IMG/VR virus record: IMGVR_UViG_3300010163_000003
Location: 154,432-218,431 of that record
Length of the DNA: 64,000 nt
Direction: 5' to 3' (one strand)
Source of the DNA: a virus
Taxonomy: Duplodnaviria; Caudoviricetes
Numbering within the stretch: the stretch's first letter is position 1; every line of letters starts with the position of its first letter. The notes beneath the pieces are model-generated. The model did no database searches, was not told where the DNA came from, and saw nothing but the letters and a program-made list of their open reading frames with translations. Position numbers and translations under genes: made by a program. This document shows, one piece after another, positions 1 through 64,000 of the stretch.

Positions 1-1136
1 GGATAATATTCAACAATAACCCTTACGCCGGGAGTAGCGGTAACTTTAGTGCTAGTATCTTTAAACTTAATAGTCATAGTGCTCTCGTCTAAATCATAAT
101 CGACACCTTTTTCAAGAAGCACATTGCACGAACCAGCCACTTCATTATAGCTATTATCGTAAGTCATCATTGTTACTATAATATCTTGATCTTGCTTAGT
201 TACAGGGAGAATGCCAGTCTCATCTAAGGCATTATTGCCTGTATCATAAGTAGTAGTATACAACCCAACTTTTGCAGTTGAATCTGTAGTAGTAGGCATA
301 ACAAGATTAATGTCTACAAATCCAGCGGGGTCGGATACTTCTACACCAAGACAGTTATTAGCATCCTTAACTTTAGTGTCTACTTCCGTACCATCTACTG
401 TTACTTTTGTAACATAGTTTTGAATTGATGTAGCAGGATCGGACGCAGTATAACTAGACCCAGTGGACTTATTTACACGATCATAATACATTTGATCTTG
501 AATAGGACTCTTCCATGCAGTATTATCTGTGAAATTATTGATTTCACCGTCTTTATCGTAAATCTTTTTATAAGAATATACGATTTTAACGTCGGAATGC
601 ATAGGAATTTGGCCTTCATTAATCTTAATAGGACTGTTATATTCGCCAAAGAAAACATTGTTGATTATGTCCCCAGTATTTGCATTATAAAATTTTGGGT
701 CACTAGCGAAGGGACGTCCTATTGGATAAATAGGAATAAGTGCATTGCCCTTAGTTACGCCAGATACTGGAGAGGACGTTAATTGCTCATATTCAACAGT
801 TTCACCAGTTTGCATAGTAACAGTCGTATATGCACGAGAACCTGTAACACGCATGCAGCGAACATCTCTAAATCCATGTCTAAAGGCTTGTTTCGCAGCT
901 TTAGTAATAGTACCAGCACTTGGATAACCATTGTCATCTACTTCGGAGCCAAAAATTTTGCTTACATTTTCTTCAGTGACATTGACAGGTTCTTTAACTG
1001 GACCATCAAATGCAGTGCCAAGGATCAATAAGCTTTTATTGTATCCAGCATCTGTATTAGCATCACTATGCAGCCTGCCATCGCGAAATTCTACGAGATG
1101 TCCTGGCAGATTAGGATACATATTAGTAATAGCCAT
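1..1136 (-). CDS. Tail sheath protein, N-terminal part (runs off the left edge of the window)
   Basis: Absent from the ORF track, consistent with having no stop in the window. ATG at 1136, with AGGAGG RBS just upstream. Translated by hand and open at least to ~420: MAITNMYPNLPGHLVEFRDG...SLLILGTAFDGPVKEPVNV...KIFG...TITKAAKQAFRHGFRDVRCMRVTG, the typical N-terminal pattern of contractile sheath proteins. Confidence 0.8.
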   Translation of the reverse strand, partial: MAITNMYPNLPGHLVEFRDGRLHSDANTDAGYNKSLLILGTAFDGPVKEPVNVTEENVSKIFGSEVDDNGYPSAGTITKAAKQAFRHGFRDVRCMRVTGSRAYTTVTMQTGETVEYEQLTSSPVSGVTKGNALIPIYPIGRPFASDPKFYNANTGDIINNVFFGEYNSPIKINEGQIPMHSDVKIVYSYKKIYDKDGEINNFTDNTAWKSPIQDQMYYDRVNKSTGSSYTASDPATSIQNYVTKVTVDGTEVDTKVKDANNCLGVEVSDPAGFVDINLVMPTTTDSTAKVGLYTTTYDTGNNALDETGILPVTKQDQDIIVTMMTYDNSYNEVAGSCNVLLEKGVDYDLDESTMTIKFKDTSTKVTATPGVRVIVEYY

Positions 1137-1151
1137 TTGAATTTCCTCCTT

Positions 1152-1994
1152 TTAGCTTTTGTTAAAAGTTATACCATTATCTCCAGCAAAGAATTCTAAG
1201 TCTATTAACTCAGATCTGTTTTGCTCGATTAACGTTTTAACCTTTTGAGTATTGAGTTGATTTACGCCAATCTCAGTATTAATCCTATTGATTACACTTT
1301 GTCGAATAGGCGTAATCGCTTCGAACCTTATATAATAATATATACAATGCATAAAAGCCGATTCGTCGTAATTTAAGGAACATTTTGGGTGAGTTTCTGA
1401 CTCAAACCACAATTCACTAATTCCATGTTTCTTTAAATATCCAGTATATACAGTAAGTAAGTTTTCAAAACGTTTCATTAAATCTCTAGACTCTTTTGAG
1501 TTTCTACCATATATATTAAATTCAACATTAGATGCAAACCATTGGCGATAAATCAAAAAAGCATCTCCAGTAGGATTTCCATTATCATCTAGTTCTTCAA
1601 TAATATCAGTAAGCTTAGGCTTGTATCCACCAAGAGCCTCGTCTACTTCTCGAAGATTAGTTTCTATAGTAATTTGGGGAAGAATTACAACAGAACTATT
1701 TTCTCCTTTTTTAAGATCCATAGAAAATTCTCCCCAACCCTCTCCCCACGCTGCATTACATAATTTTTTAAGTATATCAGCTAATTGTTCAATGCTAGAT
1801 ATATTACCATCAGCCATTTGACGCAGTTTTGCTACATTATATTCTATACCAAGAGAAGATGATGTATCATGAAAACGTTTATCTGTTACAGAGCTATATA
1901 TTGCATGATTTAATTTAGATTTGTCAATAGTAACTTTTTCTTCTTTCTCTTCAGGTTTTATACCAAAATATGCATTGTATATTTCATCATTCAT
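1152..1994 (-). CDS. Putative tail terminator / tail completion protein
   Basis: Lies between two sheath-like genes. Segment VEFNIYGRNSKESRDLMKRFENLL resembles tail-completion proteins. Start placed at ATG 1994 (RBS GAAGGTG), overlapping the upstream stop. Confidence 0.45.
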   Translation of the reverse strand: MNDEIYNAYFGIKPEEKEEKVTIDKSKLNHAIYSSVTDKRFHDTSSSLGIEYNVAKLRQMADGNISSIEQLADILKKLCNAAWGEGWGEFSMDLKKGENSSVVILPQITIETNLREVDEALGGYKPKLTDIIEELDDNGNPTGDAFLIYRQWFASNVEFNIYGRNSKESRDLMKRFENLLTVYTGYLKKHGISELWFESETHPKCSLNYDESAFMHCIYYYIRFEAITPIRQSVINRINTEIGVNQLNTQKVKTLIEQNRSELIDLEFFAGDNGITFNKS

Positions 1995-3579
1995 TATAGT
2001 CACCTTCAGTTCTTGTAACATCGACAACTGAACAAACAGTAACGGCTTTAACCATGTAGTTTGTCATTAAAGACAAATATACTGTTATATGTCCTTCTAT
2101 ATAATTGTGTTCCAATTTAATTTTATATGCAGTAATTATCTCTCGCGCACGTAAAACTTTAAGTAGATTATCTAAATCTTTTTCAAGTATATTTTTGTTA
2201 ATGATACGAATCATATCATGTCCGATATAATATTGGAATAATTGATTCATCATTGATATACAAATTTGAATCATGCGCACATTACAGTATAATCTAAAAT
2301 TTTCATTATTACATGGAGTAATTCCATCGTATACAACTGGAGTATTATATAACGGACTATGGCGGAATACAACTATGCCTGAATCAGCCATATTACTTAA
2401 AATATCTTCTGAAAACTCATGATATATTGAAAGAGTTTTAGATATAGGAATATTTGTTGTGCCTTCAAGATATAATGTATTTGCACATAATGCGGCATAA
2501 GCTAAATATCCATTATCTATTATAGTACCTTTATTATACATTAAGTCTCCGCCAACTACAGACACCATAAAAGAATAAGCAGCATTATTGCAAACAGATA
2601 AATTATACTTTATGCATGCTTGATACATTTTTGCTAAGTCATCAGCCTCTGATAAATGTCTACACCAGTATTGATAATTAGAGTTAAATCCTAAAATTCC
2701 ATTTGTAACCATGCCAAAGTTTAATTGTATAATACAAAAATCAATTAGCTGATTCATGAAGGAACGTTTACGTCCAAAATTATCTTCTGTAAGATAATCT
2801 CTATCATGATGATAATATGTTTTATTATATTGGAAACTGTCTTCTCCCATATCTGGGTACATGTCGTCTAAAAATGCATCAACAGGAACTATAATATCTA
2901 TAGAATGAGATTCTAGTATATTATAAGCAGAAGATAAGCATGAATATAATTCATTCTTACTATAATTAAGACCGCTATTTCCTCCTTCTAAATATACCAT
3001 AGAAGGGTTAACGCCATAAAAAGCATATTGGGTTGGTGTTTCAGAAGCAACATTGTGATATGCATATATAAAACTTTTACGATTTTTTGTATCTTTATTT
3101 ATAGCTTCTACTAATAAATCCATGTATGGATAATCAGCATATTTGTATATAATATCATTGATATTTAAATCTTCAGGGAATCTAAACATTAAGCTATCTT
3201 CATTGACAACTATTTTAATATCATTAAATATTTCATTTGCTTGAGATGATGTAAGGACTAATCCATCAAAAGTAACTTCTCCAAATAAATTATTTACACT
3301 TAGGGTGCATTTAGCATGTTCTCCAGTTACCTTTACAACATATACCTGATTAGCTTTACTGGTATATTTAATAGCATGAAAAGCACTAACAAGAGTTCCT
3401 TTCGTACCAAATTTACTATGAAAACCAACAGTAGACTTTATAAGTATTGGTTCATTTACAGGGCCATACTCAGCAGAACCAAGCAAATAAATACGCTTGC
3501 CATGAGTATTGTCAGAAACAACAGTTTTTAACCACTGTTCTCTTTCTTTTATCATCTTGTCAATAACTGTGCTGGCCAT
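1987..3579 (-). CDS. Second tail-sheath-like protein
   Basis: N-terminal IYLLGSAEYGPVNEPILI...KFG...VYVVKV and C-terminal GIVVFR...VVYDGIT...NVRMIQI...REIITAYKI match both ends of the sheath fold. Confidence 0.65.
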   Translation of the reverse strand: MASTVIDKMIKEREQWLKTVVSDNTHGKRIYLLGSAEYGPVNEPILIKSTVGFHSKFGTKGTLVSAFHAIKYTSKANQVYVVKVTGEHAKCTLSVNNLFGEVTFDGLVLTSSQANEIFNDIKIVVNEDSLMFRFPEDLNINDIIYKYADYPYMDLLVEAINKDTKNRKSFIYAYHNVASETPTQYAFYGVNPSMVYLEGGNSGLNYSKNELYSCLSSAYNILESHSIDIIVPVDAFLDDMYPDMGEDSFQYNKTYYHHDRDYLTEDNFGRKRSFMNQLIDFCIIQLNFGMVTNGILGFNSNYQYWCRHLSEADDLAKMYQACIKYNLSVCNNAAYSFMVSVVGGDLMYNKGTIIDNGYLAYAALCANTLYLEGTTNIPISKTLSIYHEFSEDILSNMADSGIVVFRHSPLYNTPVVYDGITPCNNENFRLYCNVRMIQICISMMNQLFQYYIGHDMIRIINKNILEKDLDNLLKVLRAREIITAYKIKLEHNYIEGHITVYLSLMTNYMVKAVTVCSVVDVTRTEGDYNE

Positions 3580-4148
3580 ATATATTTGCCACCTTTCAGT
3601 AACTCATTCAAGCCCTTATTGTTTAAATTCTTCAAAGCTTGTGAGTAAGATGCCATTAAGTCTGTCTTATCGTTTATTACACATCCATTTAATTCATTGC
3701 GTCCATTATCTCCACGCATTTCCCATACATTGATTATTTCTAATACTTTTAATACGTCAACAGGATTGCCTTTTTTATCCCATGTTACTTTAAGAATTAT
3801 ATCTCGTTCCTTGGGATTATATTGTTGACGTATGTAATATATTTCATTTTTCTGATCTGTTGCACCTAAAGCTGTTTGTATTATGGAGCTTGTATCTGAA
3901 TATGCACTGTTAGAGCTTTCTATCGCTTTTATTTTTTGAATGCTAGCAAAATAGCCAGTACCATGACAAATAGGACAATTGGGGTCGCCCGTTTTATGTA
4001 AATCATTGAAGCAACGACATCTCACAAATTTGCAGTTATGGATAAACAATATATCTATTCCAAATTCATTTGTAAGCAATTCAGATTGAAATCGCATATC
4101 AATGTCTACATTGCGCAATTCAGCGGATTGATTCGTGAATTTGTACAT
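3552..4148 (-). CDS. Putative neck / head-closure protein with Zn-binding insert
   Basis: CRC...CPICHGTGY motif; located between a head-tail adaptor candidate and the sheath genes. Confidence 0.5.
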   Translation of the reverse strand: MYKFTNQSAELRNVDIDMRFQSELLTNEFGIDILFIHNCKFVRCRCFNDLHKTGDPNCPICHGTGYFASIQKIKAIESSNSAYSDTSSIIQTALGATDQKNEIYYIRQQYNPKERDIILKVTWDKKGNPVDVLKVLEIINVWEMRGDNGRNELNGCVINDKTDLMASYSQALKNLNNKGLNELLKGGKYIWPAQLLTR

Positions 4149-5023
4149 TAGAAGTTCGTGGTTCTAGCCCAATCATCATATTTGTAATTATCAATAGCTT
4201 TGACCCCATAAGCTACGATATTTACGCCACGAATTTTATCATCGGCTTCTTTCCATTTATCTTTCAAGTCATCAAGAAGATTATCAAGATATGGGAGCTT
4301 TACATCTTTTTTAATACGAATATCGCCTATTTCTTTTTCTTGAGAACCATAACGAAGAGATATGCCATAGTAACGATTCATTATCAAATTAATCTCTGTT
4401 TGATATCGAACCCAGTCTCTTGCAGCGTTGCTTGAGAAAGTATAGTTGCCATCTTGATCTATTTCATAAGTAACGTTTTCTACAGGGTCTTCTTGATTGG
4501 CTAATTCATCTATTAATTCTATCACACCCATACTGTTTCTGTATAGCATAGAATTAATATATTCATCTGTAAATCCCTCAATAAATTCGCCAATATCCTC
4601 CCATACTTTTTTAGCGCTAGATAGGAGAGGATTTAATTGACTTACAAATGTCCACTTAAATAACTCTTTTCCGATGCATATACATGCTTCATACTTATTG
4701 TTTGGCTTTAACCTTTTAACAGTACCATATTTTTTATATAGGGCGTTCGGTTTATCCGCACGCCCTGTAGATAACACTTCTAAATTAAGCCTTTTAGAAG
4801 CAACATTAGATACTATAGAAACTATATCTCCAGCCAATAATGGTGAATTAAATGCTATACGTCCTGTATCACGAGAAGTAATATAGTCTTTATCTTCACC
4901 AAATGTTTGGAGTTTCCCATTTAAAAAAACAGAGATAGATTCATTAATAAAAGGTTTTTCAACAGAAAATATCTGTTGACCATGAGAAGCAGTATATGTT
5001 TCATTAATCATATATTTTCTCAT
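4148..5023 (-). CDS. Putative head-tail adaptor protein with N-terminal beta-sandwich
   Basis: N-terminal ISVFLNGKLQ...DY...GRIAFNSPLLAGDIVSI module; C-terminal SQEKEIGDIRIK adaptor-like motif; gene position. Confidence 0.45.
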   Translation of the reverse strand: MRKYMINETYTASHGQQIFSVEKPFINESISVFLNGKLQTFGEDKDYITSRDTGRIAFNSPLLAGDIVSIVSNVASKRLNLEVLSTGRADKPNALYKKYGTVKRLKPNNKYEACICIGKELFKWTFVSQLNPLLSSAKKVWEDIGEFIEGFTDEYINSMLYRNSMGVIELIDELANQEDPVENVTYEIDQDGNYTFSSNAARDWVRYQTEINLIMNRYYGISLRYGSQEKEIGDIRIKKDVKLPYLDNLLDDLKDKWKEADDKIRGVNIVAYGVKAIDNYKYDDWARTTNF

Positions 5024-5036
5024 GTATTATATCCTC

Positions 5037-6203
5037 TTAATCTATAGTTTTGGTATACTCAAGAATAACTACTGTTGGCGCATTAACAAAATCAGAGAAA
5101 AAGTATATAGAATGAGAATGCATGTTTACATAAGAAGCAACGTATACTAAATTATTATTAATATCATCAGTTGATGTTGAGTTTATAGGAAGATACATGT
5201 TAATGTTAGCTGCATCATCTTTTACATTAACAAACCCATAAAGATTTATGACGTTTTTGATATTCAAACTGGATATATCAATAAATGGCGACAATCCATT
5301 TGGCGTAACCGCTGGAGTGGTAGTTTCAAAGACTTTTCTATAGATTGGTTTCCCATCTATCCAAGTACCAATTTTAATCTCTTCTGTAGAATATGTTTCT
5401 CCATTAGAACTTATGTCAGAATTACCACCAGACTCTTCAGAACCAGCACTACCTGTGCCATCATCTACTTCAGAAGTAACGACATCTTTTAAAGCTTTAG
5501 TTATAGCAGTGTCTACAGCAGGAAGGACGCTGTTTTGCACATAAGATATCATTTTATTTTCTGTAATTATTTTGTCAGTAGGAGTATCTTCATTGATAGT
5601 ATCTACTTTATTAAGATGTAAACCAGTTGCATCAACAATAAGTCCATCTTCTCCATCTGCTATTTTAAGATTTGCAGTTACATTATTGTTTGCGTCTGTA
5701 GTAAATGTGATTGAATTTGTATTACCAAACGTATGTACAGTAGAAAGATAATTTTTAAGAGATACAAAATAATATTGTTCATTCCCATCGGCATTATCAT
5801 TATCTGCTGTAAACAATAGACCAACGTCGCCAGTTTGTGTACCATCAGGAACACTAATTGCTGTATTAGTTAAATCGGCATCGGTAATAGTATGAGATTT
5901 AACAGCCCTAAAGAATTTGTCAGTAAGTACGCCAGAAGCACTAATTTTAGCCGTAACGTAATCAACAAGAGCTTTTGTACTAGGAGCTTCTGTAGTAGTT
6001 CCTGTCGCATTAGAAGCAATAGACTCAACTAAAGTAATGTTAGAGCCTGAATCAGTAGCATCAAAGAGTTTAGTTTCACCAAGATGTCCTTTGCCATTAT
6101 TGAGAAGATAAAATGTTAATGCATCTTTAGTTGTTACAGCAGCATATTGCGCATCAGGATCAGGACTAGTAAAAAGCTTGAACTTAAATCTTTGATTTGC
6201 CAT
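5037..6203 (-). CDS. Virion fibre-like protein
   Basis: Thr/Asp-rich body. C-terminal YSTEEIKIGTWIDGKPIYRK...VILEYTKT domain is of a kind common at the ends of phage fibre proteins. Start at ATG 6203 after RBS GGAAGTGG. Confidence 0.5.
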   Translation of the reverse strand: MANQRFKFKLFTSPDPDAQYAAVTTKDALTFYLLNNGKGHLGETKLFDATDSGSNITLVESIASNATGTTTEAPSTKALVDYVTAKISASGVLTDKFFRAVKSHTITDADLTNTAISVPDGTQTGDVGLLFTADNDNADGNEQYYFVSLKNYLSTVHTFGNTNSITFTTDANNNVTANLKIADGEDGLIVDATGLHLNKVDTINEDTPTDKIITENKMISYVQNSVLPAVDTAITKALKDVVTSEVDDGTGSAGSEESGGNSDISSNGETYSTEEIKIGTWIDGKPIYRKVFETTTPAVTPNGLSPFIDISSLNIKNVINLYGFVNVKDDAANINMYLPINSTSTDDINNNLVYVASYVNMHSHSIYFFSDFVNAPTVVILEYTKTID

Positions 6204-6221
6204 TATTACCACTTCCATATT

Positions 6222-7661
6222 TTAATTTATTGCATCAGCGCCCCACGGACTTCCAGTTGCAGAGCCATTGTAATAAATATGTTTTACATGACTAAATGCA
6301 GATTGTTCTATTGTTGAAACAGTATTTGGAATTGTTATACTTGTAAATCCTGTGCAATGATAAAATGCGCCATATGTTGCGTTATGACCTCCGCCAATAC
6401 TTGTAATGTTGTCAGGTATTATTAAATCGCCTGTAAGACCACTACATTCGCCAAATGTCCCTTTCTGTATACATGACATGTTTTTTGATATTTTTAAACT
6501 ACCATTAAATCCAGTGCATCCATCAAATGCATATTCTCCTACTGATGTCACGGTGTCTGGAATAGTTAAATCAGCAATCAAACTAGTACAATTTCTAAAT
6601 GCCTCATTGTCAATAACAGTAATATGATTAGGAATTGTTAAGAATGGTCCTAATTTTGAACATCCATTAAATGTAGAATTAGGAATAGTTGTTATTGATT
6701 TAGGGATATTTGGCATTGATTCTAGTCTAGTACAACCTAAGAATACACCGATCCCCATATGTGTAACACTGTCAGGTATAACAATATCTTTAATGCCAGT
6801 TTTTCTAAAAGCAAAATCTTCTATACTAGTTATTTTATCATGTAATATTATCTTTGTAATGCCAGAACAATACATAAAAGCTGAATCTGTTATAGTAGTT
6901 ATGCTTTCTGGGATAGTTAATGTGCCAGTAAAGCTACCATTAGAAAAGGATTGTTTACCTATATAAGTTACTTTGTCTGGTATAATTAAAGGACCAGTAA
7001 GGTTAAGACCATCAAGAGCCTTATCCCCAATATATGTTACACCTTTAGGGATATGTAATTCGCCACTAAAGGAACGACAATTAGCAAATACATTATTATT
7101 TAACCTAGTTATGTTCTCTGGAATTGTTAAAGAACCTGTAAATCCAGTGCATAATCCAAATGCATTTTCGCCTATTTCTGTAACGCTATTCGGTATAATT
7201 AAATTACCCGTAAAGCCACTACAAAAATAAAATGCATTGCTTCCGATACTCGTTACGCTATCTGGAATAACCAAATCTCCGGTGAGAGTTCTACATTTAT
7301 AAAATGCATAATCTCCAATATGAGTAATAGTATTCGGGAATGTTACACCAGTAATATCTGTGCAACCATAAAAAGCACCAGTACATGATGTCATTTTGGT
7401 AGAAGAATTAGGGTCTTCGTATTTAGCTATACCATCTGCTATTGCAAATACTTTATAGCGTTCTCCGTCAGAACCAGTGAAATAATCTGGAATATTTAAG
7501 ACTCCATTTTCATCTTTAAATCTTAATATTTCGTCTCTATTTTCTTGTGTAATAATAAAATCGTTAGATGGTAATTCAGGTTCTTCTTCGGCTTCAACAA
7601 CGGAAGGCCATGACGAATTGTTAATGATTCTATTATAAATAACATCAGAAAAATTGGACAT
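6222..7661 (-). CDS. BspA/TpLRR-type leucine-rich repeat protein (LRR_5), candidate adhesin
   Basis: Many tandem LxIPxSVTxIGxxAFxxCxxL repeats; C-terminal cap GSPWGA. Confidence 0.9.
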   Translation of the reverse strand: MSNFSDVIYNRIINNSSWPSVVEAEEEPELPSNDFIITQENRDEILRFKDENGVLNIPDYFTGSDGERYKVFAIADGIAKYEDPNSSTKMTSCTGAFYGCTDITGVTFPNTITHIGDYAFYKCRTLTGDLVIPDSVTSIGSNAFYFCSGFTGNLIIPNSVTEIGENAFGLCTGFTGSLTIPENITRLNNNVFANCRSFSGELHIPKGVTYIGDKALDGLNLTGPLIIPDKVTYIGKQSFSNGSFTGTLTIPESITTITDSAFMYCSGITKIILHDKITSIEDFAFRKTGIKDIVIPDSVTHMGIGVFLGCTRLESMPNIPKSITTIPNSTFNGCSKLGPFLTIPNHITVIDNEAFRNCTSLIADLTIPDTVTSVGEYAFDGCTGFNGSLKISKNMSCIQKGTFGECSGLTGDLIIPDNITSIGGGHNATYGAFYHCTGFTSITIPNTVSTIEQSAFSHVKHIYYNGSATGSPWGADAIN

Positions 7662-7701
7662 TTATACCCCTTCTTTATATGTCAATATATATTGAATGTC
7701 A

Positions 7702-8094
7702 TTATTGATGGTATTTCTCAATTTTATCTAAATTACTTTTAATATCTTCTTCATGCTCTGTAATTTTATCTTCAACACGAAGAAGTCTTTTTTCTTGATC
7801 TTGAGTAGCTGCTTCAAGTTTGCTAAGCATGTTATCATGTTGTTCAAGCAATGTTTTAGCTTTTATCATACGCTCTTCATGATCTCCAATACGATCTTTT
7901 GCTGCATTAACATCTTTCCAAATACGATCATGAGAGCTTTTATTGTCTTCTCTATCTTTATTAATATTATCGTATAAGTTAGAAACAGTATCGTTAAGTT
8001 TTATGATACTGGAATTAAGCTTAAGTATTGGTGTACCTACAGTAATAAAAAATCCAACAAGAGCAATAATGCCTACTACAATTTCCCACGTCAT
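7702..8094 (-). CDS. Holin-like membrane protein (N-terminal TM helix plus coiled coil)
   Basis: MTWEIVVGIIALVGFFITVGTPIL hydrophobic helix followed by a charged heptad-like tail; RBS AAAGGAG. Confidence 0.5.
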   Translation of the reverse strand: MTWEIVVGIIALVGFFITVGTPILKLNSSIIKLNDTVSNLYDNINKDREDNKSSHDRIWKDVNAAKDRIGDHEERMIKAKTLLEQHDNMLSKLEAATQDQEKRLLRVEDKITEHEEDIKSNLDKIEKYHQ

Positions 8095-8126
8095 AATTAA
8101 AACTCCTTTGCAACTGACGTATAATA

Positions 8127-8136
8127 TATAATATAC
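8127..8136 (-). promoter_or_regulatory. Candidate late-promoter motif GTATATTATA upstream of holin-like gene
   Basis: Exact copy of the motif in the intergenic gap. Confidence 0.35.
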
Positions 8137-8181
8137 TTTGTAAAAGAGTGTTTATGTTATAAAATCAAAATGTCAGATTAG

Positions 8182-9162
8182 TTAATTTATTGATAATGCT
8201 CCCCAGTTATTGTCACTTGTAGCTGAACCATGATAAACTATATGAGAAACATTTTTAAATGCATCTTTTCCTATCTCTATTACACTATCTGGTATAATTA
8301 AATCCGTAAGAGATGTACAATCACCGAAAGCATAGGGATATATTTTAGTGCAGCTATTAGGAATTGTAATCTTCGTAAGAGAACCACAGCGACGAAATGC
8401 ATTAGGACCTATATAAACTACATTTTTAGGAATATTAATGCTGGCCAAAGATGTACAACCGCTAAACGTTTCCTTTCCTATTATAGTAACATTGTCAGGG
8501 ATAGTTACATTGGTAAGAGATGAACATGAGCAAAATGTACCAATACCAGTATTTGTTATATTTTGTGGCAATGTTACGCTTAAAAGATTGCTACAGCCCA
8601 TAAATATATATGGAGATAAATTTAATATATTGTTAGGTAGAGTTACATTTATAAGATTCTTAGAAAATGAAAATGCATAAGCAGCAATAAATGAAATAAT
8701 ATTTGGCAATATTATTTCATTTATATTATTTAAATCGTTTATTAACGATATCATATTACCATTTATATCTTCATAGCCATATTCTATTCCTACTATTTTA
8801 TATTTAACCCCATTCGTTCCAGTAAAAGTAGCAGGAATATTTAAGATTCCATTTTCATCTTTAAATCTTAATATTTCATCTCTATTGTCTCTTGTAATAA
8901 TAAAAGGAGTGCCAGTTACAATATCTAAATCCTCACCATTAAGTTCTGCAATAACTTGGTCTACCATTTGTTGAATTTGCTCGTCAGTTAATATATCTTG
9001 TTCATTAATAATATTACCATTAAACGTTAAATCTCCTGTATCATTTACGGAAAGACCATTAAGTGTAGGAAGATTATCATGAGAATGCAAGAATTGTTTT
9101 AAATATTGAACCAACTTTTTATCGTTCAATATTAAAGCATATTTAAGATTATTTAAAGTCAC
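8182..9162 (-). CDS. BspA-type LRR protein with shared N-terminal docking module
   Basis: LRR_5 repeats. N-terminal ~75 aa are nearly the same as in 9179..10657. Linker FIITxxNRDEILRFKDENG is shared with 6222..7661. Confidence 0.85.
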   Translation of the reverse strand: MTLNNLKYALILNDKKLVQYLKQFLHSHDNLPTLNGLSVNDTGDLTFNGNIINEQDILTDEQIQQMVDQVIAELNGEDLDIVTGTPFIITRDNRDEILRFKDENGILNIPATFTGTNGVKYKIVGIEYGYEDINGNMISLINDLNNINEIILPNIISFIAAYAFSFSKNLINVTLPNNILNLSPYIFMGCSNLLSVTLPQNITNTGIGTFCSCSSLTNVTIPDNVTIIGKETFSGCTSLASINIPKNVVYIGPNAFRRCGSLTKITIPNSCTKIYPYAFGDCTSLTDLIIPDSVIEIGKDAFKNVSHIVYHGSATSDNNWGALSIN

Positions 9163-9178
9163 AATATCACTTCCTTAT

Positions 9179-10657
9179 TTATGGTACAGGAATTAAAATA
9201 TTTTCTTTTACGCCTGGCTTACATGAAACAGATGCTCCAATGCTCCAATTTATGCGAGATGCTACGTCGCATATATCGATAGACATACCGCCGCAACGAG
9301 AATTACCATTTGCAAATCCACCATGTAATTCTGGCATAATACCATTAGCAAACCAACATCCATCACAGTCATAAGTATTTTCTGCGCCAGAAACTTTAGT
9401 TACAAATCTACCATATTCATTATTAAATGTTTCGCTAATATATCCATTGGATGTTCCGCTAATTGTTGAATTAGGTATTTCAATATATCCAGTGCCATCT
9501 ATATTGTATCCTGTTCCAGTAGAACCATCTTGAGTCCCATAAGTCATTTTTACTTTCATTTTATTATTTACATAAATAGAGCCTACTATCCGACCCCATC
9601 TATTGCCCCAGAAGTGTTCTATACCAAATACTTTAACGCCAAAATTATTAGCATTATCTCCATAGAACAATCCTTGAGAGTTCATCATGCCTGTTTGTTT
9701 AACATTAGATTGACTTCCGGTAGTGTTGCCTGTACCAAATGTAATTTGTGTATTGCTAGATTTACCTATTAATACGCATAAATCATTTAACATTTGAATA
9801 TCTGTTCTTGTTTCTATGTTCCACATATGTTTATTTTCTGGATTATTTAATTCGGCAGCAGTTATTTCTTGAATCATTGTAGTACTACATTTTGGGATAA
9901 CTCCAGAAATACTTCTAAGCTTACCAGAAGTATCTATAAAACCATTATAGATAGGAACATAAGTATATTTCATTATGTTTCCATCTTCATCTGTATGGGC
10001 ATAAGCTTTATATGAATTATCAACTTGTTTATCGCTTACATATACATATTCATATCCGTCAATAGTTTCGCGTTTAAACCATATTGTTGGAATGCCTACC
10101 ATTGCGTTCCCTGGAAAATCTATATTGTCAATATCAGACGCAGTACCATCTTTTTTCTTTGTATAATCATCCGGATCTAATTCATAAGCTACAGTACCAT
10201 CGAAATTTAGCATGACAGGCTTAATTTTCATAAAGAAAGCGTCTTTCCAACTACCATACTCAAAAGAATTTGTTTCATAATTCATATAAGCGGGAATAAA
10301 TCCAGTACAATCATTTATATATTCTATACGTTTATCTGGATCTGATTCACCAATAGTTTTCTTATAGCCATATATTATTGGTTCAGGCTCTACAGGTGTT
10401 GGATCTGGATTTGTAGGATCGGGACTTTCTTTATCAAGTTCTGCCATGACTTGGTCTACCATTTGCTTAATTTCTTCATTGGTAATATTATTTTCTTCAC
10501 TAACAAGATTACCATTGAATAAAAGTTTACTGGCATCATTGGCACTAAGCCCATTAAGAGTATCAAGATTTTCATGTGTATGTAAAAAAGACTTAAGTCT
10601 ATCAAGTAATTTCATGTTGTTAAGAATAAGAGCATATTTTAAATTATTCAAAGTCAT
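9179..10657 (-). CDS. Receptor-binding fibre with C-terminal Mtd/C-type-lectin-like domain
   Basis: GIEHFWGNRWGRIVG and HGGFANGNSRCGGMSIDICDVASRINWSIGASVSC resemble the FGE-type C-lectin fold of Mtd-like fibres. Confidence 0.65.
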   Translation of the reverse strand: MTLNNLKYALILNNMKLLDRLKSFLHTHENLDTLNGLSANDASKLLFNGNLVSEENNITNEEIKQMVDQVMAELDKESPDPTNPDPTPVEPEPIIYGYKKTIGESDPDKRIEYINDCTGFIPAYMNYETNSFEYGSWKDAFFMKIKPVMLNFDGTVAYELDPDDYTKKKDGTASDIDNIDFPGNAMVGIPTIWFKRETIDGYEYVYVSDKQVDNSYKAYAHTDEDGNIMKYTYVPIYNGFIDTSGKLRSISGVIPKCSTTMIQEITAAELNNPENKHMWNIETRTDIQMLNDLCVLIGKSSNTQITFGTGNTTGSQSNVKQTGMMNSQGLFYGDNANNFGVKVFGIEHFWGNRWGRIVGSIYVNNKMKVKMTYGTQDGSTGTGYNIDGTGYIEIPNSTISGTSNGYISETFNNEYGRFVTKVSGAENTYDCDGCWFANGIMPELHGGFANGNSRCGGMSIDICDVASRINWSIGASVSCKPGVKENILIPVP

Positions 10658-10668
10658 AGGTCTTTCTC

Positions 10669-11205
10669 CTAACTATTCTTTATCCAACTGTATTTACTAT
10701 TACCTTCTATATTAGCCCAAACTCCATCAATCATAATTTCAATATCTGCATTGTTAAGTTCTAATTGTATTTCCTTGCCATTAAAAGTTAGCTTTGGAGA
10801 AGTATAATTAAATTTAGATAAAACATTGTATTGTGTCTGCGTAAGAAAATATGTACCATCTACAAATAATTCTCCATCTGATGTAAGATTTAAAGCATTA
10901 ACAGGACTATTTTTCAAAGGAGCCATTATGGGTTTTTTATTATATTGTAAAACTCCATTTTTATCAGTAAGTAAATTTAATAAATCTGGATCATTAATAG
11001 GGAATACAGGGTTCCCTCTAAAGCAAAGTTTATTATTAATTTCAGTAAAAAGATTAAGTAAATCAGGGTCGTTAATTGGAGAAACAGGTTTATCTTTATA
11101 ATAGAGTTTATCGTTTGTATCAGTAAGAAGTTGTAATAATTCAAAATTATTATGATGATGAATAAGAACTAAACTACCAGTACTATTTTGTTGCTGATCC
11201 GCCAT
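10669..11205 (-). CDS. Fibre / adaptor protein with internal repeats
   Basis: Three to four repeats of (PINDP)DLLxLxTxxNxKLxYxxxP. Start at ATG 11205 after RBS AGGGAG. Confidence 0.5.
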   Translation of the reverse strand: MADQQQNSTGSLVLIHHHNNFELLQLLTDTNDKLYYKDKPVSPINDPDLLNLFTEINNKLCFRGNPVFPINDPDLLNLLTDKNGVLQYNKKPIMAPLKNSPVNALNLTSDGELFVDGTYFLTQTQYNVLSKFNYTSPKLTFNGKEIQLELNNADIEIMIDGVWANIEGNSKYSWIKNS

Positions 11206-12451
11206 TCTCATCATCTCCCTTCTTAATTCCAGTTATTTTATAAATGCAAACATTATGATAATAATCTACAGTAAGTTTGTCTTTTACAATATGAATTTGA
11301 GAATTAGAAGTCATTGTTCCATAGCCATATTGCAAAATATAAAGCATGCCCATAGAATAAGCTTCATTAAGAGTATCTGGATCTATAACTGCCGTTTGAA
11401 TACAGCCAGGCGTTCCTTTGTCTTGTTTATCTGGCTTATAATAATATTCTACAAGGATTAAGTTATAATTGTCAATGCTATCTTTTAAGCTATACTTACC
11501 AGATTGTGAAATTTCTTCATTGTAAAGATTAACTTTCGCTAAACTAGCACCCTTTTCTATAGACTCAATTTCTTTACCATAATCTTTGGCATATAATTTA
11601 CCATCTTTAACTACAATAGCATTAAAAGGATCTGTAGACACCAATGCATTATTAAATATATTTTGACCATTATAGCATAAAGCACCAGACGCATCTTCTG
11701 ATAATTTATCTAATACGCTTTGATTGTTGTGCGCAATCATAGTTAATGCTTGTGCAAATTGATCAGTGGTAATATAATGACTTAGTTCTTGTTTTGTTAT
11801 TCCAATATTATGATATGCATTATTATAATAAATGTAAGCTGTATATGTGCATCCCAATAAATTACTAGGATCATCAGCAAGCAAATAAAGCATCTTTTCA
11901 TCTTGATTAGATTCAGGAAGCGAAGTAACAAAGCAAAAATTGCGTACAGGAAGTTTGTCTATTTCTTGATTTGTATAATCATTAGCAGACCGAAGCATTC
12001 CGTCCCAATTATCTTTGTCTATTTTAGTAACATGAATATCATGATCATTAATATGAGAAGAAGCATCTGTATTTTTGTTATATAAACCATCTGCTTCTAA
12101 AATTAATGCGTTATTAGCTTTTTTAGAAAGTTTAAAAGCTGGAGCGTACAATCCATCGTCTTTTTGTATAATGGCATTATCTGCATCTTTGGAAATATAG
12201 GTTACTAATTGTTTGCCGTTATAAATAAGTTCATCATTTGCATCTATGCTTATATGGGAAAGTACATCAAGAATATTCTGTGTAACATGCATAGATGCAT
12301 TATCTACGTGCATTCTTAAATCATTTGCGTAATCTTTCACATAAAGACCATCATCACTTGCTCTATGTAAGGCGTTATCTGAATCTTGAGAAAGCTTTAA
12401 AACAGACTGAAGTATATATATTAAATCTTCTTTCGTAAGAGCTTTACTCAT
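11183..12451 (-). CDS. Fibre protein
   Basis: Repeats ISKDADNAIIQKDDGLY and HINDHDIHVT..DKDNW motifs typical of trimeric phage fibres. Confidence 0.6.
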   Translation of the reverse strand: MSKALTKEDLIYILQSVLKLSQDSDNALHRASDDGLYVKDYANDLRMHVDNASMHVTQNILDVLSHISIDANDELIYNGKQLVTYISKDADNAIIQKDDGLYAPAFKLSKKANNALILEADGLYNKNTDASSHINDHDIHVTKIDKDNWDGMLRSANDYTNQEIDKLPVRNFCFVTSLPESNQDEKMLYLLADDPSNLLGCTYTAYIYYNNAYHNIGITKQELSHYITTDQFAQALTMIAHNNQSVLDKLSEDASGALCYNGQNIFNNALVSTDPFNAIVVKDGKLYAKDYGKEIESIEKGASLAKVNLYNEEISQSGKYSLKDSIDNYNLILVEYYYKPDKQDKGTPGCIQTAVIDPDTLNEAYSMGMLYILQYGYGTMTSNSQIHIVKDKLTVDYYHNVCIYKITGIKKGDDENGGSATK

Positions 12452-12463
12452 GCTTGCGCCTCC

Positions 12464-12979
12464 TTACATAATATTTGCTATAATCTCATCTAGTTCTTCT
12501 TTTGTATACGGTTCAAGCGTTTCTTGTGGCGATTGTGTTGATATTCCAGTTGTTAGGCCCACTTTTAATTTAACTTCAATAATGCCACTAGAAATTTGTG
12601 TAGCAATTTCTCTAAACGTATTAATTGGTTGAATACTCATCAATTTCCCGGGAATCACTTCCGAAAGATATAATATAGAGCCATTTGGGAACTTATACTG
12701 AGGAGCATTTACAATACCTTTAACTACTAATATAAAATTATTGCTATCAACATATTCAGAAACAACTCCACAAACTTCACTTTGCATTGTGTTTACAGCA
12801 AGTGCTCTAATAAATTTTTTAGACTGCAAATCATATGCAAGTACATCACCAGGAATGAAAAAATGATCGTTTTGAGTAATTTGTACAACAGTATTTTCTC
12901 TTAACATTGTACCAAGATAAGTTAAATCGATCAAGTGTTCATTTTCTGGATCTTTAAAAATGACTGAATTATTTTTCAT
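12464..12979 (-). CDS. Small virion protein with capsid-cement-like (beta-tulip/DUF2190-like) domain
   Basis: QxxHxFxxGD...GVVS...LYLSE..PGKL pattern shared with two neighbouring proteins. Confidence 0.4.
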   Translation of the reverse strand: MKNNSVIFKDPENEHLIDLTYLGTMLRENTVVQITQNDHFFIPGDVLAYDLQSKKFIRALAVNTMQSEVCGVVSEYVDSNNFILVVKGIVNAPQYKFPNGSILYLSEVIPGKLMSIQPINTFREIATQISSGIIEVKLKVGLTTGISTQSPQETLEPYTKEELDEIIANIM

Positions 12980-12980
12980 A

Positions 12981-14312
12981 TTATATACCTATAATTGTGT
13001 CTATAACTTCTTGTAATTCAGAAGTATCATAATGTTCAAAGTTTTCTGGTAGTTCTTGCACATTTCCATATGGAGCCAATGGAGCACCAAATACGCCATC
13101 TAAAATATTAATAATTATACTTCGATCTGTGTAAATGGCAATTGGAATATAAGAAGTATTCTCTATATCTTTGTAATGAACCATTTTGCCAGCTTGTTTA
13201 TCTGAAAGATACAATATCGTTGTATCTGTAAAAGGCGAACTAGGATATTCGAGCCGTCCTTCTGTCATTAGCGTAAAGATATTTTCGTTTCTTACGGAAG
13301 AAACTACACCTATTATATCTCTTGTGTTTTTAGTCGCTAATGGTTTAAAATATCCATCTTTAGAATTATATGCAACGACATCATTAATTTGAAACCCATG
13401 GTTTTCTTGCCTTACTTCATTACAAGATATAATTGTGTTTTCCTTAAGTTTTTCAATATAATCAACATTAAGCACTTCTTCTGGAAATATATTTGCATAT
13501 ATATTTGAGTTTAATCTATCTTTCCTAGATATCTTAGGGCGAGGGGTTTCAATATATGTAATTTTCGCATATCCATTTCCAGCATGGCCAGTTTCTATTG
13601 CGCCAGATATAGATGGCATAGAAGCGTCCCCAGCAATAGTATTACCTTGTTCAATAAAATAAGCAATATAAGAAGAACCACCAGCAGCGCTATCATTGTA
13701 TCTTCCTGCGCCACCGCCATACCATCCTCCACCGCCTCCACATCCTTCGTCAGGTAAGTAATCACTACCACCTTGCCCGAATATACCCTTAGAAGCAGCG
13801 TTTGTACTTAAAGAGTTGCCACCAGAAGTTTGAGTGCCGCCATAAGCTGTTTTATTTGTTGCATCTTTTCCTACAAGCCCACCACCAACTCCACCAAGAT
13901 TATATCCAGCTCCACCGCCACCGCCTGCAACTAAACAAACCTGATTTTTATAATTAGATAATGACGAAAGAACTCCATTACGAAAAGCACAATGAGTTGC
14001 GCCACCGCCTTCTCCATATTTGTTCGAATATCCAGCATTAACTTTTCCTCCGCCATTAAATGTTACTATAGATGTAGTATTGTGAGCTGTAATACCTCTT
14101 CCTTGTTGCCCTACTGCTATATATAAAGTTGTCACAGATGAAATATCTAATATACCTTCTGTATATCCGCCTTTAGCTCCTGCATGCCATTGAGAAAGAC
14201 CACCTTGCGCTCCCCATAACTGTATTTTATATTTACCAGGATTAAGAGAAATAGATTGCACCTTTCCAGTATAAGAGAAATTTTGAACATCTCCTACTTT
14301 ATCTAAAGCCAT
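12981..14312 (-). CDS. Glycine-rich domain virion protein (Gly_rich, ALK/LTK-like) plus C-terminal cement-like domain
   Basis: FSYTGKVQ...PGKYKIQLWGAQGG...GGYTEG...GGGGGWYGGG...GNGYAKIT is the canonical Gly_rich domain pattern. Confidence 0.75.
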   Translation of the reverse strand: MALDKVGDVQNFSYTGKVQSISLNPGKYKIQLWGAQGGLSQWHAGAKGGYTEGILDISSVTTLYIAVGQQGRGITAHNTTSIVTFNGGGKVNAGYSNKYGEGGGATHCAFRNGVLSSLSNYKNQVCLVAGGGGGAGYNLGGVGGGLVGKDATNKTAYGGTQTSGGNSLSTNAASKGIFGQGGSDYLPDEGCGGGGGWYGGGAGRYNDSAAGGSSYIAYFIEQGNTIAGDASMPSISGAIETGHAGNGYAKITYIETPRPKISRKDRLNSNIYANIFPEEVLNVDYIEKLKENTIISCNEVRQENHGFQINDVVAYNSKDGYFKPLATKNTRDIIGVVSSVRNENIFTLMTEGRLEYPSSPFTDTTILYLSDKQAGKMVHYKDIENTSYIPIAIYTDRSIIINILDGVFGAPLAPYGNVQELPENFEHYDTSELQEVIDTIIGI

Positions 14313-14329
14313 ACAATCATCTCCTAATC

Positions 14330-15511
14330 TTATAACAATACTTCAAATTCAAATAAATTCTGTTTTTGTACATTTTTATACATATTAGAATTTGTACGAT
14401 ACAAAGAATTAAATAAATACTTATACGACTTAATCGTAATACATCCATTGCCTCCATCGCCACCATTCAAAGACATATTTTGATATCCCGATAGTGTAAA
14501 ATTTTTACCACCTGTAGCTGTAATTGTACCCTGTTTTAAAATTAGAGAAGAAAATATATTTACCGAACCACCGCCAGATGCACCGCCAGAAGTTGTACAT
14601 CCATATGTGCTAGTAGGACATGCAAACATTTTATTGCCACCATTAGATTGAATATTCCCATTGTTGTTTAGTATACGACAATAAATAATAAGTAATCCAC
14701 CAGTACCACCAATATCAACACATGGCGTAATGCTAATACCAAATCTATAAATTTCATAATATGTATTTATAGGATTACCTTGTCCTGACGTACAAAGTTG
14801 ACCATATCCTGAACCATTACTAGAATGAACTATACCGTTAGTTCCTTTCCCTCCATTATCTGGATCATCTGCCGAATATGCAGGCCAACCTCCTCCTCCA
14901 TCTGATTGGGATGCACCAGAGCCACTTCCTCCAGAAAATGATGTACCATATCCTCCTCTACCAACATATACTGTACTAGAATAATTACGACCTGAACCAG
15001 TTCCTCCACCGCCAGATTGTCTATTAATACCGTTAGCACCATTAACACCATTATACCAATGATCTCCACTAGGTATATAGAAGGCATTTCCTCCAGTAGC
15101 GCCTTTAGCCGGTACATATTGCATTCCATCTACAATATCATCATATAAAAATATATCCTTTCCTTCAGATATACATCCACGAGAAGTCATTGAAATGGTT
15201 CCATTATTAGTAAGACAATTTATATCATAAATAATAAGTCCTTTACATCTTTTTGGTGGCGTAAGAACAATACCTAAAGCAATAGATATACAATTACCTA
15301 AGATTACTTGAGTATCACAATCGTCAATTTTACATAATGAAAATATAGAATTTACTTTTAACTGTGAATCAAATATAAAGTTATTAGGTAACTTATATAA
15401 ATTAAAACTTAATAAAACATTATTAATGTTAACAGATTCTGATTTTGACTCATTATACGTCATTAATGAGTATTGTGATGTAAGATAATCAAATATGTTT
15501 GTATATATCAT
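14330..15511 (-). CDS. Glycine-rich virion protein
   Basis: NNGTISMTSRG, GGTGGLLIIY, GGASGGGSVNI and GGDGGNG polyglycine/beta pattern seen in phage fibre proteins. Confidence 0.6.
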   Translation of the reverse strand: MIYTNIFDYLTSQYSLMTYNESKSESVNINNVLLSFNLYKLPNNFIFDSQLKVNSIFSLCKIDDCDTQVILGNCISIALGIVLTPPKRCKGLIIYDINCLTNNGTISMTSRGCISEGKDIFLYDDIVDGMQYVPAKGATGGNAFYIPSGDHWYNGVNGANGINRQSGGGGTGSGRNYSSTVYVGRGGYGTSFSGGSGSGASQSDGGGGWPAYSADDPDNGGKGTNGIVHSSNGSGYGQLCTSGQGNPINTYYEIYRFGISITPCVDIGGTGGLLIIYCRILNNNGNIQSNGGNKMFACPTSTYGCTTSGGASGGGSVNIFSSLILKQGTITATGGKNFTLSGYQNMSLNGGDGGNGCITIKSYKYLFNSLYRTNSNMYKNVQKQNLFEFEVLL

Positions 15512-15520
15512 AATGCCACC

Positions 15521-17584
15521 CTAAAATGCTTTAATAAACAAATTCATATTATTGCTAACATTATTATCTATATAAAGTTGTTGAGTATTAACAAATCGTA
15601 TAACGCCAGCGTTATCATCAAAAACAATATAAGCAGCCTTAAAGCCATCACTTATTGTATCAATTAATCTTTGAACAAGAGTTTTTTTATAGTTAACATT
15701 TTCAACTACCCTTATAAAGCCATCTGAACGCACATTGTAGTTATTAGCTGACACTTTAAAATCACCAATACTGGCTTCTTGATTATATTGAATACCGCGT
15801 TCAATAGCAATAATGATACCTGCATTCTCAACTGGATACCCAACAGTTTTTGATATATCAGGTTGCTCTTGAACTATCTTACCTGCATCTGTATCAGATA
15901 TATATACAGGCATTCCTTGTATATAGCCATTAGTATCGGAAAACAAATTAGTAGCAAAAAAACCTGTCCATTGATACTCAAACTGATTAGCATTAATTAC
16001 TTTAGTTACCATGCCAACAATATTAGAATCGTAATCATCTAAAGCTTTTGCTTTTTGATATGCGTTTTGAGGATGATAATAAATAAAATCGCCTACAATA
16101 AAACCATGATTATTTTGTGTAACTATACGTATATTACGATAATCTCTTACATAAAACGTACCATCGCTAAGTTTTTGTAAGGCATTATCTGTTTGTGAAG
16201 ATATCTTTGTTTGTTCTACATAATAACCATTAGTTTTCTTTTGAATAGCATTATAATTATCTGGAGATATGACAAACTTTTCTACCAAATATCCATCATT
16301 TTGTTTCGTAATCGCATTATTAGCATTAGCAGAAATCCTAAATGCTTCAGAATATAACCCATCTGATTTAATAGAAAGACTATTTGTTGCATCTTTAGAA
16401 AGATTTACGCTTGCTACTGTTTCTGTACTAGTAGTTACATATGTTGATGTAAATTGAACATTTTGATAAAAAGTATACGCTTGAGAATAATTACAATATC
16501 CATATCGTACAGTTCCAGTAAATAAATTACCCCAACTATAATCATTAAGATCTATGTTTATTCTCATAGCTTCATCCAATGTTGTACTATTAAATCTAGA
16601 ACAACATACTGATACTAAATTTTTGTTCTTTTTTACTTCAAATAAAATACCATTTGGAACAGAATTCCATCCACCTTTTGAACCAAGACTTTTATAAGCG
16701 ATTCTTTGAGAATTAGGATGTTGATAATTATACCAAATAGCAAGCATATTGCCACCAAGACCACCGCGATCACATATAGCAGTAAACGTATGAGCATTTC
16801 CACTACCATCTATAATATGACCAATAACAATACCATTTGCATCATCATCACTATTTGTAGATTTAATAGTACAAATATGCGTATAACAATCATAAAAATC
16901 TTTTGTAATAAATCCATTAAAATAACTCGAATTTCTTGGTTGAACAAAACTTTGAAGATTATTATCCCAGTACCAAGAATTTTCTTCTGTAGGATAGTAA
17001 TGGTCTGTCCAATTACCTCCTGTATGTGAGAATTTTAAGCCTTCATTAAATATAGCATCTAATGGTTCACCCTTAAGTTCTTCTGACCATACAATTGTAG
17101 TAGAGTCTTTAGATTTAAATTTAGGAACATATAATCCAGTTGCTAAAACCTGTATAGCATTCGTATTTTCTTTTCCATCTTTAGGAGACCATATTTTAAC
17201 GTCTGCCTTTAGGCTAGGGATATTTGAATCATAAGTTAAATCAACTGTATTGGTGTCTAAACATTTAATTGATTGCAATTTCTTAATTGCGTCTTCTACG
17301 CTTTTTATTCTTTTCTCTAAATCATTTATAGCATTTAAATTATTTATAATCTGATTTTGAAGACTATTTTGAATATTATCGGTTTTGTCTTTTATTAATA
17401 TAGATAGATCATAAATAGAATCCTCAAGCAAATTTAATGCTTCTTGTAAACCAGTAATAGCATAAATGGGATGTTGGTTTAATAAGTCTCTATTGATAAG
17501 TTCATCATGGTCGAAACTTTGAGAGATGTTACCATCTCCATTGCCAGAGATGGGACGATTATACCTAACCAACCGTACTCCCAT
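15521..17584 (-). CDS. Long fibre protein: coiled coil, lectin-like domain, fibre repeats and cement-like domain
   Basis: N-terminal HDELINRD..QHPIYAITGL; heptad region; STNSDDDANGIVIG (thrombospondin C-terminal/L-lectin-like); ISxxxxNAxxKxxDG repeats. Confidence 0.6.
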   Translation of the reverse strand: MGVRLVRYNRPISGNGDGNISQSFDHDELINRDLLNQHPIYAITGLQEALNLLEDSIYDLSILIKDKTDNIQNSLQNQIINNLNAINDLEKRIKSVEDAIKKLQSIKCLDTNTVDLTYDSNIPSLKADVKIWSPKDGKENTNAIQVLATGLYVPKFKSKDSTTIVWSEELKGEPLDAIFNEGLKFSHTGGNWTDHYYPTEENSWYWDNNLQSFVQPRNSSYFNGFITKDFYDCYTHICTIKSTNSDDDANGIVIGHIIDGSGNAHTFTAICDRGGLGGNMLAIWYNYQHPNSQRIAYKSLGSKGGWNSVPNGILFEVKKNKNLVSVCCSRFNSTTLDEAMRINIDLNDYSWGNLFTGTVRYGYCNYSQAYTFYQNVQFTSTYVTTSTETVASVNLSKDATNSLSIKSDGLYSEAFRISANANNAITKQNDGYLVEKFVISPDNYNAIQKKTNGYYVEQTKISSQTDNALQKLSDGTFYVRDYRNIRIVTQNNHGFIVGDFIYYHPQNAYQKAKALDDYDSNIVGMVTKVINANQFEYQWTGFFATNLFSDTNGYIQGMPVYISDTDAGKIVQEQPDISKTVGYPVENAGIIIAIERGIQYNQEASIGDFKVSANNYNVRSDGFIRVVENVNYKKTLVQRLIDTISDGFKAAYIVFDDNAGVIRFVNTQQLYIDNNVSNNMNLFIKAF

Positions 17585-17594
17585 AGTTTCACCT

Positions 17595-18929
17595 TCATTC
17601 TATTACTATTTTGAATCTATAAAGGTTAGCAGCTAAATATAATGTTTGTAATGTCTTGTCTGAAATACGTAAAGAGATATATCTTATACGTTCTGGCTCT
17701 AAATCTCGTATAATTATTTGCTTAGAATAAGTCAATGTTGTATTGTTGACTTCACCATCCATTTCAGCAATCATGATTTCTTCTTCTCCACCATAATATT
17801 CTGAATATTGGACAATGCTTATTTTAAGTTGAGGAATAACATGATGTTCTTTATTTTTAATGTATATAGTAACATACTGACTGCCCCTAGTATATTGACC
17901 CAAATTATAAAGAGTATCTGGATCAAGCAACGTAGACTCATGATATACTTCTATATTATTTTCAAGGATAAAAGCATCTCCACCATATGTTTCTCTTCCT
18001 AGATCGTATTCTTCTATGGTAGTATCATATTTATGTTTGTAAAATAAACGAAGTGTGGCATCTTTCATTGGCATTGGGAAATGAGTCGTATTTATCAAGC
18101 ATGATGTATTAGAACGGCTAAATAAATGATAATATGCCAAATCATCTGTTCTTAAAACAACGCCATCTTTTGTATATATTTCAAACTCATAATCTCTTGA
18201 TATATTGTCTATTGTAATATATCTACTGTTGTATATAGCCATAGATTTAACTACAAAATGAGAATTATCAATTTGTTCTTTCTTTTCAGTGCCATATATA
18301 AAGAAGCCTATGACATTAGAATCCGCAAACTTTACATTTCCTACTTCTATCCATGTAATACCATCTGTACTAGCCCAAAAGACATATTTATACTTTTGTT
18401 TGGTAAACTTAATATATTTATAGAAAACATCTACAAATGGTTCTTCAGAAGGAGTTTCAGTAGTTGTTTCTCCAGAATCATTGTCGGTATCAGCCTCTCC
18501 ACTATCTATTATAATGTCTTCTGGTTCATGTTCGTTCATAGACCATTGTACATAGTTACCATGAAACATTTCTTTAATCATATTAGCTATATCAGTTTGA
18601 TAAAGGTTAGAATTTTGAAGACCAGAAGGGCCAGTTGCAAGAAAACTTTGACATTCAGCATATTCTTTGTCATTAGAGATTATGATGACACCAGCGATGT
18701 CATCATAATCAAAAATGTCATGATCTATTTCTACTATACAAGAATATTCCTCTAATGTAGGTTCTGTTATTGTATATGTAGTATATCGTCTATTATGAAG
18801 CATTTGTAAGCCATCTGAACCAAAGCGCAAATTATTAGCATCAGAAGGAGATAATGTCCATAATAATGATTGATGCTGAAAATCATCATAATATAGAAGA
18901 CCACTTGCACTTTTATTCAACCTAGCCAT
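17595..18929 (-). CDS. ConA-like beta-sandwich virion protein
   Basis: AGVII...YIKFTKQKYKYVFWASTDGITWIEVG pattern of GH43 C-terminal/ConA-like domains. Confidence 0.5.
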   Translation of the reverse strand: MARLNKSASGLLYYDDFQHQSLLWTLSPSDANNLRFGSDGLQMLHNRRYTTYTITEPTLEEYSCIVEIDHDIFDYDDIAGVIIISNDKEYAECQSFLATGPSGLQNSNLYQTDIANMIKEMFHGNYVQWSMNEHEPEDIIIDSGEADTDNDSGETTTETPSEEPFVDVFYKYIKFTKQKYKYVFWASTDGITWIEVGNVKFADSNVIGFFIYGTEKKEQIDNSHFVVKSMAIYNSRYITIDNISRDYEFEIYTKDGVVLRTDDLAYYHLFSRSNTSCLINTTHFPMPMKDATLRLFYKHKYDTTIEEYDLGRETYGGDAFILENNIEVYHESTLLDPDTLYNLGQYTRGSQYVTIYIKNKEHHVIPQLKISIVQYSEYYGGEEEIMIAEMDGEVNNTTLTYSKQIIIRDLEPERIRYISLRISDKTLQTLYLAANLYRFKIVIE

Positions 18930-18940
18930 ACCATCACCTG

Positions 18941-19642
18941 TTACACTATTTCAATATATTTATCAAGTGGCACATTCTTTACTACTTTTATAGAATCTTT
19001 CCCAACAACATTAATAAGTTCTTTTGCTTTTATCATAGCAGATTTTAAAGAAGCATGTATTGAGTACAAGAACCATACATCATATTCGATACGAGCCATT
19101 TTATCATAATAAATATACGGAGCTTGTTTTGGGTTAGCGCCAGATGATGATGGAGCTTGATGTAAGTTAGCTTGCCCAACTTCTTTAGCGATTCCTGCAT
19201 ACATAAATAACATATCGTATTTAGGATTTGAAAGATTAGTTTCATTGCCAATAATATCAAGATTAGCTAAATCACGGGCAACTTTAGCCTGTTTTAAAGA
19301 AACTTGTTGCGCTGGAGTGGTGGCATACAAATCGTCACCAGGTTCAATAAAACAAATTTCTTCTGACAACATATTTTTATTTTTTGCGCTAATAAGAGAT
19401 TCATATTTAACGCACTTAGTATATATCTCGCTTTCTTCTATACTCAGCTCATATAAACGTTTAATTCCGTTTGCGACATCTTTTATAATATTTTGATATT
19501 TTGTTTTATTTGTATTATAAAATGCTGTTAAATCTTCCATGTCAGACTTGCTAACCCAAGTGACTTTACTGGCATTAGTGACGCATTTGTTTATGTTACC
19601 ATTAAAATAACGACAATAAATATGATATTGAGTTGCTGCCAT
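18941..19642 (-). CDS. Hypothetical virion protein, paralogue of 19653..20771
   Basis: Shares NPKxDMLFxYxG and C-terminal SLxxAxxKAKxLxxxxGxxxxxVVKxVxLD motifs. Start at ATG 19642 (RBS AAGGTGA). Confidence 0.5.
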   Translation of the reverse strand: MAATQYHIYCRYFNGNINKCVTNASKVTWVSKSDMEDLTAFYNTNKTKYQNIIKDVANGIKRLYELSIEESEIYTKCVKYESLISAKNKNMLSEEICFIEPGDDLYATTPAQQVSLKQAKVARDLANLDIIGNETNLSNPKYDMLFMYAGIAKEVGQANLHQAPSSSGANPKQAPYIYYDKMARIEYDVWFLYSIHASLKSAMIKAKELINVVGKDSIKVVKNVPLDKYIEIV

Positions 19643-19652
19643 TTTAATCACC

Positions 19653-20771
19653 TTACTTTATCTTAATATCTTGGTCTAAAGCTACAAGTTTAACTACACG
19701 AACATTTTCTAAGCCAATAGCATCAACAAGCAATTTAGCTTTTTCTAAAGCAGCAGCTAAAGAACCAAGAGTTGTATTAACTATCCAAGGACTGGCTTCA
19801 ATGCGTTTATACACATCTTTAATGCAATATGGAGAATCACCGGAATCTTCATAGTGTCCAGGGATTTGTGCAGTCTCAATATCGTCTATAGAATAAGAAA
19901 CGTTAGAATATATTATATCTTTATTTACGCAAATATTATGCAATTCTGTTGAATAAGAATTTACAGGATAAAATTGAAGACCATCTCTGCTACTAGTCCA
20001 TGGAGAACCAGTAACTTGATACCCTGTTTTAGATGCTACGTAATCTTTATCTTTAACGCCATCAATATAAATATTACCAGTATATACTGTAAAATATGAA
20101 GTTGCAGTTCCATATTCCAACATGTATCCAACAACTCCCCAATGGCAACTCTCATGGCTAGGAACTGTTCTTAAAGCTCTTTCTGTGCAATAACCTACTT
20201 GACTTGCGATACCTTTTGTTGCAAAATCATCCAATGTACGTTCTTCTTTAATTTTAAATATTGTAGATTGATTAATAAGATCCATCACTTCTGCGCTTGT
20301 ATATTTCCCATTTGGTAGTGTCCACCGTTTCTTGAGATCAAAATACTTATTTATTTTAGAAGCCTTACAAACAACTATCCCGCCATCTTCAGGGGTGGCA
20401 GCACCTATAGTTACAAAATCTTTAGTATAGTCTCCATTTACGCCTATTTTGCTACGAATACCATACCAATTACGCACTACATATCCAAGCTCTTCACCTT
20501 GATACTTAGGATGACTTAATTTTTTAGTTCCATCATATACAAAAAGCATATCGTGCTTAGGATTTGTAGCTTGATGAGCATAAGTAATCATCTGTTGCTG
20601 TTTGTCTATTTCTTCATACATTACATTATTATCACTAGAAAATATACGATGATCTGGATCAGTATAAAATACGAATGTTGGCTCATAAGTATATGTATCG
20701 CTATTAGTTATAGGAATATCCATAGAAGTATTCATTAAACGATACAGTACTTGATATTTGGTCGTTGCCAT
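19653..20771 (-). CDS. Hypothetical virion protein, paralogue of 18941..19642
   Basis: Same shared motifs; RBS AAGGAGG. Confidence 0.5.
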   Translation of the reverse strand: MATTKYQVLYRLMNTSMDIPITNSDTYTYEPTFVFYTDPDHRIFSSDNNVMYEEIDKQQQMITYAHQATNPKHDMLFVYDGTKKLSHPKYQGEELGYVVRNWYGIRSKIGVNGDYTKDFVTIGAATPEDGGIVVCKASKINKYFDLKKRWTLPNGKYTSAEVMDLINQSTIFKIKEERTLDDFATKGIASQVGYCTERALRTVPSHESCHWGVVGYMLEYGTATSYFTVYTGNIYIDGVKDKDYVASKTGYQVTGSPWTSSRDGLQFYPVNSYSTELHNICVNKDIIYSNVSYSIDDIETAQIPGHYEDSGDSPYCIKDVYKRIEASPWIVNTTLGSLAAALEKAKLLVDAIGLENVRVVKLVALDQDIKIK

Positions 20772-20783
20772 ATATCTTCCTCC

Positions 20784-23700
20784 TTATACTTGCTTAATGG
20801 TAAGGCGCTTACCTTTCCATTTATGTTCATGATGTAAATTCCAGTACTTGATAAGATGATTGTTAACTTCGCTAACGCCTATATTGTTTTTTAAAGCTGT
20901 TTCATAAGCTCTATGTCCTTCCATATGCAAATTAGCGAAAGCAACTAATTTTTTAGCAATTTCATCTATTGGCTTGTTGCCAGCTCTTAATTTAGGATCA
21001 AAATCTATTTTTAAATCTTTGAAAGATTGATTCTCTATTCTTATATTGCCTATATAAAATTCATTGTCTTTATTGTCAATGGCTTTACGCTCTATGCGAA
21101 ATATATTTGTATCTCCTGTAAACGGAATTTGATATGTTATACAATTATGACTTCCCGTATGAGTACCTAACAGTCTACCATTTAAATAAATGTAAGTAGA
21201 CCCAATCCAGTTAATTACTGAAAAAGATATAGCTGTTTTTTTATTATTGTTAATCATAATTTCTATATAAGCATCAGAAACATTAGTATATGCTGGATTG
21301 TTACGATAACATAATAATTTAGAATCGGTTATCATACTATCATTTTTATTGCTAACTGGATTATATTCTCTTAAGTCACTAGGGATATTGCATATACCAG
21401 TAGAAAAATCTGATTTCAATGCATCATACTCAAATGATATAATATACTGAGAATTGTTTATAATAGCAGCTTCTCCATACCATCTTATCAATCTTAATAC
21501 ACGGTATGCTTGCTCTAATTTTTCTAATGGGAAATAATCATGTATCCATTCATACATATAGTCAAGCATCTTATTTACAGATTGTTGCATTGTCATAGTA
21601 GCGAAATCAAACATCTTGACTTCCCATATACGATAATAACGTAAAAACATTACATGTATTATACTTGTTTCTATGCCCCAATAGTTTTGCCATCTAACTG
21701 CCGAATCATCATATACTTTACCAAGATTTTCATAATCTATAAAAGGGAAATCAGGATTGTAAGTTTTATGACTAGGAGAAGGATGTCTTATAGGGTATTT
21801 AGCAATCCATACATTTTCGCTTACTTCCCTTACAGGATTACGAGGACGTAATTGTTCTCTATCGAAAATAAGCTCTTCAAAATTCTCATATTTAGTATCT
21901 ATTTCAGGAAGAAGTAATTCATCAATACCAAACGTATCTCCTTCAAATGGATCTGGAGATTCATATACCCATGCCCATTTTCCTAAATCGCTTTTTGGCA
22001 GCATAACCTCTTTTTTAATAGCATCTAGTCTAGCTAAATCATTTGCGAGTTGCGATTCATACATGACCCTAGTTGGGAATATATGATATTCGTACCATGC
22101 TTCTAAATTTAATCTAGTTTGAAGAGTTACATTAGGCATTAGAAAAGCTTCTTTATTTATAACAACACCTTTAAATTGAGAATCATAAATACTAGTATTG
22201 GTATCTACATTACGCTCAACCCACTCTCCATAAGTATAATAACATAAATACGGCAATTTATCTACCCAAAAATCATCAAATATAGAAACCTGTAAAATTT
22301 TTTCATGTCCAAATGGAATAGTTTCTTCAATCATTAATTTATGATGAGATTTCGTCAATCCAATAAAATTATTTTCTTGGATAAATGCTTGATAAGAAGA
22401 CTTATTTGCTCCAATAGAATTATTTTCTTGAATGAATGCTTCATGATTTAATTTGTATATGCCCAATAAATTATTATTTGATATAATTTTATGCTGTTCT
22501 TTAATTAATCCAATAATACCATTACCTACAATGGCATTACGCACTAAAGATTTAGTCAAAAATCCATTGTTGTAATCAATAAAGGCATTATATGGTTCTT
22601 TATCCAAATCAAATGATTCATTAAGCATGGCTGGCTTTTTAGATAATACACTTCCAATTAATTCACTGGACAGTAATGATTGATGAGCTTTCTTGACACA
22701 AAATTCATCAATATAATCAATAAGTGCTTCTTTGCGTATTTTTGATACAGGAACAATAAATCCACCAATATCTTCCCATATTGGACCTTTATTAAAATGT
22801 TGCACAATAAGATGCTTAGCTATTTTAACACCAGTGTTCATGTTATTGACAAGAGACATGTCATGTTGAAGTTTGATACCACGAACGTCATGATTTTGAA
22901 CATAAATATCGTGCGGCAAATGGATAACTTGATAGCTAGAATGTATAGATAAATTATGAAAATGATATGCATCTAATATATCTGGCATCATGATATGCAA
23001 TGGTTTATATTTACCGCCATTAAGTTCATATAAATTTAAATTTAAATCATGTGGAATTTTATCACCACTAAATTCATGGGTGTTCAAATATAAATCATGG
23101 GGAATTTTGTTGCCATTAAGTTCATATAAATTTAAATTTAAATCATGTGCATCCTTGGTTATTCCTATTAATGAATCATCTAAAGTTACGCTTTTATAAT
23201 AAGTTAATCCAATTTGTGTATCTTGCCAAAAACTTATATCTTTTTTATTTTTGTCTAATGTCCATTCTAATATAGTAATCAAATCCATTGTTTTGGATAC
23301 TATAGTTCCAACAAGTTTATCGCTAACAGTAAAATCCTTTTTATTTATATCGACATTAATTAAATTGAAATCAAATAAATCAAGATATTTAGCATTTAAA
23401 GTTGGATATATAACACGTAAATCTATAATTTGCAAATTTTTAGAACTTACGCTAGGCATTATAGTTTTAATATCTATAATACTTAACAACTTATTTGCAT
23501 CAGAGCTTAAGAAAAATATATTGGGAGTTATTGTATCTTTTGGCTTTACATTTAAACTAACATATCCTATGTCCACAGTTCCAGGACAAAGTTTTCGTAT
23601 CATCATACTAAACTTATTATATTCTATCATAAGATGCTTTAAGATTTGATTTAAAAAGGCATTTGAATGATCGAATATATCCCAATGCTTATTTTTCTTA

Positions 23701-25343
23701 TCTAAAGGATATATCTGATAATAAGAAGTTGCACCTGTATTGTTAGTATTTTTACAAAGAAATATTCCCTGTGTTGTTCTTATCTCTTCAATTGACGTTT
23801 TAGTGTCAAAAATATTGTCATCTTTACTTACGTCTTTATTTTTAGCATAAAGTGATCGACATTGATTAGTTATTGTTTTGTAAATATTTTTATATAATTG
23901 TACATAAGGAAATTCTACTGGAATTTTATTTGTAACTGTCATGGAATACAAGCTAAACAAGTTACATATATTAATATTCTCATAATATCTCTCAATAGGA
24001 TACTCAATTATATGTTTGCTAGGAAGAGATATACGATATAACTGATATACATTAGCTACATAATCTTTTTTTAACATAGGTAATTTACAGAACATATTGC
24101 AAATATTATCGCTAGAAATAATATTTATGAACATATTATCGTTAGCTATCATATCTTGATGTAAAAATTCCTGCATAGTATTTAAAGATACAGTTTTATC
24201 AGATTGAAATATCGAATGCATGTTATTAATATAGGTTATATACTTATTTTTTAAAGCATTAATATTTTCGTAAATATTAAGAAATAAAGTGCTATATATA
24301 TTTGCAATAGTTATATTGTTGTATATTTTAAGATAATTTTCATTAGGAGTAACTATAACTTCGTCAAATTTTGAAGATTTAGTATCGACACTACATAAAT
24401 CATTTGAAAGAAAATAATATGCCTCATCATTATTTATGGCCTTAGCTATACAGTCTTTTATGTCAAAAGCTTCATCAACACGTAAAGCAGACATGTCTAA
24501 ATCAGTGAAAGATTTTTTAAATATATATGGATATGCTAAAAAAATAGCATTAGTAACAAATATTCTATTGAACCTAAATGACATTAATTCATTTGTTGTA
24601 TATGATAATTTATTATTGTTAACCCTAAAAGATAGTAATTCATGTGAAATTAAATAATGTAAGCGATCATATCTACATGAAAATATGTCACTATATAAAA
24701 ACATTTGGTCATCTCTAGCCAAAAACAAACTATTGAATAAAAAACCATTATCACTATTATCTTTAAATAATGATTCTTCGTTTCTATCTATAAATAACTT
24801 ATTATATTTACTTAAAAGTTGTTCTTTTGTTATAGTATCTATATGCCATTTTATATCGTATCTATATGTCATTATACCATCAAAATAGAATGATTCAAAA
24901 TTTTTGTATGTACTAATTTCATGTTTATAATATTTACTGCAATTATTATCATTTATCCTATCTAAATATAATTGCCAAATATCAATTAATATATGATGAG
25001 AAGATTTAAATATATCAATATATACATTATATGATATAGGTTTTTTATGTTTATTAATGTTATAAGAATCATGTGCATTAATTTTTTTAACTTTATCTAT
25101 ATAAATATTGTTATCATGCTTTATTGTATCATATGATACCTTATCCACAAATAAATCATATATGTAAGCTCCTGCTGCCACCTTAGTGATAGCAACAGGA
25201 GCATTAAACATATCAAGGTCAAAGGGGGCAGTATTTCTTTGATAACTTAATGAATATCTTTTTATATTTTTTGAATCATATTGGAACATGTGTGTAATTT
25301 GAACATGATAATAATTTTGATATTCAAAAGACAATACTCCCAT
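20784..25343 (-). CDS. Large (1519 aa) repetitive putative structural protein
   Basis: Long very AT-rich ORF with degenerate ~14-17 aa periodicity and more globular C-terminus. Confidence 0.5.
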   Translation of the reverse strand: MGVLSFEYQNYYHVQITHMFQYDSKNIKRYSLSYQRNTAPFDLDMFNAPVAITKVAAGAYIYDLFVDKVSYDTIKHDNNIYIDKVKKINAHDSYNINKHKKPISYNVYIDIFKSSHHILIDIWQLYLDRINDNNCSKYYKHEISTYKNFESFYFDGIMTYRYDIKWHIDTITKEQLLSKYNKLFIDRNEESLFKDNSDNGFLFNSLFLARDDQMFLYSDIFSCRYDRLHYLISHELLSFRVNNNKLSYTTNELMSFRFNRIFVTNAIFLAYPYIFKKSFTDLDMSALRVDEAFDIKDCIAKAINNDEAYYFLSNDLCSVDTKSSKFDEVIVTPNENYLKIYNNITIANIYSTLFLNIYENINALKNKYITYINNMHSIFQSDKTVSLNTMQEFLHQDMIANDNMFINIISSDNICNMFCKLPMLKKDYVANVYQLYRISLPSKHIIEYPIERYYENINICNLFSLYSMTVTNKIPVEFPYVQLYKNIYKTITNQCRSLYAKNKDVSKDDNIFDTKTSIEEIRTTQGIFLCKNTNNTGATSYYQIYPLDKKNKHWDIFDHSNAFLNQILKHLMIEYNKFSMMIRKLCPGTVDIGYVSLNVKPKDTITPNIFFLSSDANKLLSIIDIKTIMPSVSSKNLQIIDLRVIYPTLNAKYLDLFDFNLINVDINKKDFTVSDKLVGTIVSKTMDLITILEWTLDKNKKDISFWQDTQIGLTYYKSVTLDDSLIGITKDAHDLNLNLYELNGNKIPHDLYLNTHEFSGDKIPHDLNLNLYELNGGKYKPLHIMMPDILDAYHFHNLSIHSSYQVIHLPHDIYVQNHDVRGIKLQHDMSLVNNMNTGVKIAKHLIVQHFNKGPIWEDIGGFIVPVSKIRKEALIDYIDEFCVKKAHQSLLSSELIGSVLSKKPAMLNESFDLDKEPYNAFIDYNNGFLTKSLVRNAIVGNGIIGLIKEQHKIISNNNLLGIYKLNHEAFIQENNSIGANKSSYQAFIQENNFIGLTKSHHKLMIEETIPFGHEKILQVSIFDDFWVDKLPYLCYYTYGEWVERNVDTNTSIYDSQFKGVVINKEAFLMPNVTLQTRLNLEAWYEYHIFPTRVMYESQLANDLARLDAIKKEVMLPKSDLGKWAWVYESPDPFEGDTFGIDELLLPEIDTKYENFEELIFDREQLRPRNPVREVSENVWIAKYPIRHPSPSHKTYNPDFPFIDYENLGKVYDDSAVRWQNYWGIETSIIHVMFLRYYRIWEVKMFDFATMTMQQSVNKMLDYMYEWIHDYFPLEKLEQAYRVLRLIRWYGEAAIINNSQYIISFEYDALKSDFSTGICNIPSDLREYNPVSNKNDSMITDSKLLCYRNNPAYTNVSDAYIEIMINNNKKTAISFSVINWIGSTYIYLNGRLLGTHTGSHNCITYQIPFTGDTNIFRIERKAIDNKDNEFYIGNIRIENQSFKDLKIDFDPKLRAGNKPIDEIAKKLVAFANLHMEGHRAYETALKNNIGVSEVNNHLIKYWNLHHEHKWKGKRLTIKQV
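23016..23149. repeat. Intragenic 48-bp-period tandem repeat
   Basis: The 38-bp sequence GCCATTAAGTTCATATAAATTTAAATTTAAATCATGTG is identical at 23016 and 23112, with a diverged unit between. It encodes three HDLxLNxxExxG repeats. Confidence 0.85.
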
Positions 25344-25357
25344 ACTTTATACCTTCT

Positions 25358-26980
25358 TTACTTAGCTTCAAATAGACAATAACAATTGGTAGCAGCATCA
25401 TCTTTAGAGCTACATGGGAATGTAAACTGAATCCTAGAGCCAAACCTAAATTTCCTTCTAGCAGGATCTACACCAGCAGCATACATACGACTATAATACA
25501 TATGAAATTCGTCAAATGCTTCTTCACGACTAGATGTTATGTCATACGTATCTTTTACAAAGATTGTATTGGCACTTTCAGCAGTATTTAGCTCTCCAAC
25601 AGACTCATATGGAATATCATTATTAGTAGAATCAGGTTCTAATTCAAACAATGAATTTTGAATAGTGCCACTATTTACTAACATACCTGAATCAATATAT
25701 AATGCTGGTATTGCCACTTTAGAAAGCATATAAGAACTATACATTCTAAATGTAATATATTCTACAATAGAAGACTGATCTGTTATTGAATTTGGTACGC
25801 CGCTATTGCTCTTGCTAAAATCGTATGGAGATTGTGTATCAATATATTTATTATCGGGTGTTTCAGTATATATTTTCATTTGCTTAACAAATTCATCAAG
25901 TACTTCTGTACGGCTTAAGTCACTACTTAATGTAGCGCATTTAAGCTCAATAGTTTTAGTTAAATCGCTACCTTCAAGAGAAAATGTTGCAGTAAGTGTA
26001 ATTCCGCCCATAGCAATTGTCCTGCCTATTAATGCATCACCTAAAAGCCAGCATGTTCCAACAGATTTATACGTATCTAATAGTTTACATGCTTTGCTAT
26101 AGTCAGGGGTAAATACGTCACCAGACCTAATATTTTTGGAAGTATTCGTTTCCAATGCTATACGTGATTCAACTCCGAAAGTGCTTACTTCTTTAGTGTA
26201 ATCTCTAGTATAGAATTTATTGATATTCTTAATTTCACTTTGCATGTCATCTTTAATTTCCCATGTAACTTGAACTGGTTTAGCCGAAATAGCTTTAATG
26301 TCTTCACCATATACTTCAGAAATTAAATTAAGAGGAGCATGTATTTGCATGTTTCCAAATTCTTTACTTGTGCCATATGTAGCTTTATTAAATCCAGCAT
26401 TGACGGTACTAATGCCAGTACGACCATTAACTTTATAAATTCGACTCCACAAAGCTTCTGCATTAATTGGAGTTGCAAGATTAAGAACCTCTTCAGCAGT
26501 TGCACTTTTAATCGTAACATCTAATGTCTTTTTTACGTATTCATCGCCATAACTAGCATTAATTTCGACTTTTCCAGACACATTTTCATCGCTAGTTCCA
26601 GATATACCGTATTTAGGTCTGCTTATAATCTTTCCCTCTGGATTTAAATAATCAGATAAAGGAGCTTGCCCTTCAAGATCGATAATTGTATATTTAAGCT
26701 TTACTTCTGCAATTTCTGGATAAGAATCAAGATTCGTATCAAAACCCTTATCAGGAAAAGCCATATCTTCTGTAAGTTCAGATATATTGTTCTTTTCGAT
26801 TAGATTCTTTGAATTTTCACATGCTATACGACAAAGCTCAAATGCACTTTTTGCTCTTTTTTTAACAAGTACAGGAAAGTCTTTTTGACCATAAGACTTT
26901 CCAGAAGGAGAAACTATTCTTGCCCTTAATATACAGCCAGAATCTTTCTCTTTTTGTGTTACTAAGCCTACAAAAGCCAT
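25358..26980 (-). CDS. Putative structural protein with Ig-like domains
   Basis: LNPEGKIISRP...VEINASYG...KKTLDVTIK and ITLTATFSLEG..TKTIEL resemble atrophied Ig domains; RBS AAGGAGG. Confidence 0.45.
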   Translation of the reverse strand: MAFVGLVTQKEKDSGCILRARIVSPSGKSYGQKDFPVLVKKRAKSAFELCRIACENSKNLIEKNNISELTEDMAFPDKGFDTNLDSYPEIAEVKLKYTIIDLEGQAPLSDYLNPEGKIISRPKYGISGTSDENVSGKVEINASYGDEYVKKTLDVTIKSATAEEVLNLATPINAEALWSRIYKVNGRTGISTVNAGFNKATYGTSKEFGNMQIHAPLNLISEVYGEDIKAISAKPVQVTWEIKDDMQSEIKNINKFYTRDYTKEVSTFGVESRIALETNTSKNIRSGDVFTPDYSKACKLLDTYKSVGTCWLLGDALIGRTIAMGGITLTATFSLEGSDLTKTIELKCATLSSDLSRTEVLDEFVKQMKIYTETPDNKYIDTQSPYDFSKSNSGVPNSITDQSSIVEYITFRMYSSYMLSKVAIPALYIDSGMLVNSGTIQNSLFELEPDSTNNDIPYESVGELNTAESANTIFVKDTYDITSSREEAFDEFHMYYSRMYAAGVDPARRKFRFGSRIQFTFPCSSKDDAATNCYCLFEAK

Positions 26981-26998
26981 ATATAATCCTCCTTTTTC

Positions 26999-27027
26999 GC
27001 ACCCTCCATCTGTTAAATGGAGGGTGC
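26999..27027. other. Intergenic 11-bp perfect hairpin
   Basis: GCACCCTCCAT-N7-ATGGAGGGTGC directly before the RBS of 25358..26980. No U-tract on the minus strand, so a processing or stabilising role is more likely than termination. Confidence 0.5.
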
Positions 27028-27036
27028 ATTATTATA

Positions 27037-30000
27037 TTACGGCGTAGTCACGGGTTCAAATATTACATTCATTCTTTTGTTTCTATCAAGAGATACATCA
27101 ATACCTTGCATAGTTACGCCTTCTCCTACTGTAATGTTAGACAATGTAGTAATTTCATCAATTTCAATACCAGTATCAGAATCTACAATGGTAGCCTTTT
27201 TAAATGCGTATCCGCTATCTGCTAAAATACCAACATGAGCTGTAGAATCATATGGCAATATAGCGTTTATATAAGTATTATGACCATCAACTTTATTCAA
27301 CGAATACGTACCCTTACCGCCTTCTGTAGTAATACTGAACGTACAAGGATAACGCAATAATGCATTTTTAGATTCTGTAGTATTTGCTTTATTTAATGGA
27401 ATACAGGCATATTGTAAAATAGAATAAGTAGGTACAGTAGCTTCAGAAGCAGGCATATCTGCTGTTGCAGGAATAACAGGTATCTGAGTATAGTCAATAT
27501 CATACAAAATAAGGTATTTGTCTGGATGTGCTCCAACAAGTCTTATTGGCGTATCAGGATCTAATGGGGCGTTAAGTTCGCCAATAACGCTTACAAATGG
27601 CATATCTTCAATATTATATTCAAATGTTACACTATTATCATGCATAGAACCATCTTTGGCCTTTAAGCCGTCATTAATACATGCTTTAATTTTAGCGTTA
27701 CGGCCTATTGATGGAATTTCAGTATCAGATATTCCATATGCGAATGTTTGATCTGATGGCCCATCTGTAATAATATTAAATCCAGCAAGTCTTATATAAC
27801 AAGCGTCTGTGCTGCTTGGATAGTCGCTTTCAGACTCTTCTTTGGACATTGGTGTAACAATTATTCCTTCTACTGGAGTTATAGTATCAAGAACTTCTTC
27901 GCCGTCTACTTCTATGAAACTACCTTGATATTCTTTAGTGTTCTTTACGGCAAGACGTAATGGAGTTTCATCATCTGGACGTTTGTTTGTTTTTACATCA
28001 TACCATACTGAGCCAGACTTCAGTTCCCAGTTTACAGTACAACCATTTGCCGTAACATTAAGTAACTTATCTGGGCCAATGTCTTTAGTTACTGGCACAA
28101 AGTTAGCAGCAATAGTATCAAGTTGCTGACCAGCAATCTGAAGAATCTTATTTTCATCGGTATAAACAGGTTCACGCTCTTCTTTTTTTATAGCAAATCC
28201 ATAAAGAGAGTTAGGCGAATCACTTAATGGGCTGTAAGGAGCTGTAATTGGGAAGTATACGAATGTTTCTTCATATTGTTCGTCATCTTTTTCAAAGTCT
28301 TTATTAATGACAAGTTCATCCATGGCATACAAAGAGTTACTATCTATTACAAGCAAATCGCTTAAAATACCACGAGGACCATCATTACTGTGTGTTACTT
28401 TAATGCGGTCAGCATAATATTCTCCAGTATAACTAGATTTGCCATACATGACCTTGCTCATATACTCTTCTGTGGTAGCATACAGCATATGATGCTTCTG
28501 ATAATATGCTTTAGACCGCGTGTGATACATAGAAATAGATGTTACACCATCAGAAGTATTTACACCATAATCTTTTACTTTTTCAACATTAACAATGTTG
28601 CCAAATACATCACGCACAACGCCACTATTCAATACATATTTTTCTTTATAATATCCAAAAGTAACATAAATAGTATATGTACTATCACAATATGCATATT
28701 TAGTGTCAATAGTAAGCTCTAATAAATCAGATTTTCCACTAGCAATAACGAAATTACGTTTAAATGCTGCCAAACAAGGGCTAATTGGCATTCCTTGTTC
28801 ATTAACAATAACATAGCGTGGCCATTCTGTACGATCAAAATATGTTTTGTCGGACAACTGAATGTAATACACTTGAGCAGTGCCAGTTTGAGCAGGAACA
28901 CATGGAGAATGCCATGGGCATGATTTTTTAAACTGTTCTAACTTACTAGTATCATAATTATTATTTTTAAGCATATCCTCAGTAAGTTCATAATGAATAA
29001 GAGGATATGGACTTTCTTCCATAGTAAGAGTGGTATCACATGGTTCAGTACTGGAAGAAGTAAATAATGCAAAGTTACCGGCAGTATCATTTATGAAACC
29101 AGAATCATCTTTTTTGGGTCTTTCAAAAGAATCTATTCTGCCACAATAACACGCAGAAATTAAATGACGATCACGCTCATAATCCATGGATGGGTTGCCC
29201 ATAACGATTAACGAAAATCTATCATTATTAGTATTAATCCAATAACGAATCTTAGTATCTGCATTAAGTCCAACGGTTTCAAGAGGAACATATAGAGTAC
29301 CATCATGAATGTTATTAGTAGCAATATCAGAATCGATTGTATCAACCATTACTTCTTCAAAGTCTTGATACCAAGAAAGTTTAGACCATGGAGAAATATG
29401 AGAATTAATCTTTATTACTTCACCATTAGAGTTATACACGTTTTCTTTAGGGCCAGTATGTTCATCATTTATATGGTCAAACATACGCATTAAAACGTAG
29501 TGGTTATTTAATAAAGTAGTCCTATCAAAAATAGTATCATCAGAAGAATGTTCGTAATTATAACGAATTACTAACACGCCATCGGTACTAGCCTCAAATA
29601 CGATTTCCTTATCAAAGTAAATTGTATTACCGTCTGTATGAAAAGAATCACTACTAATAGGAATATAGATACCATCTAATGAAAGTTCAGGAATCAAACG
29701 ATCCAATGGTTTATGGGCAACATTATAGCTACTACCTTGAGGTATTGTATAAATTGTAAGACTCTTTACGCTTTCAAAAATCATCGTATATACATTAGCT
29801 TCACGCATAATTTCTACTCGTACAGAGTTTAATGCTGTATATTCTTTAGGTTCTATGCCTTCAGAATTTATATAATTCAGTAATAAATTATATAAATCAG
29901 AATCATTTTGTTTAATCTTAGTTAAGTATGCTGAATTAATTTCAAAATTGGTCGAAGTACCACTTTGTGATGGGACAGCACATCTTGTATCACCAAAGAT

Positions 30001-30636
30001 ATTATTAAACTTAGAAACATATTTATCGCATTCGTCATATGTCATATCTTTAGAACCAACAGAAGTATCATCACAATGTTCTACCTTACAAATTTCATTT
30101 GTATAGATAGGTTCTTCTACTGCAACAGTTACTTCATATGGAGCTTGATACATTTCCTTAGTGATAAGCTTAGGAATAATACCTTTACGTTCGCAATCAA
30201 GAGGATATTGCTCTGGATCAGCCAAATAAGTAGGATGATAAATTTCTAAATACATTGTTAATGATGTTTTATTGGTATCATTATCTATAGTTAAATCATC
30301 TACATTATCTACTTCAATATCTTTAGGAGTAGTAGTAGTTTTTAATATAACAGTATCAGTAATCTTATTTACCTGATCTTCAATTTTCTTTACATACTCT
30401 TCAGTAGTAAGATTATCTAAGTCATAAGTATCTCCAGGAGCAGGATAAACAATGTCCCAGTTCTTATTGCGGATAACGGAAGGTTCACCAATAACTTTAC
30501 CGTCAAGATCATATACTGCTTTTGTCTTAACACCAAGCGCTAATACTTTAGCAATTTCTTTTGGGAAATCTCCAGACGAACACAAACCTTCATAATATCT
30601 AAAAATTCTGTATTCGCCGCTAACATTTGCAGCCAT
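27037..30636 (-). CDS. Large (1199 aa) virion structural protein
   Basis: Long ORF with strong RBS AAGGAGG within the head-proximal structural cluster; Ig-like C-terminus. Confidence 0.55.
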   Translation of the reverse strand: MAANVSGEYRIFRYYEGLCSSGDFPKEIAKVLALGVKTKAVYDLDGKVIGEPSVIRNKNWDIVYPAPGDTYDLDNLTTEEYVKKIEDQVNKITDTVILKTTTTPKDIEVDNVDDLTIDNDTNKTSLTMYLEIYHPTYLADPEQYPLDCERKGIIPKLITKEMYQAPYEVTVAVEEPIYTNEICKVEHCDDTSVGSKDMTYDECDKYVSKFNNIFGDTRCAVPSQSGTSTNFEINSAYLTKIKQNDSDLYNLLLNYINSEGIEPKEYTALNSVRVEIMREANVYTMIFESVKSLTIYTIPQGSSYNVAHKPLDRLIPELSLDGIYIPISSDSFHTDGNTIYFDKEIVFEASTDGVLVIRYNYEHSSDDTIFDRTTLLNNHYVLMRMFDHINDEHTGPKENVYNSNGEVIKINSHISPWSKLSWYQDFEEVMVDTIDSDIATNNIHDGTLYVPLETVGLNADTKIRYWINTNNDRFSLIVMGNPSMDYERDRHLISACYCGRIDSFERPKKDDSGFINDTAGNFALFTSSSTEPCDTTLTMEESPYPLIHYELTEDMLKNNNYDTSKLEQFKKSCPWHSPCVPAQTGTAQVYYIQLSDKTYFDRTEWPRYVIVNEQGMPISPCLAAFKRNFVIASGKSDLLELTIDTKYAYCDSTYTIYVTFGYYKEKYVLNSGVVRDVFGNIVNVEKVKDYGVNTSDGVTSISMYHTRSKAYYQKHHMLYATTEEYMSKVMYGKSSYTGEYYADRIKVTHSNDGPRGILSDLLVIDSNSLYAMDELVINKDFEKDDEQYEETFVYFPITAPYSPLSDSPNSLYGFAIKKEEREPVYTDENKILQIAGQQLDTIAANFVPVTKDIGPDKLLNVTANGCTVNWELKSGSVWYDVKTNKRPDDETPLRLAVKNTKEYQGSFIEVDGEEVLDTITPVEGIIVTPMSKEESESDYPSSTDACYIRLAGFNIITDGPSDQTFAYGISDTEIPSIGRNAKIKACINDGLKAKDGSMHDNSVTFEYNIEDMPFVSVIGELNAPLDPDTPIRLVGAHPDKYLILYDIDYTQIPVIPATADMPASEATVPTYSILQYACIPLNKANTTESKNALLRYPCTFSITTEGGKGTYSLNKVDGHNTYINAILPYDSTAHVGILADSGYAFKKATIVDSDTGIEIDEITTLSNITVGEGVTMQGIDVSLDRNKRMNVIFEPVTTP

Positions 30637-30669
30637 TATGTTACCTCCTTATAGATTTAATAGTACATT

Positions 30670-31179
30670 CTATTCTAGTAAAACGGTAGGCTGAAGTGGA
30701 ACATCAGGATCATACCCGAGAAGAGGTAAATCTTCAATAGATGTTTCTTTCTTAGGTTCTCGTAGAAATCTCATGCCAAACCATATCTTTTTAGAAGTTC
30801 CACTCATATTAATGAATTTTACTTTTATTTGAGATTGAGGAGGTAGCACATAAACATAAGTAGATGTTCCTATATACAAACCTTCTTTAACCTCAGTTGG
30901 GAACCATGTATCAAACCAAAGTTCATCATTAACCCATATATTATAATAATCATTTTCTCCATAGCCACTGCAAGTAACAACAAATGAAAGAAATTCTATT
31001 TCCTCATCTGGAGTTGTGTAGTCTAAATCGTATACGCCAGCAATACTAGGAACGTTCATCATAAGCATTTTATTCCATGGTTGAGTAAGGTAAGCAAAGT
31101 TTCTTATTCTATCAACATATTTAACTTTACGAACTGTATTTAAGTCACCATCAGCTACATATACAACATGAAAGCCCAT
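30670..31179 (-). CDS. Hypothetical structural protein
   Basis: RBS GGAGGGTG; beta-rich 169 aa in the structural operon. Confidence 0.5.
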   Translation of the reverse strand: MGFHVVYVADGDLNTVRKVKYVDRIRNFAYLTQPWNKMLMMNVPSIAGVYDLDYTTPDEEIEFLSFVVTCSGYGENDYYNIWVNDELWFDTWFPTEVKEGLYIGTSTYVYVLPPQSQIKVKFINMSGTSKKIWFGMRFLREPKKETSIEDLPLLGYDPDVPLQPTVLLE

Positions 31180-31183
31180 TTAA

Positions 31184-31891
31184 TCACCCTCCGAGCCAAG
31201 CAGGATCTCCGGGTGGTATCTTTGACATAAACTTTACGCTGTTTGCAAATGAATTTTTATCTGTAACAAAAATAAAACAATATTCTTTTTCAGTAGAATC
31301 TTCATCTTCATTTTCAATAGTTCTATTTTCAATAGTTACTATAATATCGCCAGATTGTATCGCTGCAATTGTATTTTGCTCAAAAGTACCAAAAGATGCT
31401 TTAATAAATCCAGCATCGCTATCATACAACCATTCATTTGCACTTCTATCATGATATTCTCTAAACGGTAGTAATTGATAAAATTGAGCGTTATTATACA
31501 CACCATCAGCAAATAATCTTACTTTAAAATCATTAGAGAAGTTACCATCTTTATCAATAATTAATGCTACCAACTCTTCTCTTGTTAACCATTTATTTGT
31601 TTCTAAATCTTTTAAGGAAATTTGCACATTGCCAGAAGTAGATCCAATCCATGAGTTAACAAGAAATTTGCGATAAATAGGAAGAACAAATTTAGCTTTT
31701 TCCAAAGCTTCATTGACTCTATCAATGCATTCATTAAATAGCGTTTTTACTCTTGTATCTGTATAAGCGTTCATTAAAAGTTTAAACTGTTCGACTGTGA
31801 TAGTTTTTGTATCTTCAATATCTTCAATTATTAATAAGTCATCATCAGTGACTTCTATTGCTGTTTTAGTTTTCAGACTGGCTAATTTCAC
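31184..31891 (-). CDS. Hypothetical structural protein
   Basis: N-terminal DDDLLIIEDIEDTKTITVEQFK resembles a fibre-attachment motif. Probable GTG start near 31891 after AGGAG. Confidence 0.45.
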   Translation of the reverse strand: MKLASLKTKTAIEVTDDDLLIIEDIEDTKTITVEQFKLLMNAYTDTRVKTLFNECIDRVNEALEKAKFVLPIYRKFLVNSWIGSTSGNVQISLKDLETNKWLTREELVALIIDKDGNFSNDFKVRLFADGVYNNAQFYQLLPFREYHDRSANEWLYDSDAGFIKASFGTFEQNTIAAIQSGDIIVTIENRTIENEDEDSTEKEYCFIFVTDKNSFANSVKFMSKIPPGDPAWLGG

Positions 31892-32954
31892 CACTGCCAC
31901 TCCTCTCAACTAGACTACCGCTATTCAATGTTTCAATATATTCTTTTTCTTCAACGTCATCCAAATTAACTGGCTGAAAGATAATATAAGTTACATCAAA
32001 ATAGGAATCATATACTATTGTCCATTTACCGTCTACAACTTCATGAGCATATTCTTCATGGTCTTCGTCAAACGATTCGCCATACATATAACTTTCGTCT
32101 AAGTTAATACGATTTTCATCAATTCTACCTTTTATTTTAATATATATCACGTTAATTTTCAACCCAATATTTATAGAATCTTGAGCAGGAAAATATTCTA
32201 AAACTTCTATTGGGTCTTCTAAATTTTCAAGAAAATCATCAAGATATATAGCTTCTGGAGTATCTTCTTCAGCAACAACAGCATCTACTATTGGTTTAAT
32301 AAAAATTTGATGAACATTACTCCAATCACCGTTTTCGCTTCTTATTCTAACATGATACATACCCTCATCTGCATCAAATTCTGGGATATGTTTCATAGTA
32401 TCCTCTACTTTATTGCCAGGAATTATTTTATCATACAATAACAGCTCAAAAGTATTACTCTTTGATATTTGAAACTCATATGACTCAGAAGCTTGATTGC
32501 GCCATGTAAACTCAGGCACATGTTCGCTAATCGTCCCATATTTCGGAGACAAAATCTCTACAGGCGGAAAGCTTGCAATAGACTCTGTATAGAAACATGA
32601 AATGTGTTTCTTTATCATTTTATTACCAGTAATGTCTGTAATTCCATCATTAAGCATCAAAATATAACACATGTTAGTGTTAAAAGGCTTATCAGGAGTA
32701 TACGTAAGAACTCTATCTTTATAAGATATAGAGCCTTTAACGACATGATACTGGGAGTAATCTTTTAAGCTGTTAACGTTTCTAAATATTTTATTGTAAT
32801 CCTCTAAAACTACAATATTCTTGGCAAATGAAGCAGGATTGATATCAGCGGTAAATTCAATGGTAACGCTTGCATTTACGTTAACATTATTAGCACGTTG
32901 ACCAGGAGTTACATTCAAAACTCGTATACCTTGAGTTTCATTGTAATTATCCAT
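31866..32954 (-). CDS. Ig-like (Big_5/SbsA-type plus Fn3-like) virion protein
   Basis: VLNVTPGQRANNVNVNASVTIEF...LTYTPDKPF...ITDITGN is a Big_5 pattern; PEFTW...YEFQIS...YHVRIRS..GDWS is Fn3-like. Confidence 0.75.
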   Translation of the reverse strand: MDNYNETQGIRVLNVTPGQRANNVNVNASVTIEFTADINPASFAKNIVVLEDYNKIFRNVNSLKDYSQYHVVKGSISYKDRVLTYTPDKPFNTNMCYILMLNDGITDITGNKMIKKHISCFYTESIASFPPVEILSPKYGTISEHVPEFTWRNQASESYEFQISKSNTFELLLYDKIIPGNKVEDTMKHIPEFDADEGMYHVRIRSENGDWSNVHQIFIKPIVDAVVAEEDTPEAIYLDDFLENLEDPIEVLEYFPAQDSINIGLKINVIYIKIKGRIDENRINLDESYMYGESFDEDHEEYAHEVVDGKWTIVYDSYFDVTYIIFQPVNLDDVEEKEYIETLNSGSLVERSGSGEISQSEN

Positions 32955-32972
32955 AATCAATCCTCTATTCTA

Positions 32973-33311
32973 TTATTCTTCAGTTTTGTTTTTTCTGCCA
33001 CGACGCTTATTTTGCTGTACAGGTTCTTCTAATTTAGTTTCTACAATAGGTTCTTGTGCTTGCTCTTGTACTGGTTCTTGTGTAACAGGCTCTTGATTAG
33101 AAACAGGAGCAATTGTTTTAAGTTTGCCAGTAGTCAAGTCAATAACATTATCAACATCAATCAGAAGGCCAATTTTAACAGCACGCAATATAGCAGGAGA
33201 AACCTCGCTGGCTGTGCCAACGGGGTTTCTCACTGTTAAGTGCAGTTTGGTCACAGGACAGAAAAAAGCATAATTGTTACTTTTTCTAGGATTTAAACGA
33301 ACTGTAAACAT
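32973..33311 (-). CDS. Small head-associated protein
   Basis: Immediately after the capsid gene; strong RBS; QEP-repeat linker and basic tail. Confidence 0.5.
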   Translation of the reverse strand: MFTVRLNPRKSNNYAFFCPVTKLHLTVRNPVGTASEVSPAILRAVKIGLLIDVDNVIDLTTGKLKTIAPVSNQEPVTQEPVQEQAQEPIVETKLEEPVQQNKRRGRKNKTEE

Positions 33312-33334
33312 TAGCTTTTCCTCCTGTTATAAGA

Positions 33335-34537
33335 TTACGGAGTGGTAGGAGCTTGCGGATTCTCTAAATTAACTGTATATACACGTTCTGGCGTAGCATA
33401 GCACTTAGCCATAGATATATTCTTGGCAGAGCAAATAGCACGACCTTCATTGTATGTACCGAAGCCATAACGTTCAATAACTTTAACGTTGTTCAGATCG
33501 CGGCTTGGATCACGGAATTCTTCGGTCTTAAGCTCATCCTTAACAATAAGTACGCCTACATTGTTAGCATCTACGCAGAACATGTCAAATGTCTTACCAA
33601 TCTTATCAATTGGGGCGAATGGAGACAAATTCACGTTAAAGCTAAATGGCAGACGACCCTGAATGCTTTCTGGGCCAAGCTTAAACTGTGCATTAGGCGT
33701 TTCACGCTTAACTTCACGGTCAAATGGAGCAGTTAAGCCACCAGTAAGGCCATTACGAGCAAAACAAGTCCACACAAGAGGATGCATGATTAAATCAGTT
33801 GGAGTATATTCGTTGTTATATACTGCAATGATTAAATCAAGTAAGTCATCAATAGAAAGGGTATCATTAAGATTACCATAGAAGTCAAGACCAGTAGTGC
33901 CAGCTTCAGGAATCTTAGCCCTCAAAGAGTTGTCAAATACAGTCCAACCATGGCGGAGCCATTCATCAAACGCTTTTTGTTCTTTAAGGCGTGCCATTGC
34001 ACGACCAGCTTCCGCAAGAAGAACAGAGATAAGGTCAAACTCCAAATCAGACTGAAGTTCATCAGTATATTGAATACGAACGCCGCTCTTCCCTACATGG
34101 ATGAGGGAGTTCTTGTGGAGTTGCCAATCAACGGTTTCTTCTGGAATTTCCTGACCTTCGGCAACGTCATGCGCACGCATCACGCCGATGGACGGGAACA
34201 TTACAGCCTGACCATTCTTAAGACGAATCTTCTTGAAGAACTTAGAAGCAAGATATACAGGATCAGCAGCTTGCCTCATAGTACCAATAATAACGCGAGG
34301 AATAAGCACCTTCGCGGAAGGAGAAGCAAGAAAGTCCTTAAAATTAAATCCGGGAACAACCTTACCATCTAAAACATCGCCAAATGCTTTAAATACCTTT
34401 TCATCATCTTCGGTAAGCTGATACTGATCTAATTCAGCGTCAGTAAGCATTTTACCATGAGCTAACTTATCTTGAAGCTCTTTTTGCAGAGCGTCATTAG
34501 TTTGGTTCATTTGATCTAAAATATTAACCAAAGCCAT
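33335..34537 (-). CDS. Major capsid protein (HK97 fold)
   Basis: LIPRVI, VAEGQEIPE, KSGVRIQYTDEL, AGRAMARLKEQ, PTDLIMHP and ERYGFG motifs; downstream of portal and protease. Confidence 0.9.
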   Translation of the reverse strand: MALVNILDQMNQTNDALQKELQDKLAHGKMLTDAELDQYQLTEDDEKVFKAFGDVLDGKVVPGFNFKDFLASPSAKVLIPRVIIGTMRQAADPVYLASKFFKKIRLKNGQAVMFPSIGVMRAHDVAEGQEIPEETVDWQLHKNSLIHVGKSGVRIQYTDELQSDLEFDLISVLLAEAGRAMARLKEQKAFDEWLRHGWTVFDNSLRAKIPEAGTTGLDFYGNLNDTLSIDDLLDLIIAVYNNEYTPTDLIMHPLVWTCFARNGLTGGLTAPFDREVKRETPNAQFKLGPESIQGRLPFSFNVNLSPFAPIDKIGKTFDMFCVDANNVGVLIVKDELKTEEFRDPSRDLNNVKVIERYGFGTYNEGRAICSAKNISMAKCYATPERVYTVNLENPQAPTTP

Positions 34538-34593
34538 TTGTATATTCCTCCTATTGTATTAATATGGAGCTACCTGAAGAGGTAGCTATCTAG

Positions 34594-35838
34594 TTACCTC
34601 TTCAGCAGAACGTACATTGCGCCTTGGACACCCTTAAAGTCAGCCCAAGAAGGAGTACCATAATGCTTCAGCTTGTAATCAGCAGTGATCTTTGCTTTAT
34701 CGGCAAGATCAGCAGTTAATGTAATTGTAATAATGCCTTTTGCATAGTTAACAGTATAATTTGGCTTATCACCAGTCATTGGAGCAAGTTCAGTGCCATT
34801 TACGTAAACTTTAGTAAGTTCAGAAATGTTACCAACCTTACCACCAGCAAAATCTACGCACTGAGCCATAACAACTGTACCAGCGGCGATAGATGCGCCA
34901 GTTGCATTCTCAAAAATGGTCATACCTTTATACTCAGTATCGTTTTTGCCAAAACCATCATAGTTACCCGAACCGTCGTGGATGCCAATAATACCAGTAG
35001 GATTATTAATGAGCTGAGACTGATAATTCTGGTAAATAGTATTTCCTTCAGCGTAGCCAGGATCGAACGGATATCCCTCATCAGATGGCATATTAGAAAC
35101 ACCAGAACGGTTAATAAAAGCATCGTCTTCATATTTATATTGTTCTTCCCACAGCATCCACTTCAACCAGCCAGTAGGTTCAGCGTTAAGATCGGATGCC
35201 AATACTTGGCCAACTACATCTTTCCAATTGTTGCCGTCCCATTTAGCAAGACGACCAGATGGAGTAGCCATCAGATAATCACCATTAGTAACACCATTAC
35301 CGTCTTTATCGGCAATAACAGCACCCCAAGGCATACGATTACCAACAGTAATCTCTTGTTCTTCTTCAAGAAGAGCTTTAATATTGTCTGCTTCAGAAGT
35401 ACCAAATGCTTGAGCCTTAAAGCCAGGAGCGTATGGAAGTTCTACATATTCCAGAGTAATGATAGAAGGCTGATTGCCGCCGAACCTATCAAGCTGGAAC
35501 CAATCCTTAGTAAAATTATATGGAGCCATGCCAATTACGTTGTTATTGGTAGCAAGACCAGGAAGGGTAATGGATGCAAGATACTTCTTAGATACATAAT
35601 CCTTCACAGAAGCACCAACGCCTACTACACGACCCTTTGGGATAACAACTTCGTCCATCCCAGGACCGCCATATTGATAATTAAACAACACACCGTCTTT
35701 AAAGATAGCACTCATTTTCTTGTCAAGGAAAGTAGGATCAAGAATCCACTTTTCAGCAGGAGACATATGACCAGAGCGCACCAGCGCGGTATGTGACCGA
35801 GAACCTTGTTGGTTTTCATAACCCCTAAACAAAGCCAT
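34594..35838 (-). CDS. Capsid decoration / cement protein with C-terminal extension
   Basis: Between protease and capsid genes; VVIPKGRVV...GDYL....GRL....VVGQVL beta-tulip-like pattern. Confidence 0.55.
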   Translation of the reverse strand: MALFRGYENQQGSRSHTALVRSGHMSPAEKWILDPTFLDKKMSAIFKDGVLFNYQYGGPGMDEVVIPKGRVVGVGASVKDYVSKKYLASITLPGLATNNNVIGMAPYNFTKDWFQLDRFGGNQPSIITLEYVELPYAPGFKAQAFGTSEADNIKALLEEEQEITVGNRMPWGAVIADKDGNGVTNGDYLMATPSGRLAKWDGNNWKDVVGQVLASDLNAEPTGWLKWMLWEEQYKYEDDAFINRSGVSNMPSDEGYPFDPGYAEGNTIYQNYQSQLINNPTGIIGIHDGSGNYDGFGKNDTEYKGMTIFENATGASIAAGTVVMAQCVDFAGGKVGNISELTKVYVNGTELAPMTGDKPNYTVNYAKGIITITLTADLADKAKITADYKLKHYGTPSWADFKGVQGAMYVLLKR

Positions 35839-35858
35839 TAGTTTTTCCTCCTCGTTTA

Positions 35859-37331
35859 TTATTTGTTGAAAAGCTTACTAACAATGTCTTTCGCAAAGTC
35901 ATCGACGTTGCGCTTTGCGCCCTTGTTATCAGCAATTGTATTAGCTTCAGTCTCTTTATGACTGTTGCTATCTTCATTATTAGCCAGTGTAGGATTTGGT
36001 ACACTAACTGGTGTCCGAGGAGCTTGAACTTTCTTAGAATCTTCAAGTGCTTTGTTCAGTTCCTTCATAGACTGTGCCAAAAGCTCAGTCTTACGTTCAG
36101 CCATCTTGTCTTCTGCAAGTTTGCCTGAAGCATTTTCATTGGACACTATATTATCAATTACCATTTCTTTATTAGAAGTGGCAAGAGACAGACACATATC
36201 TTTCATACTAATTGCTTCTGCACGAGCGGTATCGCGTTCTTTTTCTGCATCAGCAACTTTTTGTTTCTCTGCTTCTAAATCTTTAGTTAAATCGGCAACT
36301 TTCTGATTAGAAGCGTCTAAATCTTTTTGAAGTTGATCTATTTTCTTCTGCAATTCAGCATCAGATGTTTCTTTAGCAGGTTGCTGTTGAGAATCATCTT
36401 CGGCTTGTGATGTAGGTTGTGTTTCTGAATCTTGAATAGAAGGAGTAGGTGATGTACTAACTCCACCAAGCAAACTATCAATCATGTCAGAGATGGTCTT
36501 TTTAATTTCTTCTGGGTTGGAAGCTTGAGTGTTTTGAGCACCAGTTTCTCCATTCATGTCTGAACCCTCCTTGTTATCTTTATTGTTTGTTACGACTGTA
36601 ACCTTCATAATTTGAGCAAAATCATCTGCGGGATTATTTACCGTAGAAACTTCATGATATTCTATATCTTTAGCGCCCCAATAACATACTTGATCTTTAT
36701 ATGTTTCTCCACGCCAATGACCACAAAACTTCATTTTACCATCTTTAAGAATGGTTCTACCACATATATTACATGTCACAGTGCCCATAGTACCACTAAT
36801 GCTAACAGTACCATATCTACCATCCAAAAACTTAGCAAATGAATCTTGATCTGTAATTCTAGCCTTTAGGTGAATAGCGCTTCGTTCATCAGTAAGTTCT
36901 GAAGGGCCTTTCCATGCTTGTTGTATGCGCCCAAGCGGTTCGCCATCATAAGTATTATGATTCTTAAGTACTGGCTTTTTAAATGGATTTACGAAAGACT
37001 CGCAATCTTTTTCCATGCTATCTTCATAGTATACACAGTAATTGTGATTAGGGCCAGAATGCGTAGCTTCCATTTCTACATCAAGAGCCTGAACAGAAGT
37101 TTTTCCAGATTTCATATCTGATAAAATTTGCAATGGATTAATATCATTACCTAAGCTATCCACAAACTTAGTTTCATGTACAAAATTAATCCTATTTTTA
37201 TTCATAGCATCAACTATTGTGTTTACAGATGCTTTTGGGCCAATATCGCCATTAATATCAGCTATCGTGGCCATATTAAATGAAAATTCTTTACCATTTG
37301 CATCTTTTACTATGGTAAGTTCATCTGCCAT
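35859..37331 (-). CDS. Prohead protease fused to scaffold
   Basis: KPVLKNHN...PLGRI...TVSISG...CNICG...EVSTVNNPAD protease motifs followed by an acidic coiled coil. Start at ATG 37331 after GGAGG. Confidence 0.85.
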   Translation of the reverse strand: MADELTIVKDANGKEFSFNMATIADINGDIGPKASVNTIVDAMNKNRINFVHETKFVDSLGNDINPLQILSDMKSGKTSVQALDVEMEATHSGPNHNYCVYYEDSMEKDCESFVNPFKKPVLKNHNTYDGEPLGRIQQAWKGPSELTDERSAIHLKARITDQDSFAKFLDGRYGTVSISGTMGTVTCNICGRTILKDGKMKFCGHWRGETYKDQVCYWGAKDIEYHEVSTVNNPADDFAQIMKVTVVTNNKDNKEGSDMNGETGAQNTQASNPEEIKKTISDMIDSLLGGVSTSPTPSIQDSETQPTSQAEDDSQQQPAKETSDAELQKKIDQLQKDLDASNQKVADLTKDLEAEKQKVADAEKERDTARAEAISMKDMCLSLATSNKEMVIDNIVSNENASGKLAEDKMAERKTELLAQSMKELNKALEDSKKVQAPRTPVSVPNPTLANNEDSNSHKETEANTIADNKGAKRNVDDFAKDIVSKLFNK

Positions 37332-37332
37332 T

Positions 37333-39192
37333 CTATGGCCCTCCTTCCTCAATTTTGCTAAACTCAGTAAGATGTTTTATTATAGAATCTTTGTAGAAAT
37401 TCATATGAACGTCAATAATATCAATTACACCTAATTCTGAGCTAGCATAAGTACTTATACCTATTAAATCAGAATTTATTTTATTTAATAAATCAAGAAA
37501 AGTTTTATATTCAAAATCGTATAATTGTTGAGGTGCATTTTCTTTATTAAGAATATAAGCTATATTCTTACTGCAATCTCTCATATACTGAATCATTTGT
37601 GTTTGAAGTATTTGAGTATCAGTAGCAAAACACTGACGTAAATAATTATCTACAGAATCTTCTAAATTGTCAATATAATCTTTAATTAAACCAATAGATT
37701 GAGGACTTATTGACGCTTTAGTTCCACTAGATGACTTCTTATTGCCAGAACCTCCAGCTTTTTTGCCACCCTGATTCTTGGATTTGTTATTTGTTTCGCT
37801 TGTACCCGTTTGAGCTTTAGCTTTATTTGCTTCAGCCTGTAATTCCATTCCCATTTCGTGTTTCTGACGTTCAGTTTCACGAGTAATAAGCTCAACGAAC
37901 ATTTTTTCACGTTCGCCGTCAGGAATTGGGTCCATACCAAGATCTTCACGCATTTCGTCTTCTGTAATGGCATTATGTTCATACTTATAAATAGCATGAA
38001 CCTCTTTTTTAATCATTACATCTACATCATTGTCATTAAACTTAAACTCTACTTTTTGATCTGGATTTAATACTGGATCGTATCCGCCTTCCATAAGAAG
38101 TTCTTTAACTATAAAATCATTAAAGAATGTTTCTATAACACGGCTCATAGCTCTAATTCTATCTGCCATTTCAGAAGTCATGTTGTCTCCAGTACTTCTA
38201 TTAGCGGTATCGCCACGACCAAACATGATTTCTGGAATGCCCATGCCAGAAAAAACACGAGATTCCATATATTTAAGATATGGATTGGCATCAATTACTT
38301 TATCAGAAGCAATGGGAGTAATTTTAACACGTTCGGTAGTAACAAGACCACCTTCAACATCCATACCATCTATAGCTTCTTTTAATTGTTCGACTTCAGC
38401 AGATGTACCTGTAGCATCTTCTGTGCCAACGGCAACATGATAGAATGGATATATAAAACGATACATCATTTTTAATGTATTCTCTTCAGCTTGCCTTAAA
38501 GCACGAACATCATCAAGAACAGGGATTAAGAAGCTAGTGCCGTATGCATTACCCTTTTCTCTCTTATAATAGAAATGAACAACATCTTCTGGATTAAATG
38601 TCTGAGTGCCAGCATCATTATCTTGCTGCCATTCAGTAATTGTACCATGTTCATCTCTCTTACATTTCATAGTAACAGGATTAGCACAGAAATAACCTAC
38701 CACTGGATCTTTGCCATATAATCCTGTGACAGTAGTCCCTTGAGGAAGAGCATTAGGGTCGTTACTACGAGCTTTAACAACCATACAGTTGCCATATTTA
38801 ACGACATCTTCTGCAATATCCATTAAAAATTGACTTGTAGGCGTATTACTTGCTTCTGCTATATATGCAAACCTTAATTTTAAATACTCTACAGCATTTG
38901 CATCAGTTCCATAAAAATTGTAGCCTTCTTTAAAAATTTGGTCAACATATTTATCTACACCTTGTCTTATGTATGAATCTGTATTATATCCATTTTTTAT
39001 ATCTTCAAGATCAAAGTCGGGGTCTTCAAAATCTGTCTCGCTATTTTCTTTATATAAAATACGCTTGACAACTTCGGAAGCAAGTTCGCGCCCAGTACCT
39101 CCACCAGTGCTTCCAGCATCCTTAACTTCTTCTGACCCAGGCAGTAATTCTTTAAAGAATCTCTTTGCAAAGAACATCTTAATTTTGTTCAT
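37333..39192 (-). CDS. Portal protein
   Basis: YGNC, FNPEDVVHF, YGTSFL, GMGIPEIMFG and ITEDEMREDLGMDP motifs; located between terminase and protease. Confidence 0.9.
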   Translation of the reverse strand: MNKIKMFFAKRFFKELLPGSEEVKDAGSTGGGTGRELASEVVKRILYKENSETDFEDPDFDLEDIKNGYNTDSYIRQGVDKYVDQIFKEGYNFYGTDANAVEYLKLRFAYIAEASNTPTSQFLMDIAEDVVKYGNCMVVKARSNDPNALPQGTTVTGLYGKDPVVGYFCANPVTMKCKRDEHGTITEWQQDNDAGTQTFNPEDVVHFYYKREKGNAYGTSFLIPVLDDVRALRQAEENTLKMMYRFIYPFYHVAVGTEDATGTSAEVEQLKEAIDGMDVEGGLVTTERVKITPIASDKVIDANPYLKYMESRVFSGMGIPEIMFGRGDTANRSTGDNMTSEMADRIRAMSRVIETFFNDFIVKELLMEGGYDPVLNPDQKVEFKFNDNDVDVMIKKEVHAIYKYEHNAITEDEMREDLGMDPIPDGEREKMFVELITRETERQKHEMGMELQAEANKAKAQTGTSETNNKSKNQGGKKAGGSGNKKSSSGTKASISPQSIGLIKDYIDNLEDSVDNYLRQCFATDTQILQTQMIQYMRDCSKNIAYILNKENAPQQLYDFEYKTFLDLLNKINSDLIGISTYASSELGVIDIIDVHMNFYKDSIIKHLTEFSKIEEGGP

Positions 39193-39219
39193 TCTTTATA
39201 ATCACCGCCTACCTTATAT

Positions 39220-39229
39220 TATAATATAC
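39220..39229 (-). promoter_or_regulatory. Candidate late-promoter motif GTATATTATA upstream of portal
   Basis: Exact copy of the motif in the short gap before the portal gene. Confidence 0.4.
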
Positions 39230-39238
39230 AACATCATT

Positions 39239-40264
39239 TTAACTAATTGTAGCTAATTTGGCGTTTATATTCATTAAAAAGTGCTTTTCTTGTTCTAATT
39301 CAGCGTTTTGGGCCAAATATACTTCTTCTGCCTTTAAAGTGCGCATTACATTTTCTATAGCCCTATTTGTTTCTTCTTGTCTAGCTCTTAATTTTCTTTC
39401 CAATAGTCTTGAATTTCCATTATCAGAAAAAAGATTGTAAACATCAAGTGTATCTTTTCTTTTCTGGTAATAATTATATAACGAATTTTCTATTAAATCA
39501 ATATTTTGTTGGTCAGTAAATATTTTTTCTTGTGCATCTATATCAGTATTTGTTTCATTATATAATCGTAAAATTAGATCACGATTAGTATAATCAGTAG
39601 AAGATTCATCGATTTGAGAAGGAACATTGTATATTTTCCTTGCAGACCTACGTATTCCAACAGAATGACTACTTATTATATTGCATAAAGTAGCATCTGT
39701 ATGGAGTGCATAATAATTAATTTTCTGCGTTTCTTGAGCCTGTTCATACATTTTTAATTGTTTAAGATAACTTTCATCTATTTCCCTGTTATCATTATCA
39801 TTGTTACCATAAAACAGTGCTCTTGTGAGCGAAAGAAGAGTATTTACACGTTTGTCTGCATCAAACAATGTATAAATTAATTCAGGAATAATACTGCCTT
39901 CAATATTATATCTATGATAATTAACAAATTTACGCGCATACTCATCATTTCCAGAACTCAATGCAGTTACAAGGGAAGAAATTTGACTATACTGTCCCCA
40001 ATCATCATTTTTAAATGATTTTGTAAGCTCATCTACGAAAGTTCTAAGCATAATATCAGCATCAGATAAATTACTTAGTGCTTTGCTAGGTAAGTTATCT
40101 TCAAAGCTACTAATTGCATTAGAATATATAATTTGGCCTGAATAATCAGTCTTTTGAGTGTCTGAAGATGAATTTTCATTGTTAACAATAGAATTTTTAT
40201 CTTTTTCATATTTTAATTTAGGCTCATAACCGATTATAGCCCCTTGGTCAAATTCAATAGCCAT
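39239..40264 (-). CDS. Hypothetical helical protein
   Basis: 341-aa ORF translationally coupled to the terminase stop. Confidence 0.55.
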   Translation of the reverse strand: MAIEFDQGAIIGYEPKLKYEKDKNSIVNNENSSSDTQKTDYSGQIIYSNAISSFEDNLPSKALSNLSDADIMLRTFVDELTKSFKNDDWGQYSQISSLVTALSSGNDEYARKFVNYHRYNIEGSIIPELIYTLFDADKRVNTLLSLTRALFYGNNDNDNREIDESYLKQLKMYEQAQETQKINYYALHTDATLCNIISSHSVGIRRSARKIYNVPSQIDESSTDYTNRDLILRLYNETNTDIDAQEKIFTDQQNIDLIENSLYNYYQKRKDTLDVYNLFSDNGNSRLLERKLRARQEETNRAIENVMRTLKAEEVYLAQNAELEQEKHFLMNINAKLATIS

Positions 40265-42186
40265 TAGAATTTCCTTCTTTGGAATACAGTTGCTCTTTTG
40301 CTAGACTTTTTGTTTTTTTGAAAGTTAGTAATTCCAACTATAGAAGTTTGTTCCCTAGTAGAAATTCTATCTATAACAGAAAACCATGTGTCATCTGTTT
40401 TATCAGCAATAATATTACGAGATTTAACGTCTACAGGACGATTATCAATATTTCCAATAAAAGCTGTTTTAATGCTGAATACTTTCTTTAAGAGAGTATC
40501 ATATTTTTGCGCAAAAATCAAGAGGGCTAAGTTCATGGCATCAATAGCATGCTCATTTTCATCTGTATACACCGGAAGACCAGACGAGCTTATAGATTTT
40601 ACCCTATATTCTTCGAGTTGACTAATCATAGTCTTATCTTTAGGATCAAGCACGATTTTGCCTTTCTCAAAAAGATTTACAGAATTATTAACCATAAATG
40701 GCTTTAAGTGCTTTTGATCTTTCTTTCTTGTATACGGATCAGTAACTTCTATCTTTTCACTAAATTGATATCCAACAACTTTATCTGCTAATTTAGATTC
40801 TGGATGTTCCATTCCGTATTTATGGAACAATTCAAGTTGTGTTTCGCCATAACCACGGTCTATAGCTATCCAATCAAATTTATATTCTTCATTTAATGCT
40901 ATAACTTTGTTCATAGCATTAACGTATGTGAATTCAGAACGGGCTATTTCAATACGGAATAGCATTTTAAATACTGGAACAATGCGACCTTCTTGGTCTT
41001 GATGAAATCTATCAAATTCCATACATACCATATTTGTAGCCGCAGAATACTTATCCCAGTCAATACCAAGTATACGAATACACTGACCATGTGTCTGTTT
41101 AAGATATTTTTTGCGCTCTTCTTCTGGCCATTTAGTGATATAGTGGAATTTAATTCTCTCTCCCTCTAAACATGCCTGTTCTATATAACGTTTCTGATAA
41201 ACACCAAGTTCTTCTTCGCCAAATTCAGCCATAACTTCTTGGGCATAACGCATTTCAGATAATTCTTCGCGAATATCCTCAAGGTATGTTTGCATTGTAT
41301 CTGGATTTATCTTAAGAAGTTCTTTATTAACATTAGAAGGAGCATATATTTCTGTCCAACCATTGCCTTCTCCGACAGGTTTTTGATCTATTTTATAACC
41401 ATGAAAATCATTATTTTTGATATCTTCTTCTGATGGAAAATATTTTTTAGAAGCATCTTGGCACCAACGATAATATTCTTCATGTTTACCAGATGGAGTA
41501 GAGGCGCAAAGTAATCTAATACGTTCAGGAGCTTCATTACGGATATTCAAAATATTAGTAAGCTGATTAGAGCCGATATAATCACATTCATCACAAATAA
41601 GTACATCTGCACGCTGACCACGAGTATTATTAGCGCCACCAGCAGCATTATTAGCTCCTGCGGTAAAGCCTAATACTGTGCTTGTGATACCATTTATATT
41701 AAATTCAAGGTGGTGACTAATATCACGGCTTAAAACAGAAGACATTAAAGCAGATTTTTCAATTAATTGATGCAATCTTTTAAAAATTAAATCAATTTGT
41801 GTTTCATATGGAGTTGCTATAACAATATCATATTGATTGTTAGGGCCTCTATTATACTGTGTATAAGCAAACCAAAGTATTAAAACACATAAGCTATCTG
41901 TTTTCCCTAAACGTCTTCCTAGTCTAAGTACAAGTTTTTTAGATTTTTTACCTTCATTAACAATTGAATATTGATAATCACGAGCTTCCCAATCAAGATA
42001 AACTTTAGCCCAAAGAATTGGATTGTCTGTTACTATATATTCTAAAGCATGACTTTTAGATAATTTTAATTTATTCATAACATAAGCAAGTCTTTTATCT
42101 AATTGATTGTCAAGAGGTAATAATATTTTTGTTAATTCATTTATTTGGTTGTTATTAAGCTCTGATATAGTGTGTAATTCAGCCAT
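40264..42186 (-). CDS. terL: Terminase large subunit
   Basis: Walker A GRRLGKT, Walker B LICDECD, coupling motif ASTP, nuclease ILGIDW and HAIDA. Confidence 0.95.
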   Translation of the reverse strand: MAELHTISELNNNQINELTKILLPLDNQLDKRLAYVMNKLKLSKSHALEYIVTDNPILWAKVYLDWEARDYQYSIVNEGKKSKKLVLRLGRRLGKTDSLCVLILWFAYTQYNRGPNNQYDIVIATPYETQIDLIFKRLHQLIEKSALMSSVLSRDISHHLEFNINGITSTVLGFTAGANNAAGGANNTRGQRADVLICDECDYIGSNQLTNILNIRNEAPERIRLLCASTPSGKHEEYYRWCQDASKKYFPSEEDIKNNDFHGYKIDQKPVGEGNGWTEIYAPSNVNKELLKINPDTMQTYLEDIREELSEMRYAQEVMAEFGEEELGVYQKRYIEQACLEGERIKFHYITKWPEEERKKYLKQTHGQCIRILGIDWDKYSAATNMVCMEFDRFHQDQEGRIVPVFKMLFRIEIARSEFTYVNAMNKVIALNEEYKFDWIAIDRGYGETQLELFHKYGMEHPESKLADKVVGYQFSEKIEVTDPYTRKKDQKHLKPFMVNNSVNLFEKGKIVLDPKDKTMISQLEEYRVKSISSSGLPVYTDENEHAIDAMNLALLIFAQKYDTLLKKVFSIKTAFIGNIDNRPVDVKSRNIIADKTDDTWFSVIDRISTREQTSIVGITNFQKNKKSSKRATVFQRRKF

Positions 42187-42194
42187 TATATCAC

Positions 42195-42410
42195 CTATTT
42201 AATTACGGATATAGCTTTATATACACCATATGGTGCTAATATAGCTCCACTACCTATAATACTGTCTTTAACTCCGCTTTTAAGACCTCCTCCTATTTGT
42301 GACCAAAAGGAATTCCCATTATTCTCAAGCTCTTCACTTTTACTTAAGAAGCCAGCACTAAACCCTATGCCAGAACCTGCAATAGTAGCAGCTACAACTT
42401 TCGGATTCAT
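42195..42410 (-). CDS. Small Gly-rich hydrophobic protein
   Basis: Two Gly/Ala-rich hydrophobic segments; RBS AAAGGTG. Confidence 0.5.
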   Translation of the reverse strand: MNPKVVAATIAGSGIGFSAGFLSKSEELENNGNSFWSQIGGGLKSGVKDSIIGSGAILAPYGVYKAISVIK

Positions 42411-42439
42411 TGTTTGTACCACCTTTCTTATGTATTATT

Positions 42440-42937
42440 TTAGTCAGCATCAACGCCGCTTGATCTAAAAAATGTTCTCGCTTCATTTCCAAGTACAGAA
42501 CGAGTATTTAACCCGTTAGATTGTATTGCGTTTAAACTTCTTTGACGCATTGTATATCCTGCTTGGCTCATATTAAAATAACCAGAACCAAGTCTTCCTG
42601 CTTGTGAATATTGTTCATCCATTGTTCTACCAACATTTTGGAATGCTTGCCCAGCAATTTGTGCTCCCGTAGGAATCATTGTTAAAGCGAATGGAGCCGC
42701 AAAAGCAGCCAAACCTGAAATGCCCATACCTTGCAAAGCTAAATTCATTCCACCATAAAATATTTCTCCCCAAGCAAAAGACCCAATTGCTTTTGCAGCA
42801 GACATTGCTGCATTATTCCCTTGCTTTCTAGCATCTTTATAGGCGCTTACACCAAAAAATAAATTTATTGCATCTCCAGGCAATCCCGAAAGTATATGCC
42901 TAGCCATTTGATTTCCGCCACTAGGAGCATTAGCCAT
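42440..42937 (-). CDS. Gly/Ala-rich hydrophobic protein (candidate ejection protein)
   Basis: GGMNLALQGMGISGLAAFAAPFAL membrane-like segment; TMRQRSLNAIQ...RSVLGNEA. Confidence 0.5.
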   Translation of the reverse strand: MANAPSGGNQMARHILSGLPGDAINLFFGVSAYKDARKQGNNAAMSAAKAIGSFAWGEIFYGGMNLALQGMGISGLAAFAAPFALTMIPTGAQIAGQAFQNVGRTMDEQYSQAGRLGSGYFNMSQAGYTMRQRSLNAIQSNGLNTRSVLGNEARTFFRSSGVDAD

Positions 42938-42943
42938 ATTCTA

Positions 42944-43363
42944 TTACCTCATTCCATATAAAGATGAAATTAAATTAGCATCAGCGCCATAATCATCTAG
43001 AATTCTTCCAACACCTGGAGAACGCACAACTTCTTGAGCCATGTCAGAAAATATTCCATAATTGCCTTGAGCAGTTTCATTCATTACTTTCTTCGCTCCA
43101 GTAACAAAAGATTTAGTCATCCTTGCCATTCCATCAGAATAACTAACACTACCCATTTTAGATTCATTAGCCATCTTTACTGCTGTATCTATTCCAGAAG
43201 CAATGGTACTTACGCCAAGAAAACCAAACACACCACGTTTATTTAAAACTCTAGGCATTAAAAGTGAACTAAAGCCTCCACCTTGATCAAATGGAAGATT
43301 ATTAGTCATTAAATGATTATTAATAAATTTAGTAGCGCCAATAGTTTTATCTATTAAACTCAT
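42944..43363 (-). CDS. Gly-rich hypothetical protein
   Basis: 139 aa; RBS GAGGAGG; hydrophobic GVFGFLGVSTIASG segment. Confidence 0.5.
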   Translation of the reverse strand: MSLIDKTIGATKFINNHLMTNNLPFDQGGGFSSLLMPRVLNKRGVFGFLGVSTIASGIDTAVKMANESKMGSVSYSDGMARMTKSFVTGAKKVMNETAQGNYGIFSDMAQEVVRSPGVGRILDDYGADANLISSLYGMR

Positions 43364-43365
43364 AC

Positions 43366-44130
43366 TTATTCCTCCTCACAAGGAACTTCTTCTATTACTT
43401 CTCCAACTTCATTAAATTCAACATCACTGACGTTAATAATTTTATTTGCTTTTTCAAGATCTTGTACTTGCTGGAATATCCGAATAGCCATATCAGAAGC
43501 TGCAAATTTAGATTTATCTCCAGCTTTATCTTTACGAGTAGCATTAAGCTGATTTAATATCTTTACTTTCTTATCTTGTAAAGTCATTAAAAATTCGACT
43601 TCTGGAGCAACTATTTTTCCATAGTAAGGATTACACTTTTTATCAATATCAAGTAGCGTATCAGCCATAAAATCGCCATTTAAAGCTATTTTATTTTCTG
43701 CACGTATCATTTGTACTTCTATATTAACTAAATCTTTAATTAAAGTAGCATCTACAAGATCTTTTGGGTCAATCATGTCTTGTGACGTATCAATTTCAAA
43801 ATGTTCACACCATTGATTATAACGTGATAATATAGCTGCTATTTCCATTGGACAACGTTGTCCTACTTTTCTTTGTTTTTTGCTAATCATGCATACATCT
43901 TTATATGCACAATCAGGCCCTTTACAAAGAATAGGGATAGAAGCAAATAAACCATGTTTTGAGGAATAGACTTTATTTACATTACTAAGTTCTTTAATAA
44001 GTGCAGGCTCTATTCCCCACATGGCATTTGTAACTTCTAAACCTGTTTTTCCTTGTAAATCTGGAAGCGAATTATCTTTGTTAAAATCATTTGGTGTATT
44101 TACTTGCAATCCTGATGTATAATTATTCAT
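43366..44130 (-). CDS. Putative terminase small subunit / Zn-binding protein
   Basis: Cys cluster CKGPDC...VC...RCP and a helical C-terminus KILNQLNATRKDK; close upstream of terL. Confidence 0.35.
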   Translation of the reverse strand: MNNYTSGLQVNTPNDFNKDNSLPDLQGKTGLEVTNAMWGIEPALIKELSNVNKVYSSKHGLFASIPILCKGPDCAYKDVCMISKKQRKVGQRCPMEIAAILSRYNQWCEHFEIDTSQDMIDPKDLVDATLIKDLVNIEVQMIRAENKIALNGDFMADTLLDIDKKCNPYYGKIVAPEVEFLMTLQDKKVKILNQLNATRKDKAGDKSKFAASDMAIRIFQQVQDLEKANKIINVSDVEFNEVGEVIEEVPCEEE

Positions 44131-44141
44131 GATTTAACCTC

Positions 44142-44813
44142 TTAAATAAATGGAATGCCTGCTATATCTCTTTGACCAGAAGAATTACGAGTTAAACTTC
44201 CACCTGTTAATAAACGACCGCCAGTATTTGCTATTGCATAAGCACCAATTGCTGCGCCTATACGATCACGCTGTACTTCTTTACCGGCATCTGCACTAAA
44301 ATAAGATCTGACAAGTGCTTCGCCCTTTCTTGGGCCAGTTAAATTATTTAAATCAAATTCGGGATTGCTAGCAAATATTTGCTTACCTTGCCCCATTACG
44401 GTGCCATATTCCGTATTATAAGCATTTAACGCTTGCTGCGCCCAATTATCAAGATCTGGATCTTTAATGTTATTTAAGGCATCACTTCCAAGTCCTTTTT
44501 CCAGCTTCTTTCGGAATTTGACCAAATCGACATTTCCATTAGCATCCATGAGATTAGAGCTGCTTAAAGCACTTGCCACTCGTTTTTCTAATGCGTCTTG
44601 CCCTTCTTTTCCTAAACCATTATACCATCCAGCCTGAGTTTGACTTATAGCGGCAGAAATCTCTTCTGCTGATTTTTTCCCAGCAAGACTTTCGGCAGCA
44701 AATCTAATACCTCTGTTATCCATAACGCCAGGCATAGTGCTTTTAACATCACCGAAAACATTTCTAAACAATCTGCTATTGATAATATCGTCAATAATTG
44801 ATGCTTTAGCCAT
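44142..44813 (-). CDS. Hypothetical protein with C-terminal Gly/Ala hydrophobic helix
   Basis: IGAAIGAYAIANTGGRLLTGG near the C-terminus; start at ATG 44813. Confidence 0.55.
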   Translation of the reverse strand: MAKASIIDDIINSRLFRNVFGDVKSTMPGVMDNRGIRFAAESLAGKKSAEEISAAISQTQAGWYNGLGKEGQDALEKRVASALSSSNLMDANGNVDLVKFRKKLEKGLGSDALNNIKDPDLDNWAQQALNAYNTEYGTVMGQGKQIFASNPEFDLNNLTGPRKGEALVRSYFSADAGKEVQRDRIGAAIGAYAIANTGGRLLTGGSLTRNSSGQRDIAGIPFI

Positions 44814-44827
44814 AATTATTACCACCT

Positions 44828-45202
44828 TTACGTTATTGTAGAACTTCCTTGATTAAGATAACCTTTATGCGGCGCTCTACCGTATCTTAACTTATTTTTC
44901 ATGTTTTTAAAAGCAGTTTCATTTTTTAATGGTTGGTTAGCAAGTATAAGAGATCGTCCATATACATCATAACCAGAAGCTGCCATTCTTGTTTGCATAT
45001 TAACATTACCAGACGTAAGAGATTCATAAGATTGTACTCTATCAAATCTATAAGCATTAGATGATTTCTTGCGTTGTGTATCTACTTCTACACGTACTTG
45101 TTTACTTATCTCTGCTTTAATTTCTGGTTTCTGTAATAAGTCAACAAAGAATCTAATCATATCTTGATTTGCTTGATATGATTGTTGCCATGGAGTATAC
45201 AT
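44828..45202 (-). CDS. Hypothetical protein
   Basis: 124 aa; RBS AAGGTGA. Confidence 0.55.
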   Translation of the reverse strand: MYTPWQQSYQANQDMIRFFVDLLQKPEIKAEISKQVRVEVDTQRKKSSNAYRFDRVQSYESLTSGNVNMQTRMAASGYDVYGRSLILANQPLKNETAFKNMKNKLRYGRAPHKGYLNQGSSTIT

Positions 45203-45211
45203 AAAATCACC

Positions 45212-46846
45212 TTAACCGTCATCATCACCCATTATCATGCCTAATGCAAAAGCTGTGCCGCCAGCTACAGCCATTGACTGAACTGGGTATTCTGATATTA
45301 TTCTAGCTAAGACACCTTGATCTTTTTTTGCCTCTGGGGGTGCGTCTTTAGGTTTTGGAGTATTTGTTGCTGTAGTTTCTGCCGCACCATTCCCACTTAC
45401 CCCTGCCTGATTTTCTGGACCTGATTTTCTAGTTGTTCTTGGCTTTTGTTGTGTAGCGCTTTGTCTATTCCACCAATGATTTCTTCCAGGTGCAGCAGCT
45501 TCAGGTATTTGTCCTCTTCTTACTCCTGGCATATTTGTAATCATTTCATTGGTTACATCTGCTTGAGTTCTGGCAGTTGACGTGTATGGATCAAATTGAT
45601 CTGCTCTTCCTCCACCAAATACTTGATTATTAGGATTTTCTGCTGCTTCCCTACGTGCTTGTTGTCTTTGCTGTATCAAACTTAGTTCGTTTGCTTCATC
45701 TGCTTCTCTACCTAAACCATATGGAGTAACTTCTTGTTCATATTGAAGACGTTGTTGCTCTAATTCAAAATCTCTTGGTTCATCTATATCTAATTCTTTT
45801 CTTTCTGCTTCTCTTTGAGAAGCTTCCCACTTTTCTCTTCTTTCTTTCTTTCTTGCTGCTTTATCAACTTCAGCTTGCTGTCTCTTAATATCGTCATTTA
45901 CGCTTCCTACGCCCTCTGAATTTGACTCTGCTCTTTGAACTTCTTGCCTTGCTTTAGATGCTTCAACACGTTGAGTTCTTTTTTTAGCTGAACGTTTTTT
46001 TGAATAAAAGTCTTCCATTCTTGCCCTTGTTTTAGGATCTGTACTACCAGCAAGACTTTCTATGTTGGCACGAGGAATACGTCTTTGTTCATAACCTGCA
46101 ACATCAAATTTATCTAAATTATAGTTAATTTTTGATGCTTTAATAATATTCATCCCGTCTGTAACATCGTGTCCATTTTTTTGAGAATATTTATTAAATG
46201 ACAATTCTTGTTTCGATTGCTGGTTAGATTGTTTAAGCATCTCATCTTCTATTTCATCAACTTTTCTATTAGCTCTTTTGTTAGCTTGATCTTCTGCAAC
46301 TTGTTGTTCTCTACTAGATTTTCGTACAATATCGTCATTTTTTAATTGTGATGATCTTTCTAAACGAGCAGCTCTTCTTCCTTCTCTATCCTTAATTATT
46401 GCATTATTTTCTTTTTTTCGTCTTTCTACTCTTTCTTTTTGTTTATCAATAGCTTTTTGTCTTGATTTTTCTTTTTCTAATTTTGTACTTTTTTCATCTT
46501 GTGTATTTCTTTCTCTAGATCTTTTTGTTGCGTCTTTTTCTTTTCTTATACGTTCTCTTTCTTCTTTTCTTGCATGTCTAGCCTTAGATTTTTCTGTGGG
46601 AACATCTTCCCCCATATTTCTAAGTGTTCTATATTCTGCCTGAGCTTGCTCTATTTGGTTTGTACGTATTCTTGCTTGTTCTGTGTTTGCTTTAGCTTGT
46701 TTTATGCGAGCTTGTGTTTGTCGCGCTCTAGCAGAACCTCCAGAGCTAGCTAATGCTCTTTCGCTTAATTTTCCCCCTAATTCTTCGGTTCCATCTTTAG
46801 CTATTTTACTTAATTTTTTTGTAATATTTCTTGAGACTCTTGGCAT
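45212..46846 (-). CDS. Highly charged, largely disordered/coiled-coil protein with C-terminal hydrophobic anchor
   Basis: K/R/E/Q-rich body; ends AVAGGTAFALGMIMGDDDG. Confidence 0.6.
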   Translation of the reverse strand: MPRVSRNITKKLSKIAKDGTEELGGKLSERALASSGGSARARQTQARIKQAKANTEQARIRTNQIEQAQAEYRTLRNMGEDVPTEKSKARHARKEERERIRKEKDATKRSRERNTQDEKSTKLEKEKSRQKAIDKQKERVERRKKENNAIIKDREGRRAARLERSSQLKNDDIVRKSSREQQVAEDQANKRANRKVDEIEDEMLKQSNQQSKQELSFNKYSQKNGHDVTDGMNIIKASKINYNLDKFDVAGYEQRRIPRANIESLAGSTDPKTRARMEDFYSKKRSAKKRTQRVEASKARQEVQRAESNSEGVGSVNDDIKRQQAEVDKAARKKERREKWEASQREAERKELDIDEPRDFELEQQRLQYEQEVTPYGLGREADEANELSLIQQRQQARREAAENPNNQVFGGGRADQFDPYTSTARTQADVTNEMITNMPGVRRGQIPEAAAPGRNHWWNRQSATQQKPRTTRKSGPENQAGVSGNGAAETTATNTPKPKDAPPEAKKDQGVLARIISEYPVQSMAVAGGTAFALGMIMGDDDG

Positions 46847-46877
46847 CTATTACACCAACTTTCAATTTAACTTTAAA

Positions 46878-48275
46878 TTAATCATCATCAAGCAATTTAC
46901 CTATTAATAATCCACCAGCAATTAGACCAGCAGCTTTAAATCCGCCGTGATGCATAAATGATTTGCCTACGGCATCATCTATGCCACTCATAAATCCTTT
47001 TTTTGCCCCAGTCTCAGCGGCATTTTCAACAGCTTCAGCAGCTTCTTTACCAGCGCCGCCTATACCATAATTATTGTACGTATTATTGTATATGTTAACT
47101 GTTGCGCCTTCACCAACGTTACCTACATTAACTCTACCACCTGAGACATTATTAGTGCCATATCTAGTAGCATTAGTTGCTTCTTCACCAACTACTCGCT
47201 TTTTCATTCCAGAACCCATTTGTTTTCTTACACTACTACCTGCGCTATTATTCGTAGCTTCATTAACAGCAGGGGAACCAGACTCCCCTTGTTTAATCTT
47301 TGCTTTTTCAGCTTTATTTTTTCTTTTTAATTCTTTTTCAACATTTCTTCTATAAGCTTTTGCAGATGCAGAATCTAAATTATATGATTTTGCAACATCT
47401 TCTGTATATCTTTTATTTTCCCAATCATATTTCGATGGATCGCTACGACCATGATGATTAATAACACCATCTTCAGGGAGACCATATCCACTAAGTTGAT
47501 CTGCCCATTCATCTCTTGCTCTTTCATTAATTCTTTGATGTAATTTTTTTTGCTGATTTGCATTTAACTTAGAAATAGATTCAGCGTCAGGCAAGAAATC
47601 ACTTAAAGTATCATCATTTATCATGTTTCTTCCTCCAGTTGATGTATTATTGTTTATATTTGTAGAAATAGGTTTTTCAGATTTAGATCGTGGTTTTTGA
47701 CGGGATTTAGGCTGAGAATTTGGTTGATGTTGCGAACTAGGTTCTGGTTGATACTGACCTATTTCTTTTTTAAAAATACTTGGATATTGACGAGCTAAAT
47801 CTTGATCTTGATCAAAAATATTTTGTCTTATTTTTGAATAAAGAGTCTGAGAGGCATTACTAGGTAATTCTCCATATCCATTAACTCTTTCATTAGGTAT
47901 TAAAGTATTTGTACTTAAATCTACTACATCCCAATCGTTTTTAGAGCCTACATCTATTTTGATTGTGTTTGGAGTTGTTACTTTTTCTGCTTTTTTACTA
48001 ACTAAAGTTCTAAAAGCATTATTTGTAGCTTCTGCATTGTTCTTTGGGAAAAATTCATCTATATAGCTTTTAAGAGTTCCAGCATCTAAAGGTTGCTGAC
48101 CATTTTGAGTAAGTATAGAATATCCTAATGCCCAATCAGGAGCAACTGTAGTAGTTACATTTAAAATTGATTTATCTTTAAAAAAATAATCACGAAGACC
48201 GTTTATAGCGTCTACTTTTTGTGATGATGTCATGCCATTTATGGTTGATCTTAAGTCGCTCATGCTCATGGCCAT
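46878..48275 (-). CDS. Low-complexity protein with C-terminal hydrophobic anchor
   Basis: Ends AAGLIAGGLLIGKLLDDD. Confidence 0.6.
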   Translation of the reverse strand: MAMSMSDLRSTINGMTSSQKVDAINGLRDYFFKDKSILNVTTTVAPDWALGYSILTQNGQQPLDAGTLKSYIDEFFPKNNAEATNNAFRTLVSKKAEKVTTPNTIKIDVGSKNDWDVVDLSTNTLIPNERVNGYGELPSNASQTLYSKIRQNIFDQDQDLARQYPSIFKKEIGQYQPEPSSQHQPNSQPKSRQKPRSKSEKPISTNINNNTSTGGRNMINDDTLSDFLPDAESISKLNANQQKKLHQRINERARDEWADQLSGYGLPEDGVINHHGRSDPSKYDWENKRYTEDVAKSYNLDSASAKAYRRNVEKELKRKNKAEKAKIKQGESGSPAVNEATNNSAGSSVRKQMGSGMKKRVVGEEATNATRYGTNNVSGGRVNVGNVGEGATVNIYNNTYNNYGIGGAGKEAAEAVENAAETGAKKGFMSGIDDAVGKSFMHHGGFKAAGLIAGGLLIGKLLDDD

Positions 48276-48289
48276 TAGTAATCACTTCC

Positions 48290-48583
48290 TTATTCCGAAG
48301 CATACTGAACTCTTATTTTGTTATCTAAAATAACAGCGCATTCTGGACAGCATATTCCAGGTTTCTCACATCTTCTAATTAAATAACTCTTACCGCATTG
48401 TGGACAAATAACTTTCTTATCTTTACGAACACTTTTATTATACGTAGGAATATTATTTTCTTGCCTGATTCTCTGAACACTAACTCTATTATATTTAATT
48501 ATATCAGCAATTTCAGAGTCTTTCAATCCTTCTTCTTGTGATAATCTTTTAATTTCATTAATAATAATTGGACTTGTATTCAT
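48290..48583 (-). CDS. HTH plus zinc-ribbon DNA-binding protein
   Basis: GLKDSEIADIIKYNRVSVQRIR helix-turn-helix; CPQCG...CCPEC zinc ligands; RBS AAAGGAG. Confidence 0.7.
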   Translation of the reverse strand: MNTSPIIINEIKRLSQEEGLKDSEIADIIKYNRVSVQRIRQENNIPTYNKSVRKDKKVICPQCGKSYLIRRCEKPGICCPECAVILDNKIRVQYASE

Positions 48584-48636
48584 GACAAAAATATTAAACT
48601 CCTTTCATCTAGTATATTTCAAACGCTTTATATAAT

Positions 48637-48646
48637 TATAATATAC
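48637..48646 (-). promoter_or_regulatory. Candidate late-promoter motif GTATATTATA
   Basis: The same 10-mer is intergenic at 39220-39229 and 8127-8136, each time just upstream of a minus-strand gene. Confidence 0.4.
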
Positions 48647-48738
48647 CGCTTAAAATTACTCTTTTATTGTAGTATAGCACAACATTTTTTAAAACGCCAG
48701 TATAGGCAAAAAATTTGATATATATATTTTTGGAATTG

Positions 48739-48770
48739 GCTCTTCGTTTACTCGAAGAGCTTTTTCTTTT
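48739..48770 (+). terminator. Intrinsic terminator at the arm junction
   Basis: GCTCTTCG-TTTACT-CGAAGAGC followed by TTTTTCTTTT. Confidence 0.7.
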
Positions 48771-48890
48771 ATACCCCACCCCCTTTTGGGAGGAACTGGA
48801 AACCGTGAGGTACAGTAAATGCAGATATATTTTGTGGGGGGAAGCAGGTATTAACTTTTAACTCAAAAAAAAGATCGATACCCCACCCCC
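48771..48890. repeat. 13-bp C-rich direct repeat ATACCCCACCCCC
   Basis: Exact copies at 48771-48783 and 48878-48890, with a G6 run between them. Confidence 0.8.
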
Positions 48891-48909
48891 ATTTGTGTGT
48901 TCCAACTTT

Positions 48910-49240
48910 AATGGTCTTTGCAAAAATTTATGCGAAGTATCTCTTAAGAAGCATAGACCCAAGCCGAAACAGATTACCATATTTATATGGTAGTTTGTCT
49001 GCGTAAGATGGTAACTTGCGCACCGATGATGGTAAACCAATATATTGTGATTCGTATGCGGCTGATATGCGACATACGTACACAAGTGTTTCACCGTTAT
49101 TGGAATTGTTCTATTGTACGCATAGACGTGCATTAATGGCGTTCCAGTGTGTATGGACACACACGCTGTTGCATATATCAACATATGCATTAAGGGAGCC
49201 AAGAACACATGTACTAATACATGTACCATGCTGGTGTCCA
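48910..49240 (+). ncRNA. Putative structured RNA / leader upstream of the polymerase gene
   Basis: Consecutive and nested stems found by eye, e.g. 48969-82/48985-98, 49001-07/49015-21, 49053-58/49073-78, and 49107-12/49202-07 enclosing 49115-32, 49137-45/49194-201, 49147-62 and 49170-89. Wobble pairs are G-U in the plus sense. Confidence 0.55.
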
Positions 49241-49269
49241 AAGGAATAAAGAAAATGGAGGAATGTAAA

Positions 49270-52200
49270 ATGTTGAGCATCATCATCGCTATCATGAACG
49301 TGCTCATGGGGAAGATTGTCTCTAAGGCAGTCAAAGCCATGAAGCAAATCACCACCGGACTGTATGTGCAGTATAACACAGAACTCTGCAACGAAAACTA
49401 TATCTGGTATCTTGCTCGCAAAAAGCATGCAAAGCTCTACCGTCACGACCCCAAGCGTGCTTATAAGAAAGCACTGAAGACCCTCGAAAAAGAAGCGGAA
49501 AGAAGAGCGGAAATAGAAACCCGTATTCGCATAAACCGTATGTTAGGCAAGTATTATAACGACGACAAAAACGTAAGGCACCTCATTCGCTTGTTCAACT
49601 CCAAGTATCATAAAGAATCTATCCCTGATGACCTTATGACTATAGGTTATCAGGTTCTTAATTACCTCAGAAATGAAGGTAATAAGATGTATGAACAGAC
49701 TCGTAATGCCAAGATTGGCTGTGCAGCTATACTCACTATTATGGGTGTTATCGATATTGGCAACTTCGAATCTGACGCAAAAGACGGCAAAATCGTTATC
49801 AACAAAGAAGCTCTTGAGAAAATCTCCGATGTTACCCTGAAAAACAATCTGGATAAGGTGCTTAGTGGAGAAAAGCTTACAAGTGTGTATAATGGCTATA
49901 CTAAGGGCAGGCAAACCGCTGTATGGAGCAATATGCTGAATGCACTTCGCAAATATGTTAAGTATATTGACCATGACGTAGTAGTAACCAAGGAATGCGT
50001 ACCTGTCATTAGCCTTGCAGAAAACGCTTTCTACACTTGGAAGAAGAATGAAGAAGGCAAAAACGTACCCGTCCTTAACACAATAGAAATCGATGGACAA
50101 ACTTATTGCTACGTTCAGCTTAACGATGAAAATGGAGAAAGCAGAGTCGTTTCTAGGGGCAATGTAAACGAATATAAAGAACAACACAATGGACGTGAAC
50201 CATACTTTATTGTTGATAATGCCTCTTCCAGTGTATTAGCGCGTAAAGTATTCAATATTAGCAAAGACAATCTTATCCTTACAGTTAAGCCACAAAACAA
50301 ATCATCAGAAGCAACACAATCCCTTATGGAAAAGATACTGGATAATGGGTTCTACGACGCAAGCACTGGTACTCTTTTTAAGTTCCTCGCAATGCCTGCA
50401 AGCAAAATGAAAACCTGTCAGTTCGTATTCACAAGCATCCCAGTAGCGTGGGTTAATAATCCTAATGCGTATATTGGCTATGTATGGGGAATGGCTATGG
50501 GCCTCACCAAGTATGCCAATGTATTTCGCAAATATCACAACGATACAAAGCACATCGTTACGATGGATGAAGTTGTAAACACTTTCAGGAATGAAGAATT
50601 CCAGGGATATAGGCTTGTTAATGAAAATGGGCTTGTTAATGTTGCAAAGACATGGAGTCGCTTTGGTCTTGCAATGTCTTCCACATTCTCACTCATGGAG
50701 CTTGTTACCAAAAATCCAGAGATGAAGGATGTATACGACAAATCCATTGGCGTTGCTAAAACTTTACGTGTAAAAGATGCTAGCGTAAGAGTCAAAAGCC
50801 CGTTCCACGTAATAAGTGGTATCTTCAACATCCACAAGCCTCTGACAACAAAGCAGATGGAGGAAAACACCCGCAAACGCTTTGATAAACTCGTCGCTTT
50901 CTGTGACAGAGAGTCCGAAATCATAAATGTACCATCCATTAAAGATAACCTTAACAAGGCTAAAGAACTCTTTGCGGACAACAAAACGGACGAATGCGTT
51001 AATACTCTTGAAGCTATTGTAGCTGATGTGAAGAAGCAAATTGAATATGAATACGCAATAGTGGAAGAATATAACCGTTCTGGGAAGAAGCTCGTAGACG
51101 AAATAGGTATGTTTGCCGAGAACGTAGGCACTCTTGCGTTGCTGTCAGATAAGATAAAAGACCTGAAACTTGACATTAAGAACGGCATTGCTGGCGAAGA
51201 CGAAAAGACTTTGACACCTGGCGATGGCGAAATGCTTGCAAATATCAAAATTATTGCTGGTATAGCTACTCTTCTTAAGAAAATTACCATAGATGAGTAT
51301 AAAATCATCATGGACTGGTGGAATAGCAGCGATAAAATTCTTGCCAACATCGAAGAAGATAGCGAAATCCGCAACATTATTGCCAAAATACCACCAGCTT
51401 ATACTATAAGGCATGGCGGGAAGAAGGGCTTGTTGAAACTCGCAGACCTTGGTCAGCTTCTTGATACAAAGAAAAATGGCGAAATAATCGTTGACAACTA
51501 CGATATTCTTACCCCTGACAGTGCCGAGAAGTTTAGTGTTGAAAACTGGGAAGATGCAGAGTTTAGCGTTTGCTTGGTAGGTAAAGTTCACAGTGATAAA
51601 GATTTTATCAACACCAATGCTTTTATGCTGAGCGCACTGAAACTGTCACCGAAGCAAATCGTGTCTATCGCTAAGACAATCATTGATGAAATGGTTGATG
51701 CGCTGAAAGACCCTGACAAAGCCGTTGCATTCTTTGCAAAATATAGTGACGACTTCAATTGTCAAAATGGTCCTGCATCTCTGTTGGCAATGAATAAGAA
51801 ACTCATCAAAATGGACATCGTTCAAACTGCTATATTGACAACGATTAAAGTTGTAATCAATAATATGGCATGCGGTAGAATGAAAGTTCCTGGCAACACA
51901 TCATTCATTTCTTGTGACTGGGCTGAACTGCTTAACCTGTGGTTGAAAGATGAAATGGCTGAAGCAGGTGTGCACATTAAAACACTTGATGAGTACGCAA
52001 AAGAACAAGGCATTAATGAAGGCTATAAAGGTCACTATAGCAATAAATCTTGTGAGGCCATGATAGCTCGTAGCCCTGGATATGGCTGGCAAGAGATTGT
52101 TAAGCTTACTCTCGTCAAAATCGATGCATGGTGGTGGAACCATGACGTATGCGAACTGAGCGTATTCGACGGTATCTGGGAGAACCTTCAGGGTGCCGAT

Positions 52201-54369
52201 TTTGATGGTGACAAAATTCACCTTATTTTCAATAATAATCCAGTTGGCAAAATGTTCGTAGACGCTATCCGCCACGGGACTAAACTCATCAATAAGAGAA
52301 ATCTTGCTAACTTAATCTCTATTTACCTTACAGAGCCAGGTGTTATAGTCGAAGCCAAGAAGAAGAAAGAATTCACTTGGAAAGCTATTACAGCTATGCT
52401 CATTGGAACCCTTAATGGCGATATGGTAGGTTTGTTGTCTAAGTCAGCTATGACTGCTATTGATTTAGCCAATGAACTTATTATCCTGTCCGAAATGTCA
52501 AGTCTTACTGGCTATAAAGTTAAGTTCTATAACAAATTCGATCAAGAAAAGTTTTATATGGGACGTCTTGGTCATAAAGGCGAAAAGATGTTTGTAAGTG
52601 ACAGGTTTAATAACCCTGAATCTGCTGGTCTTGAAGTGCCATGCGATGAAAATATCGGAAAGCCAATCGATCCTCGCCTTACTGTTAACGGCGACTATAT
52701 TCAGAATGAACTTACTGCTGAAGAGAGAAAAGCTCTTGGAGATTTGTTCGATGTTGATGGAGATAAGCGTCTGTATACTGGATGGTTTATTGGCACATGC
52801 AATGGCGAGAAATTCATTTATGTAGAAGCTCCTACACTTGGCAACCGTCTCCCTGCTATTGATAAAAACTCAGGTATGACTAAGACAGAAAAGATAATGA
52901 TTCATGGCAGAGAAAAGTCCGTCAAAGTATTCTCATATACCCGTAAGACATGGTCTTTTATTGCAGATATAAGTCGTATGGGCAAGGATGAAGTAGAAAA
53001 CGGCTACTACTATGAAAAGCTCGTTAAGGGAGAAACCATGCTTGCTGAAGACAACAATATTCTTGCTGGCACTAAAACTGCTGAAGAACTTGAAGACATT
53101 GCTGTTGAATTTGCGAAGCTTGGCATCGTTAATGGCTGTGAATGTGGGCGTGAAATTGACCGCACAAAGAATGGTTTTGGCCATGTCTGGGGTCTTCTCA
53201 TTAATGCAATCGCAGCTCATCGTGTATACTCTGATTGGATGCGCAAAGGCCAGTGTAATGAGCTTCTTGTCCGCAATCAGTATATCAGCACATCAACTCT
53301 CGGAGTTCTGTATCAATATGTACAAGCCCGTGAAAAAGAAATTGACAAAATAATGGGCAATGGCATCAAAATGGTTCCTTATGTTGCTACTCTGCTTAAT
53401 AAAGACGAGTATGATGGCGTATGGAAAATTATTAAGAGCAATGGCGGAACAAACAAAGGTTATACAGTCACGAAGCTTGAAGTCATTCGTAACTCATACC
53501 TTAATGAAATCAGGGGTGTTGACATTAACGAAAATCCTGAACTGATTGAATGCGCTCAAAAGGCTGCATGCAGAAGGATAATCGAAATGTGCGATGAACT
53601 CAATGTTCCTTATACAAGCGCGGCTGTTGCAGCATTCTTTATGGGAACTAAAGAAAAGACAGTTGGAAGCTTCTCTTGGTTGCTTGCTGATGAGCTTGCT
53701 GAAGTTCTGAAAAGAGACCCTGATGCACGCAGGATTATCAAACTACCTTGCCGTGAAGTTATTAGCCTTAAAGTAGAGTCAGACAACTGGCTGATAGCTA
53801 CTATTCCTGCCTATAAGGTCAATCGTAAGGATGGTAAGAAGAAGGTCAAGATAGGTACTAAGGAATTCCCGATAGAGCAACTTGATGGCGTAGCCCAAGG
53901 AGAAATACCGAACGAAGACATCTTCCAGATGGGCGATTGCAACTTTGCGGCTATTCCTTGGAAAAACAATAGCGGCGATACCCTTATCACTGACAATATT
54001 GCTCCTCGTTTTAATATCATTGGTAAGGACAAAACTAAGGAAGAAATCGGAGCCATTGCAAATGCTTTGTTCAATAAGGCTGATGGTGTACTCACCAAAA
54101 TCATTGTTGACGAAGAAGGCAAAATCGTTGGTCTCATGGACCTTGGAGACAAGAACATTGTTACTATCGAAATTGACACCTATAGCCTTCCAAAATCATT
54201 CACTGGCACAAATTATAAAGCTGTTGCTACTGGTCTTGAAATCGCTACTTTTGTTGGCAAAACATTCCGTAGCTATGGCGTTAACAAAGAAACTGAAGCC
54301 TATAAAGGCGAAAAGTGCAAAACATCTATTACTGCCGGGAATAACATTGTTAATGTATTCGTCCGCTAA
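49270..54369 (+). CDS. Single-subunit two-barrel RNA polymerase, RdRP (QDE-1)/YonO-like family
   Basis: Ordered family motifs TPGDG, PPAYTIRHGGKKGLL, GRMKVPG, IARSP, catalytic LQGADFDGD (DFDGD at 52198-52212), VGLLS, EIDRTKNG and STSTLGVLY. Start moved to ATG 49270 behind GGAGG (1699 aa). Confidence 0.9.
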   Translation: MLSIIIAIMNVLMGKIVSKAVKAMKQITTGLYVQYNTELCNENYIWYLARKKHAKLYRHDPKRAYKKALKTLEKEAERRAEIETRIRINRMLGKYYNDDKNVRHLIRLFNSKYHKESIPDDLMTIGYQVLNYLRNEGNKMYEQTRNAKIGCAAILTIMGVIDIGNFESDAKDGKIVINKEALEKISDVTLKNNLDKVLSGEKLTSVYNGYTKGRQTAVWSNMLNALRKYVKYIDHDVVVTKECVPVISLAENAFYTWKKNEEGKNVPVLNTIEIDGQTYCYVQLNDENGESRVVSRGNVNEYKEQHNGREPYFIVDNASSSVLARKVFNISKDNLILTVKPQNKSSEATQSLMEKILDNGFYDASTGTLFKFLAMPASKMKTCQFVFTSIPVAWVNNPNAYIGYVWGMAMGLTKYANVFRKYHNDTKHIVTMDEVVNTFRNEEFQGYRLVNENGLVNVAKTWSRFGLAMSSTFSLMELVTKNPEMKDVYDKSIGVAKTLRVKDASVRVKSPFHVISGIFNIHKPLTTKQMEENTRKRFDKLVAFCDRESEIINVPSIKDNLNKAKELFADNKTDECVNTLEAIVADVKKQIEYEYAIVEEYNRSGKKLVDEIGMFAENVGTLALLSDKIKDLKLDIKNGIAGEDEKTLTPGDGEMLANIKIIAGIATLLKKITIDEYKIIMDWWNSSDKILANIEEDSEIRNIIAKIPPAYTIRHGGKKGLLKLADLGQLLDTKKNGEIIVDNYDILTPDSAEKFSVENWEDAEFSVCLVGKVHSDKDFINTNAFMLSALKLSPKQIVSIAKTIIDEMVDALKDPDKAVAFFAKYSDDFNCQNGPASLLAMNKKLIKMDIVQTAILTTIKVVINNMACGRMKVPGNTSFISCDWAELLNLWLKDEMAEAGVHIKTLDEYAKEQGINEGYKGHYSNKSCEAMIARSPGYGWQEIVKLTLVKIDAWWWNHDVCELSVFDGIWENLQGADFDGDKIHLIFNNNPVGKMFVDAIRHGTKLINKRNLANLISIYLTEPGVIVEAKKKKEFTWKAITAMLIGTLNGDMVGLLSKSAMTAIDLANELIILSEMSSLTGYKVKFYNKFDQEKFYMGRLGHKGEKMFVSDRFNNPESAGLEVPCDENIGKPIDPRLTVNGDYIQNELTAEERKALGDLFDVDGDKRLYTGWFIGTCNGEKFIYVEAPTLGNRLPAIDKNSGMTKTEKIMIHGREKSVKVFSYTRKTWSFIADISRMGKDEVENGYYYEKLVKGETMLAEDNNILAGTKTAEELEDIAVEFAKLGIVNGCECGREIDRTKNGFGHVWGLLINAIAAHRVYSDWMRKGQCNELLVRNQYISTSTLGVLYQYVQAREKEIDKIMGNGIKMVPYVATLLNKDEYDGVWKIIKSNGGTNKGYTVTKLEVIRNSYLNEIRGVDINENPELIECAQKAACRRIIEMCDELNVPYTSAAVAAFFMGTKEKTVGSFSWLLADELAEVLKRDPDARRIIKLPCREVISLKVESDNWLIATIPAYKVNRKDGKKKVKIGTKEFPIEQLDGVAQGEIPNEDIFQMGDCNFAAIPWKNNSGDTLITDNIAPRFNIIGKDKTKEEIGAIANALFNKADGVLTKIIVDEEGKIVGLMDLGDKNIVTIEIDTYSLPKSFTGTNYKAVATGLEIATFVGKTFRSYGVNKETEAYKGEKCKTSITAGNNIVNVFVR

Positions 54370-54376
54370 AGATATT

Positions 54377-54411
54377 ATAGGAGGGGGAGAAATCCCTCTC
54401 CTATTTTATTT
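54377..54411 (+). terminator. Intrinsic terminator after polymerase gene
   Basis: ATAGGAGGGGGA-GAAA-TCCCTCTCCTAT followed by TTTATTT. Confidence 0.75.
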
Positions 54412-54459
54412 ATATAGTTCACAAATCAACTGAATATTAAATTTATGGAGGTATATATC

Positions 54460-55569
54460 ATGAAAAGCGCTATTATTAATGTTGTTGTCGTTCCCACCAT
54501 GTCCGTTCTGTCCGCTGCTGATAAATCCAAAGTTCGCACTATTGTTTCTGCTGGCCTCAATCTTCCCGTCAACATTACCCGCTCTGATTTCGAGGCAATA
54601 TATGATAACGCAAAAGACATGACTCCGACAATCCACGATTTCATTCACGTTCGCGTAAACCGCAACAAAAAGCTTGAAGGCTTTTCTATCGTTGAAGACG
54701 ATAACGTTATTGATTCTAATGATGTCGCAGAAGAAAACAACTCTGACTACTTTGACTCTCTTATTGATGAAGCAATTGGCGCTCCTGTTGCTGAAGACAA
54801 CGCTTCTGATGATATTGATATTCCGTTTGCTTTTTCTGATGAAGAACTTAATAATATTAATATGGCACTCGATGATTCTAATGTCCCTGTAGCTGAAGCC
54901 GAACCCGTAAAAGAAGAGACTGAGCATATGACCGCTCTTGAAAAAGCCATAAACGATATGATGAATTCTTATTCTGATAACGAGCTGTACGATTATAGCG
55001 CTTACGACCCTGATCATATTCCTGATGAAGATAAGATGACCGAAGAAGAAGTCGAAGCAGCATGGGAAGCTTACGACAATTTTGTTCCTGAAGAAGAAAC
55101 AGCTCAGGCAGTTATCGATGAAGAAGCTATTGAAACTGTTAACAACAATGATGTTGATCGTGAATTTGTCAAATTTGTACACGATAAAGCTGTTGCTGGC
55201 AAATATCCGAGGTGGACTCAGAATATCGATAAGCGCAATCTTAACGAATATGCAACCATGATTGGCAAGTCTATTGAAGATATCGTTGAGAAATATCTGA
55301 TGGCTAACAAAAATAAACACGGCTATATCACATATTACTCCGTAAGACCTGAGTTCATCGCTAGATACTACGAACAAGCTTGCTATACGTCTTCTGACTA
55401 TAAGTGGTTTGTTGTAGTTAAAGGCAATAACGTAGAGCTTTACGAGAAAAAAGGCAACGAACATGTTTTCAATAAAACTGTTAATGCTACAGAATCACCT
55501 GATGCATATACTAAAGCTCTCAAAGTTCTTGAGAGTTATATGTTCCGTAAAGGTGTGTGGGCAGAGTAA
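54460..55569 (+). CDS. Highly acidic early protein
   Basis: ATG 54460 after GGAGG. Central ~160 aa are about one-third Asp/Glu and contain DDIDIPF. Confidence 0.75.
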   Translation: MKSAIINVVVVPTMSVLSAADKSKVRTIVSAGLNLPVNITRSDFEAIYDNAKDMTPTIHDFIHVRVNRNKKLEGFSIVEDDNVIDSNDVAEENNSDYFDSLIDEAIGAPVAEDNASDDIDIPFAFSDEELNNINMALDDSNVPVAEAEPVKEETEHMTALEKAINDMMNSYSDNELYDYSAYDPDHIPDEDKMTEEEVEAAWEAYDNFVPEEETAQAVIDEEAIETVNNNDVDREFVKFVHDKAVAGKYPRWTQNIDKRNLNEYATMIGKSIEDIVEKYLMANKNKHGYITYYSVRPEFIARYYEQACYTSSDYKWFVVVKGNNVELYEKKGNEHVFNKTVNATESPDAYTKALKVLESYMFRKGVWAE

Positions 55570-55587
55570 TTAGCCTTCGGCATTTAG

Positions 55588-55633
55588 AATGGGTTAGGGT
55601 TAGAATAACTTCTTCCCTAACCCATTTGTCTTT
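55588..55633 (+). terminator. Terminator-like hairpin
   Basis: AATGGGTTAGGG / CCCTAACCCATT perfect 12-bp stem followed by TGTCTTT. Confidence 0.6.
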
Positions 55634-55726
55634 GGAGCTGGAAAATGTAAATTCTCCACTCTCTAGACGAGAAGTCGTGATGAAAATTGTCACGACTATT
55701 CATAATGCCAGTCGCTGAAAAGATGG

Positions 55727-55754
55727 ATGAAAACAGCAAAGCTGTAAGCTCTGA
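55727..55754 (+). promoter_or_regulatory. Triloop-hairpin motif copy 1 (candidate phage RNAP promoter)
   Basis: ATGAAAACAGCAAAGCTGTAAGCTCTGA. Confidence 0.65.
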
Positions 55755-55802
55755 TGATAGTTATATCATTATCGTCATAACATCATCTAGGTGCAAACTT
55801 GG

Positions 55803-55830
55803 ATGAAAATAGCAAAGCTATAAGTTATGA
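55803..55830 (+). promoter_or_regulatory. Triloop-hairpin motif copy 2 (compensatory variant)
   Basis: ATGAAAATAGCAAAGCTATAAGTTATGA: the stem C-G pair is replaced by T-A. Confidence 0.65.
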
Positions 55831-55885
55831 TGATAGTGATATAATCTATCATCAATCCCATCTTTAAAGAAGGAGGTAGCTGAAA

Positions 55886-56554
55886 ATGGCTACTAAGTTA
55901 GAACAGATGAAGGCAGAAATGGAAAAGGGTTCTGAGGTTGAAACCAATACCCCTATTGCTTCTGCTAAGGATGATGCATCCGCTCATGTAAATACTGCTC
56001 CGGGTCAGACCAGGAAACCTTCTTGGGTTCCGCGCTGGGTAGCAGTAATGGGCGCTGACGGGCATTTTGCTAAGTTCGCCAAGGTAACGGCTACTGCTCC
56101 AAGGGAACAAGTGGTTACTGGCGACGACGGCAAAATCGTAGCGCTTAACATAGTAGCGGGCAGCACTCTCATCGGAACGGTTGATGTTCCCTCTGACTCT
56201 TCGATATGGTCTGCAAAGACTGCACTGAACAGGGTCAACAAGGAATTCACCGGGATGATTTCTAATCGCAAGATTGAATCTCCGAAAGATGGCAGTGCTG
56301 ACGTAATCTCGATAAGGTTCGGCAATGATTTAGAGCTGCGCATTTACGTGGGCGGCATCAATAACAGTGCCATTCCTGCTGAGATTGCGAACAAGCATGG
56401 TCTGGTGGTCTTCCATGGCTTACAGAGCATTGGTGGCTGGATGAATGACACTCTCATAACCAGCAACTTTGATGAAGCCATTGATTGGATAAAAGCTCGT
56501 ATAGCTCAACCCGACAATAAGACTGCGGACGAGAATTCTTCAATTCCTTTCTAA
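55886..56554 (+). CDS. Early protein with SSB-like acidic C-terminal tail
   Basis: RBS AAGGAGG; ends DENSSIPF. Confidence 0.75.
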   Translation: MATKLEQMKAEMEKGSEVETNTPIASAKDDASAHVNTAPGQTRKPSWVPRWVAVMGADGHFAKFAKVTATAPREQVVTGDDGKIVALNIVAGSTLIGTVDVPSDSSIWSAKTALNRVNKEFTGMISNRKIESPKDGSADVISIRFGNDLELRIYVGGINNSAIPAEIANKHGLVVFHGLQSIGGWMNDTLITSNFDEAIDWIKARIAQPDNKTADENSSIPF

Positions 56555-56567
56555 TGCTTTAAGGCTA

Positions 56568-56603
56568 AGGGGTACTCAGTGGTGGGTGCCCCTCGCTTTA
56601 TTT
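56568..56603 (+). terminator. Intrinsic terminator
   Basis: AGGGGTACTCA-GTGG-TGGGTGCCCCT then CGCTTTATTT. Confidence 0.6.
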
Positions 56604-56627
56604 GTAAGCATTAGAAGACATAGCTGT

Positions 56628-56655
56628 ATAAAAACAGCAAAGCTGTAAGATCTGA
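56628..56655 (+). promoter_or_regulatory. Triloop-hairpin motif copy 3
   Basis: ATAAAAACAGCAAAGCTGTAAGATCTGA. Confidence 0.65.
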
Positions 56656-56740
56656 TGCTAACATGCTTAGCAGTCGGTAGGTTAAGATGCGTCCATAACC
56701 AATGGGCGTGTCCAAATCTACCGAAAGGAGGGAATGCGTT

Positions 56741-57043
56741 ATGGCAAGACCTCTCATGTCATCCCTGAACGAGACAACTATCGAACAGGCTAGAGTTCTC
56801 ATGGTGAAACTCCTGCCAGAAATCGATGTGTCTATCGCTACGGGACAGTACGTGATATGCGCCGTTATGGGTTACATAGCTGCACAGAAGCGCAACGACA
56901 TCAGCCTCGAAGACGTTTATGACTTTGTCATGAGACTCTGCGGGGAGCATCGGTGGCGTGTGAGCAAGTGGCGAATAGGTCACACTCTACGCTACAGAGT
57001 GCGCAAGTTCGTTGCTGCTGTAAGCGAACTCGTAAAGGTGTAA
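56741..57043 (+). CDS. Hypothetical early protein (100 aa)
   Basis: ATG 56741 after AAAGGAGG. Confidence 0.65.
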   Translation: MARPLMSSLNETTIEQARVLMVKLLPEIDVSIATGQYVICAVMGYIAAQKRNDISLEDVYDFVMRLCGEHRWRVSKWRIGHTLRYRVRKFVAAVSELVKV

Positions 57044-57130
57044 AGTAAAGCGGACCCAGTTACGTCAAACCAAGCGTAGCTGGGATTCTCTTTAAAGAAC
57101 AAACTCAGATATTACTAGGAGGTAATCATC

Positions 57131-57340
57131 ATGAAAAGATACAAGGCTCACATACAGTATGGCGTAGGCGAAGAAGCTCCTTGGGGTTTCGATATTGTCT
57201 GGATTGATACCAAGACTATTATCGGCACTAGCCAAAAGATTGCAGATGCCATTGAAGACCTCAAATACAGCGCGATGATGGACTGCTATCTTCCTTCCCA
57301 TAAACCATTTGCAGACATCGCCTATTCTGAACCCGCATAA
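57131..57340 (+). CDS. Hypothetical early protein (69 aa)
   Basis: RBS AGGAGGT. Confidence 0.7.
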   Translation: MKRYKAHIQYGVGEEAPWGFDIVWIDTKTIIGTSQKIADAIEDLKYSAMMDCYLPSHKPFADIAYSEPA

Positions 57341-57343
57341 ACA

Positions 57344-57389
57344 CAATCCCCCTCGCTCCTTGCTTCACGGTAAGGGACGAGGGGGATTG
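57344..57389. terminator. Long, probably bidirectional terminator hairpin
   Basis: CAATCCCCCTCG...CGAGGGGGATTG, ~20-bp imperfect stem. Confidence 0.6.
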
Positions 57390-57493
57390 CTTTGTAATAT
57401 TTTTTTGCGAAGTGGGTTTTTAAGAATAGAGCATACAACGAGGCTTTCTAAATAGTTCCTTCGGCGTAGTGGCTTCTACATGGCTTTAAAATA

Positions 57494-57521
57494 ATGAAAA
57501 CAGCAAAGCTGTAAGCTATGA
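57494..57521 (+). promoter_or_regulatory. Triloop-hairpin motif copy 4
   Basis: ATGAAAACAGCAAAGCTGTAAGCTATGA. Confidence 0.65.
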
Positions 57522-57542
57522 ACAAGCAACCACAATTTCTCG

Positions 57543-57591
57543 TAATCGGCTCTAACGAGCCGATTATAGCATTTTTATTCGTATTTGTCAA
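57543..57591 (-). promoter_or_regulatory. Antisense consensus sigmaA promoter A with overlapping palindrome
   Basis: Minus strand TTGACA-17 bp-TATAAT with extended -10 TG; palindrome TAATCGGCTC-N4-GAGCCGATTA at 57543-57566. Confidence 0.8.
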
Positions 57592-57611
57592 GAGTTAAGG
57601 AGGACAAAATC

Positions 57612-57968
57612 ATGAAACTGTTCAATTTATTCCGTACACATATAAACAAGACTGCTGAAACCATGAAAACAGTTACGCTGTTTCAGGTATCAAGACGCGA
57701 CGAAGAAGGCATGCTCAGGAATCTCTCTGGCGATTATGTACCTCTTTATCGTATGGAGCCTGTGTTCACTTCTGGAATGAAAGGTGACACCGATAACATT
57801 CTGGCCAACAGCTTTAAGTTCTTCAATGGCATTGACGAGTCTACCTCGATGTTGAATTACTCCATGACAGTGGGCGATGTGGTGTGCATAGATAGTGCGT
57901 TCTATAGGTGCATACCACAAGGATGGTCTTACATGGGTGGAGACCTAGACATAGGAGGCGCTATCTGA
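57612..57968 (+). CDS. YodL-like protein
   Basis: FKFFN...YSMTVGDVVCID..FYRC...GW matches the YodL-family SLSVGDVV...YY.D..GF signature. ATG 57612 after AAGGAGG. Confidence 0.6.
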   Translation: MKLFNLFRTHINKTAETMKTVTLFQVSRRDEEGMLRNLSGDYVPLYRMEPVFTSGMKGDTDNILANSFKFFNGIDESTSMLNYSMTVGDVVCIDSAFYRCIPQGWSYMGGDLDIGGAI

Positions 57969-57978
57969 GCATAAGAAT

Positions 57979-58005
57979 AGCCTACGGTATCCACTGCCGT
58001 AGGCT
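57979..58005. terminator. Hairpin / terminator
   Basis: AGCCTACGGTA-N5-TGCCGTAGGCT with T-rich flanks on both strands. Confidence 0.6.
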
Positions 58006-58015
58006 TATTGCTTCG

Positions 58016-58065
58016 TAATTGGCTTTTCTAAAGCCAATTATAGCATAAAAATATGCGAATGTCAA
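58016..58065 (-). promoter_or_regulatory. Antisense consensus sigmaA promoter B with overlapping palindrome
   Basis: Minus strand TTGACA-17 bp-TATAAT with TG; palindrome TAATTGGCTTT-N3-AAAGCCAATTA at 58016-58040. Confidence 0.8.
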
Positions 58066-58102
58066 GCCCCCTGTGCGAATTTATTATGAGCACAGGGGGC
58101 TT
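58064..58102. terminator. 13-bp perfect hairpin between promoters B and C
   Basis: AAGCCCCCTGTGC / GCACAGGGGGCTT. Confidence 0.55.
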
Positions 58103-58130
58103 TAGGCACCTTTTAAGGCTTTTCCTATCG

Positions 58131-58180
58131 TAATCGGCTTTCCATAAGCCGATTATAGCATGAAAAACCCTAAAAGTCAA
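58131..58180 (-). promoter_or_regulatory. Antisense near-consensus sigmaA promoter C with overlapping palindrome
   Basis: Minus strand TTGACT-17 bp-TATAAT with TG and AT-rich upstream region; palindrome TAATCGGCTT-N5-AAGCCGATTA at 58131-58155. Confidence 0.8.
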
Positions 58181-58215
58181 GCAAAATACGTAAAAATATA
58201 TGGAGGTATAAGAAA

Positions 58216-58644
58216 ATGACTACCACAACTACCAAAACTATGGCTGAAATGACCCAAGAATGTAAAGAAGTGCTGGATTACTGCTCCAAAAAAGCTAAAA
58301 ACGGCATATTCTATGAGGGTACATTGCTCAATTCTATCTCCTGGAACGCTATTCATAAGATGTACAGCCGCCGTGACGTAGGTGGTTATACCTATATTAG
58401 CCTTACAGAAGAAGAAAAAGCGCTTTGCAACACTCTTTATAGAGAAGTAAGGTGCTTTTTAAAGTCTCGTAAGACTAAAGGAGGGTATAATCAGTATATA
58501 ATCAACGAAGAAAAGCTCTATGTCACCACCGTAATAGAGACTCCTAACGAGATTCCTGTGGTATTAAATACACATGAAGAGGAAATTCTTGAAGAAGAAG
58601 TCCCTAATGCCACCCCAATTGCAGTAGTAAACATCCCATTCTAA
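58216..58644 (+). CDS. Early protein with acidic tail ending IPF
   Basis: RBS GGAGG; ends HEEEILEEEVPNATPIAVVNIPF. Confidence 0.7.
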   Translation: MTTTTTKTMAEMTQECKEVLDYCSKKAKNGIFYEGTLLNSISWNAIHKMYSRRDVGGYTYISLTEEEKALCNTLYREVRCFLKSRKTKGGYNQYIINEEKLYVTTVIETPNEIPVVLNTHEEEILEEEVPNATPIAVVNIPF

Positions 58645-58652
58645 GCAAAAAC

Positions 58653-59056
58653 GGTGTTTTACCCTAGGCTAAACCAACATATTGGCATGAAAGTGTCTAT
58701 TATCTAGCCTAGGGAACACCTAAATATGGCATGAAAAAGAGGTAATTTCCTGGCAAAAAGCTGGCCACATTATTGCCTACTCATCTTATTTCATGCAAAA
58801 TGTAGCATAGATATACACAAATAGTCTAATCACTATCCTTATAGGGATTTAGATATATTATTCATTGTATATTCTATGCATAAAAGTATTAGTATGTTCT
58901 ATAAGAAGAAGGATTATACATGGTCATAGGGTCATTTAATCTTTTTATGGGCATGTTTTATTAGATATCTGGTATTATTGGTTACGGGGTATCTCTTCTT
59001 CTTGTCAATATTGGTCAGGTATAATACTTTTCTTTTATGAAATAGTGTTGTACCTA
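58653..59056 (+). ncRNA. Putative ~400-nt structured RNA
   Basis: ORF-free gap with five consecutive stem-loop domains (58653-720, 58729-796, 58805-879, 58903-59003, 59017-055), a GAAA tetraloop and many plus-sense G-U pairs. Confidence 0.5.
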
Positions 59057-59113
59057 TCTTTTATTTTTGTAGGTATAAACCTTTAAAACCATACATGAAA
59101 GGATGTTATTGGC

Positions 59114-59338
59114 ATGTTTAATCCCGCAAATTTTAAGGCTCCTCCTGCTCTCAAAGCAGAGTGTACTCTTCCCGATGGCAATGTTCTTCTCGTAGACGTA
59201 AAAGATATTCATTCCAAGATGAAGTTCGATTATGAGACGGGAAAACAGGTATGCGTATACAGGTACGTCCGCGCTGAGGATGGAAGCATTATCGACCTTA
59301 TGAAAGCCAAAATCAAATATATCAAAGAGAGCAAGTAA
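59114..59338 (+). CDS. Hypothetical early protein (74 aa)
   Basis: RBS AAAGGA. Confidence 0.65.
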   Translation: MFNPANFKAPPALKAECTLPDGNVLLVDVKDIHSKMKFDYETGKQVCVYRYVRAEDGSIIDLMKAKIKYIKESK

Positions 59339-59415
59339 TATCTATAACCCTGCGGGCTTTTTGTTTTATAGGGCATAACTTAAAAATTATGAATTACTTT
59401 AGGAGGTAAATTACT

Positions 59416-59772
59416 ATGGCAAACTTCAAAGACTTCTTCCTGAATAGCAATAACAAAGACTGCTTTATCGGGAATAAGGTAATCTATGGGCAGAGCTATT
59501 ACTGGGTATGCGTAAACGAAACCGGAGAAGACCCGTCTGATATCGACATGGAGCGCTTCATGCTTTTAGGGCAGCTTGATGAGTTGGAAGAAAACATCAA
59601 TACCCTTGAGATGGAGCGCTCTAGCAATGAAATAACCCTCAAAGTGTTGAGGACAGCGAGAGACGAGCTACTCAAGGTTATCTATGAAAACTATCTGCCT
59701 GAACTAAAAGAACGGTTTGCAGACAGCATAGAAGGGATGAGCGATTACGCAATCATTCATATCACCTACTAA
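59416..59772 (+). CDS. Hypothetical early protein (118 aa)
   Basis: RBS AGGAGGT. Confidence 0.7.
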   Translation: MANFKDFFLNSNNKDCFIGNKVIYGQSYYWVCVNETGEDPSDIDMERFMLLGQLDELEENINTLEMERSSNEITLKVLRTARDELLKVIYENYLPELKERFADSIEGMSDYAIIHITY

Positions 59773-59793
59773 AAGCTGATGGAAATCGTTAAA

Positions 59794-59821
59794 ACGAGAA
59801 CAGCAAAGCTGTAAGCTGTGA
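59794..59821 (+). promoter_or_regulatory. Triloop-hairpin motif copy 5
   Basis: ACGAGAACAGCAAAGCTGTAAGCTGTGA. Confidence 0.65.
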
Positions 59822-59854
59822 TAGAATTAATCTATAATACCGGAGGTATATGCT

Positions 59855-60187
59855 ATGGCAAAAGTAAAAACTCTGGAAACAGAAATTAACGAAACAATTA
59901 AAGCTATAAATAAACTAGAAGCTTTTCTTGAAGAAGTTGATTCTATCACAGACCTGAATCCGTTCATCGCTGATATGGCTAATAAGGCTGAATGGGAATT
60001 GGACGGATTAAACTGGCAGCTTTATGCGTTAGAACAAGATAGCGACCCATATTATCGGCTTGAGCGCATCAATGACTGTATCGTTGATTGCTGGATGTAT
60101 GGCGATGTTAATGGCATGAAATATTTCCAGCAACAAGCGAAAGAAATCAGGGCACAGCTCATAACTAAAAAAGCGCATAAAAGCTAA
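59855..60187 (+). CDS. Hypothetical helical early protein (110 aa)
   Basis: RBS GGAGGT. Confidence 0.7.
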   Translation: MAKVKTLETEINETIKAINKLEAFLEEVDSITDLNPFIADMANKAEWELDGLNWQLYALEQDSDPYYRLERINDCIVDCWMYGDVNGMKYFQQQAKEIRAQLITKKAHKS

Positions 60188-60205
60188 TCAACATCTCAGT
60201 CATAT

Positions 60206-60249
60206 ATGAGTGCCGCTTATTTGCCCATTATGTAATAAGCGGCACTCAT
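60206..60249 (+). other. 16-bp perfect intergenic stem (possible RNase III site)
   Basis: ATGAGTGCCGCTTATT / AATAAGCGGCACTCAT with no U-tract. Confidence 0.45.
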
Positions 60250-60277
60250 CCACCCTTTGATTCATAGGAGGTTTATC

Positions 60278-60466
60278 ATGAAAACTATCAATAACAACAA
60301 TCACATCTCCACGATTACTCGTACCCCTATACTTGCTTCTAGTGATCAAAACATAAAAGCTAACAATGATTACTTCTGGTATGAAGGATACGGCCTAATT
60401 CTCAGAGCTTATGATGATTGGTCTGACTGTCTTGGTGATGGAGATTACGATGTTCCTCACGAATAA
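60278..60466 (+). CDS. Hypothetical early protein (62 aa)
   Basis: ATG 60278 after AGGAGGT. Confidence 0.6.
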   Translation: MKTINNNNHISTITRTPILASSDQNIKANNDYFWYEGYGLILRAYDDWSDCLGDGDYDVPHE

Positions 60467-60478
60467 GAAGGTGTTTAC

Positions 60479-60604
60479 ATGAAAGAACTCTTTAAACGCA
60501 TCAAGGCGACGAAGAAAACCCTTGAGACCGCCGATAAGAAGCTTGATAAAATTCAGAATGAATTGGACAGGCTTAACCGTAAGTATATCAACCTCGTCAA
60601 ATAA
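60479..60604 (+). CDS. Small coiled-coil protein (41 aa, not in ORF track)
   Basis: MKELFKRIKATKKTLETADKKLDKIQNELDRLNRKYINLVK; RBS AAGGTG. Confidence 0.6.
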   Translation: MKELFKRIKATKKTLETADKKLDKIQNELDRLNRKYINLVK

Positions 60605-60620
60605 GAAAGGATGTTTTACA

Positions 60621-60791
60621 ATGACAATCGCAACCGTAGACAATCGCATTGATTACCTTGAGGCGCTCATTCTCGAAATGCAGGCCGAAGCCGAAATGGA
60701 TTTCGATGTCCAAGAAAAGATTTACGAAATAGAGACCGAACTCGATGAGCTGTACATCCGCAGGGCACATCTGATTATGGCACAGTCCTAA
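60621..60791 (+). CDS. Small acidic helical protein (56 aa)
   Basis: ATG 60621 after AGAAAGGA. Confidence 0.65.
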   Translation: MTIATVDNRIDYLEALILEMQAEAEMDFDVQEKIYEIETELDELYIRRAHLIMAQS

Positions 60792-60864
60792 CTACCCACG
60801 TAGATAGGGCTTTTTATTTTGGTAGAATAGCCGATATATAACACATAAGAAAGGAAGTGCCAAA

Positions 60865-61014
60865 ATGACCAGCTACGAAATTAATCTCCTTAAAGAACTC
60901 TGGAAGGCACACAAAGAAATCGGACACCTTCTCCCGAATATGATGGAAACCTTTCAGAACCTTGTAAACAAATTCGAATTCTCTTACAACGAAACCTATT
61001 GTGGGCAAATATAA
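60865..61014 (+). CDS. Small protein (49 aa, not in ORF track)
   Basis: MTSYEINLLKELWKAHKEIGHLLPNMMETFQNLVNKFEFSYNETYCGQI; RBS AGAAAGGA; terminator at 61024-61052. Confidence 0.6.
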   Translation: MTSYEINLLKELWKAHKEIGHLLPNMMETFQNLVNKFEFSYNETYCGQI

Positions 61015-61023
61015 TATTCACAT

Positions 61024-61052
61024 GACCCTGCGTAAGCGGGGTCTTTTATTTT
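61024..61052 (+). terminator. Intrinsic terminator
   Basis: GACCCTGC-GTAA-GCGGGGTC then TTTTATTTT. Confidence 0.75.
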
Positions 61053-61105
61053 CGTAAAGGAAAAACAAAACATTATATACACACGTAAGAAAGGACGTAA
61101 TAACT

Positions 61106-61273
61106 ATGCGCAAGAATCTTAACAGGAAATCGTACAACGAGAAAGACAACCGTTACATGCAGTATGTCCCGTCCGGCTATCACAAGATTATCGACAGGTA
61201 TGGCTGCGTGCATGTCGTGCCGAATGAGGTGGTCTATACCAAAATCTCTGTTCCAGCCGTGGCGAAAGTTTGA
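61106..61273 (+). CDS. Small protein (55 aa, not in ORF track)
   Basis: MRKNLNRKSYNEKDNRYMQYVPSGYHKIIDRYGCVHVVPNEVVYTKISVPAVAKV; RBS AGAAAGGA. Confidence 0.6.
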   Translation: MRKNLNRKSYNEKDNRYMQYVPSGYHKIIDRYGCVHVVPNEVVYTKISVPAVAKV

Positions 61274-61280
61274 ACATCGC

Positions 61281-61312
61281 AGCTCCATCGAAAGGTGGAG
61301 CTTTTTATTTTT
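61281..61312 (+). terminator. Intrinsic terminator
   Basis: AGCTCCATC-GAAA-GGTGGAGCT then TTTTATTTTT. Confidence 0.75.
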
Positions 61313-61357
61313 ATAGAACAATAGTTCAAAATAAAGATATGGCTGGAGGTAAATATC

Positions 61358-61642
61358 ATGGCTAAGCAAACCTTAACCCTGACTCTGGATGCGAATGAAT
61401 ATCACGAGCTGATGAACAAAATCGGCTACTTCGAGAACGAATTGTACTGCGAAGAAACCTGCTCATTTAGCAAAGAAGAGTACGCCGCCAGAGCTGACAT
61501 TCGCACTAAGCTCTATGACGGCCTTCGTGAAGCCCATCGCAAACTTGTCCGTTACCTCGACGAAGCTGAGGATAAAATCCGTCAGGAAAACCTGAAAAAG
61601 CATACCGACTTTGTCGTGGACGGATTTGGCGCTCCGTTCTAA
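61358..61642 (+). CDS. Early protein ending in APF
   Basis: RBS GGAGGT; ends DFVVDGFGAPF. Confidence 0.7.
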   Translation: MAKQTLTLTLDANEYHELMNKIGYFENELYCEETCSFSKEEYAARADIRTKLYDGLREAHRKLVRYLDEAEDKIRQENLKKHTDFVVDGFGAPF

Positions 61643-61649
61643 ACCAGTC

Positions 61650-61692
61650 AAGGCACCGCCTATCTTCTCTCGATAGACGGTGCCTTTATTTT
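61650..61692 (+). terminator. Intrinsic terminator
   Basis: AAGGCACCGCCTATC / GATAGACGGTGCCTT then TATTTT. Confidence 0.65.
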
Positions 61693-61707
61693 ATGGAGGG
61701 AAGCAAA

Positions 61708-62613
61708 ATGGACAAATCTATGGAAGCCATTGAGAATGAACTCACTAAGAAATACTTTCTTGGCTTTATAGAAAAAACATCTCCAAAACACATAAGAAAG
61801 GATGGTACTACAATGCAAATTGGTATCACAGAACACGGAGACCCTGGCAAAAGCATGTGCTGGCTGAATAAGGCTATTGCCGATGATAATATCAAAGGCA
61901 TGATTCTTATCACTAAGACCATTACCAAGCAATTCGGCAATGCGGTGCTTAAGCTCATGCATCAGAAACCCATTATCATCCATGCTACTTGCACAGGTTG
62001 GGGTTGTACTCCAATGGAGCCAAAGGTATTCTCACCTGACGTACAATTCAAATCTCTGAACAGGCTCATAAAGGCGGGATTTCCGGCCAAGAACGTGGTT
62101 ATTCGCCTTGACCCTATCATTCCTATAGGCGACTGGGAAAAGCGCGTAAGGTACGTTCTGAACTGCGCATTGGGCCTTCAGGTAGTACACCATGATATAA
62201 AGCGCGTTCGAGTATCTGTTATGGATAACTACAAACATGTTCAAGCGCGCTTTAATGACAGGCAATGGAAAATACCCTATGATAGTAACTTTCATGCGCC
62301 TCAATATATCATGGAAAACATTGCAAAGCTCTTGAAAGAATACTCAGATGAGCTTATCTTTGAGACTTGCGCTGAAGATGGGCTGGCAAGAGCGGCGGCA
62401 TGCCAAGGGTATAACATGGAAATGACAGGTTGCTTGAGTATGAAAGACCTGGACATCATGGGATTACTCGACAAAGTGCCAACAAACATCAGCATAAATC
62501 CACAGAATCGCGGCATGTGCAAATGCCTTAACTTTAAAACCGAACTCTTTCCTCGCGACAGAAAATATTGCGATAATGGCTGCGTATACTGCTTCTGGAA
62601 AGATAGTTATTAA
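61708..62613 (+). CDS. DUF1848 / spore-photoproduct-lyase-like radical SAM protein
   Basis: ILITK, TCTGWG..MEPKV, VIRLDPII, ETCAE, GC, RGMCKC and C-terminal CDNGCVYC (CxxxCxxC). Start at ATG 61708 after GGAGG. Confidence 0.7.
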   Translation: MDKSMEAIENELTKKYFLGFIEKTSPKHIRKDGTTMQIGITEHGDPGKSMCWLNKAIADDNIKGMILITKTITKQFGNAVLKLMHQKPIIIHATCTGWGCTPMEPKVFSPDVQFKSLNRLIKAGFPAKNVVIRLDPIIPIGDWEKRVRYVLNCALGLQVVHHDIKRVRVSVMDNYKHVQARFNDRQWKIPYDSNFHAPQYIMENIAKLLKEYSDELIFETCAEDGLARAAACQGYNMEMTGCLSMKDLDIMGLLDKVPTNISINPQNRGMCKCLNFKTELFPRDRKYCDNGCVYCFWKDSY

Positions 62614-62618
62614 ACCGC

Positions 62619-62648
62619 ATAGGGCTGCGTGAGCGGCCCTATTTTATC
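62619..62648 (+). terminator. Intrinsic terminator
   Basis: ATAGGGCTGC-GTGA-GCGGCCCTAT then TTTAT. Confidence 0.65.
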
Positions 62649-62675
62649 TTTAAGAAAGCATAAGGAGGTATTAAT

Positions 62676-63656
62676 ATGTATTTCCGTGGGCAATATAACT
62701 TTTTGTCTAACTTCTATCCTTGCGCGGTACACGATGACTACGGCTTGCAATATAGCTGTGTTGAAGCAGCATTTCAAGCGTCTAAAGTCATAGGTATCGA
62801 GGAGCGCATGAAGTTTACCTTTATGGATGGCTCTAGTGCAAGAGAAATGGGCCGCAAAGTTAAACTTCGTGATGATTGGGAGCTTGTAAAAGTTCCTATC
62901 ATGGATAGGTTACTTCAAGAGAAATTCTCTAATACCGTTCTTAGGGAATTATTAATGGGAGTAACGGATGAAATAGTCGAGGATAATACTTGGAGCGATA
63001 CGTTCTGGGGTCGCTGTAATGGCAAAGGCGAAAACATCCTCGGCAAACTCATTACGAATATCCGTGACTATTATCAGCAAAAGACAAAATGGAAAAAGGC
63101 GTTTACTGTTTGCTTTACTGGGCCAAGACCTAAAAGTCTATATGGCTATAACCGTGAAGCATACAAGCCATTAGTGAAAGCCCTGACAGAAGAGCTTGCA
63201 AATTTGCATGTCTATGAACATTTCGGGCATTTCATTAGTGGCGGTGCACAAGGGTTCGATCAGTTGGCATTCTGGTGCGTGCATCATCTCAAAACTGACA
63301 AAGATAAGCTCTTTAAAGTAAGAAATGAGGTAATGCTTCCAAGTAAGGAATTCGGAAACAGGTGGAAAACAAGCGGTTCTCCGTTCTGTACTGATGAGTT
63401 TAACCTGATGAAGAAACTTGCTGACGATGTGGTATATGTCCATGAGCATACGGCTGACTTCAATGAACTCTATAAAGCCTTAAATGACCGCAATCACGCT
63501 ATGGTAAATAGTGCGGATTTGGTTATCGGTTTATATCGCGACCATAGCTATCTTGATCCTAAAATGCCGGGAGGCACCGCTGAATGTCTGAGGTATGCTA
63601 TCAACAAGAATAAAGAAACAAGAATCTTTAGCCCAGATAAACTCAAATTCATCTAA
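62676..63656 (+). CDS. NADAR (YbiA-like) domain fused to YspA-type SLOG domain
   Basis: NADAR: FLSNFY, EAAFQASK, DDWELVK, KFS, DTFWG, GENILG. SLOG: CFTGPRP, FISGGAQGFDQ, RNHAMV, GGTAECLRYA. Confidence 0.85.
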   Translation: MYFRGQYNFLSNFYPCAVHDDYGLQYSCVEAAFQASKVIGIEERMKFTFMDGSSAREMGRKVKLRDDWELVKVPIMDRLLQEKFSNTVLRELLMGVTDEIVEDNTWSDTFWGRCNGKGENILGKLITNIRDYYQQKTKWKKAFTVCFTGPRPKSLYGYNREAYKPLVKALTEELANLHVYEHFGHFISGGAQGFDQLAFWCVHHLKTDKDKLFKVRNEVMLPSKEFGNRWKTSGSPFCTDEFNLMKKLADDVVYVHEHTADFNELYKALNDRNHAMVNSADLVIGLYRDHSYLDPKMPGGTAECLRYAINKNKETRIFSPDKLKFI

Positions 63657-63698
63657 TTAATTACCCCGGCTAACGCCGGGGTATCAGTATTATAATCA

Positions 63699-63726
63699 AT
63701 AAAAACAGCAAAGCTGTATGTTATGA
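63699..63726 (+). promoter_or_regulatory. Triloop-hairpin motif copy 6
   Basis: ATAAAAACAGCAAAGCTGTATGTTATGA, followed by an inverted 15/16 copy of its core at 63745-63760. Confidence 0.65.
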
Positions 63727-63773
63727 TGTTTAAATAACATAATTTACAGATTTGCTGTTTAGGAGGTAATAAC

Positions 63774-64000
63774 ATGGGCAAAACAATCTGTTTCATTGGA
63801 CCATCAGCTAAAAGATTATATGGTTATGATCATGACAGTTATTTACCATTGGCTGACAGCCTTGAAATGCGTGCAATTGATCTATATATGCATGGCTATA
63901 CAACGTTCATCAGTGGAGGAGCACAAGGCGTAGATCAACTTGCGTTCTGGGCTGTAAACCGTCTAAAAACAAAGGGATATCCCGTAACCAACATTGTTTA
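63774..64000 (+). CDS. Second YspA-type SLOG protein (partial, runs off the right edge)
   Basis: Translated by hand: MGKTICFIGPSAKRLYGYDHDSYLPL...FISGGAQGVDQLAFWAV; RBS AGGAGGT. Confidence 0.8.
   Translation, partial: MGKTICFIGPSAKRLYGYDHDSYLPLADSLEMRAIDLYMHGYTTFISGGAQGVDQLAFWAVNRLKTKGYPVTNIV

Follow-up and report, generated by a model that had tools for sequence, protein, structure and literature searches.

Immediately upstream of a giant polymerase gene in an uncultured phage lies an apparently lineage-specific, non-coding array of five abutting stem-loop domains (positions 48969-49224), which is most likely either the leader of an mRNA, private to this phage, or a site in the DNA close to the genome end. 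With somewhat less than even confidence, we read it as a lineage-specific, structured 5' untranslated leader that would act in the plus sense in the mRNA of this PF05183 polymerase. The window, by which we mean the whole 64-kb stretch of DNA analysed, is the final part of a 218,431-bp IMG/VR virus record with 34% G+C; the 115-bp end repeat of that record is an assembly overlap. Judged by sequence, the source phage, which is uncultured, is a jumbo myovirus belonging to the lineage of Bacillus phage 0305phi8-36, an assignment made because its portal is 51% identical to the portal of that phage. The tail sheath, tail, portal and large-terminase genes all lie on the minus strand within positions 1-48583, and the ORF lists give as the first gene of this structural module a 97-aa ORF (48290-48583, minus strand) whose product has counterparts at 70-83% identity in over 140 protein clusters. 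Syntenic loci are found in three relatives (L004, L007 and L009), and the high conservation of the 97-aa gene led to 25 further loci of the lineage.

On the other side of a divergent non-coding region (48584-49269; the intergenic region holding the element is 671 nt long) begins the plus-strand polymerase gene (49270-54369), which encodes 1,700 aa and matches PF05183, the RdRP/two-barrel family, with a Pfam E value of 9.5e-16. Its Shine-Dalgarno sequence, GGAGGA (49257-49262), stands 7 nt before the AUG at 49270, a start supported by orthology (MLSIII... here, MLAIIT... in L007). Exhaustive phmmer searching recovered four syntenic orthologs at about 20% identity, and the catalytic motif DFDGD is invariant when the five sequences are aligned (alignment A1). 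When the polymerase or this alignment was used in word-based protein searches, only the polymerase itself came back, the alignment matched only gp99-type or split paralogues in other contexts among viral contigs, and neither the region nor the polymerase gave a blastn or tblastn match in phage GenBank records. Although it is a different gene, gp107 of 0305phi8-36 (L002, about 6395-6420, minus strand), the first after the terminus there, has an initiation region similar to that of the polymerase (49255-49275): in both, 4 nt separate AATGGAGGAATG from AATG.

The structural evidence comes from folding both strands against shuffled sequences, the check that the preliminary description had put forward for its large RNA-like structure. 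On the plus strand, positions 48910-49240 fold at -108.9 kcal/mol (z -5.20), with none of 100 shuffles as stable, whereas the minus strand reaches -86.6 kcal/mol (z -2.40). The core (48965-49228) behaves in the same way, with z -4.84 on the plus strand and -2.13 on the minus strand, and it falls to z -2.53 when only Watson-Crick pairs are allowed, so that roughly half of the signal depends on G-U pairing, which is available in the plus sense only. Such wobble pairs, noticed at the outset as being G-U in the plus sense, make up 10 of the 89 core pairs. The strand asymmetry comes from the first three domains, the window 48970-49169 ranking 32nd among 2183 genome windows, and is absent from the second half of the element (window 49070-49269). 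With single-stranded DNA parameters the core is significant on both strands (plus z -3.9, minus z -3.2).

Identical helices recur in three fold frames, and most have pair probabilities of 0.8-1.0. The first domain, H1 (48969-48998), is a 13-bp hairpin with two G-U pairs, and H2 (49000-49022) is an 8-bp hairpin with the loop AUGGUAA; both have a pair probability of 0.97. H3 (49023-49103) is a long interrupted stem of 28 bp, including three G-U pairs, with main helices at about 1.0. It is followed by H4 (49108-49206; 0.48-0.95), a nested multibranch domain in which a closing helix, GUUCU/AGAAC (49108-49112 with 49202-49206; 0.75), encloses three inner hairpins at 49115-49132 (0.91), 49145-49168 (0.48) and 49170-49189 (0.95). 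The last domain, H5 (49207-49224; 0.86), is a 7-bp hairpin with no U run behind it and was negative in the terminator scan. The preliminary description had thus placed most of the hairpins correctly, those at 48969-48998, about 49001-49021 and about 49208-49223 being recovered along with the nested domain; its long interrupted stem is real but starts at 49023 rather than 49037, and its small hairpin at 49225-49235 does not appear in the minimum-free-energy structure.

The element is also set apart by its composition. No stretch of the genome alternates more between purines and pyrimidines than positions 48969-49224: 68.6% of the steps alternate, compared with 49.7 +/- 3.8% for the genome, and all 6818 windows sampled lie lower. 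The alternating runs include ACATACGTACACA and ACACACACGC. Superimposed on this alternation is the hexamer ATGGTA, which recurs at 48987, 49008 and 49029 with an exact phasing of 21 nt and is accompanied by an inverted copy, TACCAT, at 48975 (48975-49034 in all). No equally spaced hexamer triple arose in 2000 dinucleotide shuffles. ATGGTA is not clustered elsewhere in the window; an enrichment of the extended form RATGGTAA elsewhere in the window was set aside, as it stems from coding-strand matches alone. The three copies and the inverted one are repeated, helically phased sites, as in a terminase or initiator array, and this kind of arrangement resembles the protein-binding arrays found on duplex DNA. 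Phasing by 21 nt together with such extreme alternation is more typical of duplex-DNA sites than of an RNA.

Next to the element, the intergenic region has two conserved blocks. The first, an AGTATA-box block (48658-48740; ...CGCCAGTATAGG...ATATATATTTTT), was found by blastn against the intergenic regions of 28 relatives and occurs in all of them, no matter which gene follows, sometimes in duplicate; it probably serves the structural operon as a promoter or regulatory sequence. On the minus strand its boxes read TATACT, and once TGCTATACT. The second is a module at 48826-48853, reading ATATATTTTGTGGGGGGAAGCA/GGTATTA (the slash marks the boundary discussed here), which is conserved in an alignment (A3) that includes L004, L007, L009, L073, L078 and 0305phi8-36. 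Its lineage-wide form is ATATATTTTTGGAGGGGACCA(C or G)GT, then about 35 nt, then AACCCCACCCCC. In 0305phi8-36, whose genome was reported to be non-permuted and terminally repetitious (PMC3357382), the module ATATATTTTTGGAGGGGACCA/CGT coincides with an annotated terminal-repeat boundary, the 6479-bp repeat ending exactly at the homologous ACCA/CGT; the far boundary of that repeat has no motif in common with the near one. With the repeat boundary of 0305phi8-36 lying inside the conserved module, homology predicts the physical genome end of the source phage between 48846 and 48847, and a sequence-specific terminus common to the whole lineage. The element would then begin about 60-120 nt inside the predicted terminal-repeat end, and the giant polymerase would be the first gene inward from it. 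Hardies et al. proposed that the homologous end of 0305phi8-36 enters the cell first. A C-rich motif, ATACCCCACCCCCATTTG, which relatives keep some 35 nt inward from the terminus, occurs here on the plus strand at 48878-48895. This is its second copy; the motif ATACCCCACCCCC is found at both 48771-48788 and 48878-48895, flanking the predicted terminus, and relatives L074-L077 and L079 also have two copies.

These observations give substance to the main rival of the leader reading, which we nevertheless consider rather unlikely, namely that the element is a DNA-level site beside the genome end, serving for strand opening or for the binding of a small terminase, a replication initiator or an early-gene regulator. 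On this account the ATGGTA sites, two helical turns apart, would be embedded in alternating palindromes prone to form cruciforms or Z-DNA. The predicted end close by, the exact phasing, the strongest alternation in the genome and the significance of Watson-Crick-only and single-stranded DNA folds on each of the two strands all argue for it. Against it, the relatives that carry the terminus module have only 45-165 nt before their first gene, and have neither the array nor phased hexamers (no comparable case of phased repeats was seen near their termini), so that the terminus evidently works without the array. A duplex role would moreover leave the extra G-U stability of the plus strand unexplained, and the binding protein is only hypothetical.

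The idea that the element is dedicated to the polymerase family did not survive the comparison with relatives. Neither blastn at word size 7 nor nhmmer at E up to 10 revealed a homologue in 27-86 loci, nor did a covariance model built from the single sequence of H1-H3, and positions 48900-49254 have no counterpart elsewhere in the phage's own genome. An exact 26-mer of H3 had no match in viral contigs, and a conserved intergenic word gave only chance matches in unrelated coding regions of viral and metagenome contigs. Upstream of the polymerase genes of L004, L006, L007 and L009, in particular, there is no homologue in sequence or in structure. The space available differs greatly, with the C-rich motif standing about 45 nt from the first start codon in 0305phi8-36, 65 nt in L007, 100 nt in L073 and 165 nt in L004, and about 365 nt in the source phage. 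Upstream regions of relatives are also mostly unstructured (z +0.13 in L004, -1.5 in L007, -1.15 in L006, -1.66 for 0305phi8-36 gp99 and -0.31 in L073), the polymerase leader of L007 being only about 65 nt long and that of L004 a 165-nt unstructured sequence. The 225-nt leader of L009 is strongly structured and plus-biased (z -5.0 against -2.75), with two long hairpins of unrelated architecture. Strong structure therefore precedes two of the seven PF05183 genes of the lineage, those of the source phage and L009, in unrelated forms, and this, together with the failure to find any homologue, indicates that this phage acquired the element privately and that it does not belong to the enzyme family as such.

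Such isolation might be expected of a sequence with no dedicated function, that is, of a recent neutral insertion or expansion of cryptically simple, self-complementary alternating sequence that arose at a recombination-prone module junction and folds well only through its mode of origin. We think this improbable. It would account for the extreme composition and for the uniqueness of the element, both within the genome and among the 86 loci, and the junction does appear to be a hot spot. The polymerase of the source phage and those of L004, L007 and L009 are only about 20% identical though the adjacent 97-aa protein is about 80% identical, and other relatives have an entirely different first gene after the terminus; the divergence of the polymerases and the differing first genes imply that the junction exchanges genes quickly. 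Dinucleotide shuffles, however, keep the alternation and still fold about 5 standard deviations worse, and chance origin sits poorly with hairpins that abut nearly without spacers and with the argument that deletion pressure acts on the non-coding DNA of this lineage (Hardies et al., PMC2147016). An origin from a decayed gene was also considered and dropped, as no tblastn match to the genes that adjoin the region in relatives fell below E 0.3.

A structured RNA of a known class was likewise sought. A cmscan of positions 48000-50000 against Rfam 15 at E up to 10 gave four chance matches of 11-22 bits, against cut-offs of 37-100, and thus assigned the element to no RNA family; the preliminary description had proposed a search of this kind. 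The same search recovered a group I intron elsewhere in the genome (52.3 bits). That intron (RF00028, cut-off 50 bits, E 1.2e-11; locus L084:2259-2595, fold z -4.4) splits a second PF05183 polymerase (G000:C1:2047-6154, outside the window) into ORFs of 677 and 577 aa. The hairpin element is itself no such intron, since RF00028 does not match it even at E up to 10 and the polymerase N-terminus behind it is intact, with no upstream exon missing. ARAGORN found neither tRNA nor tmRNA. The four ORFs of at least 51 aa that overlap the element have no convincing Pfam match, the best (E 0.018) being below the cut-off.

Regulatory designs were examined next to the gene itself. From 48772 to the start codon there is no intrinsic terminator between the element and the polymerase gene, and no good-quality sigma-70-type promoter lies on the plus strand near the gene. 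Sequestration of the Shine-Dalgarno sequence finds no support: it is unpaired with a probability of 0.33, compared with 0.40 +/- 0.20 in 88 shuffled leaders. One fold frame does predict its pairing with the C-rich motif, but accessibility equal to that of shuffled leaders does not support translational masking. A riboswitch or attenuator leader was rejected on the same grounds, there being no terminator-antiterminator pair and no sequestration beyond chance.

What these tests leave standing of the preliminary description is a structured, plus-sense leader, made plausible by the plus bias of the G-U pairs, the absence of a terminator before the gene and the lack of any coding sign; a family-dedicated element is unsupported. 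We infer that the element is transcribed and acts at the level of RNA. Transcripts begun further upstream on the plus strand would probably end at an intrinsic-terminator-like hairpin with a 9-bp stem and a T run (48738-48771), which has no plus-strand gene before it, and the lack of a good sigma-70-type promoter close to the gene makes a long leader likely. Within such a leader the hairpins might protect the message from 5'-end-dependent decay, the long H3 stem might be an RNase III-type processing site, as in T7 early mRNAs, or the phased AUGGUA motifs might be the landing site of a regulatory protein. The structured, plus-biased leader of L009 also counts in favour of a leader role, as does the similarly plus-biased hairpin density of other intergenic regions in the plus arm. 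On the other side are the unstructured leaders of L004 and L007, the unoccluded Shine-Dalgarno sequence, the absence of strand asymmetry from the second half of the element and the significance of single-stranded DNA folds on both strands.

Two further proposals would tie the element more closely to the enzyme. According to one, the leading end gives rise to an independent structured ncRNA, whether a 6S-like decoy, a cofactor or template of the polymerase, or an early anti-defence RNA. A compact, multi-domain element of about 260 nt, comparable in size and z to the genuine group I intron of this genome and placed at the predicted leading end, would suit such a role, and the enzyme family prefers single-stranded templates in vitro, as seen with crAss-like gp66 (bioRxiv 10.1101/2020.03.07.982082). 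We regard it as very unlikely all the same, given the negative Rfam result and the lack of a promoter or terminator of its own. The 6S-like decoy of the preliminary description fails on these counts and on its architecture, since five separate domains take the place of the long hairpin with a central bubble and no Rfam 6S match was obtained; its RNA cofactor or template finds no support either, the element being absent upstream of orthologous and paralogous polymerase genes. According to the other proposal, to which we give the least credence of all, the single-subunit RdRP-family polymerase would load or initiate on the array, or the array would yield an early decoy RNA for it. Relatives of the enzyme transcribe single-stranded and not double-stranded DNA in vitro; hairpins extruded beside the DNA end that enters the cell would allow transcription to begin on DNA that is otherwise duplex. 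If true, the array would represent a novel type of structure-dependent promoter, with a loose likeness to the N4 hairpin or plasmid Frpo single-strand promoters.

The structure of the element also has to be seen against that of its surroundings. In a genome-wide fold scan its best 200-nt window ranks 35th of 4366. Structure is much stronger in two other intergenic regions, at 55560-55900 (z -11.5) and at 57960-58230 (z -9.0). Nearly every intergenic region of the plus arm contains a structured window and hairpin density is plus-biased, so that this density is a general habit of the plus (early) arm of the phage genome. On our reading the element is one instance of the early-arm hairpin habit rather than an RNA that the polymerase family requires. 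Many non-coding spacers in the right arm of 0305phi8-36 have been argued to be functional, and non-coding DNA in the lineage to be functional as a rule for the reason of deletion pressure given above (Hardies et al., PMC2147016). The regions at 55560-55900 and 57960-58230 hold repeated hairpin cassettes whose copies differ in a compensatory manner (CAGC..GCTG versus TAGC..GCTA).

If the leader reading is right, the element is one more heavily structured phage mRNA leader, helpful for annotation and in itself unsurprising. The analysis removes the suggestion that RdRP-family phage polymerases carry a dedicated structured RNA, and shows that, in a large and uncultured lineage of phages, the polymerase gene comes first on the inner side of a terminus that is predicted and conserved in sequence. 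The compositionally unique, helically phased stretch beside that terminus is a target for experiments on packaging, entry and early expression.

Comparison with better-defined systems helps to place the element. One comparison is with the early intergenic regions of the same phage at 55.5-58.2 kb, which resemble it in lying in the same arm, in having plus-biased structure and in preceding plus-strand genes. They contain candidate hairpin-motif promoters and host-type promoters fused to palindromes, and unlike the element they carry recognisable repeated motifs (the hairpin-motif promoter candidate has four copies at 55725-57515 and none upstream of the polymerase) and a normal purine/pyrimidine alternation (0.45-0.48, against 0.69 in the element). 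Group I introns of the RF00028 type are alike in size (about 340 nt) and fold z, but have flanking exons, whereas the element stands without exons before an intact, ortholog-supported N-terminus. For a DNA-level site the models are cosB R3-R2-R1 of lambda and pacL/pacR of SPP1, phased terminase-binding sites that adjoin the cut site, lambda cosN or SPP1 pac. Common to them and the element are short repeats that include an inverted copy and are spaced by whole turns of the helix, within about 200 bp of a genome end; those of lambda and SPP1 bind terminase, while the sites here are putative, the end is predicted by homology and relatives lack the repeats.

For a leader the models are different. 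The T4 DNA polymerase gp43 binds a hairpin in its own mRNA, an operator of about 36 nt that overlaps the ribosome-binding site. The element would be similar as a structure before a polymerase gene that the gene product could bind, in line with the autoregulation proposed in the preliminary description; the T4 operator, however, covers the ribosome-binding site, whereas here the Shine-Dalgarno sequence and AUG lie outside the robust hairpins and are occluded no more than in shuffled leaders. T7 early mRNA carries RNase III hairpins, for example site R1 upstream of gene 1, which encodes T7 RNA polymerase. Each of these sites consists of one hairpin, about 60 nt long and with a defined internal loop; cleavage there has been demonstrated, and the sites act on the mRNA and not on the enzyme. 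R1 is thus one hairpin and the element five predicted, abutting domains. The likeness, on the leader reading, is that long hairpins with imperfect pairing precede a phage RNA-polymerase gene which is among the first met when moving inward from the genome end.

Follow-up and report, generated by a model that had tools for sequence, protein, structure and literature searches.

A repeated hairpin-and-box motif between two RdRP/YonO-type polymerase genes of an uncultured jumbo phage: a candidate class of phage-specific promoters

How single-chain RNA polymerases of the YonO/QDE-1 type find their promoters is still an open question. YonO of SPbeta and gp66 of phi14:2 belong to the same superfamily as the polymerase pol1 described below, being single-chain enzymes with two double-psi barrels and a DxDGD motif. 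The promoter sequence of YonO was left undefined (PMC5467207). The early transcripts of crAss phi14:2 gp66 have no common upstream motif (10.1101/2020.03.07.982082), which counts against a promoter reading of the motif studied here. Hardies, Thomas & Serwer (2007) put forward 21-bp sequences of phage 0305phi8-36 as phage-specific promoter candidates for its RdRP-like polymerase gp99 (PMC2147016). In P23-45 the promoters of two two-barrel phage RNAPs have been defined (10.1101/2022.12.01.518664), and in coliphage N4 the early promoters P1-P3 of the virion RNA polymerase are DNA-hairpin promoters (PMC4496689). The initial annotation of our locus knew of no earlier description of a two-barrel polymerase reading hairpin promoters; its suggestion of novelty is not supported in view of the proposed gp99 promoter class and the P23-45 promoters.

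We analysed a window of 64,000 nucleotides from the complete genome (G000, 218,431 bp) of an uncultured jumbo phage. Its closest named relative is Bacillus phage 0305phi8-36, with a terminase that is 44% identical, and the two phages have a common genome plan. They belong to a group of little-known Firmicutes jumbo phages. A 28-bp motif, which we call class A, recurs in an 8 kb gene cluster between two RdRP/YonO-type polymerase genes. The polymerase features are as follows (positions are those of the window unless preceded by G000):

49270-54369, plus strand, pol1, RNA polymerase with two barrels in a single chain, QDE-1/YonO type (Pfam RdRP), ~1699 aa
52198-52212, plus strand, catalytic DFDGD codons of pol1 (from translation and motif scan)
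54377-54404, plus strand, terminator hairpin and T-run after pol1
G000:2047-6154, pol2, second RdRP-type polymerase, just past the motif cluster

For pol1 we took the ATG at 49270, which has an RBS in front of it, as the start; in the database the gene begins at 49228 (1713 aa). The assignment of this large ORF to the two-barrel QDE-1/YonO type held up in all comparisons, including the structural one. It matched PF05183 with 57.9 bits (gathering cut-off 23.8, E 1e-15), its profile matched QDE-1 in the PDB at E 4e-18, and the ORF (P0001) carries ADFDGDK at residue 1018. The core alignment of 43 sequences, pol1 among them, has R97, K102, K137, R317, P319 and D360/362/364 as invariant positions. 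The AF2 model of the core (pLDDT 79, pTM 0.79) retrieved with Foldseek QDE-1 (2J7N, 7.8e-11), RDR2, crAss gp66 (6VR4, 2e-6) and P23-45 gp64-type structures (8F72, 8F5M), and by fold score pol1 is much nearer to QDE-1/RDR2 than to gp66. Judged by sequence and model, the pol1 ORF is a QDE-1/YonO-type two-barrel polymerase; DNA-dependent, promoter-specific transcription by it is a prediction. Close relatives were not recovered: megablast and tblastn against the phage collection gave no match, a word-based protein search returned only pol1 itself, and the 64 clusters from an exhaustive search were all at ≤33% identity. A group I intron interrupts pol2 at DFDGD, leaving coding parts at G000:2047-4080 and G000:4421-6154, and exon 1 matched PF05183 with 56.8 bits. 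Pol1 and pol2 are both intact RdRP-type enzymes, encoded on opposite sides of the motif cluster.

A pattern search for the motif returned exactly six perfect matches, all of them intergenic and in plus orientation, where 0 were expected (100 shuffles). They coincide exactly with the six same-strand intergenic copies reported in the initial annotation:

55727-55754, plus strand, motif copy 1, tandem pair with copy 2, spacing 76 nt
55803-55830, plus strand, motif copy 2, stem pair C-G changed to T-A, last base 55 nt upstream of the 222-aa gene
56628-56655, plus strand, motif copy 3, 35 nt past the terminator at 56568-56593
57494-57521, plus strand, motif copy 4, past a terminator near 57345-57390
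57542-57567, strong leader hairpin after copy 4
59794-59821, plus strand, motif copy 5, 22 nt past the stop of the upstream gene, last base 33 nt before ATG 59855
63699-63726, plus strand, motif copy 6, 22 nt past a hairpin of a second class (class B) with apex GCTAACGC at 63669-63676
63737-63764, inverted partial motif copy directly after copy 6

A scan of all 218,431 bp, as the initial annotation had proposed, found the core AGCAAAGCT at these six sites only. Its statement that the motif is limited to the polymerase arm is correct insofar as no copy lies elsewhere in the genome, but the copies occupy only the 8 kb between the polymerase genes (G000 210.1-218.2 kb) and not the whole 84-kb arm. 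Genome scans with a profile and a PWM added only the inverted partial copy and a weak match at G000:7511 (E 0.04), which we rejected as a seventh copy on account of its broken stem and its position within a CDS. The exact degenerate pattern had 0 matches in the viral contig collection and the motif is absent from the syntenic relatives L001 and L003. The single match in the metagenome contigs, on L010, which shows no homology, was attributed to chance. Across all sequences searched, the exact element thus shows no conservation between species.

All copies are strictly co-oriented with the genes. Between the last base of the motif and a start codon with its RBS there are 33-90 nt, confirming the reported position upstream of an RBS, and there is no overlap with the RBS itself, which makes translational control unlikely. 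The genes downstream of the copies are:

55886-56554, plus strand, 222-aa gene downstream of copies 1 and 2, no Pfam/PHROG match
56741-57043, plus strand, small gene downstream of copy 3, start picked by RBS
57612-57968, plus strand, small gene downstream of copy 4
59855-60187, plus strand, first gene of the copy 5 unit
61693-62613, DUF1848 gene, copy 5 unit
62676-63656, NADAR-SLOG gene, copy 5 unit
63774-64000, plus strand, SLOG-type gene downstream of copy 6, crosses the contig end

Past the SLOG-type gene the arm continues to pol2. A point against a promoter reading is that several genes of the cluster have no motif, e.g. those at 54445, 58216, 59114 and 59416. The earlier observation that the motif usually follows a terminator-like hairpin applies to copies 3 and 4, which lie behind canonical terminators, and to copy 6, behind a conserved-apex hairpin; copy 5 has neither. 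For copies 3, 4 and 6 this is the usual order of terminator and promoter, which speaks for a promoter reading. We suggest that the motif is probably, though by no means securely, a phage-specific promoter class for early-type genes. On this sequence-based reading the six copies would be promoters of a non-sigma-A class and would drive five short units, comprising small early-type genes together with the DUF1848 and NADAR-SLOG genes.

Conventional promoters do not offer themselves at these positions. The definition of a sigma-70 promoter asked for a -35 and a -10 hexamer separated by 16-18 nt; within the -10 element, position 2 had to be A and position 6 T. Between the genes from 54.3 to 64 kb no plus-strand match was better than 9/12, in agreement with the earlier statement that a convincing plus-strand sigma-A promoter is missing. 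The motif itself was rejected as a sigma-70 promoter: only copy 2 passed the scan (9/12), position 2 of the would-be -10 element varies from copy to copy (A/C/C/A/G/A), and conservation is highest in what would have to be the spacer. On the minus strand we found three TG-extended sigma-70-type promoters in the cluster, which had been overlooked in the first reading:

57563-57591, minus strand, perfect TG-extended sigma-70-type promoter, leftward, antisense to copy 4
58037-58065 and 58152-58180, minus strand, sister TG-extended units, near-perfect

Consensus sigma-70 sites are scarce in the genome as a whole (25 at ≥11/12, mostly intragenic), which speaks for a phage-specific promoter class.

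We also compared the motif with intrinsic terminators. As a plus-strand terminator it was rejected because no T-run follows the stem (AAGCTATGA). Read on the minus strand, the motif forms a 5-bp stem of ~-3 kcal/mol followed by 4-5 T (TTTTCAT/TTTTTAT), a simple scan flags five copies as terminator-like, and copy 4 lies ~40 nt downstream of the perfect leftward sigma-70 promoter. It is nevertheless highly improbable that the motif is a weak terminator of leftward transcription or else a dispersed repeat without function: the stem is far below normal terminator strength, no leftward promoter lies near the other five copies, nine conserved bases on the far side of the hairpin would be left unexplained, and 20 of the 28 positions are invariant in copies with fully diverged flanks.

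The core of the motif is an inverted repeat with a 5-bp stem and an AAA loop (ACAGC-AAA-GCTGT). As described before, this structure is present in all six copies, with 100% of the stem positions paired. In copy 2 both partners of one pair are changed (C>T and G>A at positions 8 and 18). The change as such is confirmed, whereas the selection on pairing deduced from it is not: it is one compensatory event in six copies, reached by 98/500 shuffles and not significant alone. At -3.6 to -1.9 kcal/mol the DNA hairpin is weak, a point against the promoter reading, and it may or may not be extruded from the duplex. Conserved bases flank it on both sides (6 nt on the 5' side, 9 nt on the 3' side). The motif is strongly asymmetric, and its 3' part includes an invariant T-G-A (positions +13 to +15, counted from the loop centre). 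The signal would consist of two parts, a hairpin-forming inverted repeat and the T-G-A box, with transcription starting at the box. At the TGA of copies 1 and 2 there is a further, stable hairpin, which speaks for a transcription start at this point:

55752-55777, plus strand, hairpin starting 1-2 nt from the conserved TGA of copy 1, z -2.7
55828-55854, plus strand, hairpin at the TGA of copy 2, like that of copy 1, z -2.6

If transcription does start there, these would be hairpins at the 5' terminus of the RNA.

The arrangement resembles the N4 promoters, which likewise have a 5-7 bp stem, a 3-nt loop and a conserved apex and stand in few copies before early genes. In N4 a conserved apex heptamer, flanked by inverted repeats, is centred ~11 nt upstream of the start; here the apex is GCAAAGC and its centre lies 13-15 nt before the TGA. 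There are also clear differences. The N4 enzyme is T7-like and the polymerases present here are two-barrel enzymes. The N4 apex is of the very stable GCGAAGC type, in contrast to GCAAAGC on a weak stem. For the hairpin here, an extrusion dependent on supercoiling, SSB and gyrase, as in N4, would be a prediction.

A 13-bp palindrome with asymmetric flanks might instead be a DNA operator through which a phage regulator switches the early cluster, with the true promoters elsewhere or overlapping. The palindromic core, the restriction of the copies to one gene cluster and the tandem arrangement of copies 1 and 2, which is common among operators, are all compatible with this, and the minus-strand sigma-70 promoters hint at regulated, convergent transcription. 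We regard an operator as distinctly improbable. Operators need neither the asymmetry nor the strict co-orientation with genes, other promoter candidates are absent between the terminators and the genes, and a dimeric repressor would not select the matched change in both half-sites of copy 2. In addition, the distance between loop centre and TGA stays fixed across variable stems when related families are included, which points to a reading of hairpin apex and box.

These related families support the promoter reading by their shared geometry. By our definition, such a signal is an intergenic hairpin that is co-oriented with the genes and has an apex of its own in each family; counted from the loop centre, a conserved T-G(-A/T) follows 11-14 nt to the 3' side. 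Class A has this architecture, and so do five other families in this phage and its relatives, namely class B in the same genome and one family each in L017, L018, L019 and 0305phi8-36. The conserved T-G(-A) lies 11-14 nt from the loop centre in every family, regardless of stem length. After alignment by register we observed T+13 G+14 A+15 for class A, T+12 G+13 for class B, T+13 G+14 A+15 for L019, T+11 for L018 and T+13 G+14 for 0305phi8-36. Class B has 13 intergenic copies, with 59/65 stem cells paired compared to 31 ± 4 after shuffling (0/2000). The L018 family has a C-TAC-G triloop on stems of 3-8 bp. In both class B and L018 the stems clearly co-vary. The gene strand of 0305phi8-36 carries 19 exact copies of the conserved-apex hairpin CGTTCGCACG, followed by T-G-T-A. 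In the equivalent cluster of the syntenic relatives L001 and L003, the sequence GAC-NN-GGCTYTAAAC stands before RBSs instead; the small genes there have no detectable homology to those of the source phage.

The hairpins of class B and 0305phi8-36 often have a short T-run after the stem and lie just past stop codons. They could be terminators or processing sites, and the analogy with class A would then be weaker. Such a position is typical of 3'-end or processing signals and brings up an RNA element for processing or stability in place of a start site, a hairpin with flanks at which a protein of phage or host origin binds or cuts polycistronic read-through transcripts. The class A hairpin belongs to the sense strand and would also fold in a transcript, and copy 5, with no terminator upstream, would be transcribed from upstream. 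Even so, this explanation appears quite unlikely. Strong terminators before copies 3 and 4 would leave little read-through RNA containing the motif, an Rfam search of 48-64 kb gave no match, and the conserved flanks reach well beyond a very weak hairpin.

Among the described systems 0305phi8-36 is similar in layout. As here, a Pfam RdRP-type polymerase adjoins a cluster of small monocistronic genes, and a repeated, co-oriented, phage-only intergenic motif has been proposed as the gp99 promoter (PMC2147016). The CGTTCGCACG family presumably corresponds to the 21-bp motif published there. Its T-G-T-A stands at the same distance from the loop centre as the box of our motif, but the sequence is different, the stems are variable, the loop has 6 nt and a short T-run follows. 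The copies are spread across the whole non-structural arm, as in class B, whereas class A is confined to 8 kb. In two stretches of 0305phi8-36 totalling 43 kb, the pol2-like gp99 is the sole annotated polymerase, there is one hairpin class and no pol1-sized gene occurs at the syntenic place.

The initial annotation had paired the motif with pol1 as a self-contained system. This pairing cannot be upheld as stated, because pol2, a DFDGD protein of the tail locus and a protein with sigma region 4 are also present. There are four candidate readers of the motif and the sequence singles out none of them. The tail-locus protein, the third with DFDGD, has 3588 aa and keeps YEDK, K-x7-K, R-x-P and DFDGD; among the homologues compared DFDGD was found in 4/4 and YEDK in 2. 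It had no Pfam or PDB match, its comparison with the RdRP profile (hhalign) was not significant and its AF2 model failed (pLDDT 36). We therefore rejected it as an assigned polymerase and treat it as a candidate at the level of motifs. The sigma-like protein of 332 aa contains sigma-70 region 4 above the Pfam cut-off (G000:69744-69887) and matched the sigma-70/ECF superfamily at E 1.8e-9; region 2 was not detected in it. PF00562 and PF00623 were absent from the genome, and the search for a T7-like RNAP (PF00940) gave no match, with its control silent as well.

The motif may be a promoter with another reader, either host RNAP with a phage sigma-like factor or the 3588-aa protein delivered with the virion for pre-early transcription in the manner of N4 and P23-45. 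Support for the former comes from the region 4 domain and from the TGAAAAC at the 5' end of the motif with nTGA 16 nt on, which loosely recalls ECF-type spacing. The latter draws on the motifs kept by the tail-locus protein, and for both the small genes near the divergent point resemble first-expressed genes, compare N4 and P23-45. We still consider another reader unlikely: sigma region 2 was not detected, a conserved spacer is atypical of sigma promoters, and the tail-locus protein lacks support from Pfam, PDB, profile and model, with no relative found in the phage collection that includes 0305phi8-36.

If the motif is a promoter, it is most probably read by a two-barrel polymerase of the phage itself. 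We favour pol1, as a parsimony guess only, because two RdRP-type polymerases and two hairpin classes occur here compared to gp99 and one class in the 43 kb of 0305phi8-36. P23-45 also has two paralogous single-chain two-barrel RNAPs in one phage and two promoter motif classes partitioned over the genome, and there the first enzyme transcribes the gene of the second. Its promoters have not been described as hairpins, and the enzyme in its virion is a fusion with the tape measure protein. Extending the parsimony argument, we tentatively propose a hairpin-promoter code for 0305phi8-36-like phages, one that may well prove wrong. Pol1 and pol2 would each recognize their own apex (GC-AAA-GC and C-TAAC-G, respectively) with a shared T-G-A box at fixed distance, resulting in two orthogonal sigma-free classes.

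The locus places short and discrete DNA signals (28 bp, six copies) beside two intact YonO/QDE-1-type enzymes, and the second signal class and the sister families of the relatives provide built-in controls for specificity. Should the pairing of motif and polymerase be false, the motif would still be a clean marker of an early gene class. Should it be true, these phages would offer compact orthogonal polymerase/promoter pairs and a view of a two-barrel enzyme reading structured DNA. The hairpin code, if correct, would give the QDE-1/YonO branch its first defined promoter logic and would be an example of convergence, the other party being the T7-like virion RNAP of N4.

The 28-bp hairpin motif (window positions 55727, 55803, 56628, 57494, 59794 and 63699; copies 1 to 6) forms a real set, far beyond chance. 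The pattern matches six times without mismatches and always on the plus strand, compared to zero expected matches, and its core AGCAAAGCT occurs at these sites and nowhere else on either strand of the whole genome (G000). A genome-wide profile scan added only one weak match and one inverted partial copy. The weak match, G000:7511, was rejected as a further copy: it lies inside coding sequence and its stem is broken. The partial copy (window 63737-63764, read on the minus strand) is an imperfect inverted copy of the motif's 5' half. It starts 11 nt past copy 6 and overlaps the next ribosome-binding site (RBS); paired with copy 6 it makes an inverted repeat of 16 nt, with a single mismatch, whose end is at this RBS. 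The motif is invariant at 20 of its 28 positions, and only copies 1 and 2, which stand in tandem, have related flanks.

As the initial annotation had described, all six copies are co-oriented between genes. From the end of the motif it is 33-90 nt to a start codon that has an RBS in front of it. The terminator-like hairpin said to usually precede them was found for copies 3 and 4 (canonical hairpin and T-run) and copy 6 (conserved-apex hairpin), but not for copy 5, which lies 22 nt past the stop codon of the upstream gene. The motif is confined to the polymerase-led arm, though not spread over all of it: the copies occupy an 8-kb interval between two polymerase genes, from the pol1 gene (plus one 374-aa gene) to the contig end.

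We then asked what kind of signal the motif is. A sigma-70 promoter fits poorly: a loose scan passes copy 2 only (9/12), the base at position 2 of the -10 element differs among the copies and the would-be spacer is the best-conserved part. Consensus sigma-70 sites are rare genome-wide and most are inside genes. The lack of a T-run after the stem rules out a plus-strand terminator, and the minus-strand reading gives a very weak terminator at best. The motif follows immediately after terminators and precedes leaders. Copies 1 and 2 each have a stable hairpin (z about -2.6) that opens at the conserved TGA, the arrangement expected of an RNA with a hairpin at its 5' end; in the other copies the downstream hairpin is weaker or set further 3'. 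The sigma-70 misfit, the lack of plus-strand terminator features in the motif, the position and the hairpin at the TGA together speak for a start signal outside the sigma-A class. We consider a phage-specific promoter class for the early-type gene cluster the most likely identity of the motif, with moderate confidence, and a cruciform mechanism rather unlikely.

The same cluster contains three paralogous minus-strand units (window 57542-57591, 58016-58065 and 58130-58180). Each consists of a leftward-facing, near-perfect TG-extended sigma-70 promoter (TTGACA-17-TGCTATAAT) with a AATCGGCT...AGCCGATT hairpin immediately after it; they would yield short antisense or non-coding RNAs. The uncultured relatives L001 and L003 have a similar unit, TTGACA-17-TATAAT and then a AATCTGGAT hairpin.

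Selection on pairing had been proposed from copy 2, where one C-G pair is replaced by T-A. This double change is present, but shuffles match it in 98 of 500 trials and the covariation within the six copies is thus only suggestive of a selected hairpin. Sister elements are stronger evidence. A second co-oriented family in the genome, class B, has a GCTAACGC apex flanked by at least 5 pairs and followed by T(A/T)T-TGAAWTAT. Its 13 copies are intergenic and all on the plus strand, 12 of them at G000 7.4-49.4 kb, downstream of the second polymerase gene (pol2), and one 22 nt before copy 6. Covariation is strong in the class B stems, with pairing in 59 of 65 cells compared to 31 ± 4.3 in shuffles; 0 of 2000 shuffles reach the observed value. 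Similar hairpin-plus-box elements occur in relatives with PF05183 polymerases.

Class B hairpins and families in relatives (L017-L019, uncultured).
G000 7458, 8381, 8998, 9507, 9545, 10782, 14547, plus strand: class B hairpins between replication-arm genes
G000 16527, 21502, 28573, 42637, 49355 and window 63669, plus strand: class B hairpins between replication-arm genes
L019: apex CTAACG, 3 copies
L017: apex CTAACG, 7 copies
L018: C-TAC-G triloop (CTACG apex), 7 copies, stems of 3-8 bp, then CAT[GA]AGTTATGA
0305phi8-36: apex CGTTCGCACG, 19 exact copies, all on the gene strand of the non-structural arm

No exact CGTTCGCACG copies were found on the opposite strand of the 0305phi8-36 non-structural arm. 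When the families are aligned by loop centre, a conserved T-G(-A/T) appears in each of them 11-14 nt to the 3' side, independent of stem length (T+13 G+14 A+15 in the motif). Furthermore, the L018 box AGTTATGA resembles the 3' half of the motif, AAG(C/T)TATGA. Given this common geometry and the box likeness, the motif is a variant of a hairpin-plus-box signal that the phage group shares. The box distance is fixed from the apex and not from the stem base, which argues that one protein would read apex and box together. Class B and 0305phi8-36 hairpins, often with a short T-run and directly 3' of stop codons, may act as terminators, as processing sites or as units that combine terminator and promoter; class B, like the CTAACG and CTACG families, could comprise promoters, terminators or processing sites. 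At copy 6 class B is followed by the motif, which fits a terminator-then-promoter order.

The window covers the final 64 kb of a complete virus record (218,431 bp, with overlapping ends); it has 34% GC and strong ribosome sites (AGGAGG). A divergent region around window 48.6-49.2 kb separates a long structural arm on the minus strand (G000 69-203.5 kb) from the plus-strand arm, which extends to the contig end and onward from G000:1 to ~69 kb. Several structural operons have ATATAATA-like boxes without a -35 element upstream. The large terminase shares 44% identity with its counterpart in the Bacillus thuringiensis jumbo phage 0305phi8-36 (218,948 bp), and the uncultured relatives L001, L003 and L017-L020 have the same layout. 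In the divergent intergenic region (window 48640-48900; L001:9491-10000; L003:9642-10000; L014:6395-6671, from 0305phi8-36) non-coding words are kept across distant relatives: CCCCACCCC in all four, AAAACGCCAGTATAGG in the window, L001 and L003 (0305phi8-36 has only the looser TATAGGCGAAAAA), and an AT-rich run that reads ATATATATATTTTT in L001 and L003. These words may be packaging or end-related signals, since the region in 0305phi8-36 spans the boundary of its 6,479-bp terminal repeat.

Window 58650-59110, ~460 nt without a convincing ORF, is at the same position as a conserved ~560-nt non-coding region of L001/L003 (L001:18778-19340) and is possibly a non-coding RNA gene; Rfam gave no match for it. 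A NADAR-SLOG (YpsA) fusion gene (window 62676-63656) is followed by a stand-alone SLOG paralogue (window 63774 to contig end / G000:3-446), and the two share a 65-nt DNA repeat (72% identical). Genes for DUF1848, YpsA/SLOG and DUF488 are found repeatedly beside the RdRP-type polymerase in L003, L017, L018, L020 and 0305phi8-36 (gp97). The early cluster of relatives contains tandem 48-73-nt GC-rich repeats of the GCTTGGCGCGGTGGCTTCGCC type (L001:16411-16791; L003:16668-16803), which have no counterpart in the window.

For pol1, the database start is 49228, though the RBS-preceded ATG at 49270 is probably the true one. The protein matches Pfam RdRP (E 1e-15), and an exhaustive search gave relatives in 64 clusters with a best identity of at most 33%. 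The DFDGD triad, the R-x-P motif and basic residues are kept in a 43-sequence core alignment, which as a profile matches QDE-1 (E 4e-18) and plant RDR2. An AF2 core model (pLDDT 79, pTM 0.79) matches QDE-1 (7.8e-11), RDR2, crAss phi14:2 gp66 (2e-6) and P23-45-type non-virion RNAPs, and more weakly phiKZ nvRNAP and bacterial beta'. All these lines bear out the RdRP/YonO-like two-barrel polymerase first proposed.

The pol2 gene comprises a PF05183 gene (G000:2047-4080) and a 577-aa ORF starting at LDFDGD (G000:4421-6154), split by a group I intron (340 nt between the two reading frames; L012:4065-4401 in a piece of G000, 337 nt; RF00028, 52.3 bits, gathering score 50, E 3.8e-11). The insertion site is immediately 5' of the DFDGD catalytic codons. 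As the gap is an intron and the exons are collinear with the uninterrupted 1251-aa pol2 of L003 (41% and 36% identity, junction at residue 679/680), pol2 is intact once spliced. L001 and L003 have both pol1-type (1744 and 1838 aa) and pol2-type genes in the same order. A 3588-aa tail-block protein (G000:128687-139453, minus) shows YEDK, K-x7-K, R-x-P and DFDGD in beta/beta' order and is a candidate virion RNA polymerase. DFDGD is present in 4/4 and YEDK in 2/4 homologues compared; Pfam, PDB, profile and fold searches gave no support for a polymerase, and the AF2 model failed. Finally, a 332-aa protein (G000:69708-70706, minus; L016:709-1707, also from G000) has a sigma-70 region 4 domain at its C-terminus (38.5 bits, above cut-off); no region 2 was detected, and the protein may be a phage sigma-like factor. 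This leaves the proposed one-to-one pairing of polymerase and motif unsupported: pol1 is not alone, and up to four machines could read the motif.

The phage combines two RdRP-type polymerases with two hairpin classes. In the 43 kb of 0305phi8-36 covered, gp99 is the sole annotated polymerase and one hairpin class was seen. gp99 is pol2-like on both score and length: it scores 69 and 47 bits with the two exons of pol2 and 62 bits with pol1, and it measures 1218 aa compared to about 1254 aa for pol2. The 0305phi8-36 hairpins are spread like class B, which leaves pol1 for the motif. This is a weak parsimony argument over 43 kb of 0305phi8-36 and 25 kb of L001/L003; we regard the pairing of motif and pol1 as doubtful, and the candidate virion enzyme or the sigma-like factor may be the reader instead.

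Hardies, Thomas and Serwer 2007 (PMC2147016) describe gp99 as an RdRP-family putative DNA-dependent RNAP, the adjoining small monocistronic genes as a host-takeover region, and a 21-bp phage-specific promoter class with 14 copies as the proposed gp99 target, the host polymerase not being excluded by the authors. The 21-bp motif probably corresponds to the CGTTCGCACG family. In P23-45, separate promoter motifs have been mapped for each of the two two-barrel RNAPs (10.1101/2022.12.01.518664). The YonO promoter sequence was left undefined (PMC5467207) and the early transcripts of gp66 did not share any upstream motif (10.1101/2020.03.07.982082). The early promoters of N4 are hairpins whose conserved heptamer is centred at -11 (PMC4496689), but the enzyme that reads them is T7-like. 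The concept is thus not a new category, with the proposed gp99 promoter class and the P23-45 promoters as precedents. The value of the locus lies in candidate enzyme-signal pairs that are compact and can be tested directly, as a way into promoter recognition by this polymerase family.

Follow-up and report, generated by a model that had tools for sequence, protein, structure and literature searches.

The 64,000-nt stretch of phage DNA analysed here (the window) carries three paralogous copies, c1, c2 and c3, of what appears to be a conserved 'backward promoter-dyad' cassette, in which a perfect palindrome is fused to the -10 hexamer and start region of a consensus-strength promoter pointing against the early genes. 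Judged from its sequence, the design of this cassette is under selection, as related phages keep it, and for its job we can propose candidate roles only. Our main reading, to which we assign a probability of roughly 0.4, is that c1-c3 would be real promoters of the host RNA polymerase (RNAP) that serve at the boundaries of early-gene cassettes as a backward brake or insulator and give rise to short antisense RNAs, with the dyad gating initiation. This reading starts from the anatomy, conservation, covariation and register of the elements, all of which are visible in the DNA, and it is from these that we infer promoter use, RNA ends and function.

The three minus-strand promoters of the original prediction are all present, and they are the top three sigma70/sigmaA scores in the 218-kb phage genome. 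Promoter c1 (57563-57591, predicted start a G at ~57556) and promoter c2 (58037-58065, predicted start at ~58029-58030) read TTGACA-17-TATAAT with 12/12 matches, and promoter c3 (58152-58180, predicted start an A at ~58145) reads TTGACT-17-TATAAT with 11/12; in each of them aTGc stands directly before TATAAT. The pattern TTGACW-N16-18-TATAAT matches exactly three times in the window, every time on the minus strand (0.32 matches are expected from shuffles), and six times in the whole 218,431-bp genome. Other TGnTATAAT sites of the genome lie on the sense strand ahead of ribosome-binding sites (RBSs), which indicates that the phage does use the host RNAP. A plus-strand sigma promoter inside the element was considered and rejected, the best hexamers (TCGTAA and GATTAT, ~7/12) falling under the scan threshold. 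The promoters c1-c3 are very probably genuine housekeeping-sigma promoters, as their hexamers, spacing and purine start are conserved in all elements while the spacers diverge (see below). The label 'SigmaA' rests on the strong AGGAGG ribosome-binding sites, on the ATG of the -16 region (a feature of the window's three copies only) and on the Bacillota bias of YodL-like proteins; the host probably belongs to the Bacillota.

Overlapping each promoter is a palindrome with perfect arms of 10-11 bp, so that the claimed fusion to the -10/+1 region is confirmed in all three cases. At c1 (57543-57566) the arms TAATCGGCTC and GAGCCGATTA enclose the 4-nt loop taac and are accompanied by a conserved TCG flank on the plus strand; at c2 (58016-58040) the 11-bp arms TAATTGGCTTT and AAAGCCAATTA enclose the 3-nt loop tct; and at c3 (58131-58155) the arms TAATCGGCTT and AAGCCGATTA enclose the 5-nt loop tccat. 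Read in the minus sense, the left arm coincides exactly with -10 to -1, and the loop, which in c1 occupies +1 to +4, opens with the purine predicted as the start. The nascent RNA is indeed complementary to the non-template -10/discriminator strand, as originally pointed out, but this is trivial for any palindrome centred on +1. The promoter spacers had been described as unrelated, which does not hold for c2 and c3: these two arose by a 115-bp tandem duplication (58001-58182; 58001-58067 is 73% identical to 58116-58182 over 67 nt), and their spacers are therefore related. Around the c3 dyad lies a longer inverted repeat, which is imperfect (58110-58140 with 58146-58176, 31-nt arms, 77% complementary). 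Beyond the three dyads the arm sequence has no copy in the 218-kb genome, for which reason a trans target within the phage was dropped. A CRISPR-repeat mimic or Racr was likewise dropped, since loop and stem are not the same in all copies and transcription from the strong promoter leaves out part of the hairpin, and so was a plus-strand terminator, as a T-run is found in c1 only and lies 5 nt from the stem.

The promoter-palindrome fusion was also sought in related phages, and three distant relatives with conserved synteny, L172, L175 and L184, were found to carry the same cassette at the same genomic place and in the same orientation, with one or two copies each. Their four orthologous elements (L172, L175, L184a and L184b) lie at the same position, ~3.5 kb after an RdRP-like polymerase gene, and all are perfect TTGACA-17-TATAAT promoters in minus orientation (12/12), with spacer and arm sequences that vary. 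The extended -10 (TGn) is aTGc in c1-c3 and cTGt in L172 and L175, and is absent from L184a and L184b. At least four related jumbo phages with RdRP/YonO-like RNA polymerases thus carry 1-3 copies each, and the orientation is constant in L172, in six independent assemblies of the L175-type phage, in L184 and in the present phage; an invertible promoter (inverton) is ruled out by this single orientation in all assemblies examined. Only an exhaustive HMMER search, with contig look-ups after it, recovered these relatives. No phage record matched in a near-identity DNA search, IMG/VR searches seeded with the proteins of genes A and B, a DUF1848 protein and the polymerase gave no useful relatives, and a word-indexed protein search returned the query protein alone. 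Scans of viral, genome and metagenome collections for the dyad pattern gave scattered matches with no -35 at the right distance and no taxon enrichment, which we read as chance with the sole exception of L002; the relatives' dyad pattern had no match in IMG/VR, and Rfam covariance models yielded chance-level matches only (E 0.27-0.67, far under gathering scores).

When the seven elements are aligned, columns 6-10 and the entire -10 are invariant, while the spacers are unrelated except in the duplicates c2 and c3. The 17-bp spacing and the purine start are nevertheless kept in the three paralogues and the four orthologous elements, the purine 7-8 nt downstream of the -10 being the first loop base in 7/7. 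In all seven, too, the arm starts at the TAAT of the -10; the dyads are 23-25 bp in total length with a centre of 3-5 nt. All 70 of the 70 pair cells are Watson-Crick, without a single wobble, and five of the ten pairs have changed on both sides with no one-sided change, whereas sliding the partner by 1-3 columns as a control reduces pairing to 17-53%. The compensatory arm changes of the original prediction are hence strong across relatives (5/10 pairs), but the window's three paralogues covary at two positions only. That wobble pairs are lacking fits a constraint at the DNA level, on both strands, and points to a DNA-level dyad. These data support selection on the palindrome and its coupling to the -10/+1 register. 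Moreover, the plus-strand mirror of the -10 reads GTAAT in 7/7 elements, with A(-11) lost, which suggests selection against a convergent promoter, i.e. that recognition by RNAP matters, and points to selection for leftward firing only.

A palindrome in this position could perceivably be an operator, bound by a dimeric phage or host repressor that would impose timed switching on three antisense promoters of the OOP/sar type. With its centre at +2/+3 and an extent from -10 to +14, the dyad occupies a classic operator position, and its 9-bp half-site TAATYGGCT is near-identical in c1-c3, whereas the spacers have diverged. Operator logic also seems to exist elsewhere in this phage. A fourth perfect antisense promoter (genome 6520-6548), in the order gene, terminator, backward promoter with inverted repeat, next gene's RBS, is bracketed by its inverted repeat, a look-alike of which lies in the promoter of the adjacent small gene (RHH-like by eye). 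However, the dyad is not of fixed size (23-25 bp, with a loop of 3-5 nt), its arms are perfect in 7/7 elements with every change mirrored, while natural operators are usually imperfect, and the arms turn over between close relatives (CTGGAT versus TCGGAT at 80% background identity). The half-site has no other copy in the genome, and no DNA-binding protein or repressor candidate was recognised among the neighbours. Repressor gating, as proposed originally, is weakened by these observations, and we consider it rather unlikely.

Alternatively, the elements may be mobile or recombinogenic cassettes of the PeSL type, i.e. repeats that shuffle ORFan genes, with a palindrome kept perfect by template-switch (quasi-palindrome) mutation and not by functional selection. 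Such a behavior would explain why the copy number varies from one to three between relatives, why copies flank single ORFans as direct repeats (gene A here, a 166-aa gene in L184) and why c2 is an 'empty' unit, followed by a hairpin only; the PeSLs of RB49 and phi1 mediate exactly this kind of shuffling (PMC2839356). Yet the promoter points away from the gene that it precedes, and lineages that differ in their arms have retained the -10/+1 register, a purine start within the loop and a disabled mirror -10, which exceeds what a mutation bias would produce. This origin of the cassettes thus appears improbable.

Returning to the main reading, the expected products of c1-c3 are short, ORF-free antisense transcripts, and all three facing hairpins from which sizes of ~210, 55 and 80 nt had been predicted are real. 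A bidirectional terminator-like hairpin (57344-57389), which follows the plus-strand gene at 57131-57340, is the far stop for RNA 1; the terminator hairpin of gene A (57979-58005) is the predicted stop for RNA 2; and a perfect 13-bp hairpin between c3 and c2 (58064-58102) is the predicted stop for RNA 3, its U-tract being weak in both senses. RNA 2 would accordingly measure ~55-60 nt and RNA 3 ~80-85 nt. RNA 1 may measure ~210 nt or, should it stop at a small minus-sense hairpin with a T-run (57512-57488), ~65 nt. RNA 1 may hence be far shorter than originally predicted, and the U-tract after 58064-58102 is poor in the minus sense. Hairpins occur 15-45 nt downstream in all elements; the minus-sense U-tract is acceptable at c2, at L184a and at the small hairpin of c1, and poor at c3, L172 and L175. 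In line with the original prediction, the predicted RNAs contain no ORF; small proteins were rejected as products, as the minus-strand ORFs of 47 and 50 aa begin before the predicted start sites. The RNAs would be confined to the 3'UTR/terminator of the upstream gene or, in the case of c1, to a 5'UTR, with no overlap of an RBS or coding sequence, and this, like the poor U-tracts of c3, L172 and L175, counts against the main reading.

The arrangement of the surrounding genes also bears against the main reading, as it puts each element in the promoter position of a plus-sense cassette and suggests a sense-strand role that a brake or insulator would not explain. Every element lies just beyond the terminator hairpin of a plus-strand gene, a context that by itself speaks for the main reading, as does the like layout of the fourth antisense promoter at genome 6520-6548. 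The order element, RBS-gene, terminator is found for c1 with gene A, for c3 with gene B and for L184a with the 166-aa gene. Gene A (57612-57968, plus strand, 118 aa, YodL-like) has its RBS 6 nt past the -35 hexamer of c1 and lies between the direct repeats c1 and c2, just as the 166-aa gene lies between L184a and L184b; gene B (58216-58644, plus strand, 142 aa, no recognised family) has its RBS ~23 nt past the -35 hexamer of c3. In the plus sense the hairpin at 58064-58102 closes the 'empty' c2 cassette. In the L184a cassette there is no other room for a promoter, and in L172, L175 and L184b what comes next to the element is a conserved ORF-free region, described below, with better folding in the plus sense.

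These cassettes, with their flanking repeats and, for L184a, no alternative promoter space, are what would be expected if the 'antisense' promoter really served the downstream plus-strand cassette, as a structure-dependent sense promoter or melting aid akin to Frpo/ssi, which we regard as unlikely. It could operate in two modes. First, the extruded dyad could present the minus-strand promoter in base-paired form, with RNAP starting at the loop and copying the same strand into plus-sense RNA. Second, the host open complex or a cruciform could offer a pre-melted template to the two-barrel RNAPs of the phage. In L172, L175 and c3 the whole promoter, -35 included, lies within an outer inverted repeat (single-stranded folds of -15 to -19 kcal/mol, z-scores -5.7 to -8.5), whereby -35 and -10 are both paired within one strand in L172 and L175 and mostly so in c3. 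In the minus-strand hairpin A(-11) stands opposite a C, which leaves the -10 locally mismatched, as it also is in the hairpin of Frpo. Precedents may be found in the Frpo promoters, which drive anti-defence genes on entering DNA (PMC11541004), gene A encoding a YodL-like protein whose domain is common in anti-defence islands, and, for transcription of single-stranded DNA only, in gp66 of phi14:2, a crAss-like relative of the two-barrel RNAPs, which transcribes single-stranded or denatured DNA and not dsDNA (10.1101/2020.03.07.982082). Nevertheless, the outer repeat is absent from c1, c2, L184a and L184b, where only -10 to +14 pairs, -35 and -10 are not both paired, and the -35 and spacer would stay single-stranded in the hairpin. 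The elements also make perfect promoters in ordinary duplex form, a quality for which a hairpin promoter would have no need, and selection against the mirror -10 suggests that the leftward duplex direction matters. Finally, dsDNA tailed phages are not known to pass through a single-stranded stage.

It is conceivable that both forms are read: the duplex would fire backwards, and the hairpin would give sense RNA for the anti-host cassette or a pre-melted start for phage RNAPs that prefer single-stranded DNA. In a variant of this idea, a non-template hairpin would zip up during scrunching and strip the -10 from sigma, thus promoting escape. We hold such a doubly readable dyad to be distinctly unlikely; if true, it would amount to a structure-switched promoter of the Frpo kind in a jumbo phage with a dsDNA genome, both modes starting at the same place, as the palindrome is centred on +1.

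A further feature of the surroundings is an ORF-free region, which could speak for an origin-associated role in which host RNAP, firing away from an AT-rich, repeat-bearing region, would activate or prime phage DNA replication. In the present phage this region (58650-59100) lies to the right of the elements, with GC down to 28-31% and GGCATG repeats. In L172, L175 and L184b the element stands directly before a conserved ORF-free region of ~440 nt, which abuts the -35 side, carries AACTTGC repeats and is strongly conserved between L172 and L175; no homology of 58650-59100 to the relatives' region was detectable. Set against this are the shortness of the predicted transcription and its heading away from the region, the markedly better folding of the relatives' region as plus-sense RNA (-163 versus -107 kcal/mol), the position of gene B between c3 and the region in the present phage, and the GC-skew minimum, which lies ~9 kb away, at the divergence of the two arms. 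An origin-associated role is accordingly very unlikely.

According to the main reading, host RNAP with its housekeeping sigma would fire against the direction of the early genes, begin transcription at the first loop base of the dyad and, after 15-45 nt, meet the hairpin of the upstream plus-strand gene, producing short non-coding RNAs. The selected function would be that host RNAP engages at cassette boundaries in the leftward direction only, which would give early cassettes transcribed by the phage polymerase a brake or insulator that depends on the host enzyme. Three effects may add to this. First, DNA over the RBS and start of the downstream gene would be occupied. Second, head-on interference could arise, for example between c1 and copy 4 of a triloop-hairpin motif (57494-57525, plus strand; ACAGC-AAA-GCTGT followed by AAGCTnTGA), a candidate phage-RNAP promoter ~25-30 bp away and face-to-face with c1; the motif recurs on the plus strand, preceding six early genes, and copy 4 contains the small minus-sense hairpin at 57512-57488. 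Third, the antisense RNAs could pair with the 3'UTR/terminator or 5'UTR of neighbouring mRNAs. The dyad would act as a DNA-level gate on initiation or escape, either by DNA structure, as a cruciform or as a non-template-strand hairpin formed once the right arm is unwound, or by way of a dimeric protein. We favour the structural role, giving it about half of the weight and the dimeric repressor somewhat over a third, the remainder going to a palindrome kept perfect only by template-switch mutation; extrusion of a cruciform with 10-bp arms in vivo is uncertain. For the 'self-trapping decoy' of host RNAP that had been suggested we find no specific evidence, and titration of host RNAP was dropped as an explanation, as three sites cannot titrate a cell's RNAP.

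If used as predicted, these elements would represent a natural, conserved consensus promoter whose -10, discriminator and initial transcribed region are locked in a perfect DNA dyad, and would offer a ready system in which to ask how self-complementarity of the bubble affects open-complex formation, scrunching and escape. They mark a place where host RNAP would meet two or three RNAPs encoded by the phage (RdRP/YonO-like plus the virion enzyme) within a few hundred bp of an early anti-host region, and could show how such phages time or insulate their early cassettes. From the layout of the plus-sense cassettes it also seems possible that sense transcription depends on DNA structure. The element provides a simple sequence signature for an early-region boundary in a poorly known phage clade.

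Among known systems, Horwitz and Loeb reportedly described, in Science in 1988, a cruciform-regulated promoter obtained by laboratory selection, in which, as here, the palindrome overlaps core promoter elements and extrusion driven by supercoiling would switch the promoter off; we know of no natural phage example with such a register. The virion-RNAP promoters of N4 are hairpins with 5-7-bp stems that are read by a T7-like RNAP, and the nearby 5-bp triloop motif resembles them more than the dyads do. Frpo/ssi are single-stranded hairpin promoters of conjugative plasmids (Masai & Arai 1997, as cited in PMC11541004). With these and with N4 our elements share the tie between a promoter and an intrastrand hairpin, -35 and -10 being pairable in one strand in L172, L175 and c3, and with Frpo also the neighbourhood of early, anti-host-type genes. 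Frpo hairpins are, however, long and imperfect and belong to DNA that enters single-stranded, whereas here the duplex promoter is perfect and four of the seven elements pair only from the -10 onward.

Face-to-face promoter switches are known from coliphage 186 (pR/pL) and P2 (Pe/Pc), and c1 likewise converges with a candidate hairpin-motif promoter, the predicted starts lying ~25-30 bp apart, whereas no obvious promoter faces c2, c3 or the copies of the relatives. LUZ19, a phage with its own RNAP, has an antisense promoter, P001, for which a role as a transcription barrier was proposed (PMC10914365), and this gives the main reading a precedent. The likeness lies in an antisense promoter within the early region of an RNAP-encoding phage; P001 is, however, a phage-RNAP promoter, whereas our elements are host-type, and, in contrast to 186, P2 and LUZ19 alike, the partners here would be read by different polymerases, one from the host and one from the phage.

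The closest known designs, by our comparison, are the antisense units of the OOP/sar type together with the PeSL cassettes of T4-like phages. OOP RNA of lambda (from pO) and sar RNA of P22 (from Psar) are short cis-antisense phage RNAs, the former overlapping the end of the cII coding region and the latter the ant RBS. Common to both and to our elements are a strong host-type promoter that opposes early genes and a non-coding RNA, here predicted at ~55-80 nt, which stops at a hairpin and shares sequence with the end of a neighbouring mRNA; the differences are that our RNAs are predicted, overlap UTRs/terminators only and would come from several sibling copies. To our knowledge, no dyad fused to -10/+1 has been described for OOP/sar units. 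PeSLs, as described for RB49 and phi1, combine a strong sigma70 promoter with a stem-loop, which in many cases extends over the -10 (Arbiol et al. 2010; PMC2839356). They differ from our elements in that a PeSL consists of a stop codon, a promoter with stem-loop, an SD and a start and is directed towards the downstream gene, whereas all elements here point away; in that PeSL stem-loops are G/C-rich terminators at variable positions, as opposed to a perfect dyad in fixed register; in copy number, which is ~50 in PeSL phages versus 1-3 here; and in the clade, which here comprises jumbo phages with RdRP-like RNAPs and probably a Bacillota host. What the two designs share is a consensus-strength, sigma70-type promoter combined with a stem-loop, which in our case takes the form of a dyad that starts inside the -10 in 7/7 elements, and which in both is repeated in ORFan-rich early regions, with copies that flank single ORFans and vary in number between relatives.

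Three perfect host-type promoters of the form TTGAC(A/T)-17-aTGCTATAAT lie on the minus strand of the window (c1, 57563-91; c2, 58037-65; c3, 58152-80), where shuffled sequences predict 0.32 such sites, and they have the top scores of the six sites in the whole genome. A perfect palindrome merges with each -10 (10-bp arms and a 4-nt loop in c1, 11 bp and 3 nt in c2, 10 bp and 5 nt in c3); the arm sequence TAATYGGCT has no further copy anywhere in the genome. c2 and c3 form a tandem duplication of 115 bp, and c3 has an additional longer, imperfect inverted repeat. The original prediction of antisense promoters fused to palindromes, each facing a strong hairpin with no useful ORF in between, is borne out: all three are where it placed them, the hairpins are real, and zero ORFs fall within the predicted RNAs.

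The IMG/VR record is 218,431 bp long, with the window as its final 64 kb, and its 116-bp terminal repeat is probably merely a sign of circular assembly. Its genes form two arms, a layout mirrored in the GC skew: the terminase and the structural genes are on the minus arm, and the plus arm starts at window position 49147 with a 1740-aa RdRP/YonO-like polymerase (Pfam PF05183). c1-c3 sit among small plus-strand genes, 3.2-3.8 kb downstream of the polymerase gene. Word-based and pattern-based searches returned no relatives; distant homologues were obtained by an exhaustive HMMER search with the polymerase as query. Their contigs (L172, L175 and L184) are syntenic: a terminase block occupies one strand, and the other carries the large polymerase and, after it, small genes, a second RdRP-like gene and DUF1848. 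This second gene (about 1250 aa in the relatives; L172 21539-25235, L175 21201-24956, L184 19731-23483) is also found in the present genome, on the same arm as the first polymerase and just beyond the window end (G000:C1 about 2000-6154, locus L186), and in this phage and the relatives alike its neighbours are DUF1848 and YpsA/NADAR genes. Two RdRP-family polymerases are thus a trait of the clade.

Each relative has the element on the minus strand about 3.5 kb downstream of its polymerase gene, as a perfect TTGACA-17-TATAAT that runs into a perfect dyad beginning at TAAT (CTGGAT-gta-ATCCAG in L172, TCGGAT-gta-ATCCGA in L175, CGGGATT-aga-AATCCCG and CGGGAT-gaa-ATCCCG in the two copies of L184, all on the minus strand), so that the proposed search for the same fusion in relatives finds it in all three. 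When the seven elements are aligned, pairing is Watson-Crick in 70/70 pair cells with no wobble, compared with 17-53% pairing in controls with the partner shifted by 1-3 columns. Two-sided changes occur in five of the ten pairs and one-sided changes in none, which upholds the earlier claim that the arms change in a compensatory way. L172 and L175 are 80% identical in the element region, yet two arm positions differ, both compensated. An invertible switch is ruled out because the orientation is the same in six independent assemblies of the L175-type phage. Two independent, short assemblies of this type (L180 and L181) both stop 108 nt past the element, where an ORF-free region starts, and there may be a coverage or structure problem at this point.

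We regard the promoter-dyad feature as real, non-random and conserved. To judge from the alignment, the promoter is selected as a promoter, with hexamers, spacing and purine start kept while spacers vary freely, and the pairing or symmetry of the dyad is itself under selection, or at the very least is being actively preserved. Mirrored changes alone are no proof of selection for structure, since in quasi-palindromes a mutation in one arm can be transferred to the other by template switching. The complete absence of wobble pairs suggests that what is constrained is duplex DNA, with both its strands, and not a single RNA. Mirrored on the plus strand, the -10 is GTAAT in 7/7 elements: four arm bases are kept and A(-11), the key base of a -10, is lost. 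We take this to reflect selection against a convergent promoter, in which case the leftward direction would matter and recognition by a polymerase would be real. A rigid dimeric repressor would fit poorly with the variable dyad length (23-25 bp) and arm sequence. As for register, the left arm occupies exactly positions -10 to -1, the loop opens with a purine at the expected start, 7-8 nt past the -10 hexamer, and the right arm, which extends from +4/+6 as far as about +14, has a conserved C(N)GA after it. A minus-strand RNA from these promoters would thus have the right arm alone and could not fold into this hairpin; both arms are carried only by DNA or by plus-strand read-through RNA.

A plus-strand hairpin motif, (A)AAACAGCAAAGCTGTAAGCTnTGA, with a 5-bp stem and an AAA loop followed by AAGCTnTGA, occurs in six copies (55727-55760, 55803-55836, 56628-56660, 57494-57525, 59794-59826 and 63699-63731), all of which precede the start of an early gene by 50-150 nt, with four of them directly after a terminator-like hairpin; the copy at 55809 has a compensatory stem change (ATAGC/GCTAT). 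Limited to the arm headed by the RdRP-like polymerase and resembling an N4-type hairpin, it is a candidate phage-polymerase promoter; the relatives have other triplicated motifs in its place (L172 16516-16725, L175 16680-16790). c1 stands face-to-face with the fourth copy, with predicted starts 25-30 bp apart. Host RNAP is apparently also used by the phage, since a genome scan finds other TGnTATAAT sites on the sense strand upstream of RBSs. Gene A (57612-57968, plus strand) is YodL-like (PF14191) by language-model (Atlas) features (0.94) and predicted structure (TM 0.70), a likeness missed by Pfam and PHROGs HMMs. The YodL domain is a typical component of polyvalent anti-restriction proteins in mobile elements of Bacillota, which hints at a Bacillota host and an anti-host role. 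Gene B (58216-58644, plus strand) has no recognisable family.

We tentatively favour, with a probability of roughly 0.4, a host-polymerase-dependent brake or insulator between early cassettes with the dyad as a DNA-level gate. Host RNAP would bind these very strong promoters and transcribe leftward into the hairpin that terminates the upstream gene, giving short non-coding RNAs, and the dyad would gate initiation or escape at the level of DNA. This is favoured because the polymerase footprint would extend over the start region of the downstream gene and over its RBS, which is 6-23 nt past the -35, and because at c1 host RNAP would also pass over the facing hairpin-motif promoter. From sequence, conservation and geometry we infer that the promoters are used, where their RNAs end and how neighbouring genes are affected.

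The brake or insulator leaves one thing unexplained. In the plus sense, every element stands at the position expected of a cassette promoter (element, RBS-gene, terminator): gene A is flanked by c1 and c2, and a 166-aa gene by the two L184 copies, the first of which leaves no room for another promoter; c2 is an empty unit that ends in a hairpin. This position would suit a structure-switched promoter serving plus-sense transcription, as would the outer inverted repeats of L172, L175 and c3, in which a single strand folds with the whole promoter base-paired. To the right of the elements lies an ORF-free stretch of about 440-450 nt (window 58650-59100; L172 18895-19335; L175 19055-19485; L184 18210-18700) that abuts the element in L172, L175 and the second L184 copy. 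L172 and L175 are 80% identical across 551 aligned nt, best conserved in the first part of this stretch, and their consensus has a much more favourable fold as plus-sense than as minus-sense sequence (-163 vs -107 kcal/mol; 10 vs 5 compensated pairs). In this phage the stretch falls to 28-31% GC and has GGCATG(A/T) repeats, the relatives have AACTTGC repeats, and no DNA homology was detected between the stretch of this phage and those of the relatives. The stretch may encode a structured plus-strand RNA or serve as a replication origin. A sense promoter of this kind does not work for the four elements that lack an outer repeat, and we consider it unlikely. We nevertheless keep it open because of the plus-sense layout and folds, the report that the two-barrel RNAP of a crAss-like phage transcribes ssDNA and not dsDNA (10.1101/2020.03.07.982082), and the precedent of Frpo as a structure-dependent promoter (PMC11541004).

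A fourth perfect antisense sigma70-type promoter lies outside the window (genome 6520-6548, minus strand, within G000:C1:6216-6580; L182 417-781) and repeats the layout, with the terminator of a 58-aa gene on one side and, on the other, the RBS for an ORF6N anti-repressor-like protein (Pfam E 5e-22). A different inverted repeat, of 17-18 bp (AACAACCTTTAGAGAGCC), flanks this promoter, and a look-alike of the repeat sits in the spacer of the 58-aa gene's own promoter (TTGACT-17-TATAAT). The 58-aa protein, which has no Pfam match, looks RHH-like by eye, and the arrangement recalls P22 immI (arc/ant/sar). Terminator-like hairpins at G000:C1:7450 and 8374 and at window position 63662 have a common core, CCCGGC-taac-GCCGGG, and may be a family of related terminators; the taac loop is also found in the c1 dyad. 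In an unrelated 136-kb phage contig (IMGVR_UViG_3300049491_000383; L002 14472-14527), TTGACA-17-TATAAT is fused to a dyad with 11-bp arms (TATAATTGGCT/AGCCAATTATA), in sense orientation upstream of an HNH-endonuclease-like ORF within a 36-gene tRNA array; its mirror -10, unlike that of the window elements, is intact. Chance is unlikely to place a perfect -35 at the correct distance among about 55 dyad matches, so promoter-dyad fusions may be more widespread.

Taken together, we class the promoter-dyad element as a variation on the promoter-plus-stem-loop and antisense-promoter theme. The closest architecture is that of the PeSL cassettes of RB49 and phi1, strong sigma70 promoters with stem-loops often over the -10 that flank ORFans (PMC2839356), but the present elements do not follow the PeSL orientation rule. 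OOP/sar-type antisense units are alike in outline and unlike in target overlap. Antisense promoters have been proposed as barriers in phiKMV-like phages (PMC10914365), although those are phage-polymerase promoters whereas the elements described here are of host type, and in P23-45 one genome is shared by the host RNAP and two phage enzymes, one of them a virion RNAP (10.1101/2022.12.01.518664). What is new is the strictly Watson-Crick dyad in a fixed -10/+1 register, the disabled mirror -10, and the backward orientation within the early arm of a phage clade that has its own polymerases.
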